Shown here: positions 1-64,000 of the stretch, piece after piece
Numbering within the stretch: position 1 is the first letter of the stretch
Layout: the number at the start of each line of letters is the position of its first letter
NCBI GenBank assembly: GCA_965178125.1
Contig: OZ237758.1
Coordinates: forward strand, 496,001 to 560,000
Origin: Bilabrum cf. latius
Lineage: Eukaryota
Length of the DNA stretch: 64,000 nt
Direction: 5' to 3'
Made by a program: the position numbers and the translations under genes
Notes under the pieces: generated by a model
Database searches by the model: none
The model's input: the letters and a program-made list of their open reading frames with translations, nothing else
Told to the model about the DNA's origin: nothing

Positions 1-3000
1 TGCGACAGGAATCCACATGGCGCACACTGCCATTCGGGTCTGCAAATCACAGTAAATATCAGATGTGTCATTCAAATTCGTGCTGTTGAGCGGCAAGCTG
101 CCGCAGTCAGCATCGAACACAGCGGTCCCGTTCGGCTGCTTCGGCCCTCGAGGCTAGCGGCTCTCCCAATAGGCCTCCCGCCCCAGCAGCGATGCATCCG
201 TGCGAGGAACTTCGATCATTTCGTCCGAGGCCACCTATTTGGTCGTGCAATCTTCGACACCGAGCTAAGCCAGATACACCACTGTCTTAGTTTGCCCATT
301 TATGCTTCCGGTGTACGAATACCCATTTGAGCCTGAGGGATCGAACCGGAGCCGGCGCGTCTCCCTGCTGTACTGCATCTCAGAGTCGAAGAATGCCTGT
401 CCGCCTTCATCAATCTCGCACGAACCTATTAAGTACTAGTACTCAACAGAGTCTTTGCTTCTTGCGATCCGCCTAGAGCCTTGATAATGTCGAAGTGTGT
501 CATCTCGGATGCTCTTATAGACATTGTGCTGTCGGAGCCACCAAGAGGTGAAAGGTTGCGGCACCTAGACCTCTAAATACTCGCAGCGCGCGTCCAGATA
601 GACGACATCATGGTCATTTTGTAGAACACGCTCGCGACTTCGTGGGAACCCGGGTATAATCGGTCTTCGACTATCGGTGGAGGTGGTCGATGGAGTGGGA
701 GTTGCGCTTCTGGTGCTTGTGGTCGATGGAGTGGGAGTTGCGCTTCTGGTGCTTGTGGTCGATGGAGTGGGAGTTGCGCTTCTGGTGCTTGTGGTCGATG
801 GAGTGGGAGTTGCGCTGCTGGTGCTAGTGGTCGACGGGGTGACACTGGGAGTCGTAGACGGCGAAGCAGAGGGCTTAATAGCTCTGTACCTGCACGACAC
901 TTGCATCCTGTCGATCACGGCAGGCACAAACTTGGTCCCGAGGTTAAAGTCGTCCTGCAGACGAGCGTATCGAGCCGCCCGTGCCTCACAAGCCCGGCTT
1001 GGAACGTGCCGCACAACCCGCTAAAAGACTACTTTAACGGTTTCTGCATCACCCGCTCCATCCGCGAGACGGAATCCAAGACTGGCAGCGTTGACAGCCC
1101 CGAGAGCGGGCGCCGGACCCGGTCCAGGCCGAGGAGAAGCTGCAGGCTCTTGCGCTTGCAGGAACTCTTGGACGTAGGTTGCCGTGTTGCTCTGCCTCGA
1201 TTCTTGCGGCAGGTCAGGCGGGCCGAGAATACCGTGCAACGCCTGAGCTCCATCGATGGCCTTGTTCCCGTCCCAGGCTGCCCCAGCCACCGTGAGGCCT
1301 CGAGACACGCTTTCTGAAAGAGCTACCAGAGGGATCTCCAGTTCAGCCGTGCTGCCAATTGCTGGACCAGATCCGGCTTGTGAAAGCACCGTGCTCCCCA
1401 CGGTAAGGGCACTGTCATCGTCCAGCGTAGCGCTGCTGTTGATGGTTCCGGACCGAATCTTCGTTCGAACCGCAGGGACATGCTCTGGCAGAATGGGCCA
1501 CATTGCCAAGGAGTTCGACGATGGCAGGAATTGCCTGTGGTGAGCTGCTCGATGCACAATTTCACCGACTCCAAGACCCAACAGAGCCAGCGCCCCACTG
1601 CCTCGAAGCTGGATAGAACCGCCGCCTTCGTACGGCTGCTAAACATCTCGCTGCTGTGCCAGTCGCCCCAAGGCGAACGGCTCCACGGCAAATCTCGTTG
1701 AACCAGCTGGAACGTGCAATCGCCATGAATTAGCAGCTGCCATCAGAAAACCAACACTTGCGATAGGGTCGCCGAGCCGGGAGGCCGAGCCTCGATCGAA
1801 CGCCATCCGGATTTGCCGCTCGGTATTTAGGCGTGACTGCCGGAAGCTGGCTCGCTTTCCAGTTTGAGTGGCTACTAGCAGGGGCGGAGTGCGGATCATT
1901 AGAGCCGCGGGGTGAACAAGGTAGTTACTCCCGTTCGTAGCAGCGACCACTACTGGCTGGGGAGGTGCACCGGTACTGTTGTCTGACGCAACGACGTGAC
2001 TATAGTCGCGCTATCTCCACTGCATAGCATAAGATGCTGTTGAGCACGGCTCGCCGCCCAAATACGACTGCGACTCGCCCAAGGCCGCAATTGCCCACTC
2101 TGACCGTGCACCAATCGCAGCGCCAAGAAGCGGATTAGTTGATTCATTGTAGCTTGCGAGGAGGCCACGGGTGGTGCTACCTGGACTAGAGCCCCAAGGC
2201 CATACACCACTGTCGATGGCGCTATTTTCTGGCGCCTTTTCTTGCACATAGGAAGACGGTATGTGCACGGCAAAGAGCTGTACCATGCTTGCAGGAACAC
2301 CACTGGCCATCCAGACGGCGCGTTGCATCGGTGCACAGCCACGGTTGAAATCGAGGCGATCGCCACCAGCTGTGGACGCATTGAACCATCGGTGCGTCTG
2401 CTTCAGCATGCAGCCCAGCTCTTCTGCCACATCGTTTGGATGGTAGGCCGGGCCGGCCGCAGCAGCAGACAGGGCAACATCGACTCCGTCGACCCGCAAG
2501 TCATCGCCGCCAGTCGCCGAAAGCCGAATGCGATCCCTCCAGGTCGTGCCCTGGGGAATCGATTGCACTGCGTCGGTGGATGGAAGCGAATCCACCGAGC
2601 TCGCATTGCTGTGGATCGCTGTGAAATAGCCGGGGGCTGCGCCCACCGCTACCGACGCGCCCTGGATAACAGGGCCAAGGACTGAGCGCACTCTACTGGA
2701 AGTCCATTGAGCCCCCTCTGTCTCGCCGAACCGCAGCGGCCCATGGCCCACGTAGGAGCTAGTGATAGAAAACTGATACCATCGGGTGTTGTTGTCTTCA
2801 GCAGCAAGATTCACTGAGCCCACGTCGCGTGAGACGGCTCCTGTCCGCACAGCTGCGAGTGAGCGGACTGCAGCCGTGGCATCCGCGTCGTACAGAATGC
2901 CGGTACCGAGATCGGCGTCGTGCAGCAGACCATGATCCACGCACCCTACGACAGGCAGTGTTGGCTGCACTCGCCCATAGATTGGTATGGACCTACAAGC

Positions 3001-6000
3001 CATCGTGAAAGCAGCGTCCAGAGTAGCGACTGCCGTTTCAGGTGGAACCAGCCGTACCTCCACTTTCATGGGTCTGCTAATCAGAATAGCATCGAGTGCA
3101 GCGTACACTGCAGAGATGCAGACAGACGGGAAGATTGCCTCGCAAACTTCAACGGCAATCGGCTCAACCGGCACACCGCCAAGCGTAGCAAGAAGAACCA
3201 ATCCCTAGGCTACGGAATGATATTCTGTTTGCTAGTGCCCTACGGTTGCTTGGCCTGATGAGCTGGACAGCCAAACGATTGGAGGGGTGCTTGACGAGTA
3301 CGCAAACTCTCCGGCCTAGGCAGACGTCACCACGCTGGCCCAGCTCATGCTGTCTACAGTGCGTCCGTCTATCGCCTGCACAGACACTGGAACGAAACGC
3401 GCCCCACCCATTCCGCTAGCAAGCTCAATTCGCAATAGGGGCGTGTGCCACATCTGCTGCGAATTTAAGTACTGATCCATGCCAGCATCCAGCTGTGGGC
3501 TGTAGCTTGCGTTCGTACTTTTGTGCAGTCTCGATTGGAAGCTGCGCTGCTCGACACTGTACAGCAGCATGCTATCGGTGGACAGCGATGCGTTTACTCC
3601 GAGGGCGCCTGTTCGCCTGGTCCAACCAGTAACCGCAGAGATGTTTCCCGAGGAGCTGCACGCGATGGCCTGCTGCACCTTCGTTGGAACGGCCCAGCGA
3701 GAGTCACTGCTGGTGCCGGCAGCAAGAGTACCATCCGCCGATATGATCTGCCCCTTCGCGAAAACTTCCATGAACTGCTGCCCGTGTGTTTGCTAGGCAA
3801 CGTCTCTCGTTGCGAGGAGTCGGACAGAGATAGCACCGGCGTCTGTGGCCTCCTCCAACTCTGCAAGCGAGGGTGGAGCCACCAATCCACCATCGCACGA
3901 AACGACCAGTTCGATGACCGCATGTCGAACAGAGAGGTCTGGACGATGCGACCTCGCCGACCCAGACCATGACGCCGACAATATTCTGGTTTGCCTGCAG
4001 CTCATGCCAAGAACTGCAGTATCGAGAACCTCGAAGCTTGACCGCAAGTCCAGGCTAGCATCGGTTGGCGTGCCATGCGCGTGCCGCGCGGAGCGGAGCG
4101 AAACGGAGAGATTGAATGAAACATCATCTGCGTTGCACTCTGCGGAACCAGCAGCATCCTAGCCAACTTGCTGTGCTTCTGTGGCATTCGAACCCTTTTG
4201 TCGTGCTTCTGTGGCATTCAAGCTCTCATGCTGCGTTTCTGTGGCATTCCAGCTCTCTTGCTGCGATTCTGTGGAAACTGTGATGTTCCGGCCCCGTTGC
4301 TGTGTTCCCAATAAGCGCGTCTCGTGTTGGACTTGGTTCACGGCCAGGTGGACTTGAGCCGTCGCTACAATTGGTGACAGGCTCTAGGGACTGTCGCCGT
4401 TGAGATGGCCGTGGAAGTATGCCTTCAATCCATACGGCAACACGTCGAGGGTGAGAGAGTGGCTTGTGCTGCTCGGACCAACGAAGTAATTCGGAGTAGC
4501 TACAGCGGAAATAACCACAGTTCCGTTGCGGAGCTCGTTGCTTAGAATTGATCCCAGTACAAAGCGACCAGGATCCGCTCTGGACAAGTTCTGCTGCCCT
4601 CGTGCGAGCGAGGCGGCAGTCTCCATTGTCTCTGCCAAGCCTCTAAGCGAACCTTCGTACCTGGCGATTGTTCCATGCGTGCCAGTGGCTTCCATCGAGC
4701 TTTCGTCGTTCAGGGCTCCCAACTGAACCAAATGAACGATGCCACGATAGGCAGAACTGTTCAATAAACGACTCCTCGGATCGCTCGGGTCATCATCCGC
4801 GAGCGTGGTCTGGCTGCTCGCTGCGACGGCCAGCGTCACGCTGCCTTGTCCACCTTTGTTGGCGCGTCCAACAGCAGCGATCGCCGCTCCGAAGGAAGCA
4901 TCCACGGATGTTTCTTCCAAGCACTGCGACTCGAACGCCTGAACTATGACCCTTCGATTGTCACAAGCTGGCACACCTTCTGGCAGGGGCGCCAGCGGAT
5001 CGATGAATACCTGGTCGTGTCGGACCGATGCGCGAAGCGGTGGCAGCTCACCAGCGTTGCATGAGGCGGAGAGACCGGAAGCGTGCAAGTCACCAAGGGT
5101 CTAAGTCGCTGTGTCCCGGGGTCGCGGATCGACAATCATGCCAACGCTGGGCAGGTGCGTGCTTCCTCGGAACGATGCATCCAGCTGCACTTCGATCAGC
5201 TCTCCCTGACAATGCAGCGATGCTCTGCTGGAGAAAGAACTCTCAATATCATTGGGATCGCTTTTCAACGGTGGACTGGAGCCAAGGGGCGCAGATTCAG
5301 GAATGAGCAATCCCATGTCGGCCGGAGACAGGCAGAATCCAGGGCTGTACTTGCAGTGAGGCTGAGGGCTGACCCCGAGCACTCGCCATGCGGCTACCTC
5401 AGGCAAGTCGTCTAGTGTAGTACCCGGCTGTGCTCTCGAGTACATGGCAGCTGGATCCAGTTTAGTAGCTCTGGCCATGTCCTATCGCGATCCTATGGAA
5501 TGGGGGGTTTGCAGCCAAACGAGTAGAACGGCACCTTCACGACGAGTTCCAGCACCGGGAGCGCCGGCAGCTACTACAGTTAAGGTAGAGCCTTGGCTGC
5601 CTGCGTTATACCTTCGCTCAACTGCCGATATAGAAGCCAAGTTGCCAGCTCTGCTAGGTATCGATGCTGACGTGGTTCGGTTCTGCACGTAGAACCCTGC
5701 ATCAACAGGCAAAGGTAGCCTGCCGAGGTGCTCAGTGGACGCTCCAAGAAGCGATCCAGGCCCAAAAAGGCTGCTGATATCAGCATGTTCACCGCTTTGA
5801 AGCTGGATCATATCCAAATCCACTGACCCTCCATTGCTCTGCTGGGTTAGTTTGGTGCCTACGCCAGGCGCAGCTAGGACCACTGGGTTGGATACAGACA
5901 CCAGGAGTCTCTCCTCGAGGTCCTGTCTCCTCAAAAGGTCCGGCCCCTCTCCCTGTGTCTCATCTGTCAAAGCGGTCATGTCAACCTGTACGGGCTCGCC

Positions 6001-9000
6001 TGCAGTGTTCAGGGCAATCGGCCTGTCAAGGAGGTCTACGACAAAGTCCACGATGCACAGAGCACCTCGCCTACCGCTGCCCGCCCATGCACGCGGTGCC
6101 CCCACAACGAGTCGGGCCTGGTAGACTCTGATCGGAGGTGGGCGCACCAACGTCACGAGATCGCCATCCATGACTTTGGCTAGCATCGAGTACCCGGATG
6201 CGTTCCTTCGAATTCCGATTGGCCCCGCATCGAGTGGTCTTCGGAACGTGCCGCTGAGATGTGGCGGCAGCCTAGCGAACGAGGCACCAAACAGGTCCCC
6301 AGAACCCCAAGCAACCCTGGTCCGGGTAGTTCCTTGAGCGATAGCCTGGTACGGCCTGTTACTTGATATGTCCATGACGGCGCCGTTTGGCAGCAGAGGC
6401 TTGCCGATAGGAGTTATGAATGCTTCCATGGCGTTGTCCTCATCCTCAGTTTCCCAAGTGACCGTGTCAGTCCCACTCGATCCATCCGAGAAGTTGACTG
6501 CCACCTAAGCGCTCATCTTGACCTTCGGAATAGCGGCTATCCGCAGACATCCAGGCGTTCTTGCGCTGCTCCGGTTCCATTGGATCTCTGTCATGCCCAG
6601 TCTCTCTCGCATGACATGACCGAGCATGAAGTAGTTACCATTGTGCCGATTTGTAAAGCCTGTGTCGTGTGGCATGCAACCCACCCCAAGCGGTGCCTTC
6701 TCTATGCGCACTGTCCAGTCTCCATCTTGCGGTGGAGCGCTTAAAGCAGAGCTAGCAGGCAGATCGGATCTAGGCACAGGAGCACCAAAGGCACCAACAG
6801 CGATTCCAGCTGAGAGCGAAGGCCTGCCGCCATTGCTCGGCTCGACCTCGTTGAAAATTGGGAGCTCCCCCTTGCCATATGCGGCAGACTGAGCAATCTA
6901 CGATCCAAAAGTCGAACTTACTGGCTTTAAGTGCACGCTTTGTACCGTACCACGTACGCAGATTGAGTTGTTGATCGATCGAGAAACCGGTGATAAGGCT
7001 GTAGAATTACCGTATGCTTGGTCGGAGTAGATGAAAACTGCCCCCGCAACCACTATCACTGGCTTCGAAACGAACCGCAAGCGCGCGGTCATGCCACCTG
7101 TGGTCCGATCCATGGCTCCTCTGTCGCACATGTACTCCGCTGCATAGATCGCAGTGGAGCCATGAAGTGAGTTCCAATTTGCCCATCCGAAGTGTTTTGA
7201 TTGCCATCCCAAGTCTTGAATTAGCCTGAATGCACCGCCGGAACGCCAAATGGTGCAGCCGTCCAAATCCGGCGGTTCTGGAACCCCGGATGGGTACTCC
7301 AGCGGCTTAAAAAGTAGTCTTGCAGCGTGCACACCGTCAAGGGTGTTTGGACCGCTCGGCGACGACCGATTCGCAAATAACTCAAGCTACCCAGATACGA
7401 ACACAAAGATATCGGACAACGTTGGATTCTTAGTCGTTGTGGGGCCTGAGCCTGGCGTACGCAGATAGAGAGTGTTGGAGGGGGCAGGATCCGGGCACCT
7501 GTACTCCTGCCTCTGGGGTCCCTCCAAATTGGCATGGAGTGAGTAGCAACTGGTCGTCGTGGACCGCCGTGGGTAGTACTACCTGCCGCTAGCCGATTGC
7601 TCGCCTGGTCTAGTTTCCCAACTGGTCTGCACGGATATGCCGCCGTAGGGCGTGCTTGAAGCTGAATAGAGCACGTCAACTCGACGAATCACGTGGCGAG
7701 TGTTGAAGGGAGCGTAGAACTAGTACTGCTAGGACGGCCCGGTTCTAGTCGACGTTGTGGCCTCGACACCATCTAGAAGGTTAGCATCGCTTGCCTGCGT
7801 TTTCCACTCAAGTTGTCCGGATATGTCAGCATACTTCGGAATGATTCCGCTAGACCCAAGTGGCAGCGACAGCGGTCTCCAATCGCCCTCGCGCGCAAGC
7901 AAGTGACCTACCTGTGAGCTATGGGGCTTCGATGGGTCTTGTCTATCCTTACACTGGCTCAGAGCTGTCATTGCCACATTAACAATCAAGGACCCATTCG
8001 TATCAAGGTGGGTGCCGGCTATCTGCGGACCAAGAGCACCGTAGAGACCAGTGCTTCCGCCAGCTGAACGGCCGTCTCGGAGTCCTGACGCCACAGCTCC
8101 GGGCGTCAACCAAACCGCTTGCGACAATCTGGAATCGGACTCGTTTAATGGCAGATTTCCTCCGGCCTCATGATTGGAACGTTGTACCATACCTTGAACA
8201 GGCACGGTCGCCCACTCGGCAGGTGATGCTTGCGCCACTGCTGGAGCCATCTAGGACACCCAGCCTGCTGTGACTGACACTATTGCACCTGGCGAAACAG
8301 TGTGCAAGTACTTCACGGTAACTTGCTGGGAATTTGCGGAATTTGCAGCTGGAACGCCAATGCAAAGGACCTCCAAATGATGATAAGCCCTCCCCAACTA
8401 GCTTTGCCTCCAGCCCGCCTGCTCACACGGTTCCGATCCTACGTACACCCCAAGTAGGGATCCCATCTGCGCTGACGGCTGCATATTGTCGCAGTACTAT
8501 TTGGTAGTAATGTTAGCTCGCTACAGGCTCTAGCACCCCTGCAAAGAGGATCCGGCTGCCAGCTCTAGCCCGCTCCATTTTCCGACATGCAGTCCGGATG
8601 CTATCTCGGCTGGCACAGCCAAACGAATGGCCAAATGACCATCTTTAATTGCTTTCTACGGATGATTACTGCTCGACGACCTGCATTGAGCACGACGAAG
8701 GGTACTCAAACCTACTTGACCGCTCGGTAGAACTGACACGATGCAAGCTTTACTCCTCGTGGCATCCACACCAGGTTCACCTGCCTGCCATTGATCCACT
8801 GAGGCCTTGGTGATGATGGGGTGAAGAATAAACTTATCGAAGAGATTGTGTCCGTAGGCAGGGGCACTCATCATCACGAAGTCGCGGTAGCCCGTTGTGA
8901 GGGATGCGACCCGACTACTTTTCTCGCATAAGAAATCGTTAGCCGGGCTGCTGTCTTCGGCTGGGACTCTGCGCAGCTACACAGGGTGATCACCGGTGTT

Positions 9001-12000
9001 GAAGTTGCCCGCCTTCCACGACAGAATGTCTGAGTCTTCAAAGTACAGAGCCATCGTGCCTGCCTCTGCCACGAATTGGCCTCTACTTGATTCCGTCTTC
9101 GGCTCAGATATCCTCCTGGTTTCGCAGATCACCTGAGCAGGAGCGCTACCCTGGCCCAGCAGCGCGACGGTGCCACTGATGCGAGACCAAACAGAGTACT
9201 TCCACTCACCCGAGGCTATAGCATCAAGCTGCTGTCGGTCAACGACCGTGCTGGACATGCTCTGGTTCCAAGGCTGCATCGAGGAGCCAAGGGCACTGGA
9301 ACGGGTTCCATCCAGCAGTAGCCTGCCGATGTCAGGATTTATCGAGCCTGACACTATAAAAGCATCACGGGATGCAGCTGTTATGATAGACAACGTGTCT
9401 AGACCAGCGATCGAAGAGGGCCCGAGCTGGAGCGGTTTTGAGCTGGATTTCAAGGCACGGCACGCAGCCGCAGGATCGCTGCCTTGAGCTGAAACGTCAG
9501 CAAGCCGAACGCACCTGGTGCTGCTCTCGGTCCCTACCGAGCTCCACAGTTCCGGGCATGTGTGCTAACTATGACGGCCCCGTGGCTTGATGAAACCATC
9601 GAGCGCATAGTCTCCGCCAGAGGAGGCCTGCACTCGGCCCGAGACCAGACCTCTGGGCGGCCCTGGGATCTATTGCGACGACCCTGGTGGGGCCATTACT
9701 TTGTCGACGAGGACAATTCCAACGCCGGTGGGTCGGCTACTGCCGCGATAGCTTGCATTTAGGGTCTCGCTATATCTATTCGCGACGAACGCTGCTGCTT
9801 CCATGGTGCGTGTCCTGGAGTCTACTCTTGCAAGAAGCCCGCCGGCACGACGGCACTACCGAGCCGCGAATGCCCAGCTGAAGGAGAGGGCTGGTGCACG
9901 CATTGAATCTCCAGTGCTATCAATCTCAAGAAGGTCGGATCCGAGCGCGAGGCATCGTTCATGTTTGTCATACGAGTCCGACAGCGCCCATGGGGCACTG
10001 CAGTGCACTGCTGGCGACTCGTCCGCGGCGTGCAGCGCAGCAACCTCTGGAAGTCTGATTGTGGCGATGCTGCTTGATATTGGCTGCAGAGTACTACGAG
10101 CGCACATGAGGCCCTGCGCAGTCGTGTCTCCATCGTCAACGAGGATGTTGCCTCCGCTTGCAAATTTGAGCGAGTAGGGGGAGGACTGTGGTCCATTCGA
10201 TGCCTCATCGAGGGTGGGCGCCTCGGACCACTCCTGCGTCAGCACCGTGCCGTCCTGGGCCACATAGGGATGTCCACCGCTTTGAAATGATACCCCTAGT
10301 TGAGACACATGAAAGTTACTGGAGGTGCCGTGGCTGCTCTCCTCTGTAGTGCGCGGATACCATGGTCTGGCACCATATCCACGGCACTGTCGGTAGTCAC
10401 TCTGCGCCAAATTCGATGATCTGAAACGGTATATCTCCTGTGTGCAGTACTGCGGGGCATCACTATCATACATACTCCAACCTTTTCCGCACAGATCGCG
10501 GTAGAGATGCGATAGCCTGTGAGCGGCCAATCCATCACCTTCTCTACGCGAGTTTACGTCTCCGGATACGTCTCCTAGCAGCTCGATGCTTTGAACGGCA
10601 ATCGGCTGCAATCGCGAGCCAGGAACCACCGCAATTGCGGCACTCAGCTCCAATGCTGTTCCGTACGCTCCCCCGCATGAGTAAACCGCAGTGGTGACTT
10701 GGTCTACGATGCCACCAAATGCAGATGACGATGGTCGACATGGCCGTCGCTGCGCCTTGTCGCCACCAAGGACCCTCACTCGAAGGCTGGCGCCAAGATC
10801 AAACCTACCTGCCGTTGCAGCGGTAATTGCCACGTCAAAGACTAGACGAGCAGTGCCTGTCGCTGATACCAGGCCCCCTGACAGCGCCAAGCTCACAGGG
10901 TACCCGTCTGGTACGATGGTCATGTTCCAGACCGGAAGTCTGAAGTATTCACGCGAAGAATAAATAGAGGGCTACTCGAACGCCTCTACCTCTGTAATAC
11001 GAAGGTTGGTGTCCTGCATTCCTAATGGGAACACAAGCACGATTTCGTCTCCAAGAGCACCTCCACAAAACGCTGAGTAGGCCTCCGCATGCCACAGCGA
11101 TGTCCTGGGCATGGTGCGATCGATAGGAAGCTAGCTTTCTTCGTTTGCAGCAGACATGCGCCAAGCGTGCTCCTTTGGGGTGATGGTAGACGCGTGTTCA
11201 CTGATACTTTTCGGGAAACTACCGCACCTTCTCACGGCTTGCCCGCCTCTCCAGACTTCCACAGCAACATCGTATCGCGAGTCACTAGGCTTGCCATCCA
11301 CATGCTCGAAGTATCTTACCAGACCAACAGGAAATAGACTAGAAGCCATCTTTAGGCGGAGGTGCTAGTAACGCGGCATGTCGCCTGCGAACTGAACCCA
11401 ATTCCCGACGCTGATGTCTCTGTCTCCAAGTGCCAAGTACTGAAGATTGCCCGTGGCTGGCAAGTTGTTCCCATCAGCAGCCGTCTACCAAAACCCGTCG
11501 TCAATGTCCAACGTGGCAAATAGACCGTAATTCTGTGGACTTGGGCCGGCCAATCTCTCGATTCCTTCGTGCTGCATGCTAAGCGAAGTCTCTGTCTGGG
11601 CCACGACGCGAGTCATTAGGCCTTGGCACAGGTCGATCTTCACATCGAAGTGCCCGCCGCCCCAATGGTTTCCACTGCTAGCTGCACGAACGATCAACCG
11701 GACAGCGCATGGCACCTGCTGCTCGGACAAGTCCAGTTGCGGCTGAGCATCTGGAGGCAGTGAGATTCCACCAGTAAGCTGGAAACGATTGTGCCCCCAT
11801 GCCCGCCGCAACGCCCGGCTGGCCCGGGCGGCCTCCACCCAAAGGGCACTCGAGGACGACGTGGTCGCATCAAACTAGCTTCCAACCCCAGTCCAGTACA
11901 ACGTGGTCGTGGTCGGAGCGACTGGTGGGCTGCTCGTCGAAGCACTCGACCGAATGCCTCCGTCGCTGTCTATGTCGACCTGGACGAGCAAAAAGTCACC

Positions 12001-15000
12001 TCTGGATGTAACCCCGAGATCCATCGCGCCCTCCGTGCCTACTGCAACGACAGCGGGGGTATTTGGGCCAAGTAGCCTTACATCGGCCGTGTCGGATCCA
12101 AAGACCTGCAGACTAGAAGAAATGCTTGGAAGGGCTACTCCGTTGGGGTCTATTCGTTGAATGGATTTGCTGCCTACCACCTGAAGGCTTTCTATATCGA
12201 GTGACGTACTCGCCAGATGAAGTGCTACGGGCGCAGAATCGAATGTGAGCACGACCACACACGCTATGCCTCGACTCTCTCTGGGATTGGTACCCTTTCT
12301 GCATCCGAGCCAGCTTGGACCATTACGTACCGTAGAGGTCGATAAAACGGTATCCGAGATGTCAGTGATTCCAGTCACATGGAGCTGCAGGCCGCTGTCG
12401 GCGTCGCCAGCACTGCGCACCCATACGATACAGTGATCCCCTTCCAGTTTGGACACGACACCAAAGGCACGCTCGCCATGTACACTGAATGCTGCGATTC
12501 CGAAATCGATGGTCATGCTTGGCCTGTATTCACTTGATGTTGCCAAGTGCAATTGATGCAGAGCCTCGCTGCCTGATAGGCCGGCAGAACTTCGCGCGGG
12601 GCTGATACCGGCCGCCATGTGTTGCAAGACGACCCGCCCACTAGACCCACTCGAGCGCTACCCTCGATAGCTAAGAAGCACCTCTTTCGCTGGCACGGAG
12701 CCAGCTACAGGCCAAACAATGGCTCCTGCAGCGAGGTCAGAGCCCAATTGTTCGCTATTTGCAGCACCAAGAGTGAGGACAGACACGGCGGCATGCCGGT
12801 GTTGCCCACTGTGGGCGACCTGTGTCGCATAAAGCTGCGAGGCACGCTCTTCAATGCGGCTTGGGTACTATGTTGGCGCTGCTGGACCCTCGCATACTAC
12901 GGGCTTCGGCTCACAAGTGCTGCTGGGCCTGCCATCCAAGTCAACTAGTGCTACTAGATCCCCTCCTACGCGCCCAGCGCATTGGAGAGACATCACCGAG
13001 TCATTCAAATGCAGAGAATCACCAGAACTTCCCATGGACATCCAAACGCTGCGCCCGACCCCCTGTTTCTATTTGCGGCATTGGTGGCACTTGTTATCCA
13101 CCGACCCAATCTATCCGATGGGACACTGCGAGGGCTTCAGAGAGCACACCGCATATCTGTAGTGGTTCGGTGTCTTCAAGTCGGTCCACCGGCCATGATT
13201 GTACCTTCCTTCGAACAACTCGACGTTCACTGCAATTCCAATATACTACGAAGTACTCTCATTGAAATCATGTCGCCTCGCTCCTGACCCACTGGATGAC
13301 GCTGGTGGTAGCCAGTATGTGAAAGTATCGGCTACCAGCGTGCCATTGAGCTCTCCAAAGCGCCACTTGACATTCGAGATGTTGCTGTTGGACCATCCAC
13401 CCAGCCAGCACTCCTAATCTTCGCCACTTGCAGACTCATCCGAATTCGGAATTCTGCAGGTTGCGCCCGTATCTTCAGCCAACAGTTCATTTGTGGGGAT
13501 CGCAAAATCTGTCAGTCCGGCCCAATCAGTCTGGCAATGCCGCAAATCTTCAGGGGGGCCGTAATCATTGCGGTTTCCTCGGAACAGGCAAGCAGACCCA
13601 TCCCTCGCCAAGTGTACCGGAGCTTTGAGAGCTGCACTATTCGAAGTATACGATGGACTCGGCTTGGAGCAAACAAGCGCTTGGCCAGGAGTCGAAGACG
13701 TGGTGGTAGCAGCAAGCCTTTCATCCCTCTCCCACAGCAACCGTCGGGCATTTGTTGCCTAGAGGTATCTAACGTGCGCTACTTGCCCGCCAGGGATTGA
13801 GCGAGCGCACACTAAAGCAGCAGCATCAGCGGTTGCAGCTTTCTCATCTCCTGCGACGAGGCAGGCAGTAGATACAAAGCCAGAGCTCAGGTTCTTCTGC
13901 GATACAGCGACACTGCCAGGCGGACAAGTCATATTGACTGCTTGTGTGTCCGTCGAAGCTGACTTGGACGAGCTCTACTCGACAGTGCCAGTGCTATAGA
14001 GAACGGATCCATGCTCTGGAATGCAGGCTGCTCCGAACGTCGAATTGCAAGGTTCATCGACCAATGCGCGCATTTGGGACCACCCCCGGCAGATTTGACC
14101 ACCGGCGGATTTACCAGAGTGAGACATGTTCGTTGCAGGCAGCTCCTTGAAGGCTTGCAGAGCAAAGTGATCGCGCTTCAAGATAGTGTGAGGGTGCAAC
14201 CAATCGCTGGATCCTACGCACGTCTGAAGTGCATGGCTATAGCTTCCTGTTGCTACCGCATCACCAGTTACGTCATGTCTGTCTTCCAACCGCAACGACA
14301 AGTCAGCACTCGGCGAGCTCACGATCGCTGCCACGATTTGGGTAGTGCTGCCAGAGCTGGATGCGGACTAAGGCACTTGCAGAACGAAAGACCTGCTATA
14401 CTCCAAGTTTTGAATGAGGCCATCGTTGATCGAGTAAGACGGAGCACTCACGATCGAACCAACGACGGCGTCGACAGTCTGGAGGATTGGCCCGTCCACC
14501 GAAGCAGCAGGCGTGGTAGCGGAGCTGAAACTAGATCTGGAGAGTATGGATCCAGCCAAAGCAACCCAGTCTGCGGCGTTTGCAGCACTATCTCCAAGCC
14601 GTAATTGCCTTGCCGCCAACTAGCACAGTGCCTTGTGGTCTTTTTGGGCCCACCTGCAAGCAGAGTACACTTCAACCTCGGATTGCGAGGAGGTTAGACC
14701 CCGTAACTGTACTTCTGCTTGGGATATAGGTAATTCAACAACCGTATCATCGCCAGAATGTGCAGCGCCCGGTCGTGTGTGGGTGCTGCGCAGCAGCTGG
14801 CGGAGGTCCACTTCGATGCCGTGCATATACCGGCTGAATAGAATCAGTGTGTCGTACCCGTGCATAACTAGCTGTGGGTCTGAGAACTACGAGGCCTAGC
14901 TGCCCACTAATTTGAGCACCTGCGCGCTGGACACGCTTCCCAGCAGGACTGGGTGAAGCAACAAGCCTTCCTCGGACCCGATGCAGATCAAACTGATTGC

Positions 15001-18000
15001 AACGCCTGAAGCGCTGCCCTCCGCCCACGACAGTGATGCGGCTCCAAGTTTGCACCAGTGACCTTGAATGATCCTGTGAGGCAGAATAGCCTGCGTTGCT
15101 GCACCAAACACCTATCTATATAGGTCCTCGGACGAGCCATAGCCTCCCAGTTGCGGTGCATCCAGCAGTATGGTGCCTGCACTCGCAGAGGTGATTCGCA
15201 CAGCTGACGTAATGACGGGACGGAAGGCACCGTCATGGGCTTGCCGCAGCTCGTCCTGCATCCCAACAGCGTACACCGTCCCACGGTGACGCGAGCCGAT
15301 CGCGTCTACCTCGTCGGGCGCAGAGATCAGCAGCCACCGGATCTGGCCGCCAAGACTGCAACTTGCATGCCCAGGTTCGTTGCAATCCATTCGCTCAATG
15401 TGCGACGAAAGAGAAGACCCAAACAAAGATTTCTGCTCCAGAATATCATTCCAATCGAAGTGGGACGCGCTATGATGCCTCGTGCCCAGGATTGGCAACA
15501 GTACCCGGAGTGTTATCAGCTCGATTTCGTCTGGAGATCCGGCGCCCTTCGAAATAGAACCTGTCTGGCCAGTATAGCTGCAATCAGCGATAACGCCAGC
15601 CGCGGCATGGCTGGGCTTTGTCTGCCACCGGTTGATGAATGGCAGCGAGCCCAGCAGGTAGCAGTTTGACCTGCCATCCGATGGCAGGCTCCAGAACCGC
15701 TCTTGCCCGCTTGACGCTTGCCAATAAAATGCAAAGCAATCCGGGACAGCGTTGCAGAAATCCTCGCATTCCTCCAAATTGCCTTTTGTATCTTGCTACA
15801 CGACGCTATCGCCATCGATGATCTCTGGGCCGACGCCGCGCTCTACAACGGAACACCGGCCCTGAATTGGGAATTCTTTGAACCTGAGGCGAACCAGTGC
15901 GACAATTCCTTTTGTAACTACAGAGGAATGAAGGGCAACAGTGGCAGGCATGTCGGTATAGTCGCACGTTCGCGTCCAAATGTCCGGCCCACCGATCGCC
16001 ACAGTGAAGCCGTAGTCGCTGCTGCCAGCTCGGTCTACATCTTGCACGTACGGTGCGGTGTAAATGTCGCTGCCGAGCGATGCAAGTGCTCTGCTGAAAT
16101 GAATATCGGCTGAGTTGTTAATGAACTCCATTTGAAACTCCTACTATCCGAGCAATGGGCCCCCAACGACAGGTACCGAACTATACGAATTTCGAGTGTC
16201 GGCTGCGAACTGCACCGGGTCGATCAAATGGCTTAGACCAGACCACGTAGTTCCGCTATCACGGCTAAGCATCCTGGCAGGTGCTTGCCCATCCTTGCCA
16301 AGCTGCACCCTTTGAATGTTGTAATATCTTCGGCCGTTGGAGGATTGCGCCTGCGGGTATGATGACAAGATCATGACGGCAGGTCCAGACTCGAGGCTTT
16401 TTGCATCTCCAAGCACAACACTTTGAAAGTCTGCCTACCAATCGGACCCGGTAGGAAGTCCAGATGGACTCGTTTGCCTGCTGACAGCAACGGGAGCCAG
16501 CGTTCGCCTCCACATTGGGCCGAGTCCCGAGCTGGCCGAGCCCTCGGATGACACCCGGCTGAAGCCAGACCACTCGACGTACTAGCGCGACAGGCTAGGA
16601 AGTGCAACAACCTGGTTTGCGATAAGAATAAAACTTGCTTCTTCATCCAAAGCTGCTTTAACCCACGTTGGTACGCTAGCCAAGGAGGCTGCAGGCCTAC
16701 CAGACGAGCTGAGCCGAGTATCGGCCCAGTAGGTTTGCCCGTGTTGCAAGCAAAGTGAGGGGTACTGTGCTGCATCGTCATCGCAAAATCGTACATGCCA
16801 TTGCCCATGTAACGAGTAAACACACTATGCCGATGGTGACGATGCAGGGAGGGGCTACGACCACGCAGTCTGATTCTGAAATCGCTGCCGCGCCAAGATG
16901 AGAGGAACCGAGGCATGGACGGGGGGCAAGCCAGAACCAACGAAGCGCAGCCAGGTCCAGTCTCGAGCAGTGCCGCCTGGTTGACGAACGATTGGCAGCC
17001 AGCACCCGCTTCCAGGTTCCGTGCACATCAGGTCAACGACAGTCGAATGTTCAAACACGCTTGCACCGCTGCCTGGCAGGGCAAATGCGAAATCATCCGC
17101 TTTGCAGTTCCTCCCAGCCGACTGACCGGACGAAGCTCCCGTTGACCGGCGGTAGCACTCTCGTGCCTGCGACCCCACAGCCGCTGCGCTATCACAGAGG
17201 GAGAAGGAGTCAAACGATACGGTGCGGGCTACCGAAACAGCATGTCTGACGTGCTCCTGTGACTCTTCTACTCGTAAACCCCGAACGCAGCCGGCACACA
17301 GAAAGCGTCCGGAAGACAACGATTGCCACTCTACGCAACTATACCGCTACTAAATGCTACTTGCATCAAAATACGTGTGGTTGATGCATGGGGTCGAACC
17401 AGAGAGCTCAGGTGCACCTATAGCTTCATCAGGCAGCCTTAGGAGGACATCTCCCGCCCTGTTCTTCGACACATCGGGCGGCCCGACGCACGCAGTCCAC
17501 ATTAGGAACATACGCGCTGCATTGCTGTCGACAGTATCAGTGCTGCGTGTACCAGACGTCAGGACTCCAAAGGCAGATGCGGCACACGCATTTCCGCCCA
17601 CTTCTAGTGCGGCAGCATATGGGGATCCAAGGCCTTGTGCCGCTGTGCTAGCTCCGGCTTCACCGTCAAGTGCCCACACTCGGCTCCCATTCAGGATCGC
17701 ACCAGCTTCTGCACTGAAGACAATTCTCGACCGGAGATCATTGCCGAGCAGTCGCCTTGCTGCAGGCGCAGGCAGCCTTGCCCCGAAAAGCAGGACCCCT
17801 TCGTGCGTCTCGTTCCCTCCGCAACCGACCACTCCACTCGCCAAGTACGGGCAGCGTACGGAGGGCTCCCGGAGCAGTTCCACTGATTGTGGCCCGTGAA
17901 GCAGGCTGGCTGTTGCGAGGGCATCCAAATCAGCAAGTGTGTCGCTGATTGCAGCCGCGAAGCCTTGGTGTGCGCTGCTGTGCGATGCTTCGCTCAAGCG

Positions 18001-21000
18001 CTCTAGCATTCGAACAGCAGGAATCGCACCCGCTGGACTCAGGGGCCACAGTTGTTCGTACTGTGGCGACTCAAGCAACAAATGGTGACCTGGAGCTAAC
18101 TGAGTCCTGAGGATGCCAGAGTTGTTCACCAGCAGGAATGCTGGCCCGACTGTTGCGCTAGGCATGCAGACGCCGTCGGACGAGCACTTGACACTCGGGT
18201 ACGCAGCCCCTGTCGCGGTTGCAGAGTACCCATGGCCTATGAACCGAGGTAATTGCCGCGTTGCACGCTGCCTGGGAGAGTCCATCAAGGGGCGGTCCAA
18301 GCCATCGCTAGAATCATGGCTGACTCGTAGGCCCCACGCAGCATCTTCCATCGTTCTGCTCGAATTTAAGCCGCCTTCAATCCAAGATTGCAAAACAATC
18401 TCGACTACCCATAGATACGGTTGTGTGTTCCCAGAGGAGCATCCAGAGTCCGTGCGCAGAATCAATTCGGTGGTCCTTGCCGCAAGTTCAGAGTCGAGCT
18501 GGCCAGTCTCTGCGGCCATCCATTGGCCAAGTCTCGCACCGCAAGCAGTCGCGTATCCAGAAAGTGCCACTTCAATACCTTGCCAAGCCTTTACCACAAC
18601 ATCGCTTGGATCAGAGGGGCGCGCGTCGAGCTCAAGCACCTAAATGGCTCCCTGCCCATCGAACGCGGACGGCGCTCCGACAGCGAGCAAGCATCCGTCT
18701 GGCCTGAGCATTGCCCCGAACTGCTCTGCAGGATAGTACGAAGTGGGCTACTTTGGCGCACAATGCAGCCATGTGACGGACTGCCCCCAATCTGCGCGAC
18801 CTCCCGTAGATTGAACTGGTGGAACGCCGTGAACTCCAGGCTCTAAAGCAAGAACTGCCGCACCCGGTGGTAGCTGAAATTCCTCGCTCAGAGTATTAAT
18901 GTATGATACTACTTTAGGGTACGGAGCGCCACTAGAGGTCGGCAGCGGCATACCACGGAGCTGGTTTGCGACGCTAGGAACTAGCATCAGCCATACTCTG
19001 CCATCGGCCGGTGTGGTTGCACTGGGCGAGCGCCCCTCGCCGATGGCTAGCACGGCAGTGTGCGGCCGCCGCGTCGCACCTCCTAGGCTCTCCTCATTGA
19101 TAGGATATGAAATAAGCGTGAGTGACAAGCTGGTAGCTAGCCAACGCCCGCCATTTTGCGTTGAACTCCAAGATTTCTGCGCGGCATCGTGCATGAGCTT
19201 CAGGTCTGCACGAGCAATCTCCAAGGATTCGAGCCCTCCTCCCATCGATGGTGGCAGTTGAGTCAGTGATCTGAGGGTAAAAACACTTTCGGAAGGCAGT
19301 CCAACACCGCTCTGGCGCTGCAGCACCAGCTGCTGAGCCACTAAGTTGGACTAGGCGTGCAATGGCTGTGTGCCCACCCACGGCAATGTCACGTCATCTG
19401 CAGGAGCTTGGACATCGGGTCTCGACATATCAATGCCACGCTCTATAGATTCAGCTGTTGTCTGTGTCCACTACCCATCTGCAGCAACCTCACAAACTGC
19501 ATGTGTCAATCCGGCAGACGTCTGGGTGCAGCTGGGCAAGTGCTGCAACTCGTTCCCGTTGCTTGTGCTGAACACCCAGCAGCTTTCGCTGTTTTCGGTC
19601 TGATCCACTGCTCCAAACCCTCCAGCATCTGACGTGGTCGATATGGGAGCCCATACATCACTGCCTAAGCACGCTTTGCACGGTGTAGGAATGTTCTAAT
19701 CCATGTCTCCATCGGAGGATAGCAGGACTGCTGGATTCAAAGGGTCGCCGTCGACACTGGCCTTGTACTCTTTGCAAGACCGACAGATGTCTCTAGCGCC
19801 TTGATTTGACCGGGACTGCAAAATGGCCACACGTCTGTTGGATCCTGCGTGAACTGGAAGCTGCAGAAGCTCGCGCAGAAAATTCAGCTCTCCAAGAGAG
19901 TCCACCGTGGCAACCTTGGCGCCTACCAGAGTGTTCTAGCATTGTACGTTGGCACTGTTGATATTCGGACTGCTCTGTACCACCCGATAACAGGACCACC
20001 GAGATCTTGGATTGTCGCCCCAAGACCACCTGCGGGTCCCTCCAAGCACCCAGTCCTAGGGGCACAGGCGAGGCGACGCGTAGGCCAGAAAGCTATCAGG
20101 GACGGGCAATGCAGCCAAGGCGCCGCCGCTAGATGATCTACAGCTGTCCCCAATCGAGCTAGAATCACCGGCAACCTCCAGTAGATCCAGTGCAGAGCCA
20201 AATAGGGATTCACTTGAATATGACCCACTCACAAGCGCGTGTACGGGATACATTGAATTCATATCGAAGTTGCGAGGGTTCATTGTTGGCCAGCTAGGAA
20301 GGCGCACAACGTTGCTGTGGCTGCCAAAGTTCGGATGACCTGCTGGCGCAGGCGAGCAGTTGCTGCTTGAGTCCAAGCCGTTGTCATGACTAGTAGGCTA
20401 AGGAAACAGCACGCACCAAGGGCATTTCAACGATACATGTGCCGCATATCCTGTGTCGGCTGGATCAATCAAGCCTGTACTCTCGAGGAGAATCTCAGCG
20501 TGCGCGAGCTGGTGGCCTGGGCTACCCGGTGCATCTGTCACATAGCTTGGCAGTGTGCTGCCGATGATAGGAAGGCCATGACAAGTCACTAGCACATCAT
20601 CCATGGAGCTATTGAGAAACACCGCGGTTGCAGACAGGCAAGCCGTCCCGCCCACTGCAACAGTTGCAGTCGGCAATCGGGGCATACTATTAGTCCGGTG
20701 ATGAGGACGACCAGCCAACCGCACCACGAAGCTCAAAGAGAGGCTGTCGCGGTCCAGTGCTACCGCGATTTTGTGACGAACTAGGCGAGTTGGGGGGTCC
20801 ACTTCCGCCCAGGAGGAGACGGTTTGGTGCCATCGACCGGTCGACGTGTATCCGCGCGTGCTCTAAGTAGAGCTTTGCACAGAGGTACTATCACTTGGTC
20901 CTAGCACCGCCACCAAAGACGAGGAATCATGCCCAAGTACCTCCGGCTACGCCCACCACCCTTCCAACTGCGGCACGCTCGAGCTCAAACGAGACTGGGT

Positions 21001-24000
21001 GGATCCCTGCTCGACAACTGGTATCAGTCTAAGCATTGCAGCGGTAGCTTGTGGAAGGAGAGCAGTATCGCTGCTAGCCCACTCCATAGCCCCGATTCCA
21101 AGCTGCATGCCGATCAACTCTATTGCATCACTGTCAGAAGCTTGTGGATCAGAGCGGACCAGGATGGTGTTGTCATGCAGCGCACCAGCCCCGCTAGAAA
21201 TCAGTGGCAGAGACACAGCCGCAGTTGCATTCAGCTTGTGCACGCCAGCCTCCGATAGACCTTCATATGCTAGTAGCGAGGCTCCGAATTGATGCGACCG
21301 CTCGTTCTCTACCTTCACGTGGCGGACATACGGCAGGCTATCCTAGGTCGACAACGCGGAATGAGAGCCTGGGCTGACGGCCAGCCGGTCCACACCATCC
21401 AAGTCAAGGGCCACGGGCACGCTAGAGCCCCTGCCTGACAGTAGCAAAGTGTCCTTGAGGGCCGAGACTCTGGCAAGCCCACAATCCAGTGCTCGAATTC
21501 CAGCCTCTGCGTTCCAGCGCTGCAGTGATTCAGAGGCCCGTGAAGCGCCCGAGGACACGCTGTACGTCTGCCCGAGCATAGAGGCCATGCGGAGGCCGGA
21601 GCCAGCCAGCTGGCACTCGTCAGTGATAGGTGATCTCCTACTTCCAGGTCGCGCAACGGCCTACACAGTGGCTCCTGATGACATGGATCCGCGTACGGAT
21701 GCATCGTACCGGGATCCGACTCCAACAGCATCGAGGGTTGCCGAATACACGGGCGCAGCAGCCACGAGGCGTTGCGGTTCAGCTGCACCAGCTAGTCCAG
21801 AGCGACCTGACGCCGATTCGAGCACGATGAGAACCGCAGCGGGCCTTTGGTATCCATCCAGTTGCATTGATGGCATCTGACACAGAGGATACCTCGTTGG
21901 ATTGGAACAGGGATTGTGGGACAATCTGTAGTTTTTATCTCCGTTCTACTGGACCAGTGGGCAACGACCAGGCTAAATACCGGAGAGTCCGACCTGATTC
22001 CCGCAGTACCATTGATACCCAGTTCCACCGTTTATCATGCCTGCAGCAATCCACGCCCATTCTGAATTCCCTGCATCTCTCAATGCTCCTGCCATGGCTG
22101 CGCGGTCGGCAAGAGTTGGTGGAGGTGAGCAAACCAAGTGGGCTGGGGGAAGCTCTGCCGGCCCCAGCGACGCACATTGCGCTTCAGCTTCTCCGAAGGC
22201 AACCTTGGCTGATCCAGCCTTGTAACAAATTGCATTGGGCTGCCCCGATGCCCCAAACCACCCGGGAGGGCACAAACTCTCCGGCGTGCTGCCATCGTCA
22301 TCCTCCGATTCATTGAATCCTACGGCCAGAACTGTGCGAGTTACCGTCTCTACGCCAAATCCGTGGATGGTGTCGTGCATGACAGGTCCTTCAGCCCCTA
22401 AGCTAAGCGGCACTGGAACGTTATCTACTCTGGCTACGAGCGCAACTGAGTGTCCGAATCCCCTCGAATGCGCAAAGGGTGGTGCCATGCGGCTAGCTAG
22501 GCTCGAGCCACTATTACCCTAATTCCAGACATACGCACCACCACTGCCTATAGATGAATTCCACGGGTTCACTCTGGATGCAGAAAGGAGTACAAAGTCA
22601 CTAATGGTGCCGTTCGCTGATGCCTGGTAGGACGCACTGAGTATGAGCACAAGGCCGTGAGAGTTGCCCGTGCCAGGTGCCCCAACAGCGAGCTCGAGGT
22701 ACGATTCGCTTGACCCAGGCGCGTGATTGTGCTGCAAAACTTCTATACTTGTTCCGAATCCCGCTGGCGCCCCACAGTCCAGCACGTTCTCAAGCACGGG
22801 GTCTGTCGGGAATCCTTGGCGGCTGCATGGCGTGAGCCTCCGAATGACAGACACGTTGTTTGCTCCGGCAGCAACGCCGTGGACGATGTCATCGCCCAAC
22901 AGCAAGGGGGAGCCAATCGAAACGCTTAAAATCAATGTCTCTCCATGAAGTAACTCTGTTGCAGCCCCTGCACCTGGTGCCCCCACAGCGACAATGGATT
23001 GTATGCCGAGGGTTGTGCCTAGGACGGAGTGTGTTCCGATTGGAAGGATACTGGCGCCAATCATGGCCTCGTCGCCGCCCGTGCTGAGTCTTCCAGACGT
23101 ACCACTGGTGATCATTGATGCGCCAATCACCTGCATGCGGGCTGTGGCAGGCGCAGACATGGTGTCACCGGGCACAGCGGCCAGCTGCAGCACCACGACC
23201 CCATCACGGGCACTTGGACCCGAAACGGACACTCCAACCATGACAACAGAGACAGTCTCTGACAGAACGACCGTGCTTTCATCTAGGGGTTGCTACCGAC
23301 CTACATGCAGTTCGAAGCCCAAGTCCCTCACGGCCGCTAGGTGAATTGGTTGACTGCGATTGGCAGCAAGAAACGCTGCGCTGCTACCGTCACGTTGGGT
23401 CGCCAGTAAATTCAAACCACTAGCAATTAACTAGGTGGCCACAGCTTTGACTCGGCCGACAACACCATCGCAGGGGTTGGAAACGCCTGAGCTCATCTCG
23501 ACTTGCGTCCTGCAGACCGCGACCTCCAGCGCGACAGTGAGGTCCAGCGAGCTTACTATTGCTTCATACTCATTGGGATTGCTACCAGGCAGAAGACCTT
23601 TCGTGCGCACCAGCGGCAGTATCAAGGGATCCGTCCTATCGACAACCAGGCTACCAGGATGCGGCTCCCCTTGCAGCTAGGGCAGGCGGTCCACGGTGCT
23701 GGTCGAAAAGTTGGCATCAGGAGCAGCAGAGCGCAGCTGCACTATTTGGAAGCAGTCGATACACACCGCATCTACAGTACCAATCACGGCTAGAGCTCCG
23801 ACTGCACCAGCCCTAGGAGTTTTCAAGGGATCTGCGTGTCCAGCCATGCATCGTGGGTCGCTGGCAGGCAGCGCAAGGCCTTGCCGCCCGACTGTGGACG
23901 CAAGCGCGGTATCGCGCCAATAGCCAACGCTGCAGCCATCCAGAACCACGTCATACGAGACAGTAACTTCGATGGACTCCGGCTTGCCAGAGTGCAAGTC

Positions 24001-27000
24001 GACCGGCAGATCACCCACGCACATCGCCCACGCCCACCCGTCGGAATCTTCCGACGGCCCAACGGACACCTCGTGCCGCCCATCTTCAAGGACAACACGC
24101 TCCTCATTTCGAATGACGCCGGGCCATGGACCCATTGCGGCAACATCGCACAAATACTTGCCTACCATAATGTGCCGAAGCTCAGCGCGGGCCCGGCGCG
24201 AGCCAAACATGGCCAACGGTGCCATGTCTTGGATTGCTTGATCAGCAGCAGCCACGTCGTCTCGTGCGAGAGGAGGCGGCCACATCCGCACAGCATTCTC
24301 ATCCATGCGGCTAGAGGCGTTCGCCATCATTGCGATCACGTCTGGCGAGAACCCTGCGAGTCTTTGGTCACCCGCTTGCCTTTGGAGAGCTCTTCGCCGC
24401 CCCACAACCTGCAAACCAGACACCTCGACTCCCTTTGGCAGGCGGAGCGCTACCACCATGCCATCTTCCAGCGCATCCAGTGATGCGACGGGCACGCTCT
24501 TCAGCGCGCTGTACTTCAGCGATAGCGGTGATTCCACCGCACGCATCAGGCGGACGGCAGACGTGTTGCCCCCTCCGGTCGCCCACGGCGAAACAATCTA
24601 ACCGTACGCTGCACTCCGAAGCACTGATCCCAGCGATCGGTCACGACTGCCAGTGGTACTGCTAGTAGCAGTACCAACTGTGGCGTTGACACCAAACTCA
24701 GCAGACGCAACCATGGATGACTCTTTTCTTCTGTCTTCCCAGGCGCCATTCAGGCGAGCGAGCATGGCTTGTACATCGCTCCTTGCAATGTGCATTGCCA
24801 TCGGAGCAGTCTCAGCTGGTAGAAGGAGCGCATGGCTACAATCGGATCCGATGGCTTCGCGTACCAGCTTCTGTTGGGCGCTGGCATGAATCAGACCGCG
24901 GGCATCGTGTCGAGGGAGCAGCACAGCCGCCTCGATCCCTCTGGATGAACAGGACCAAGGCAGCGAGCCCGAGCCGAGGATCGCACGCGCGTCACCGCGT
25001 TCCCTTGTCCAGTTCGCTGTCTCGATGGCGTTGAGCTCGCTCGGACCATTCAGCTCACGCAATGCAGGCTGGATATCCGGGATGCAGCCTGGTACCCCGT
25101 CCAGGTGCTGGAGCGGCGGATTGTTACCTCCACCGTAGCCCAGACATGGTCCACCTGCGATTGTTCTGTTCATGTTAAACGCATCGCTGATTCCATCTCT
25201 CTGCGCAGGCAAGACCTGCTGGTAGATTGGCACTGATCCGCCTGCGTGGGCCGCACCGTAGTACCACAATCCCGACATGGACACTGGCGGCGTTGCGATA
25301 GACACCTCTGGGTAGGCAACCGCTTGCACTAGTGGCGGTCCCTCGGTACCATTGGTGGCGGAAAAGGCACATGGCACTGGCATTGACCCCGGCGCAACAG
25401 CGATAACCTCAGCGAGCTGGGGACTCCAGGTGCCTTCTCCCATGGAGCCGTTGGCAACGAGATTGCCAGTCGCGGGACCTAGGCAGGGGTTTGCAATGTC
25501 TTTCCATGCCGAGATGCTGCCGTTGAGGATAAGTCCGCCCGCCGTGACCCCCATGGACCAGGTGCTCCACAGCTCGCGTTCTACATGCCGGCACCTCGGC
25601 TCCATGGATTCCAGCCACTGCTCATGGCTAATGCCCTTGGCACGTTGGTAGGTCAGGCGGGGCCGCTGCACCGGCGAACCCACACCCAGGGCAGGAGGAT
25701 GCAGCCACAGCCTGCCAGTGGCGTTGTTTCCCGAGATCGCACTCCCTGCAGAACCACCGCTGGATTGCTGCGCCTTAAGCTGGTACACCCTCCAGACCAT
25801 GCCCTCGTCAGGGTGCCCAGCGTCTGCCAGAGGTGCAAACCCGTGGACAACGCCTGAGCTCGAGAACAACGAGGCACCTGCATCCATCGGAGACGGAAAT
25901 CCGCCCACCACTTGGGGCCTGCTGCTGCCTGACATGAGCCTGAGTGTATCAATCGCTTTTCGATACAGACCCCCGAGCCCCACGCTGCCCAACGACAGAA
26001 GAGGAGTGATGGCGCTGGCAGCACTCTCCATCGTGCCATGGATCGGACGCAGGCAGAATCCAAGCCTGTTCTCTGCTGCATTGGCCTGCACCCAGTCAAC
26101 AAGGACTAGATCATTCTGCCGAAGTCTGTTCTCATCGTGGTCTTGCGCCAGAAAGTACTCTTCGTCGCCGCCGACTTTTTGATTCGACCGCACCCAAGAG
26201 GCAGGACCCACCGGTGGCGCGTCCTCGGGCAGCCCTCCTCCAGCCTGAATGCTTCCATCATCAACGCGGCGATACGGGCTGTTTCGTCCGGCCGACACGA
26301 CCCCGAGCTCCACCTTGAGTGCAACCCCGCTCTCAGGAGTGGCTCGCGCTGCCATGAATCGAGCGCCCATCAGTGTTCGCGGTGCAGCCAGAACCCCAGC
26401 GAAGTCCCCGTGGTGGCAAGCCTCCCACGAGCTGCCTCTGTCCTGTTCCTGATTAATCGACACGCACATGCTTGGATCCTCCGGCCACACGGCGGTGCTG
26501 TCTGCATCCTCCCCGCCCCCGGTGACCGAGCAGTGGCTCGGCGGGTTCACAGGAAGCGAGTGGTGCATCGCTCCCACGGCAAGCAGCACTCGCTTGCCGC
26601 GAATCACGTCTTTCATCTACCTGGAAATAGTCACGTTTGAGTTTCCTGCCACGGCAAGCGCGACGGCATCGCCGGTGGGCATGCCCTGAGAGGGCTCGAC
26701 CGGCACCTCGCTGCCGTGCACGACAATCTGCGAGCCGAAGCCCAGCACCAGTTCGTCGCCCCACGATGGAAATTCGAGAGAGGTTCTTCCTCCGCGGGGG
26801 CTGCTTCCGCTCACGCGTGACCCGTAAGGAAACCACACCGAAGGGGGAGCAAGCTGGCCCTGTCCGGTGGACGGCCTCGGTCCCTCGATGACTGCGTACG
26901 ACGCGATCACGAAGCTGAACCCGGTCTTCTGCCCTGGCTCCATGTGCTTGGTCCATCGTGCTGCAATTGTAGTGAGGAGTACTGCCCCCTTTCCATCGAA

Positions 27001-28113
27001 AAGACCAGGTGCACCCACAGCAAGCACGAACGGGCCGCGGCATCCAAACACGTCGTCGTCAGCAGCCATCAAGCTCCCGCTGCAGCCATCTTTGCCAACA
27101 TTCGCCCGGCCTGTGTCTATTAGTTGATCATCAACAAGTGCAATTGCCGCCCCAATCGCAGCTCCGTCCTGCGTGAGGCTCGATGGGTACCCGCTTTTGC
27201 CACTGTCAGATCCTGACACCAGCCGTGATGCGCGGGCTTGTACCGGAAGCAGCGGTAGCATAGAGCAGTTCCTCGAGTTGATGCTAAAAGACACAATAAC
27301 TATGCCACCTGCGCCATATCCACGCCCTCTTGGGGCTTCTGGCGAAGATAGGAGGCCACCAACCCCTGCAGCTCCGGCCCCCGGAATACCCGCCGCGAAT
27401 ACACCCGCCACCGCGTGGTTTGACCCCGAAGCCGAGTAGCGCAGCGAATCCTCTGATAAGCCTTCCATTGATTGTACTATTGCAATTGATGTCCCGAATC
27501 TGTCTCCCGGTCTGAGCGATCCCCGGAGGATCTCTGTATCGATGACGGCTCGCAGTTGGGCAGCAGCTGTCTGGTTGCTTGCTTGCCGCTGTCCGAACTC
27601 CGCGAGCAGCACTGCACCCGGCCTCTGTATAGCAGATGTTTGCATATATACTTCTCGAAGGTGGTGATTCAGGCTCGGAAGCTCGGGGAGCCCGATCAGC
27701 ATGCCGTTAGCAGGCGAGCTAGACGTCACAGGTGTACAGTTTCCAGTTCCGCCGGCTTCGCTGAATCGAGCTTCAAAGCAGTCTGGGCACCAGTATTGAA
27801 ATCCGAATTCTAGCGGGGCGATCTGACCAAGTGGATTTCGTTTCGCATCAGCGTAAGCCCGCACGTGACTGCACACGCGGCCCAGTTCTTGAACTGGGGA
27901 GGACGGCAATACACGTGCGGCCCCTTCCCTGAGCTCAGATGCGCCAAGGCACATGTCTCGCATAAAGTCGAATGTATTCGTTCGCAGAGGCGTTGTTGCT
28001 TGGCCAAGAAGTTGCTGTGCGGAAGCCCCATCGACCGTGGGGAATCCTGCAACGTCGGAAGCCTGTGCAAGTACCAGGGCTGCAACAATTGCAGCATGCC
28101 TGCAGCTCTGCAT
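1..28113 (-). CDS. Giant intronless secreted/surface multidomain protein (>=9,371 aa, 3' end beyond the window): FG-GAP/integrin-alpha-like repeats, several C-type lectin-like modules, a PAN/apple-like module, Cys-rich segments and mucin-like repeats; needs TAG as a sense codon
   Basis: Minus-strand ORFs 26617..28206, 24598..26616, 23677..24546, 22519..23241 ... 2011..3201, 1021..1581 and 565..1014 share one frame and each ends in TAG. Manual translation of the gaps found only TAG (about 79 in total) and no TAA/TGA down to base 1. An in-frame TAA lies upstream at 28207-28209. ATG 28113 gives a signal-peptide-like MQSCRHAAIVAALVLAQASDVAG (alternative ATG 28188). Motifs include GDRFGTSIA, LAVGAPGLFDGKGAVLL, GFGTSIEVL..LAVGAPGTGNSHGLVLIL, CPPGW..ICYK..EAEAQC, SWAFAARxCRRAGGLLARVDS and LEECEDFCNAVPDCFAFYW. 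Confidence 0.9.
682..835 (-). repeat. 36-bp tandem repeat (about 4 copies) encoding mucin-like SATPTPSTTSTR inside the giant gene
   Basis: Unit gtggtcgatggagtgggagttgcgcttctggtgctt repeated near-perfectly, in frame with the giant ORF. Confidence 0.95.
4162..4281 (-). repeat. Degenerate 30-bp repeat (about 4 copies) encoding NATE-containing 10-mers (N-glycosylation sequons)
   Basis: Translation STESQQESW-NATETQHESL-NATEARQKGS-NATEAQQVG; ttctgtggcattc recurs every 30 bp on the + strand. Confidence 0.85.
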
Positions 28114-28906
28114 GGTGTAGTCTACTATGATTGAAAGTAAGGTCCTTGCAATTTCTTGCAATCGAACAAAGTCTTTTTGGTGATCCATAGAGGCTGTCGC
28201 AGACAATTACGGAACTCGGTGATGCTGGCCTCATCATGGTCGCACGTCGGCGTGAAGTGTGATGTAGGACGTGGCTATCACGTGATCGAGAACTATGTGT
28301 TTTGTTGGAGAATATAAAAAAAAAGTTGTATCAACGGCGCAATTGCGAGCGCTTGCTCTGCATCCATGCCTTGCCATCAGCCCGCTTGCATATGAGATAA
28401 TTCCAGCCGCTTCGCAGGCGGCTACACCTCTCAGAATGCCGAGCGTTGCTGAGCCCAGTTGTATCTCAATGCTATTAAATACGTTCATGCTCCCACCGCA
28501 TGAACCGAAATGGACTGAACGCGGATCATCAGCTGAGCAGTCGCAAGCAGTTTGTTCTTGTGGCCCGTTGCCTCAAGCCCAGCAACGGGGTTACAAATCG
28601 GGCCTTCAGTTGTGAATTTGAGCCGAGCTTGAGCTGCGTGTTGATTCATGCAACGGCACGCAGCTCTTCACCCAACTGTTGGCAACCGATTCGTATTTGA
28701 CCACGAAACGTCGCACGAGGAATAGACCCACCGTTCATCCTCTTGATAGTCTGACTCAATGATATTAACGGCATGAACTTAAGACAGTATCTGCTTTCCT
28801 CTTGAGGTGGTCGCATGGGTTCGCTTCCTCGACATGTCTACGTTCCGGATCATCCCCATCATGACCGCTGTGGCGAATTATTCCTCATCACAGGGGAACT
28901 TGAAGC

Positions 28907-30811
28907 ATGGCAAATCGATGGATAGTGCCATATGTTATTGCACTTACTTGTGCAGGAGCCGTTCGGTCGGCGGTGCCAACGCCAACGCAGCAGCAGCTTG
29001 AGCTTATGGACGTTGGCATCGCCTAGTTTTTGTGCTACAACATAGACCCTTTTGCAAACCCGCACGTAGAGCATAACTGTGTAAATGGACCTCCTTGCTT
29101 AGATTCAACCCTGTTCGCACCTTCCAACCTTTCGACGGACCAGTGGGTAAGCACAGCAAAAGATATGGGAGCAAAGGAGCTATGCCTAACCGTGCATCAC
29201 GAGGGAGGCTTCTGCCTATGGCCTTCCAGCCATTCGAATTACACGATCGCACAATCACCGATTGGCGGGGGTGGGCGCGACATCGTCGGTGAGTTCGTGG
29301 CAAGCTGCAGGAAGCAAGGCGTTCGGCCGTGCTTTTACTGGGGCCCCAACGCGAACGGGCACCTCACGTGGAGCGGAGCGACCGGCGACGAGTTCATTGA
29401 GGCGCAGATGGGCCAGCTGCGAGAGCTGCTGACGAACTACGGCCCGATTTCTCGCCTCTGGTGGGACCACTACAAGCAAGGCCAGGGCGACTCCCACAAG
29501 CTCGCGCCCCACCCGGAAGGTACCTTCCCGGACGCCTGGCTGACGTTCATTGATGCTGTGCGCAAGATTAGCCCGACCACCGTGATTTGTCCTGGTCCCG
29601 ATTGCACCGGCCATCTTGGGGAACAAGGCAGCGGGGGCTACCCCGTGTGGTACGGCTGCGACCCAGTCGCCTGTACCGCGGACAACAAGACCGACTGCGG
29701 GTGCAGCATCGATTCCCACGGGCCCAACAAGACGGCGTTCAAGCCCCTGGAGACTTGCAGCACTCCCTACATCCACCACTGGTGGTTCGCCAACGGCACC
29801 GGCCAGGGCCAGATCGAGTGGAACCTGCTGGACTTCTGGAACTCGTGGAGGCACTCGGTCGGGATAGGGTACGTCAACACCATGAATTCTGCCCCGGGTA
29901 CCACGGGGCAGGCACCCGAGGAACTGGCAGCGGTGCAGGCGCAGCTGGGGAAACTGCTTGCCCCCCTCGCTCTCGAGAACGCGCTGGCAGCCGCCGTGTC
30001 TGCGACCCACCCCCCGCCGGAGGAATGGAAGGAGAAGCGCACGTACACGAGCGCCACGATGTCGGGCAGCTGCGCCGATTTCGTGGTGGAGCTGGACACG
30101 GAAGGGCTAGGGGCCGTGGGGGCGGTTGTAACCAGAGAGGACCTCACCGCCGGGCAGCGGATCCTCTCGTACGGGATCGACTACCTGAGCGAGCAAGGGG
30201 AGTGGGTGGCCTTCCCGGAGTGCTCCAGTTCCGGTTTTGAGTCCATGCAGGAGGCGGCGGCGGCGGCGGCGGCATGGAACGGAATGGACGGGCGGCGGCA
30301 GGGCGCTGGTGCTGGGGACGAGTGGGACGGTCGTGACGAGTGGGTCCAGGAGGTGGCCCGTGAGGATGCGGCCGCTGGCCAGCAGAACTACACTTTGAAG
30401 ATGAACGCGAACAACGTGTACGGGGAAGCAAAGTCCCGAGGGAACACGTCGAGCATCACGTTCGCCGGGGTGCTGCCGAGCTACCAGGACTGCTAGGGGG
30501 CGTGCTCGCTCGCGAGCAGTTGCCTCAGCTTCACATGGGTGGGCGCCACAGGCGACGAGTGGGAGCACCCGTGCTTCCTGCGGAACGACACGAAATGGGA
30601 GCCGAAGGAGCAGGAAGAGCACGTCAGCGGGTACAAGGGGAGTCCGCTCACGGAGTTTTGCGTGCATGCGCAGTCGGTGGGCGCCTTGCTCGTCGACACG
30701 CTGCCTCCGACCAAGGCGAGCAAGGTGCGCTTTCGCTGTGAGAGCAGCTTGGAGGACCCGGTGGCGCTGCGGAGCGTGTCGGCACACGAGTTTTCTCCAC
30801 CGGGAGCATGA
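28907..30811 (+). CDS. Secreted GH29 alpha-L-fucosidase-family protein (634 aa) with a C-terminal F5/8-like domain containing a PAN-like insert; 2 in-frame TAG
   Basis: ATG 28907 gives signal peptide MANRWIVPYVIALTCAGAVRSA, then PTPTQQQ..IAxFLCY (TAG 29024), DQWV..AKDMGAK..LTVHHEGGFCLWPS, QLRELLTNYGPISRLWWD and EDLTAGQRI. TAG 30494 is read through (QDCxGAC); TGA at 30809-30811. Confidence 0.88.
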
Positions 30812-31015
30812 GCACCCGTGGTGTTTCGCGCTGCGGTGCTTGGCGCTGTGTTCCAGTAGCACATGACAAACACGACCATCATGACCTTCAGTGCATCACA
30901 TTGCACATAAGTGTTTTGGCGGAACGATACACCTGATTGAGTCTTTGGACACGTTTTCGCCCTTTCTATCATTCATACTGATAAAGTGAATAAATAGTGG
31001 CGCGGTCAGATCGAA

Positions 31016-33137
31016 ATGCTCCCAATTACCCAGCGAGGATTCGAGGAAGCCAGGGCAGTCCGGTTGGACAGGCATGGCGCCGACCGGATTTGGTGCGATT
31101 GTAAGAATTGCAACTAGTTATATGTTACTTAGTTTACTACATGGAGATTAATAGTCGCCCAAACTCGTGGTACACCCGCCGCCATTACCCGCAGATATGG
31201 GCCTTTGGGCCGACAACAGAAGGCTAAAGAAACGAGTCAACTCGCTGCCGACTGCTTCTGGGAATCATTCATCTGGAGGCTCGGCGGCAGAGCTTGCCGA
31301 GTTGCGCCGGCAGCTGGACGACACACGAGATCGGCTTACCAGAGCCTTGGAGAGCGACGCCACCTCCTCGCGAAAGCGACTGGAAGTCATGGAACAGCTC
31401 GAATCCATCCGTTCTGATGTTCGAACCAGCAGATCTCAAGCTGAAGTATCGAAGAAGGAGCGCGACGAGGCAGTGGCCCGCGCAGCCTCCGCGAGCGAGA
31501 ACGAGGCCAAGCACCGCGAGGCCAACGAGCTCCTGCGCAAGGAGATCGAAACACTGCGGCCCGCCGTGTCCGAGGCGCAGGAGAAACTCCGAGCGGCAGA
31601 GGCCGAGAGGGACGGCTTGATCGAGAAGATGCGGGCAGCCACTGAGGCCCACATGGCCCAGCTGAACGCCATGACCGACGAGCTCAAGACCGTCAGGGCC
31701 AGAGCAGGATCCAGGTCCAGCAGGGGCAGCTCGGACGCTTGGGTGGACGTGAAGACCAGCACGGGGATTGCAGATGGGAGCGAGGGGGAGGCGGCAGGGG
31801 GCAAGGGGGGGAGGTCGCTGTCGGGGGAGGGTGCGGGCGGTGGCCTGGGTGACGCATCTCTGTCCTCGTACGCAGTCCCCGACGTGCCCAGGCGCTTCCA
31901 GTCCTCGGTGAGCGCGCACAAGACGGCGGCCAATGACGTGCAGTTCTCCGAGGACGGATCCTTCGTGTACACTGCGGGTGCTGACGGCAGGGTCTGCGTG
32001 CTGGACGCGGTGACTGGCAAGGTAAGGGGAAACCTCTCCGTTGCCGCTTCTTCGGGGGCCAGCAACCTCATGTGCGTGTCGCAGAGCGGCAGACTCCTCG
32101 CCGCCGGGGGCAGCGACAAGTCGGTCCGTCTGCTCGACCTCAAGACGCAGAAGCAGCGACGAACGTTCACTGAGCACCGCGGCACGGTCCACTCCGTGCT
32201 GTTCGCGAACAAGGGCAGAGTGCTCGTATCTGCGGGTGCAGACAGGTGCATCAAGCTCTGGGACACGGCACAGGCCCGGTGCGCGCGCACGATCAGCACC
32301 CCTTCGATCGTCAACCGAGCGAGCCTCTCCCAGGACGGTCACTACTGCATGTCTGCCCACCAGGACGGGCGGGCCAGGCTGTGGGACCTGCGCAACGGAA
32401 ACATGATGGCAGAGTCGGCGGATGGGACGCACGGGGGTGCGGTGACGTCGGTGTGCTTCTCCCGGGGGGACGGGTCTGCGAGGGTGCTGTCCTCTTGCAG
32501 GGACGGCGTGCTTCGGATGCTCAACGGTCGCACCCTGGAGAGCATCGGCCTGTCCTCGTCCTCGTCCTCGTCATCGTCCGAGGGAGGGGGGGGGGCGAGG
32601 GCGAGGGTTTCCAGCGGCAGCGTGGGGGGATCGCCATCTGCTGCTGGATCCGCGTCTGGAATGAGTCCTCGGTTGTCTGGAGGTATGACGAGTGCGCACT
32701 CGCGGGTCAGCGGGGGGGGTGCTGCCGCTGCCTCGGGTTCCGGTGCTTCCAGCTCCGGGTCATTGCCGGTGGAGGCCCTGGAGTTCCGTCGGCCCGGCTT
32801 TGAGATTCCTTTCAACTGGTGCAAGGCTGCTCTGAGCGGCGGCGGGAAGCATGCCCTGGCTGCGTGCGGCGGTCGGAGGGGCGAGGTGGTGGTGTGGTCT
32901 GCGCAGGACGGGAAGGAGAAGGCCGTGCATGGGCCCAGCTCCAAGCCGGCGCAGTCCATGCTGGCTCGCACCATGATGATGTTCACGGGGTCCGAGAGCG
33001 GTGGGGGCGGCGCGGCGGCGGCTTCCGGGGGCTCGGAGGGCCACAGCTCGAGGGTGATTGCGGTGGCTTGGGCGCCAGACGCTCGCCGCATGGCAAGCTC
33101 TGATGAAGAGGGGAACGTGGTGCTCTGGGGACAGTGA
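31016..33137 (+). CDS. ATG16: ATG16-like protein: N-terminal coiled coil plus WD40 propeller; exons 31016-31100 and 31195-33137
   Basis: Heptad-rich N-terminus, then WD repeats (AHKTAANDVQF, EHRGTVHSV..IKLWD, RARLWD, GHSSRVIAVAW..VVLW). FEIPFNWCKAALS resembles the ATG16L-type DWTR blade. Splicing joins T+AT in frame; ends TGA; no in-frame TAG. Confidence 0.72.
31101..31194 (+). other. Spliceosomal intron (94 nt)
   Basis: GTAAGA...CCCGCAG, AT-rich; removal joins the ATG 31016 frame to the WD40 ORF. Confidence 0.7.
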
Positions 33138-33325
33138 CAACGACGACATTAATTTCTTCCACATACTGCGTGCGCCCCTCTCATTGTGTTGGGGTGGTGG
33201 TGAAAAACATGGTGGCACCATCATCACGACGCTCGTCACGGTCATCACTCCACCACAACGAGCAGGGAATCCTTGAGCGACCAGCGATCACTCCAGCAAC
33301 ACTGACCTCACCATCACGAGCCTGT

Positions 33326-35798
33326 ATGGACGCCGCAAGGCTGGTAACAGTGGCCGGCATCAGCAAGGCAGCCGCACAAAAGTATCTAGACGTGAGAGGG
33401 AGGCGAGCACACGAGAGCATCAGCAATCGGTCTTATTTGGCCCCATGGCACGCATAACTCCTTGGTATTCACCACGACGTCGCTAGTGACTACAAATTTC
33501 AGGAGTGCTGGTATGTATCGCTTTTCTTGCCGGATTGCCATTCTTGAAAGTCGCCCAACCAGCAAGGTCGAATTCGAATCGACCGCACCGAGCACCAGCG
33601 ACGTATCTGCCAGCGCATCCATTCATATGAGAGCACGTGGGAAGCAGATTCGTATTCGATGCTTTTCTTTGCAGGTCTGCGACGGCAACTTTGATTTAGC
33701 GTTGGATTTGGCTCTTCAAGCTGGGGATGGGCAGCAAGCATCACCGCGACCACCGCAGGCAGCAGCCGCAGCGCCGTCGTCATCCTCGCATGTGGCGTCT
33801 GCTGGATCAGGTTTTTCAGCAGGTAATGCATCGGCTCGCAACTCGGCGTACTCGTCATCGGGAGCCTCCTCCGCACCGGCACCTCGAGCCGGGAGGAAGC
33901 GTGGCCGCGGCGGGGGACAGGCTGGCGGCGGAGCAGGATCCAGTGCATCGAGTGGGGGCAGCAGCAGCAGCGGCACAGGCGCTCAAAGTGGCGACGTTTT
34001 CGACGAGGAAGGCGTCAGGCAGGCGGATTCAGCCAGGATGGACCGCCTCTTGTCGCCGCGCTCACTAGGTTCCGCAGGCGTGTCCCGGATCGCGTCTAGC
34101 GCGATGCAGCTGGCCGCGGCCGGAAGGCAGATGACGGTACACCAGCTCAGAGCGGCGGGTTACGAGCCGATGGGAACATACGGGCTGGCCGGCGACTCCG
34201 ACAGGAGCAAGGGCAGAGGCAAAAGGAAGGGCAAGGGGAAGCGCAAGAAGAAGGGCAAAGGGGGCCGCAGAGGAGGGAGGAAGGGCAAAGGGGCGACCAT
34301 CGACCTCGCCAGTGACTCCGACGACGACAGCGATGATGGTCCCTCAGCGATACAGCGGACCATGGCAGCGATGTACCGACCACCTCTGCACCTCATGCTA
34401 GAGTACCCGCTCCGGATCGCTCAGCAGAAGGCGGCATTGGAGGGGCGCTGGCTGCTGGTTGTGCTCATCCCGCCCATGGATTTCAGCTCCATGCGGTTCA
34501 TCCGGGACGTGCTGAAGAATGACAGTGTGACGAGTGTGATCGGCCAGGCGATGCGGCTGTGGATGCAGCCGACCAACAGCGGCGAGGGCAGGCAGGCTGC
34601 CGGGAGGTACGCGAGCGGGGCGGCAAGCATGGGTGCAATGGGCGGCTTAGGTGGGGGGGCCTCGCTCGGTGCTGCGGCCGGACTGCAGGTCCAGTGGCAG
34701 GGGCTGCTGGACCCGAGGACGGGCGAGTGCAAGTCGGTGCGAGAGGGAGCCATGACGGCCGAGCAGCAGACCGAGTGGCTCACCGAGTTTGTGGCGGGCC
34801 AGGAGCCGCTGCCGGGGCAGCTGGCTGGCGGTGCTGGGGCTGCCTCGGCAGCGGCTGCTGGAGGGAACAGCAGCGAGACAGGTGCCGGCGCATCCGGAGC
34901 TGCCGCAGGCGCCGCCTCGTCCTCGTCCGCGTCTGTGGTGGACCCCCGGTAGGCCAAGCGTGCCAGGGTGCGGGGGCCCGACGAGGAAGACGCTGCGATG
35001 CGACGGGCCATCGAGGAGAGCAAGCGCGAGGCCGGTGTGACGAGTGCGATTGACCTGGAGGACAGCGACGACGACGAGGAGGGGGGGGGTGCTGCTGGGT
35101 TCGTCGATGACGAGGACGATGACGAGGACGGTCTGGAGGAGTTCGCGAAAAAGGTGCGGGGCGACCAGGACGACGATGACGACGAGATTGTGGTGGTGCC
35201 TTCGATGGCGGAGAGGAATCGCCTGAAGGGTGCATCGCACGGTGGTGCACAGGGGAGTGGCTCTAGCTCCAGCCAGGGGTCTGCAGCCTCGTCATCGTCC
35301 GGGTCGTCATCGTCTGCGTCATTAGCCGCGTCGGAGAAGCAGGCTAGCGGATCGTCGGGATCCTCATTTGTTCCCTAGGGAACAGTGGAGCAGCTGCTCG
35401 ACGAAGCGAAGACCATGCCGGTGCTTGCGACTGCCGGAGAGGGCAGCGATGGAGGCGATGCGCTGGTTCCCTTGCGCCTGCGGGCCGAGGGCAAGAACCA
35501 TCAGGTGCAGGTGCGAGCGAGCACACCGGCGGCAGTGCTCTACTGGCTGGTGGCTGGGATCACCAAGCGGTCGCATCCGCTGGCGAGTCGGTTCGAGGCA
35601 TGGAGGGCTACAGCTAAGGGTGGTGAGAGCGAGGGCGAGTGGGAGGCAGATGCTAAATTTGATGACAGCGGGGCCGGCTTTGACGTGTTCGTGGGTCGAC
35701 CGCCGGTGAACCTTGGTGACGCCGCAGCGGCTGGCAAGTCCGCGTCGGATGCAGGGCTGGCCCGCACCGCCGTGACCGTGTCTATGAGAGAAGCATAA
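33326..35798 (+). CDS. UBX-family p97/Cdc48 adaptor (UBXN7-like layout: UBA-like, UAS/thioredoxin-like, UIM, C-terminal ubiquitin-like); exons 33326-33391 and 33675-35798; 2 in-frame TAG
   Basis: MDAARLVTVAGISKAAAQKYLD|VCDGNFDLALDLAL (UBA-like), MYRPPLHLM..AQQKAALEGRWLLV..RDVLKNDSV..LLDPRTGE (UAS), DEEDAAMRRAIEESKRE (UIM). TAG at 34950 and 35376 join same-frame ORFs; ends TAA 35796-35798. Confidence 0.82.
33392..33674 (+). other. Spliceosomal intron (283 nt)
   Basis: GTGAGA...CTTTTCTTTGCAG, phase 0; removal restores a contiguous UBA-like domain. Confidence 0.85.
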
Positions 35799-35954
35799 TT
35801 CTTGATTGGTTTCTGCAGTTCACACGCTGCATCTTGTAATGACCCCTCCATTGACTTGGGCGCCAGCAGCCTGTGCCTCTCCGGCGCCGCGCATCTACAG
35901 GCCGTGCGGAACCGAATTGCCGTTGCCTGGTGTGGGGGTGCACTTGATTCAACA

Positions 35955-37699
35955 ATGGCCTGGTTTGGAACCTTCATTGCATGTCTGCTGCCCCACCTAT
36001 TGCAAGCAGTGCAAATATGTCCAATCTTGCCACAGCGGTCACTATAGCACGCTGTCAGTCCTGAACGATACGGGATCAACACAGGATTTCTCTCTGGAAA
36101 ATTCGGCCTCCGAAACGCTTCTGTGCATGCTTCGTTCCGGGCTATGCGGTGTGCTTCGGTGGCCGTGTGGTACTCAGACGTAGCTATGGGACTTGGAAAC
36201 GAACAACTATCTCACCGAGGCGCAAGTGAAACAGATCGTTCAGCCGAAGGGAATAGATTGCGGGAAAGGTCTCTCAAACTTTTGCGATGAGAACTGTAAA
36301 TGCATGGAGAAGAACGACGAACGGATCCGAAGCTTCCCACCAAACACCTTCTCTACGGAGAACTTCACGACCGGCTTCCTCCCGGCAATCCCGCTGTGGA
36401 ACGGCCGTGGGTCCGATCGAACGGCCGTGCAAGCGAACTTCTTCCTGGTTGATCCCCAGGATCCGCTCATGACGAAACAGTTCGAAGCACTTAAACGTGG
36501 TGGGATCACTCCGGGCTCCATGCTCGAGGCGGGCAACGAGTTCTTCTTCAACATCTACAGGGCCACCGTGCCCTCTCCCCAGGAGTACGTCCGCCAGGCG
36601 CTGCCCGCGCTGCAGGAGGTCCAAAGAATCCTGCCCGGGCTGCGGTCGGGACTGCTGCTGGGTTCGACTGGGGCGATGTTCTTCCGGCAGCGGATCAAGG
36701 GCAACGAGCGGCACTCGGGCTGGGACCAGGGCGTGATCGGCGAGGTGCTCGCTCAAGGGGAGCAGGCGCTCAATGCGACCGGGTGGGTGGTGCACCTATA
36801 CGAGCTGGACTGGACCTACGCTACACAGAACCACAGCGAACCTTCGGGCTGGAGAGACTTCGCACTCGCTGCACCGGAGGTGATGGTTCGGCTGGGCGCG
36901 GAGCAGTTCAGGAACAGGCAGAGGCAGACGCCGTGGCTGCCCCTGGAGGCATGGATGCTGGAATGGGCGCCCACTCGTCACACCATTGAGCCCATCTCGT
37001 CCCCGGCGGAGCAGTGGTTCGCGAACCTTCGCTATTCCTGGACCCGGGCTCTGGTTCTGGCTGGGTTCCTGATCTCGTTCGAGCACCAGCACGATGTGGT
37101 GACCAGGGCGGACTACGCGCCCGGGATCGATGACCCAGGGAACAAGAACTGGTTCGGGATCGTCGCGCCGCTCAACGAGTCGGCCGCACTCGTCACAGCA
37201 GAGGGCCAGGTGTTCTCCATGATGGCGCATCTGGCCTCGAAAGCGAGCACGATTGCGCCCCTTCTGGCGAGTCCGCCCTCTCCGGCGGGGGGGGGCCTCT
37301 GGCTGTGCCCCGACTGGGTCCTCTGTGGCGGGCGAGCCTGTCTCCGCCGCAATCACGGGTCTTCAGTACGATGACAACGCGGTGCTGCTGCTCAACAGGG
37401 GCTCTGCTGCGCAGCAAGTTGGCCTGAACTCAACGGATCTATGCCGGGGTGCTGGGCGTGCCGGCGGGCGGGATTTCGGAAGCCTCGAGACGGTGGTGCT
37501 GCAGGCACCCGACGCGTCCAACCCCGAGGCCCCGCTGGGTTACCATGTCGTGGACGTGGGGACAGCGGGCGACCCCACGGGCCTGCCGTTCACCGGCCCT
37601 GCTGGTGTGACGAGTGCGAGCGCGTCGTGCGGTGGGTCGGGTGGCTCGGGGGGCGTGCTCGTTCCTGCCTACAGCGTCGTTGTGGTCCGACGGAGCTGA
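35955..37699 (+). pseudogene. Clan GH-A glycoside hydrolase (GH51/GH79-like) with two apparent frameshifts (pseudogene or assembly indels)
   Basis: Signal peptide and VSPERYGIN in the ATG 35955 frame; VLRWPCGT, acid/base motif LEAGNEF, nucleophile-like WMLEW and ALVLAGFLISFEHQHDVVTRADY in the next frame; C-terminal LLLNRG..VPAYSVVVVR in a third frame. Shifts near 36144-36150 and in the G9 run 37287-37295; ends TGA. Confidence 0.6.
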
Positions 37700-37847
37700 C
37701 GAATTATACAACAGATTTTGTAAAGCAAGAGGTCCATGCCGTTCCAGGGATCAAGTTTCATCATTTTGCTCCCCTGCTGATGCGTGCACTGCACTGTAGC
37801 ACGGTTGCAGGCCCCGCCTCGACACACAACGTTGCAACCAATACGCA

Positions 37848-40682
37848 ATGAAATCGCTTGCTTTGATCATTGCAACTGCTTCATTGCATGTGTAGCCTGG
37901 TCATGGGGCAGGAAGTGCCGGTCTTGGCAACTGCGACAGCCCCTTCGCGACGTTCTACTTTGACGGATCTGACGAGACGTACTCGACGATTTCCCCCCTT
38001 TCGGATCAATCGGTGTGTTTGGATGCGTCTAGTTAGAACTCGGATCACGCTATGTTGTTTGAAACCTGCGACAAGTCGAACATGCAGATGTACAAGATGT
38101 CAGCTCCTCCGAGCCACGGCTCGTCATCTGGAACACTGCTCTCCTCAGCCGGCGAGTAGTCATGCAAAAAGCCGAGTAGAAGCGGAAACTGTTATATGTG
38201 CCTGGATGTGTACGCCGGGAAAGGGCCAATTGATCCGTTTGACTGCAAGGAATCCGGCGATGGCGAGCTAGAGAATCAGGTGTGGATCGTGGACGCCAGC
38301 CAAACCGCCTCTGGCTAGGTTCAATTTTAGTGGGCTCAAGATCGCACAAAATGCTTGGTGCTCGTAAAAGGCCCCCCAACGCCGCCTCCGCGCGGCGTGC
38401 CGCTTCCGTTTTCGCCTGTGGGACACCTCGGGCGGGTGTACGACGGCATCGGCGGGCTGTCCAACAGCGACGCGATGATGCTGCGAGACTACCCCGAGCC
38501 GCAGCGCTCCGACATCCTTGATCTCTTGTTCAAGCCGGGCTCTCTGGCCCAGATGAGCTTTCTCAAGATCGAGATCGGCGGTGATGGCTCGTCCACGGTG
38601 AGCACCGAATCGTCGTGGCAGCACCACGAGAATGACACCGCATTCAACCCGGAGCGGGGCTGGGAAAACTGGCTGATCCAAGAAGCCAAGGCCCGCAACC
38701 CCGACATCAAGCTGTACGGGCTCGCGTGGGCCGCCCCGGGCCATCTCGCCAACCAGTCGATCCCTGAGGTGGACGAGGACGAGCCCGAGACGGACGACGG
38801 GACTCCCTCCGGGAACAACAAGGTGTACTACTCATTCGCCACGGCCGACTACCTGGTTGGCTGGGTCAAGGGAGTCAAGGCCACCCTGGGGTATCTAGTG
38901 GAACACCTGGGCATCCGCAACGAATCCGGCAACCCACCAAACTGGTTCATCAAGCTGCTGAGGAACAAGATGGACGAGGCGGGCCTGCAGGACGTGGGGA
39001 TCGTCGTGGCAGACCAGCACGACTTCACCATCGTGGACCAGCTTCTTCAGGACCAGGAAGCTATGGATGCTGTGGAGGTGCTCGGGGTGCACGAGCCGCT
39101 ACGCACGACCGAATCCGTGCCCGCCAACGCGATCGCCACGGGGAAGAAGATGTGGGGCAGCGAGTCGTACACCACGTACAGCGACAACAACGGGGGCGGC
39201 TGCTGGGCCAGAGAGAACTCCTGGTGCTATGTCTACGGCCAGGTCACCGCGAACCTCGCCTGGAACTTGAGTGAGAAATAGGCTACTGCCATGAGCCGTG
39301 CTACTGCATGTATGTTTCGATTGAGCGTGCTGCCACGGATCATCAAGTGTCCTGGTCGGCTCCTATCTGCTGCATGTATGTATTGGCACGTATTTGTTCC
39401 CATGTTTTTGGGCGTCACCCCACTGATTTTTGTTTCTGCCGCAGTCCAGACGTACCCGTGGGGCCTGGCCTACGACGGACACGGCCTCATGTGGGCGGTG
39501 GAGCCGTGGTCGGGACACTACGTGATTAACCCACCGATCTATGCCACCGCGCACTACTCGCAGTTCACTTGGCCCTGCTGGCGATACCTCGACAACGGGT
39601 TCGGTTCTGGCTTGCTCCCGGGCGGCGGATCCTACGTGGGCTACGTGCCCGGCAGCGAGTGCGCGATGGCTGGTTCTGGGGATGAGGGATCGGCCATGCG
39701 ACCCAGGCCCTGGGACTTCACGATCGTGGCGCAGACCATGGAGCACAACAACAGCGCATGCTACAAAGACAGCCACCCTGCGTACAGCGTGGATCCGCTG
39801 CAGCGAGTCGCTTTTGAGCTCTCCGAGGACGTTGTGAAGGCCCTGCCAGCAGGCACCAAGCTGCACCTGTGGCGGTCTTACTTTGCCCCAGGAGATGACG
39901 TGTACCACCCAACCGAGTCTACTTTCTTTGAGTACGCTGGCACAGTCGACTACGAGCCCAAGGCCGGTGGCGGCGCGATCGTGAACGTCACGATGCGTTC
40001 TAACGGCATGTACACGCTGTCGACTCTGGCGGGCGGCAAATCCATCCCCTCGATCCCCTCGAACGGCCCCTTCCCCACCAAGTACACGAGCGATATGTCC
40101 GTTGAGAAGGACGGGCAGCGCACGCCCTTCACTCTGGACGTCACGGGCGTGTTCGAGGGCTACACAGTGGAGGGTGATGACGCGCCAAGGATCACGCAGG
40201 TGGTGCCTAGGCCGCCCATCCTGTGGCACGGGGACGCACGGCCGCACCCTGTGACCCTGATCGGGGGCGTTAACCGCACGTCCGTGACCGTGCAGGTATC
40301 GGTCCGCCCGGCAGAAGAGAGCAGGGGATATCCGGACCGTGGATTCGCCGGGGTGCAGGTGCTCAGCAAGCTCTCCTGGCCGCCTGTTGATGGCCTGGCG
40401 CCGCGCAGCTTCATCGTGTTCAAGAACGGAACCTGGCTGTACACTCCCACGACTGGGGAGAGGGTGAAGGGCACCGTGAGCGTGCCCTCGTCGGGCTGGT
40501 ATGACCTGGAGGTGCAGCAGGACGAGAGCGGCAGCGTGCTCGGTTCCATCAACGGGAAGCAGGTGCTCAAGAGCTCCGTCGGCGACCGCTCACCGACTGA
40601 TGGTTGGGCTGCGCTGGTTTCTTCCTTCGGGTACAGCCAGTTCAAGCAACTGACAGTGGCCGGCCCTACTTCTTCGGATTGA
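37848..40682 (+). CDS. Secreted ricin-B lectin plus GH59 galactosylceramidase-like hydrolase; exons 37848-39270 and 39445-40682; 5 in-frame TAG in the N-terminal part
   Basis: Signal peptide MKSLALIIATASLHV; ricin-type CLDA..TC and CLDV..DC..NQVW..GxV..CL; GH59 motifs YDGIGGLS, LRDYPEPQRSDILDLLFKP, LKIEIGGD, EAKARNPDIKLYGLAW, GIRNE, WGSE, AWNL|I..GLMWAVEPWSGHY..AHYSQF. Ends TGA. Confidence 0.9.
39271..39444 (+). other. Spliceosomal intron (174 nt, a multiple of 3)
   Basis: GTGAGA...CACTGAT...TTTCTGCCGCAG; removal gives AWNL-I-QTYPW, matching GH59 motif spacing. Confidence 0.85.
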
Positions 40683-41080
40683 CTTGATCTTGCTGCGCGT
40701 CTTGCACGGTAGCCTTCTTGCGATCGTGTGCTACCCTGATTTGGAGGCTGCGATGCGAGACACGATGAGTCTCTGTTTTCTTGCATTTTCATTCATTGGA
40801 TTGCTAAATAGTCAAAGAACTCGCTGTGATCATCGATGCGTTGAAAGAGAGTCCAACGCAAAAATTTCAGTTGCAGTTGCCGTTCTCAAAGGTAGACGCG
40901 CGGGGGAAGGAGTTTTGCCGAACCAAGGCACCAACTGTCGAAATAATATTAAGTAAAACAAAAGCAGCGTCTTCGATCCGTACTGCCTAGTCTAGCCAAT
41001 TCTGCATGCGGGTATGCTTGCGATAATCTATTCCGGACCTGAGCACAATTCTTCGAGGAAAAGTGCTCAGTATCCCCAGC

Positions 41081-44000
41081 ATGGGAGCGAGTCAATCCGC
41101 TACACCGTCGCGCAGGCCTATTCATAACGCTGTAGTTGGCTGTCATGTAGTGGAGGCCCTCGTTGATGGAAAATTTGCGACATACAAGCTTGTGCTGTCT
41201 CACCGCCAGACACATTGGATCGTACTGAGGCGATTCAGCGAGATATACGAACTACTGGGCTATATTCCACCAAGTGTATTGTCTTTGCTCGGTGTTGAGA
41301 TGCCAGCGAAAACAGTCTTTCGGACCACTGAAGATGCTTTTCTGCAACAGCGAGGAGACGAAATCGAGGCCACACTCCAGGTCGTTCTGGCCTCGCAAGC
41401 AGCTTGGCGATGCAATTTTGCGAGAATGTGCAGCTTTTGCAGCGTCTCACTTTTCAGTTTCTGTCCCGCGCTGGGCAGAAAGGGTCATGAGGGCTTCCTT
41501 CGCAAGCAGGATGGCGGTCGACTTCTTGGGTCCAACCTTTTTTCCGCGGAATCATTGCCAATCGCTCGACATTTCATGTGGAAGACGCAATGGGTTGCTT
41601 TGAAGGACTGTGCTATCGTGTGCTCGGATTCTCCCCAAGGGGCAGCTCGCAGCGTGATGCCAGTTGACCACACGCTGCTCATTTCAGCGGACCGTAAGCG
41701 CAATATTCTCGTGAGCAGCAGCGACAGGCAGATGAGACTGGCCGCTGAGAACGAAGACGAGCTGTTCAGATGGATCCGAGGGTTCGCTACCATGTACCCA
41801 GGACGTGTCGGGCTGGACCAGGGCTTGCTACGCCATAGCACCAAGCTCTTTGCCCGCACCGGCTGCGACGTCCGTCCAGATTCGTTAATGGGATCTCGGG
41901 GCGCCATGGGCTCTATCAGCGGAATGAATTTGGGTGTTAGAAGGGTCCCCATGCCACGAAATCGCCAGCTTCTCTCTCGCCTGCCGATTGACGAGAGTAG
42001 CTACGCGTGCTCACGGCTGTGGCTGCCCAAGCAAGTGCCCGCGCACAGCTCTAGTAGCGACAGGTATCCCCTCAAGGTGCTTGAACGCACCTGTAATGAC
42101 CCACATAGGGACGGGTAGGCAGTGACCCTGCCGATTTCCGCTCTCGAATCACGAATTGCCAGCGGTCCCACGCGATCGTCCTGTCCCTGTGTCCCGCTGC
42201 TCTGCGGGAAGGACTTCTTCGCGTGCGCCGCGAGGGCCATACTCGACGCTAGGCAACAGATCCTCGTCACTGGCTGGTGGATGGACGTGGACATTCCGCT
42301 GGTTCGGACGTGCGATGGCCAGACGACGCGAGAGATGCATGCGCGACACGCGGCTCTAGGCATCAACTCGGGTTCGACGGCGGAAGCGTACCCATCAGCC
42401 GCTGCCATCGAGGCTAGCCGCCGGCATGGAACGAACCCAGGGGGAGGAAAGGGCGCTACTGGCAATGCTGGTGATGTTGCAGCTTCGAGCGAATCTCTTG
42501 AGAATCGTGGACCAAGCTAGGCCGGTGCGAGCAGCGCCAGCTTTGGGAACGATGCGACCACTCCACCGGACTCCGCCTTCACCCTTCGATCGCTGCTGCG
42601 GCTCAAGGCTGAGCAAGGGGTCCAAGTGTTCGTGCTGCTATACAAAGAGATGTCACACGTCGGGATGGACAACAACTCGGCGGCAGCCAAGGATGCACTG
42701 ACAGCCGAGCATCCCAACATACACGTGATGAGACATCCCAACCAGATCATCGGCGCGATCGGGGGAACTGGTCACGCAGTGGCGCAGTCACACCACGAGA
42801 AACTGCTCATCGTAGACAGCGCGGTCGGCTTCGTTGGCGGGATTGACTTTGCCCCAGGCAGGTTCTGCGATCCGCGGCGTATCATGGGAGACCCCCACGG
42901 CCGCACGTGGCGCGGGCACGACTACCACAGCCCGCAAGGCATCCCCGGACTGGAGCGCTGGAAGCATCTGAGAGCTGCATCGGTCGCAGCGATTCGCCGG
43001 AGAGAAGCGAGGCTAAGGGCACGGGCAGCTGCTTCTGCCAGCCCTGGGGCAGCCTCTCCGGGCGAGGCATTTCAGGCATTCTTTCAGCAGCTGCCGTCGT
43101 TCTTTCAGGTCCCAGCAGCCCAAGAACCAGCATTGACTGGAGATGGACGATTGCCCGCTGTGGGCCAGGCCCCGGGCACCCCAAGTGAGATGACAAGTGA
43201 CCTGCAGCGCCAGTCGGGCCTTGTGTCCCACTCGGCGTCTCGGCCTCTTGGGGGGGGTGTTGTTCGAAGCAGAGGTGCTGCAGCAGCAAACTCTCTCGTT
43301 GGAGACTCTACCGCATCGATGCCATCGGCAGCAGAGCAGCACTCACGACCCAGCGGGCGTCAGCCCGTGGATGTCGGCCATCCTCGTGCCTCGGTATTTG
43401 GGGCCCGGGCAGCCACGCCAACGGCGTCCACTGCCGAGCACTCGGAGCCTGGAGTAGTCGCATCTGCAGGCGTAGAGATCGAGGATTATTTGATTGCTAG
43501 TCTACCTAGCGTTCCACGCGAGGCAGACGCACCCCCAGCGAGGGCCGCAATGCGGGAAGTTGTAGCTCAGAGGCCTCGGTCTCCGCGATCGAACAAGCAA
43601 GATGACGATCAATCCGGTGGACAGGGCTCTGCGATCATTCACGACGGAACGCCTCGCTTGTCAGGCAGTCTCGGGTCTTTCAGTCTGCCACCCACTCCAC
43701 CAAGTGGCCCTGTTTGCCTCGAGCAAATGGACGCCAGAGAGTGGGAGTATGCCACCGGTGCGACCACCTCCGAGATGCTGCGGCGCGGGGGGCCTCTCAG
43801 CGGGAAGATGCCGGTGCACGTCGACCCGACCAATCCCAGTGTTCTGGATGCTACCGCGCCGGAACGGTTTATTTCCCGTGAATTGCTGCATCAGACCGGC
43901 AGCGGTGCACAGGGCGATGCAAGTGGTGGCGCAGGGAGCGGGGGTCCCGCCCCTTCTGGTAGCCCAGCTACCGGCTCCATGGCCATGGAACCTCATCCAA

Positions 44001-46696
44001 GCTCCGGTGCCGGTACCGATGCCGGTGCCGGTACAGATACTGCGGAACAGGTCGGCTCAGGTGGACAGAATTCACAATCTCAGCCCTCTTCCGCTGGTTC
44101 CGCAAAGCTCGGGAAAGGACGGGCCATGCCGCGCACAGAGGCACTGCGGACTGTTGTTCCCCGCATGCCCTGGCACGATGTGCAGCTAGCTGTTGGCCCA
44201 GAAGCAGCCATTGATCTTGCCTTCCACTTCGCTTAGAGATGGGACCATCACAAGGCCTCGAAGAACGAGCAGCATCAGCCCGTTGTGGTTCCTGCATCCG
44301 ACAGCAGCCAGTGGATGCATCGTGCGCAAGACGAGTTTGGTCCCATGCCGCACGCATTCATGGCTGGCTCGGCCAAGGCCCACCAGGGCCGATGCGATGC
44401 AGCTGGTGCCGCAGGGTTCCCGCTATCAACATCTTCTAGAGGGACTATGGAAGCAGAGATCAAGAACGCCAGCAGCATGGGCAATGCGGACTCTGCGTCG
44501 GAAAGCCGCCCCCGGTCTAGCACTCGAGAGGAGGAGCACCGTTTGAGGCAGGTTGCCAACTTGCACTGCCCCGGTGAGTTCCTTGACACTCTCGCGCGTC
44601 ATGCCCCTCCCGATTGGTGGTGGGACGATGAAGGCGCTTCCAGCGGTGCGGCCGGCCAAGCTGCTCAACCGGATACGGGTGGGTCATGCCCCAAGAGCAC
44701 TGGTGCGGGAGGATCAACACCTGCAAAGGAGAGTTCAGCTGCACTTGGCCAGGCGGAAGAACCCGTTGAACCGCGTCCGTTGGTCGGCCCATCCTTACAG
44801 AGGTCAGTTGCTGTGGGCAAGTATTCGTGCAGCGTTCAGGTGCTCAGGTAGGCGGGCGGGTGGAGCCTGGGTGTGCCCGGGCCGAACGAAAGGGGGATAT
44901 CGAACGCGTATTGCCAGCTGATCTCAATGGCCCGCTCATTCATCTACATTGAGAACCAGTTTTTTATCAGCAGCTGCGGCGGCGACGGGGCACTGAATCG
45001 CGTGGGTCAATGCCTGATCGATCGGGTGTCGAAGGCCATCAGGGACGGCAAGCCGTTCAAGGCACTCGTCATCGTACCAGCGTACCCGGAAGGAGATATC
45101 AGCAACAACAGCGCGATGCGATGCGTGGCTCACTACCAGCTGCAGACCATCAGCCGCAGCACCACCTCTGTCCTCGCCGCGCTGGCCAAGCGGCACCCTG
45201 GCGTCCGCCTCGCTGACTACATCGTGTTTCTGTCCCTTCGAGTGGCAGGCAACCTGCCCGCTGGGCTGGTCACTGAGCAGTTGTACGTTCACAGCAAGGT
45301 GCTGATTGTCGACGACACGTATGCGGTGATTGGTTCCGCCAACATGAACGATAGGAGCCTCGTAGACGAGAAAGATACGGAGGTAGCGTGCATGATCGGA
45401 CCGCCGATCCGCCCCCGAAACCCCCAGGACGGTGTGGTGCGGTCGAGGCTCGCAGGGCAGGACGTGCACGTGACGTCTGTCGTGCATTCGATGAGGAAGA
45501 GGCTGTGGAGGTCTCACCTTGGACTGAAGGTGCAAGCCGGACCGGAAGTCTGGTCTCGATTCGTGTCCAGCAGCACCACGGCTACTAGTGGCACCGCAGG
45601 GTCATCAGAGCTGCCACCTTCTCCTGCCGACACCGATTTTTCGCTTGCGGGCTGGTGCAAAGATCCGAGCGACCCCATCGATCTCATGGACCCTTGCAGC
45701 GACTCTGTCTACAAGGACCTTGTGCTCGCATCAGCGAGACACAACACCCTCTGGTACGAGAAGACCTTCCCGGGAGCAAGGCAGTTCACAGACCCGGCGT
45801 ACTGGGGTGCCCTGGATCCAGCTCGCGCGGCCCAGCAGCCCGAGCTTGCAAAACGCGAGGTACTTCCTGGTCCTCACCTGTGCGCACTCGTGGAACCGCT
45901 CCGGCCTGTGAGGCTGCTAGAGCAGAAGCTGCGCGACTCGGGGTGGGATCGAGGTATCAGGGGCGGCGAGGGCGCTCGTAGGCAGGGTGCGTCCATGGGC
46001 AGCAGCGGCAGGGCTGCTGATAGTGCGATAGGATCACAAGAGGCTCGTGGTGGCGGAGATGCTGCCTGTGATACCCCCTCAAGCGCACAGGGAGATGTGA
46101 GTTCGCCTTTGCCTGCCGCCCGTGCTGCAGGCGGTGAATGCCATGCTGATGGTGGGGCTGCAGCGGCAAGCACTGCAACAAGTTCTGGGCCTTTACCAAC
46201 GACGAATTAGAGCGCCTTCCGGGGTATCCCACGGGCGGGGCTGTTCCACTCCCCCTTGGATCCACCGCTGGATTAGGAACTGCTGTCTCGACTGGTCGCA
46301 GCAGACAGCGAGGGGGTCCGGCGGGAACAAGACGCGTGCGCTGCTGAGCTGCGTCGGATGGTATCTACCACAGGTGTATCGCACAGTAGTAGTAGCGCTG
46401 GTGCCGAATCCCCGATCAAGGTGCCTGCGGGCATGACCCTGGACGGGCTGGTGAGAGAGCACCCGATCGCGTGGGCGAGCATGCTGAGGGAGGATGTGAT
46501 GAGTGCGGCGCCGAGCAAGTGCTCCGAGGCACACGTACTCGGCACCACGCGTGATGGGCCGGCGCAAGAGCCGATGGGCAGGCCTGTCGGGTGTCTGGTT
46601 CTGTGGTCCTGCGGGCTGGCGCTGGAGAGGCCGCTGGAGGCGCAGGTCATCAAGTGGCTGCCGTCTGGAATTTCGCCCAAGGCAATGCTTCTGTGA
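41081..46696 (+). CDS. PX-PH type phospholipase D (PLD1/2, Spo14, PLD-zeta class), about 1,871 aa with long low-complexity insertions; 6 in-frame TAG
   Basis: PX (WIVLRRFSEIYEL), PH-like region, ILVTGWW, LLRLKAEQGVQVFVLLYKE, HKD1 SHHEKLLIVD..FVGGID, PRMPWHDV, FIYIENQFFIS, HKD2 YVHSKVLIVDD..IGSANMNDRSL. Six same-frame ORFs are joined across TAG only; ends TGA. Confidence 0.92.
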
Positions 46697-46851
46697 TGGG
46701 CAGCCGTACGATTTTCATTGTGGTCTATTGCACCGAGCAAAACGCTGCATTCTACCACACAACATACAACACAATTTGATTTTCAGCGACAGTGGATTCG
46801 GAGCAATATGAGGACGTCGCCAAGAAGATTCTGCGCACACAATTGAAACAA

Positions 46852-49800
46852 ATGCAAGACCAGAATGGCAGTTCAAGACAAAGGAAGCAAAAACATACAC
46901 AGGAACCACCGGCTGCGGCGGGTTCCACGATGATGTTCGCATTTTGCTGCGCAGGTCTCGTGGTTGTTCTGATTGGCTCGAGCATGATTGCAAGCCTTTC
47001 CACAGCTTCAGCCGCCAGCGACGATATTGCACCGGCTGGAAGTGTAACTTACTGCAATGAAGGATCGATTTTATTGGCAGAATGCTCGCTGGTCCCAATA
47101 TCGATTGACCCGGACCACGCGAAAAGCCATGACGTGCCTTGGTTTAATTGGTGGTGGCAGGGTCCGAGTCGAGCGTCACAAGCGTACATTGCCGAAACTC
47201 AAACGCTTGAAAAGGGGCAGCAGGCCCCATGGTCGCTCTGGCCAATGCCAAGATGGAGCGCAGTTGGGCCTACGTTGCATCGCAACGGGACTGCTGTACA
47301 GAATGCAAGATAGCTAACAGATAGAGTCAGGATATGTGCCAACATCAACGACGTACACGGTAGAACCGCAGCAAGCATTGTCCGGCTGTCTGCGTTTGCC
47401 GGTCCCCAGAAAGCCGTTTCAACGAAGCAGCAGCGCATCATCGCCGATGCGGAGATCCTTCGACGAGCGGCCGTGCGAACATGCGCGGCGCTGCGAGCCA
47501 AGGCCGCTGCGTCTCCGCTGGAAACAGTCGCTGCTGGTATTTCGGTCGAGGAAGCAACGGGCATGCAGACGGACGACGAGCAGCACCATGAGAGCGAGCG
47601 CAGGACCGCCCGTCAGCTGCTGGATAGAGGGGTGCACCGCACTGCAGCACGAGGAGGGCGGGGCCGGTACCTATCACGGGATGAACTTGAAACGGGGCAT
47701 AGCAGCGTTGCAGTCTCACTGCAGCGCCGGGCGGGCGTGACTGGCAGCGATGCGGCTTCAACAAAGAGAGGAGGAGGAGGAGGCGCTGGCGCTGGAGTGC
47801 AGGCAGGTCACGGTGTGCTCTCCCCTGGAGGCCCAATCATCTACCTGGCCCTGCGGCGGGAGCAAGAGGATGCAACTGGCAGCCCTGCCGGGAAAAAGCC
47901 CTTGGGTCAATCCAAGCCACCCACGCACTTCTGTCCTCACCGCCAGATCAGCAGGATCAAGCAGTCTGGCGTGCTGGCCTCCACCCGTGCACAACCAGCG
48001 GCAGCCCAACGAGACCAAGACGTCGCCACCGCGCAACGCAGCGAAGAGCGCCTGGAGCAGACGGCGGAACGGCTCGGCCTGCCCAGCCTGCGCGTCCTCT
48101 CCGATCCGCATGCGTGGGTACCTCCACTGCCCGGCGACTTTGCCGCCGCCGCACCACCGCTGAGTGCCTGCGTCCCTCTGCCGCTGCCTAGCACCAACGA
48201 CAGCTACCAGATCCTCTCGCCCGAGCCGCCTCAGAGGCCGATGCCTTATACGTTGGAACCTTTGATCACCATCGAGTCTACCACCGTGTTCGGATTGATG
48301 CGTGGGCTGGAAACGGCGATCCAGATGACAGCTGCGGATCGAAACGCAGTGTGGGTGCGCCGTCCTTCATCCAATGAAACTGACATCTACAGGGGCTGGC
48401 ACAGGGCGAGTCTGTCAGGTCAGCAGGTGAATGCGTGGATCCGATCCACGGGGGATCAGTTCCCCCTGGTGTCACCGCTGATGCTGCCATCGGGCCCGAT
48501 CGAGGTACGCGATAGCCCCTTCCTCTCCTGGCGCGGGATGCTCCTTGATACTGCGAGGCATTTCTCCCCCACAGAGGCAGTAGCGCGGGCCATCCAAGGA
48601 CTCGCGTGGACAAAGGCAAACGTGCTCCACTGGCACCCCGTCGATGCGCAGGCATTTGCCATGGAGCTGCCCGGCGCCGTGTCGCTTGCTGGGGACGGCT
48701 CATCCTAGCCGCGACTGCTGTCCGAGCTTTCTGGCAAGGGAGCCTGGTCTGGCAGACAGGTGCACTCAGTGGGCGAGATAACAGCGCTCGTGCTCTGGGC
48801 GGCCGAGCACGGCGTACGGATCGTCCCAGAGGTGGACGTCCCGGGGCACACTGCGTCCTGGTCGCTGTCCTTTGAGGGCTCCGTGGCCAGGTGTCCCAGT
48901 CTGCTGGAAGGTTACGTGCAGCGGGAGAGGTCTCCCCTCAAAGCGCTGGATGTGCCCGGGCTGAGGTATTCAGAGGAGTCCACGCTTGTGCTTGCTGCCG
49001 GCGTGATGCGGGCCACCGGTCTGCTGTTCCCTGACGAGTGGATGCACTGGGGCGGGGACGAGGTGGACAGCAAGTGCTTCGATGAGGACGAGAGCATGCG
49101 CAAGATGAAAGCCGACCAGGGCAAGACGTGGCACGACCTGAACACACAGTTCTACCACAATCTCGTGTCCACGATCCAGCAGATGCACGTGGCACTCCCG
49201 CAGCCGCTTGACGCTCCCAGTGAGACCAACGGGTACGCAGTGGAAGACGCGCCGCTTCCGGTCTAGCTGCGACGCATCATGCTCTGGCAGGATTCCTTCG
49301 ATCCAACCCCCGAGGCACAGTCGGGAAGCAAGGCGGATCCCGGTCGCAACCTGCCGTCCCGATTCGGGGTGCAGCCGTGGATGTGCTGGGGCGGGCTCGA
49401 CACGAGGGCCACAATCTCCGCGCTGCGGGCCGGGCGGACGACCGTACAGAGCGCCTGCCTGTACCTCGACTGGGGCTGGACGTGGGACGAGTTCATGAAG
49501 CAGGACGTCACGAAAGGCATGACGGATCGGAGGCTGGGCAGAGCACCGTCAGTGGCACGATCGCTGCTCAGCTGGGGCTCTGGTGCCGGCGATTCCCGTG
49601 CGCGATCGCTGCAAGGCGCTCCATCGGGCCTCGCAGGAGGGGAAGGAGCGGCGTGGGCCGAGCAGATGGATGCCAGCAACATCGACTGCAAGCTGTGGCC
49701 GCGGATGGGAAGCATCCAGGAGAAGCTGTGGTCAGGCCCGGGCGCCAGGTCAGCGGTTGACGTGCCGATCGACCCAACCAAGACCGATAAGGCAGTGCCT

Positions 49801-51852
49801 CTTGATCCAGACATGGCCAGTACCGGCTGGTTGGGGGCAGCCAGGGCGTCCAACGAGCACAAGGACATTCGCATTGACGATGCCACAAGGAACGTTTCCG
49901 TGCTTCGCATCGAGCTGACAACGAGCAATGATGGGGATTTGAGCAGCTCACACTCCAGATACGCTGCTTGGAGGGATCTGATTACGGCTCGTGGCATGCC
50001 AGCTGCCCCGCTCAACAACCAGTGGGTCAAGCCATAGATGCACGAGTCCGGCAAGGCCCTCCTGGACAACGGCAAGGATCCAAGTGCAGTGTCCGCGAGC
50101 TCTCTCGTCACCTCGTCTGCACTAAGGGAGGCTGCCACATCCACGGACGGGTCGGAGGACCACGCGAGGGGCTAGTGCTCTGGTGTCGAGCAGTCGAGCG
50201 TGCGGGATCCCCCCTCGAGGCGCGGAAAGCCATTCCGCGTGCTGCTGTACAACGTCGACAATGGCGGGCATGACGATTCCACAAGCCAGCAGGAGGCATC
50301 AGTCACCAACAGTGATTGGTTAAAATACCTGACAAGTCCAGAAGTGACTACGGTGAACTCCATTCCCTGGACTGCGAGCAGCAACGCGTCGTTGGGGAGG
50401 CCGAGCGACTGGTTCGCGCTTCGAAAGCCGCACTAGCCGGGCAGCATGGCAACAGCGCCCAAAGATGCCAATAATGATATGAGCGGGAGGCTTGGCAGCG
50501 TACTGTCGTTTATCCGCGGGCGTGAAGCAGACGTTGTTGCTGTTGTTGAAGCCAACGGCTGGGAGAGGCGCAGGCGGCAGACATCGAGGTCAGGCAGCGG
50601 ACGATTCCTTCAGGTCGCAGAGCCTGACGGACTGCGGCAGCGGGCCAAGGCTGCCGGTTTTCCGTTCGGTGAGAGGCTGAGCACGCCGTCAAAGTACAAC
50701 GTGGCTCTGCTCTCGCGTACACCCATCAGGGCGCTAGGTACGGAGGGTGGCGCGGATGCCACTCACTTTGAGAGGGGGATTCTGGCGGCTGATGTGGGAC
50801 AGGCAGTCGTCGTGGTTGCCCACCTGCACGCCCACGAAGCCTCAAAGCGGAGGGAGGAAGCCGCCCTGCTCGCGAAGCTCGTCCGTCGGCTAGAGACCGA
50901 TCACCGCAAGCCGGTCATCGTTGCGGGTGACATGAACAGCCTCAGTCCTCTGGATCGGTCATGCCACGCCGATCTGCACATCGAGGGCTTTATCAAGGGG
51001 GTGCCTCCGTGCTCCGACTGCCATATTCCCGACGTGCCCGACAGGCTAAGGGATAAGTACCTCTACAAGAAAAGTGATGGCAGTTTCGCTGGCATTGACT
51101 ACTTCCCCCTGCAGACGCTGGCCGGCGACAAGGTCGGCGCTGTGGGCTCATAGCCCTGCGAGCAGCTGGCAGCATCGGGCGAGAACAACGACAGCGCCCC
51201 ACTCATCGACCTGCTTGCCTTCGAGGACAGCACCGACTGGCTCGAGGTGCAGAGCATACAAGGTTACATGGGCACTGAGAGGATGCCCATGCCAGGTTAC
51301 ATGGGCACTGAGAGGATGCCCAGGCGATGCATCGGGACGCAACCCACGGGAATATCGATGCTGGGCCATGTGCCACCGGAACAAGTGTTGCCGTTTCGAC
51401 TGGACTACGTGTATGCATCGCGGGAGGTTGGCAAGCAGGCTTGCGAGCTGGGTCAGCAGCAAGGCCGCGCGGTTGCAGCGGGCTTCCCGAAGCCCGTGTC
51501 GTGCAGGGTGGTGGCGAACGAGTTGACGTTCGGCATAAGCGACCATTTTCCCGTGGAGTGCGACCTGTCGTGGGATGTGGTGTGGAGTGCGCGGGAATCC
51601 ATGCTGAGGCAGAGAGGTTCCGTGAGCGCGCGGGCGAAGCAGCACGGCGTGCGGGGTGCGGTGCTGGATGCCCTTGATAGGGGCTCTGGGTCTTGGCCAT
51701 CTGAATCGATTGCCAGGAGGCTGGACGGAAACGAGGGTGCAGCAAGAGGTGACTCGCGTGGCGGCTTGGACCAGGCAGAGGATTCTGCCACCTTGGAGGT
51801 GTCCGACTGGGGCTCGGTGCAGCCGCCTGTGGCCGTCGGTGGTATGCCGTGA
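46852..51852 (+). CDS. Membrane-anchored GH20 beta-N-acetylhexosaminidase fused to a C-terminal EEP (exonuclease/endonuclease/phosphatase) domain, about 1,666 aa; 7 in-frame TAG
   Basis: Hydrophobic anchor FAFCCAGLVVVLIGSSMI; LWPMP; GH20 motifs WRGMLLDTARHF, NVLHWHPVDAQAF, VRIVPEVDVPGH, HWGGDEV, GGEGAAWAE, LWPR; EEP motifs RVLLYNV, DVVAVVE, VAHLH, VIVAGDMN, RLDYVY, SDHFPV. One frame, interrupted only by TAG; ends TGA. The start codon is uncertain. Confidence 0.85.
51261..51321 (+). repeat. In-frame tandem duplication with a 33-bp period inside the EEP domain
   Basis: aggttacatgggcactgagaggatgccc occurs twice, 33 bp apart (GYMGTERMPMP-GYMGTERMPR). Confidence 0.9.
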
Positions 51853-52014
51853 AACGGAGTTATGCCCATAATATATAGTGCCTTCGTGACTCCCAAACAT
51901 TGTTGAATGAATGGGTAAGATCTATCACAAAATAAAAAACTTGGTCGCAAATATTGTCGCAACTGCAGTGCACTGTCATGTGTTGCAGAATCCAGATTTG
52001 TCCCTCTTTTGTTG

Positions 52015-54420
52015 ATGCGACAATACTACTTCGCATATTTTCTATGCGTACATGTTTTGTGTACCAATGCCACTCTAGTTGTGCTTCCAGGGCCGGACGG
52101 GGCGCTCGTATGGGCATACACTAGCAATAATTCTTCATGCTTGCAGTGCTCTAAGGCCCTGCTCAGAAGTTGGTCCGGAGACCTTGCAAGTCTCCAACAA
52201 TAGAAGCTCGAAGCATGGACAGCTGGGGAGCTATGCCCTACTGGACAAACTAGCAGCTTGGCGGCTTGCCAGGGAGAACATGATCCCATTCACTTGAACA
52301 CATGCAATATGGTGGACCCTTTCGGAGATAGCGGTAACAGCACCGGCTCGAACACGTATATTGGATCCTATGAACTTTCTTCTGCGTGGAAGCCAGCCGA
52401 ACTGGGATCTAGCAGCCGGGATGTCACTGGCACAGCTGCACCTTTGCTCCTGAAGCAGCTGGATTTGGCATCAGCTGGCCTACTGAACGGTAAGGGCAGC
52501 AATCAGCCCTCCATTCTTGCAGCAGCACAGTATAGTGTTGGTTCTGGGGCTGTAGTGACCGAAATCCTGGCCAGGGTCGGCAGTGACAGAATTTCAGCGT
52601 GCGACCTTCTTGGCAGGCTGCTTGCGGACCGCAAGAGCAAATCCGCTCCCGTTAGCTGTCAATCCCATGAGAATCAAGCCTTCATCCTAAAGGCAGACCC
52701 GACTAGTAGTTCTTTGCACTTGCTCGGATCTATGGGGACTATAGCCCTGCTGAACAGGAATGCCCGCAGGGTTGGTTTGTTTACTGCGGAAGCTCCCACC
52801 CACCCTGTTGAAATTGCGCTTGCAGCTCAGATGAGGAGCGTGGCATTTTTGGATGCAAGTGTTGCAATCGGCGACCAGCAGGACCCCGCAAATCCCGAAG
52901 GTGTCCTGTTGGCAGCGCTCTCGACCACTGCGCTCGGGTCCTTGTCGGAAGATCGAAGGCAGCACGCCCCTGCGCCCCACGTAACGGACGGGACCCATGG
53001 AGAGCTGAAAGCTGAGGGCAAGCATGATGGAGGGTTGAAAGCTGGGGGTAAGCATGATTCAATGCCACTCTCGCCAGGCAGCCGCCCACACGCCGTAATC
53101 TCACGAAGGGCGCCGGACCATGGCATGCACCGGAGAATCTGGCTGGACGTCGAGCTGCACGGCATTGCAGTGCACCCCGGGGACCGACTGGTCCTCGCCC
53201 AGCACCTGGATACGACCGCGTACATGGACGTGGACGAGCTCAAGGCCATGCAGAGGGCTGGGTGCTACGAGATTGTGGCTCACAGCGGGCAGGAATCGTT
53301 CATTGACGTGGAGAAGCCAAGCTACCAGTCCAAGCAGCACTGGGTCGTGTTCGAGCGAGAGTTCTCCGCCGGCAGCAGCTCTGGGTCCGTCCTGGGTTCG
53401 AACCCCGGTGGAGATGCCGCCTCCGTTCGGTGCGACGAGGGGCGCACGCTGCCTGGGATCGGAGCTGGCGTGGGTGCCGAGATGCCGTGCGGGTGTGCTC
53501 TAGCGCATTCGAATGCAGGTGGGGAGCAATTCGACGGATCTGTTGGGGAGAAGTCCGGCAGATCTAGTGGTGACAGTGATGGCGACTATGCTGCGGATCC
53601 GAGCAGTCCCACTGCGACTGCACGGGCCACGTTCGCATTCCCGCTTCACCACAGGTACCGCATGCCAAGGACGGGCGAGACATGTGGTCCGAATGGGGTG
53701 CTTAAGAGAGCAGAAGGGGGGGTATACAGGCCACACAAGCTATCAGGGCACCCCAACGCGGGCCACTCGTTCGAAGGTGACTGGCTGTCCCCATTGCTTG
53801 GAGCCTCCAAAGAGTGCACCGTGATGGCGTGGGCGGACAGCCCGGGGATCTGGCTCAGGCAGAGGCTGTAGGGGAAGGAGAGCCAGGGAGGCTCTGATCC
53901 ATAGGATAGCACTGCGGGTCAGGAGTGGGGGTGGGAGTACACCACAGACGGGGGAGGAGGAGGAGGATTGAACACCCAGAACAAGGAGCGCTGGCGGCTA
54001 GTGTGGATTCCTGTTCGGAACGCGGCTGAGTTTAGGCAATACAGGGCGGGTGCAGCTCAGGCGAATTCGAGAGAACCAAGTGGAAGCGGTTTAGTGCAAG
54101 CACTGCCACCAATGCCAGTTTCAGCGGATGGTGGGGAGAAGTCGCTGGGGGTGATTCGCGGGGTGACGTGGGTGGTGGTTGCCGTGGCGTCAGTGGGTGC
54201 CGGCATGGCCATCATCGTGGGGTCTGGGGGCTCTTGCGCGGGCCCTCCGAGGAATGTGAGCGCGGTTGAGGCTCGGTAGGAAGAAGAGGAGCGTGTAAGG
54301 AGGAGCGGGGGCAGGGAGGTAAGGAGCAGGCAGCCTTCTGGTCGGGGGGGTGTTGAGTGGCAGCAGGAGTCGGGGGTGGATTCAGGAGGAGAGAGGTTTG
54401 GTATGCGGCGAAGAAGATAA
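52015..54420 (+). CDS. PIG-X/Pbn1-like GPI-mannosyltransferase I accessory subunit, about 801 aa; 4 in-frame TAG
   Basis: Signal peptide MRQYYFAYFLCVHVLCTNA; GMHRRI, AYMDVDEL, IDVEKP and FPLHHRYRMP resemble PIG-X motifs; C-terminal TM VTWVVVAVASVGAGMAIIVG. First non-TAG stop is TAA 54418-54420; a spliced 3' end cannot be excluded. Confidence 0.7.
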
Positions 54421-54926
54421 CCGTGCCTGTTGGCTTCATAGACAATCGAACTGTTTTTCAATGCACTGCTTCGATTTCCCACCGAAGGATCCTCGATAGA
54501 TCCTGGGATATTGGCAAGATCACACCGCCGGCGCTGCTCTTGCCACGGTGCTCCTGGACGGGGGCACGGAGGGCGCGGGTGCCGATGATGCGGCAGGCTC
54601 TCCGGGTGCGAGCTCTGCTTCTGCGGGGCCTGGCAGCGTGGCAGACGAGATTATAGAGGACGCGAAGGAGGGCGCGAGGCGGGGCCAGGAGCTAGACAGG
54701 CTGCTGTCGCAGGTGCCCGGCCTGGGCGGGATCCCGTCAGGCGGTGCGCTTGGGGGTGTGGACAGCTCGCAGAAATCCAGCTGATGCGGGATGCGGCCGG
54801 CATTTTTGTGCAGCTATTGAGGTATGTAGTAGTTGTAGTATGTACTAGGTTGCATAGCGTACGAATTTAGTGATTCACGAGCTCTAATATATCGGCTGCC
54901 GTGCCGGAGTCCCACCGAGCTGTCCT

Positions 54927-57173
54927 TCAAGGCCCGAACCGAGCCTTGCCGAACGACGGGCCGTGCTCCTCGCTGCCAGGTACGGCGCTGCTGTCCCTGC
55001 GGTACAGCGCCGGGAACTCGTCCAGCGGTGTGACGAGTGTTACGTCCTACCCGCCCTGGTAGCTGACGCTCGCGTTGTACAGGTAGGCCCACTCCTGCCC
55101 CTTGGGCAGCGAGGGCAGGTATAGCGTCCTGTTGGCGGCGTCCTTCTACAGGACAGGGGCCACCACCCAGTCTGGCCCGAACATGAACTGCGATTCCATG
55201 GCCGCGGTAGGATCCGATGCCTTTGGGTCCTCGGGGAACTGCAGCGCCATGGGCCTCATCATGGGCATGCCGGCCTCGCTGGCGGTCTTGGACAAATCCC
55301 TGATGTACTCGCCGAGTGAGTTTCTCAGGACGATGAGCCCGCCCAGGATAGGCTCGATCTCCTCGCCGTAGGTCCAGACCTCGTTGGGGCCATTGGTGAG
55401 GCCGCACGCGTTGCTGGGAGGCCCGCCCTGCCTAGTGCCATGCAGTCGCATCAGAGGTGAGAACAGGCTGAACTGCATCCAGCGGACGATCAGCTGCTGC
55501 ATGGTGGGGTCCGTATTCGGAGGAGAATTCCTAAAGCCACCCGTGTCTGTGGTCCAGTACGGAAAGCCCGAAGCAGCGATCCCCTGCCCAACGGTCACCT
55601 GCAGTGCGAGCTCCTCAAACGTGCTCACGATGTCACCGGACCAGGTGGTCATCCCGTACCGCTGGGAACCAGCCCAGGTGCTCCGAGAGAGCGCCATGAA
55701 GTCGCCCAGGGCCACACCCGATTTATTGAGGCCCTCTGCCACCATCCGTTGATGCTCCAGCACCCACGCCTCGCCAGACTCCGCCATGGGAGTCCCCACG
55801 CCCGGCATGTATGCGTCAGCGACAACTTTCTCTCCGAAGTGCTCCGGCTCGGATGCGTCCAGCCAGTACGTTTTGATCCCATATCTGAGGTAACCTTCCT
55901 TCATCTTGGAGAAGACGGAAGCGCGCGCTTCTGCAGAGCTGGAGTCATACACGTAGTTGCCGAGGTCGAACAGCATACTCTTCTCCGTGCTGCTGTTCTG
56001 CACGAGGAAGCCGCTGGCGTCAAACTTGTTGAACGAATCCGAGGGGTTGGTCACCTCCGGCCACACGCTGACCATGAGTTCGATGCCCATCGAATGGAGC
56101 TCATCTACCATGCCCTGCGGATCGGGCCAGCACTCGTCGTTGAACCGCCAGTCGCCTAGTGCTGGCCAGTGCTCCCAGTCGATCACGATCAGGCTCACGG
56201 GGAGCTTCCGCTTGAAGTATCCCCTGGCGACATCGAGCAGCTGCGACTGGTTCCTGTACCTGTTCTTGCATTGGATGAAGCCCGTCGCGTAGTCGGGGAG
56301 CATGGGGGGGCGTCCGGTCGCGAGCGAGTACCGGTGCAGCAGCTCGCCGTACGGAGAAGGCAGTCCGCTGCTCCCCGGAGTGGCCGGCGTGGTGGCGATC
56401 CAGAAATCCACCATGACGGTCCCGTTGCTGTACCATGTAAGGCTGTCGGAGGTCAGGTTGGCGAATCCATAGGACGGCATGTTCCAGAGGAAGGCGTAGC
56501 CCTCGCTGGAAAGAATCACCGGTATCGTCTGCTGCCCGCCCTGAGAAATGATGTAGTCCCCAGAATCTTCGAAACGGCCAAAGTATGGCAGGCGTTGCAC
56601 GGTGCCTGTCCTTTGCTCGCCCATGCCGTAGATCCTCTCGTGGTTGCCGTGGCCCTCGAAGGACACCCGCGCGCTAAAAGCACCATCTGACGGGTTCGTG
56701 TACCCATCGGGCACGCCAGCAACCAATGCGGTCTGCTACAATAACTTCTTCTCATCGCTCAGGCGCGTGGCTGTCACTAGCGGTTCGCCGCTGGCTCCGC
56801 GACTTGTGGTAATGCGGAGGTTTCCGACATCTATGGATGGGAGCGCGCTCTCTGACGACCTCTGGAAAAAGAGAGACTCTGGTTTTGCGGTATAAAATCC
56901 AGCAGCAACCTCGGGTCCACCTGGAAGGAGAGCTTGCAACTTCGGGTCCACGATCTTTGGACCGACCCGAACCCTTGCAGCGTCTGGACCGAACGGGTCA
57001 ACCTGGACGTTCCACTCAATTCCAGCAGCATAATTTACAATGACAGCAACTAAAGCAACGCTTATCATTGCGATACGTAGACTTGATGTCCGATAGGGCG
57101 GTTGTGACGGGTAGCGTGCTGTTTTTGCCATGGTTCTGCCCCGGCACTCCACCTCCACTCCTGGAGTTGACAT
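54927..57173 (-). CDS. Secreted GH31 alpha-glucosidase/alpha-xylosidase family protein; 3 in-frame TAG
   Basis: ERIYGMGEQ, IVIDW, WPDPQGMVDELH, YWLDASEPE (nucleophile), RSTWAGSQRY..WSGDI, WTTDTGGF, RLHG, QFMFGPDWVVAPVL, LYLP..YQGGxDVT..PLDEFP. TAG at 56736, 55146 and 55047; TGA at 54927-54929. Start may be ATG 57173, 57131 or 57068. Confidence 0.92.
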
Positions 57174-57680
57174 GGCGGCCACAGCAGGGAAGAAGCGAAA
57201 GAGAGAACGTGAGTAGTACAGACTTGCACCCTTGCTCGTCCTCCTTGCGTTTAGGTGCACTGCTCCGGAGTTTTGACACAGAACTAGTTGCCGCAGCAAG
57301 TGCCGCTGAGGCAGTGGCCTTCGCCCAGAAAGTAGCTAGAAACCCAATCGTTGCGTAAGATGGCTGCTAATAATGGACACATATTCAACATCTGGAGAGC
57401 TCTTTAGTGTGTTGCTCAGTACACGATGCTATCTTGGCTTCGCAGTACCGACCAGTTCAGCGCATCGAAAGGCAAGGTCCTGGAGATTTAGCAAGAATCT
57501 ATGCCAGCAGAGGGACCAGGAACCAAGAAACGACGAACTGTTGGGGAAGACGGCAAAGCCTAGCCCCCTGACCGGCGGCTGTGCTCTCCGCTCCTGTTCC
57601 AAGAAGGTGAGCACCTAGATCCGTACCGTGGCTTGTGTATCGTTCAGCTCATTCGCAATACTCCTGCAACGGCATACATT

Positions 57681-58845
57681 ATGTTACGTACATTCACCAC
57701 TGCAGAGAAGCGCCGCAAGCAACCTTTCGTGCTGGCAACGCCAGCGCCTTCTTACAAAGACCACACTGCCAGAATCGCCAGCGACCACGCCAGAATCCGG
57801 AATGACGCGGAGAAGGAGCTCCAAATCATTCACTAGCACATTAACGAAGGCAGATTAATTCCATTGGTGCAGCCCAAAGGAGAATCGCAAGCATAGAGCA
57901 GCTCAGCACCCAGCGAAGGTGCATTGCCGGGCGGCTCGTAGCTGATTGGAGCGGGCCGACTTGCACTAACTAGCCCCGGAACAAGAGGACAGTCAGGAGC
58001 AGGGACAGATGTGGAATCTCTCCCGGGTGCATCGTCGTCAGCGGCACTGCTCTCGCCGGGGGTCCAGTCCTCCGCTGCCTCGAGCTCATCCTCCTCTGCC
58101 GAAGGCGGTAAAGGAACCTCCGCCGGTGCTTCCTCTTCTTCTTCTTCTTCCGGCCGACTGGACCGTTTTGATCCCCGCGTGACCTCCAAAGAGGCCAAGC
58201 GAAGGGCGCGGCACGGTCTCACGCTCGCGCAGGACCTCAGGGCCGATGCCCTCGAGTAGAGGAGCAAGGCTCTGCAGGGAGAGGTGATCGAGCTGCCCAG
58301 GGGTAAGATGGTCATTTGTTTAATTCAAGCGTGTGCTTTATTGCCGCGTGTTTCCTGCGCTAGATGGTGGATCAATTGCGCCGAATGCGACGACTTCAAC
58401 CAGGCGCATCGCCAGCATCTGCCGCTACCATGTGAATTGCAACCATAAATTGCAACCACGATTCGCAACTACGACTTGCACCGCAGCCAAGGAACTGTCG
58501 CGACTAGATTCGTACCTCGACTTCGTATCGCGCACCTATTACACCACGCCCGAGGCAGGCGATGCCGCCGATGCCTTCAGCGCGGTGAGGAAGAGCACGC
58601 TGGGCCGCCTCAAGAGCCAGTTGAGGACGCCCGACGTGCTGGACAAGTGGTCTCCATACGAAGTGGCGGTGTTCGAAAGCTCCATGTGCGTGATGGGAAA
58701 GCAACCTCACGTGGTGGCCTAGGTGATCGGCACCAAGACCACGTAGGAAGTAATGGAGTTCTACTACCTGTGGAAGAAGTCGAAGAACTACGCTAAATGG
58801 AAGTAGACATTCAAGCCGCCGGGGCAGCCGGCGGATGTGGAGTGA
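57681..58845 (+). CDS. SANT/Myb-like domain protein; exons 57681-58302 and 58487-58845; 7 in-frame TAG
   Basis: DKWSPYEVAVFESSMCVMGKQPHVVAxVIGTKTTxEVMEFYYLWKK is a complete SANT domain only if TAG 58720 and 58744 are read as sense; ends TGA 58843-58845. Confidence 0.82.
58303..58486 (+). other. Spliceosomal intron (184 nt)
   Basis: GTAAGA...CACCGCAG, phase 1 (G+CC), reconciles the two reading frames. Confidence 0.8.
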
Positions 58846-59260
58846 CTAACTGGACCTATTGGAGACGGGGGCTGGAGGCAGGGGGCAGACATCGGATGCG
58901 AACCGCTGCTTCGTGAGGTTGACCCGATCATTGATCCTTGACCACACACAGACACGTTGCGTTTTGGAGGCAGTCTATGAAGCAAAAGCCACAAAAAGCA
59001 GTACACCAGCCAGAGCAGTGGCCACGAAAACCTCAAGTGCGCCGCCACAGCCCACAGGGAGCACAGAGGGATGCTCGCGTACGTCTCGCGACGAAGCGAT
59101 GAAATCGGTCGGTCCCTGTGCTGCTGCGGCGTAGGCTGCACTATCGCGAGGAGACAGGCTGGAGGAAGAAAGCAGCGATGCGAGCCTCTCCTGGAATGCC
59201 CGACCCTGCACTGGATCGATCCATTCATCGATCGATGCACCCATCACCCGATCGGGTAGA

Positions 59261-60772
59261 TCAGAAGAGGCCCTTTGCCTTCCTCTGGTTCACCTGCTTC
59301 CATTTGGGAAGCTTGTAGAAGTCCTCCTTGCCCATCCCGAACACGCCCTCGAACTCTGCAGCGGAGAGGTACGCCTCCTTTCGGCCCTTGTCCACCTCAG
59401 CGGGTACAGAGGAAGCAGTCAGCTCCTCAAGCGAGAACATAACCCCTTTGTACCCGTCCTGGCCAGCGGCGATCGGGCTGGGGGGTGCCACCGGGGCAGA
59501 TTTCTTGGGCTTGAGACCCGTCTTGATGCCTGCCTTCCACGTCGGTCGCCTCTGCTTCTTCCACTTGACCTTGTGCGGGTCCTAGTCGTCCTTGACGGCA
59601 TCAACCGGCCCTGACTCCTCGGCTGCTGCGGCACCTCCGCCGGCCGAGCCCGCCGGCTTCCAGGCCATCTTCAGAGGCCCCGGTTCCTCGGTCTCTTCTT
59701 CCTCTTCTTCCTCCTCTTTCGAGTCCACGATGGCTTGCTGGGCCGCGAACAGGTTCGTCTTCGCGATGCCCCACTCGGGATCCAGGTCAAGGGCGGACTG
59801 GAACAGACGCTCAGCTCGCTTGTACTTCTTGGCCTAGAAGGCTCCCACGCCGGCGTTCAGCGCAAGATTTTTCCGCTGCTCCTTGCTATCCTCTGCCTCC
59901 TCCTCCCCCTCGGCTAGCGCCTGCGTGAGAGCTTTGAACGACGCCTCCAGAGCCTTGGATGAATCAAAGGGGCGCTCCACCTTCATCAAAGACACGCCGT
60001 ACACGCGCTGGGCCTCAGCGTCGCCGCTGTCTGCCAGCGCGACTGGCTCTACCGCCTTGACTGCGTCTTCGTGCCTGTCGGCAGCCGCGAGGAACGAGGC
60101 CAGCACGACCCGCCGCCTGGCGTGCTCGTGCACAGCGAGAGACTTCTCCATGGTGGCGATGGCGTCCTCCATGCTGCCCTCCTTCTGCTGCTCCTGGCTC
60201 AGCTGTGACAAGCACATGGCGTAATTCTGCTTGTCTGCTCCCTTCAGCTTCTCGTGATGGTTTGCATACTCGAAATCAGTCACTGCGTCTGCCCACTGCT
60301 GCGTGTTTGCTAGCACCATGCCGCGCACTCTAAATGCCTGCGCATCGTCTGCTTCCGCGGCGTCGCACGCACTATTGGCTGCTTCGAGAGCTGCTTCTAG
60401 GTCTCCTTTATCAAGCAGAGCCTGGACCTTGAGCATTCGCACACCTGTCTGGCCTGGCTCGGTGCTATCCCCGATGATTTCGTCCACAGTGCTGCAGCAC
60501 TCGTCGTGCTGCCCCGCTCGCAGCTGAAAGACGGCAAGATTGTGCCTGGCTTCAGCCATATCACCTTTTAACTCAAGTGCTTCCTTCATTGCTGCAATTG
60601 CATCTTCTGTCCGGCTAGCATTGGCGAGGGCGACTCCTTTGTTGAATAATATCGTGTGGCGAACCTCGTCTGGGACGATGGCTAGCGCTTCATCATACTT
60701 AGCGACTGCCTCATCAGCATTTCCGGCCGATAGAAGATCATTTGCCTGTTTGAGGAGTTCTGGGGCCGACAT
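59261..60772 (-). CDS. TPR-repeat protein with C-terminal villin headpiece domain (503 aa); 2 in-frame TAG
   Basis: Multiple TPR motifs (ILFNKGVALANASRTEDAIAAMKEALELKGD; ALNAGVGAFxAKKYKRAERLFQSALDLDPE) and headpiece KEAYLSAAEFEGVFGMGKEDFYKLPKWKQVNQRKAKGLF followed by TGA. Same frame across TAG 59834 and 59582. Confidence 0.88.
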
Positions 60773-61051
60773 CCAGTCTGTCGCAGCTGCGGAGTGGAAT
60801 GGATTGATGGCGTTTTCTGCAGATCAAACGTAGTCGGCGCATGCGCAGCTTCCGGCCGAGCATATCGCGGCAATACCAAGCATACAGGAGACTTACGAAA
60901 CACCCAAACAACGGGGCGACGATGATCGCTCGCTCTACCGCTACTAGTGAATTGGGATCCTTTGGGTCGGCTCCAACTTGAAGTTCCGTTCCACCCACAG
61001 GCACGCGCGGCGCAAACGGACACAAATAATCGACATGGCGCCCGCCCTCCG

Positions 61052-64000
61052 ATGAGCAGCCCGCAATTCGGTGTGCCCGTATGCCTAGCAAACGACTTGC
61101 ATGCGCTAGCCCGAGCAGGCAATGTCAAGCAGTTTCAGGCAGCCCTGCAATCCACGGACCCTCTTCACTCAGATGAAAAGGGGAAAACACCACTGGATTA
61201 CGCGCGCCTGTACGGCCACCAGCCGATTGTTGAGATAATTCTTTAGCATTGTGATGCAGCTGAAAGTCTTGGAGGGTCCACAGGCGTGCCGGCTCCGCGC
61301 GGATGGCTGCAAAGCCAAGCCCCCGTTGCGATATCCAGGGCGAAGCCAAGTAGGCATCGAGCCCGCGACAGATCGAGCAGGGGCTCTAGTGTATATCGGA
61401 GCAGTATACGCGTATCGCATCGCAGCGGTCGGCCAGCAGCCCCGTCTGCGGCGCTCGACAGCACCACCAGTCGACTGGGCGCTTCATTGAAGGCACTCAG
61501 CTCCAAGTATGCAAAGCAGCAGCATCTGTAGCCAAAGAAAGTTGAAGGCATCGGGCACAGAAGCCCTACGCAGGAAACCACAGCCAGTCACCCGGCCGGT
61601 GTCCGCGGCATGCCGAGCGCGAGCCGATCCGCCTTGGACGCAGACATCATGAACAGCTAGACGCAGCGCATGCTCTCTGGTACTATTCCGGATCCTCATG
61701 GTGTTAAATTGGAGCAGCTCCGCCGAGCAGAGAGGCGAAAGGGCCGGCACATGCGGACGGACAACGCCGAAATCGCGCTGGAGTCTTTCCTCCGAAAGCA
61801 CAAATTGAAGGGGGGCAAGCGGTTCACGCGACAGGAAAAGCTAGCCCTTCGCTCCTTCTTTGATTTTCTTGACGACGACGGCTCTGGCGCCGTGGATGGG
61901 GAGGAGCTCGAGGACCCCTTGTTTTCCACGGGCGTGGTGAGGAACCACAGGGAGCTGCAGGACGTGCTGAATTCCGTGGATCTCGACGGCAACGGAGAGC
62001 TCGATTTCCAGGAGCTGCTCGAGGCGCTGCTCCCCGGAGCTGGTGGTTTCTCCTCGGAAATGTTTGCAGCACAGGTAGAGGGGACCGGGGTGGTGGAAGC
62101 GCAGGTGGCCGCGGCGGGCGGGATGGGAGACGGCCGCAAGCGGATCAAGAAAGGGACGATTCCGCACGACGAGGGCGCCATGAGTCGGGTGCGGCGACTA
62201 CGTTTGCTCGCGCGACAGCGGTCGATAGGGAACAACAAGGGCGCGAACGAGATCGGCAGCCGCCCGGGCACCAGCAGCACCGGCCACTTCGAAAGCGGTG
62301 CGGCTGCAGCGGACCATCATGCCGCGGTATTCAAGCAGCCGCTTCATGATGCCTCGCATGAGGACCAGGACCAGGACCAGGAGCTTGAGAGACCGAGGAG
62401 GGGATAGCTGAGGGCCCTCGCGCATCGGTCAAGGGAGAGAATCAGCCTTAGGCTAAAGGCAAGCAGCAGCTTGGCGAGTCGCGTGGGTGCTTCGAGCTAG
62501 AGGCACCTCGATAGGGTGCAGGAGGAGGCAGCGCAAGAAGCAGAGCGGATCCAGAGGGCAGGCAAGGCGCAGCTGTCGGAGCTTGGGGCACCCAGGGGCG
62601 ACAATGATGCCAGTGGGGCGGGCTTTACTAGCAATGGCCGCGTAAGAAGTCGCAGGACCATCCTGTCAGGGACAGTGGCTGGGCCCGCAGGCTCAGGCAC
62701 AGCTCAGTCGCCTCAGTCTGCGAAGTTTCGGTTCGAGGAGACGGTCCGCCGCGGGCGACTGCTGGACAAGCAGAGAAAGCTAGTGATGGAGAGGAGAACG
62801 CTCAGAAGGAAAGCACGCGCGAGGCTTCAGCTGGCCCAGTACCTCGCGGGTCGATCTGAGGCAGGGGCAAGCATGGAGCCGGGTGACATTCACGGGGCGT
62901 GCCTATCGTTCGGGAAGGGCTTGTTTGAGGTGCCAGTCCCCGGCATGCCCGCGCCTTGGCCAGGGTCGATCCGAGCAGGCACCGGCGCCTCTGGCTCAAG
63001 CACTGGCATGGGGCTTGAAGCGAGCACCCACAGCAACAGAGGCATGAGTCCTGCGGGGGTGGCCGATCAGGGGTGGGACGAGGGTGGTGCCACTGGCAGC
63101 GATGCGGGCTCCATGCACCCAACCGTGGCGCACTCGAAGGCAGAAACGATCGGGCTTGCGTCCAAGCTGGGGAGGGTTGGTGCTCGTGCTGGTGGGGGCA
63201 CTCCAATTGGCTGGGATCCCGAGAACGGTGGCGGCGAAGATGGGGGATCTGAGGATTCTGACGTGTTTGCGGCGAAATTGGGTGGGGGCGTGTCGCATCA
63301 TGCGGTGAGGGCTCGTCGAGCGTCAGTCGTGAGGTGGCAGAACATGCGAGGGGTCCAAGATGAGGGCAGGGAAGGTGGTGTCGATCGGGACCTGGGCCCC
63401 GCTTCAGATACCCCCGGTTTGGACTCTGCTTCGTCTTTGGCCAGGTTGCGGGAGTCAATCTACGGCAAGTACGAGACCCACATTGTTGAGGGAGCCGAGA
63501 CGGGGGCCACGCTATCAACGGAGCACAAGATGGAGCTGCTCCGCTCCATGCCGCGTCCCAAGGGTGCCGATATGCCTCACTACAGGATCGGCACGGTAGG
63601 TCAGCAAGTGCAGAGCTCATTGGCAGAGCTGGCTAGAGTCGGCGATGCGATGAAGGAGGCGAGGAGGGCGGCCATTGTGGGGCATAGGCATGGTGATGCG
63701 AGCAAGCAGGAGCCGTCGGGCGACTTGGACAAGCAACAATCGATGCGTCAATCTGGCAGCAACAGCAGCATTCTAGAAAGGTAGAGCGGGCGTGGCATGG
63801 CTTCAACAGCAGCTCCTTCAGCAGCAGCTCCTTCAGCCAGCTCTGGGCGCACCCAGACGCCCATCCTCGACAGGTGGAACGCAGCAAAAATTGCCAAGAG
63901 CAAGGGCCGGGGAGATAACAAGGCGCGCAAGGGAAGCAAAAAGGATATCAATCGCGCGCATGAGAGGCCAATTGGGCGTGCCACCGGAGATGACATGACG
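61052..64000 (+). CDS. Ankyrin-repeat plus EF-hand pair protein with a long low-complexity tail (3' end beyond the window); 6 in-frame TAG
   Basis: LHALARAGN..GKTPLDYARLYGHQPIVEIILxH (ankyrin); FDFLDDDGSGAVDGEEL and VDLDGNGELDFQEL (EF-hands). The frame stays open to base 64000 except for TAG. Confidence 0.8.

Follow-up and report, generated by a model that had tools for sequence, protein, structure and literature searches.

TAG as a sense codon, probably for glutamine, beside TGA and TAA stops in a 64-kb GC-rich eukaryotic window

UAG and UAA are nearly always reassigned jointly. Reassignments of UAG only are few, namely those of Iotanema, some ciliates, one rhizarian and Scotinosphaera, and the cases for which accounts were consulted all occur in UAA-favouring genomes (PMC5304391 and PMC11687900). 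UAG encodes glutamine in Iotanema spirale (Fornicata), in which UAA and UGA are stops, UAG was not seen terminating genes, and conserved UAG sites mostly, but not always, correspond to Gln (Panek et al. 2017, PMC5304391), as well as in two lineages of phyllopharyngean ciliates and in Protocruzia tuzeti, in which UAA is a stop (McGowan et al. 2024, PMC11687900). UAG encodes leucine in Rhizaria sp. exLh and TARA phyllopharyngean genomes and serine in Scotinosphaera (PMC5304391, PMC11687900). Both UAR codons encode glutamine, presumably via a mutated tRNA-Gln, in hexamitin diplomonads, Streblomastix, ulvophyte algae, Amoeboaphelidium and many ciliates (PMC11687900). TAG is also glutamine in NCBI table 15 and in the 'code 15' of gut phages, including crAss-like ones, which infect standard-code bacteria (PMC9523058).

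The window analysed here, i.e. the whole 64-kb stretch of DNA, contains 13 genes. TAG is a sense codon in it and TAA and TGA remain stops, because the frame statistics and the gene ends confirmed by homology agree on this point, as the first-pass annotation had claimed. We consider, with a probability of roughly 0.88, that the window stems from the compact, GC-rich and intron-poor nuclear genome of a eukaryote that reads UAG as glutamine and terminates only with UGA (mostly) and UAA. Iotanema and some ciliates already provide examples of a code with TAG for Gln and both other stops retained, but the organism fits none of these lineages because it is GC-rich and uses mostly TGA stops. The window resembles Iotanema in probable residue, retained stops, an apparent lack of UAG ends and mostly Gln-type conserved sites, whereas the terminators differ (UAA 104 and UGA 15 in Iotanema, PMC5304391, versus TGA 9 and TAA 2 in the window; Fisher p = 2.6e-6), and identity with I. 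spirale was rejected on account of the GC-rich window and its non-predominance of UAA. The UAG-only ciliates share glutamine and the UAA stop (PMC11687900), but the window is TGA-dominated with a GC content of 0.55-0.64, and a ciliate nuclear code was rejected on these grounds; the same features fit an earlier remark that the gene style is not ciliate-like. The Leu and Ser codes uncouple UAG from UAA as the window does but differ in the residue, Ser or Leu facing TAG in none of 16 residues from close orthologues. The UAR codes likewise reassign a stop to Gln, but they also read UAA as Gln, whereas TAA occurs in frame in 0 of 19,415 window codons and ends two genes. A code 15 phage genome was rejected because the window carries eukaryotic cellular genes, one with a GT..AG intron.

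When TAG alone was freed, the window yielded stop-to-stop frames of 9402, 1889, 1690, 1025 and fewer codons, whereas the longest frame was 672 codons with all three stops kept and also with TAA alone freed; thus, only the release of TAG opens long frames. The resulting 13 long genes and the one intron identified are as follows.

1..28188, minus strand: giant ORF of more than 9,396 codons, running off the window start; 79 TAG
28907..30811, plus strand: alpha-L-fucosidase with a PAN-like tail; TAG at 29024 and 30494; ends in TGA
31197..33137, plus strand: ATG16-like WD40 protein; no TAG; ends in TGA
33513..35798, plus strand: protein without a Pfam family; 2 TAG; ends in TAA (35796-35798)
35839..37374, plus strand: protein with a weak Alpha-L-AF_C match only; 1 TAG; ends in TGA; start uncertain
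37848..40682, plus strand: GH59 galactocerebrosidase-like protein; 5 coding TAG (37893, 38034, 38157, 38316 and 38328); ends in TGA
39271..39444, plus strand: spliceosomal-type intron of the GH59 gene; 174 nt, in frame, GTGAG...CAG
41081..46696, plus strand: PX-type phospholipase D (PLD); 6 TAG, of which 44234 (HFA-TAG-RWD) and 44849 (VLR-TAG-AGGWS) are informative; ends in TGA
46852..51852, plus strand: fusion of GH20 hexosaminidase and an endonuclease/exonuclease/phosphatase domain; 7 TAG; ends in TGA
52015..54420, plus strand: PIG-X/PBN1-like protein; 4 TAG; ends in TAA (54418-54420)
54927..57173, minus strand: GH31 alpha-xylosidase-like protein; TAG at 56738, 55148 and 55049; ends in TGA
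57360..58845, plus strand: SANT/Myb-like protein in two reading frames (57360-58448 and 58324-58845); 7 and 3 TAG, the latter at 58720, 58744 and 58804; ends in TGA
59261..60772, minus strand: TPR protein with a C-terminal villin headpiece; 2 TAG; ends in TGA
61052..64000, plus strand: ankyrin and EF-hand protein, running off the window end; 6 TAG

The frame switch in the SANT-like gene may reflect another intron or a frame change, and an ORF at 58396-59244 on the minus strand is probably spurious. Pfam searches identified PX-PLD, GH59, GH20, GH31, ATG16-like WD40, PIG-X and villin headpiece, and matched no family in the giant ORF. Window proteins also match solved structures strongly (including GALC for the GH59 protein), and the PX-PLD shares 40-45% identity with PLDs of fungi, plants and amoebozoans.

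In total, 127 in-frame TAG codons were counted in 12 of the 13 genes (117 in the 12 curated genes plus 7 and 3 in the two segments that make up the SANT-like gene), in keeping with the more than 120 claimed previously, and the 19,415 curated codons contain no internal TAA or TGA, which again bears out the first-pass annotation. The giant frame contains 79 TAG but neither TAA nor TGA, whereas the two other frames of this region contain 38 and 41 TAA and 135 and 207 TGA, respectively; the chance of its lacking both codons is about 10^-75 or less. Six TAG sites quoted by the first-pass annotation (44234, 55047-55049, 38316, 30494, 61244 and 58744) are all correct. Among the domains named with them, ankyrin stands, barely passing its Pfam cut-off (21.6 versus 21.1), whereas ricin-B (22.6 bits; cut-off 29), PAN_4 (23.4; 27) and Myb/SANT (14.8; 24.4) fall short.

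A recount of the 11 complete genes gave nine TGA and two TAA ends, identical to the earlier tally. TAG ends none of these genes and none of five in two metagenome relatives (L001 and L002). Since gene ends were placed at the first TGA or TAA met on translating past every TAG, eight of the 11 window ends carry no independent check; three are confirmed by homology. All three confirmed ends are TGA: that of the GH31 gene coincides with the end of two orthologues, the GH59 alignment reaches within 7 residues of the gene end, and the TGA of the TPR protein gene immediately follows the terminal villin headpiece.

Judged by sequence comparison, the best reading of TAG is glutamine, which is supported because close orthologues show CAG or Gln opposite TAG and because of the PLD HFxQRWN and GH31 GGQ columns; the earlier proposal of probable Gln is upheld by the same evidence, with one PLD column dissenting. 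In close orthologues from environmental assemblies, Gln stands opposite TAG in seven of 10 columns, with CAG wherever DNA sequence exists. A three-way codon alignment of GH31 has TAG in seven columns, in four of which the other sequences have CAG, the remaining three being variable and uninformative on the residue. Fragments of the giant protein (71-87% identity) have Q opposite all three window TAG codons covered. For the first 16 facing residues, which are not independent because most columns contribute two, Gln leads the runner-up by 4.2 (BLOSUM62) or 9.7 (empirical) log10 units; the deficits relative to Gln are 6.5 (BLOSUM62) to 14 (empirical) for Ser, 4.2 to 14.5 for Glu, 5.3 to 9.7 for Lys and more than 11 for Leu. 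Among wider homologues, Q occupies the HFxQRWN column (TAG 44234) in 87 of 105 sequences and is the most frequent residue in the GGQ column (43/120). The mean share of Q in GH31 is 0.19 in TAG columns, 0.32 in columns of window Gln and 0.026 in all other columns.

The GH59 intron is an insert relative to the solved GALC, has a polypyrimidine tract and canonical GT..AG borders, and is skipped in contigs of runs X5, X6 and X7 but retained in X1 contigs. The RNA status of X5-X7 is a guess, X5 being labelled 'probably DNA'. X5 contigs cover all 22 coding TAG codons of the GH59, PLD, GH20 and PIG-X genes with 0 differences.

By analogy with other lineages that read UAG as Gln, the decoder of UAG would be a tRNA-Gln whose CUA anticodon differs by a single base from that of tRNA-Gln(CUG) and is unable to pair with UAA, while eRF1 would no longer grip UAG but retain UAA and UGA (PMC5304391). 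The window contains no eRF1 gene.

TAG could have a dual role, encoding Gln within genes and terminating some of them depending on context. Such a pattern is known from Condylostoma and Blastocrithidia, and would be compatible with the eight ends set by read-through and with a TAG of the PIG-X gene located 46 codons upstream of its TAA, right after a membrane span. However, an X5 contig over this gene extends 50 nt beyond the TAG at 54277, the base after in-frame TAG resembles that after CAG or CAA (p = 0.25), and neither the confirmed ends nor those of L001 and L002 include a TAG, which makes dual use unlikely. That TAG encodes a different residue, e.g. Glu, Lys, Ser or Leu, is very improbable. 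In the PLD column at 44849, 77 of 78 matched homologues have Ser, contrary to Gln, two GH31 columns are mixed (K, A, R, Q, E at residue 146; E, Y, T at residue 676), and there are precedents in the Ser code of Scotinosphaera and the Leu code of a rhizarian, but all four residues trail Gln in the close-orthologue likelihood, neither Ser nor Leu faces TAG there, and the HFxQRWN column is dominated by Q. The glutamine reading implies that a conserved residue has been replaced at PLD 44849; some discordance is usual, as 22 of 28 hyperconserved UAG sites of Iotanema are Gln (PMC5304391).

The remaining alternatives have almost no probability. The in-frame TAG codons might be untranslated, lying in introns, pseudogenes or assembly errors or being altered by RNA editing, and TAG 39279 does sit within the in-frame GH59 intron and is non-coding, while a further intron is likely in the frame-switching SANT-like gene. 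Nevertheless, only one GT..AG joint not at a contig end was found across 19.9 kb, intron-less contigs carry the TAGs unchanged, TAGs lie within aligned conserved blocks (HFxQRWN and GGQ), GH31 TAG positions are shared or exchanged with CAG among three organisms, and a decayed gene could not have kept 28 kb without TAA or TGA in frame. Equally hard to credit is a non-nuclear origin, i.e. a phage, giant virus or prokaryote with TAG as Gln (e.g. phage code 15). The very high coding density (~0.94 by ORF span) and an operon-like xylose gene row in L001 would suit such a source, but the genes are of eukaryotic type (PX-PLD, ATG16, PIG-X and villin headpiece), the intron has a polypyrimidine tract, and neither a tRNA search (window, L001 and L002) nor Rfam (window) gave any match.

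In-frame TAG and TGA ends are also found in L001 (8, 0, 1, 2 and 4 TAG per ORF) and L002 (4 TAG); the sense use of TAG is thus common to at least two related metagenome organisms. On balance, we lean slightly towards an undescribed, GC-rich eukaryotic lineage, represented in public assemblies by at least three related species, with TGA as the main stop and a change of UAG to Gln independent of those in fornicates and ciliates; text searches of the literature turned up no publication describing such a lineage. If it exists, it would provide an independent test of eRF1 dropping UAG alone and of whether a codon must turn rare before reassignment. Because UAG would be expected to have been a common terminator, not a vanishing codon, in a GC-rich genome with TGA as the main stop, the case would oppose simple codon capture under AT pressure.

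Standard-code gene callers truncate the proteins of this organism at each TAG. Its database relatives exist only as fragments terminating at TAG positions, so that genomes and metagenome bins of the group are mis-annotated; among orthologous fragments of the giant protein in public assemblies, one stops at a window CAG and two at a window TAG. In L001, genes for xylose isomerase, alpha-xylosidase and xylulokinase form the operon-like row.

Between the standard stop codons, the longest open frame in the window (GC content 0.55–0.64) extends over 672 codons. Freeing TAG alone yields frames of 9402, 1889, 1690, and 1025 codons; freeing TAA alone leaves the maximum unchanged at 672 codons. With TAG read as a sense codon, 13 genes are obtained. 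The 12 curated genes contain 117 in-frame TAGs (~6.0 per 1000 codons) and no internal TAA or TGA in 19,415 codons, the two pieces of the SANT/Myb-like gene contain 10 further in-frame TAGs, and the ATG16-like gene contains none. All six TAG coordinates reported in the first-pass annotation were correct. The base 3' of in-frame TAG did not differ from that 3' of CAG or CAA (p = 0.25). The giant frame at 1–28188 on the reverse strand contains 79 TAGs but neither TAA nor TGA, whereas the other two frames of the same segment contain 173 and 248 TAA and TGA codons, respectively; the probability that the giant frame is empty by chance is therefore ~10^-75 or less.

This giant ORF, comprising more than 9,396 codons, is still open at the window start. 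Its product matched no Pfam family and showed no internal repeats at E <= 1e-3; lectin-like and PAN-like cysteine patterns were recognized by eye. Orthologue fragments of the ORF were found across several public assemblies, and when 1200 residues of the protein were searched against the full library, 12 matches were returned.

TAA and TGA had been proposed to remain stops, in agreement with their absence from gene interiors and with the terminators of the 11 complete genes, which are TGA in nine and TAA in two. Because eight of these ends were placed by reading through TAG, an additional role of TAG as the stop of some genes is conceivable, though unlikely. The three gene ends confirmed by homology are all TGA: the GH31 gene has the same end point in both of its orthologues (on L001 and L002, metagenome contigs of relatives), the homology alignment of the GH59 gene reaches to within 7 residues of the end, and the TPR/villin gene carries the villin headpiece at its very end. 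TGA also terminates all five (5/5) gene ends in L001 and L002.

The residue specified by TAG was examined by comparison with homologues. The three-way codon alignment of the GH31 genes from the window, L001, and L002 contains seven columns with TAG in at least one sequence.

TAG columns in the three-way GH31 codon alignment (window gene at 54927–57173, reverse strand)
4/7 columns: CAG in other sequences
Among these four: one column with CAT in the third sequence; another with TAG in two sequences and CAG in the third
3/7 columns: variable, with AAC/AAA, GCC/GAG, and GCT/GCT

Giant-protein fragments with 87, 85, and 71% identity have Q opposite all three window TAGs that they cover; two fragments end at a window TAG and one at a window CAG. 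In the GH31 search, a metagenome protein with 67% identity, encoded on L001, terminates exactly at a window TAG. Over the first 16 TAG-facing residues, which are partly non-independent, Gln scores highest; its lead over the runner-up is 4.2 log10 units under BLOSUM62 and 9.7 log10 units under frequencies from the same alignment. Q occupies the HFA-TAG-RWD column of the PLD gene in 87 of 105 matched homologues (E in 14) and is the commonest residue in the GG-TAG column of GH31 (43/120). The mean Q share in the GH31 alignment is 0.19 in TAG columns, 0.32 in window CAG/CAA columns, and 0.026 in all others. These results bear out the assignment of Gln made in the first-pass annotation, but one PLD column disagrees: in VLR-TAG-AGGWS (44849–44851, motif VQxLRS..WS), 77 of 78 homologues have Ser. 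Either Ser was truly replaced by Gln at this conserved position, or the TAG hints that decoding is ambiguous. One such discordant site is not unusual: in Iotanema, Gln was found at 22 of 28 hyperconserved UAG sites (PMC5304391). Pyrrolysine was rejected as Gln faces TAG, and selenocysteine as TGA never occurs in frame.

Reassignment of this kind would involve decoding of UAG by a tRNA-Gln with the anticodon CUA and a change in eRF1. CUA is described in PMC5304391 as the sole anticodon for UAG without UAA and as one change away from tRNA-Gln(CUG), and the eRF1 of Iotanema, which carries a T32G change, as altered in the GTS motif. Both steps are likely to be at work here. ARAGORN detected no tRNA in the window, L001, or L002, and the 64-kb window contained neither an Rfam match nor an eRF1 gene.

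The alignment of the GH59 protein with galactocerebrosidase revealed a 59-residue insert. In contigs from the public sequencing runs X5, X6, and X7, position 39270 is followed directly by 39445, so that 174 nt bounded by GT..AG are missing; a further run, X1, has contigs that retain these 174 nt. With GTGAG at its 5' end and a pyrimidine run and CAG at its 3' end, the missing segment is a spliceosomal intron that keeps the reading frame; the TAG at 39279 lies inside it and is therefore non-coding. As this is the only GT..AG joint away from contig ends in 19.9 kb, introns are rare. No RNA run was listed for this sequence, and the kind of runs X5–X7 was guessed by the tool, which marked X5 as 'probably DNA'; because of the intron-less GH59 joint, we infer that all three are transcript-derived. 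The X5 contigs cover all five coding TAGs of GH59, six of PLD, seven of GH20, and four of PIG-X with no differences, which speaks against editing or removal of TAG. Ends of X5 contigs lie near gene bounds, although contigs cannot reveal RNA starts or ends. Near-identical sequence over 37400–57300 occurs in runs under three coded organism labels (A, B, and C). X1, X5, and X6 also include contigs 90–99% alike over GH31 positions 55161–55749, which suggests that another allele, paralogue, or strain is present.

Pfam families identified in the window include alpha-L-fucosidase, GH59, PX-type phospholipase D, PIG-X, GH31, EF-hands, an ATG16-like WD40 protein (its ATG16 identity confirmed by the protein atlas), TPR with a villin headpiece, and GH20 fused to an endonuclease/exonuclease/phosphatase domain. 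GH31, GH59, and PLD aligned strongly to solved structures; in GH20, the TAG sites fall in inserts relative to solved structures and are hence silent on the residue. We conclude that these are real eukaryotic genes and that they are expressed, as judged from the contigs taken to be transcript-derived. The GH20 fusion forms one protein of 1,666 residues (46852–51852, forward strand). The SANT/Myb-like gene (57360–58845, forward strand) lies in two reading frames overlapping at 58324–58448, probably because it is frameshifted or interrupted by another intron; the comparison with the run contigs extended to 57300, short of this gene. The window is very compact, with ORFs spanning ~0.94 of it; between 28189 and 61051, spacers are 40–718 bp long and have a GC content of 0.40–0.64, below that of the genes.

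The code table itself is already known. TAG = Gln with TAA and TGA as stops is NCBI table 15 and is described for Iotanema spirale (PMC5304391); among ciliates, TAG = Gln is described for Protocruzia and for two phyllopharyngean lineages (PMC11687900). The window organism, GC-rich and mainly TGA-ending, is unlike all of these carriers. According to these sources, UAA ends 104 of 119 genes in Iotanema, in contrast to the mostly TGA-ending genes of the window (p = 2.6e-6), and UAA is the most and UGA the least used stop in those UAG = Gln ciliates. Iotanema itself was thus rejected on stop usage, and a ciliate on GC content and stop usage, which fits the earlier impression that the gene style is not ciliate-like. 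An aphelid was also rejected, since the aphelid PLD falls among fungi in the PLD tree and TAA is not sense in the window. A literature search with most subscription journals beyond its reach found no paper on such a lineage. The odds that UAG = Gln arose independently in this GC-rich genome are about even.

The relatives use TAG in the same manner. The ORFs of L001 contain 8, 0, 1, 2, and 4 in-frame TAGs, and L002 contains four; there are therefore at least three related organisms with the same code. Their GH31 proteins share 63% (L001) and 76% (L002) identity with that of the window, and further fragments with 68–87% identity are present in other public assemblies. Among named organisms, protein searches with GH31, PLD, and ATG16 found none that is closely related: the best matches of GH31 and PLD were Balamuthia (41%) and yeasts, plants, and amoebozoans (40–45%); bacterial WD40 proteins dominated the ATG16 search, along with one relative at 68%. 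In the PLD tree, a single-gene tree too weak to place the organism, the window sequence is adjacent to two further sequences and, with long branches, in the neighbourhood of PLDs from amoebozoans and Naegleria. GH31 is the only gene that L001 has in common with the window, and its neighbours differ between the two: at 2263–10034 of L001, the genes of a xylose isomerase, a GH31 alpha-xylosidase, and an FGGY xylulokinase-like protein, the last encoded on the opposite strand, adjoin one another, forming an operon-like xylose-use cluster on a eukaryote-type contig.
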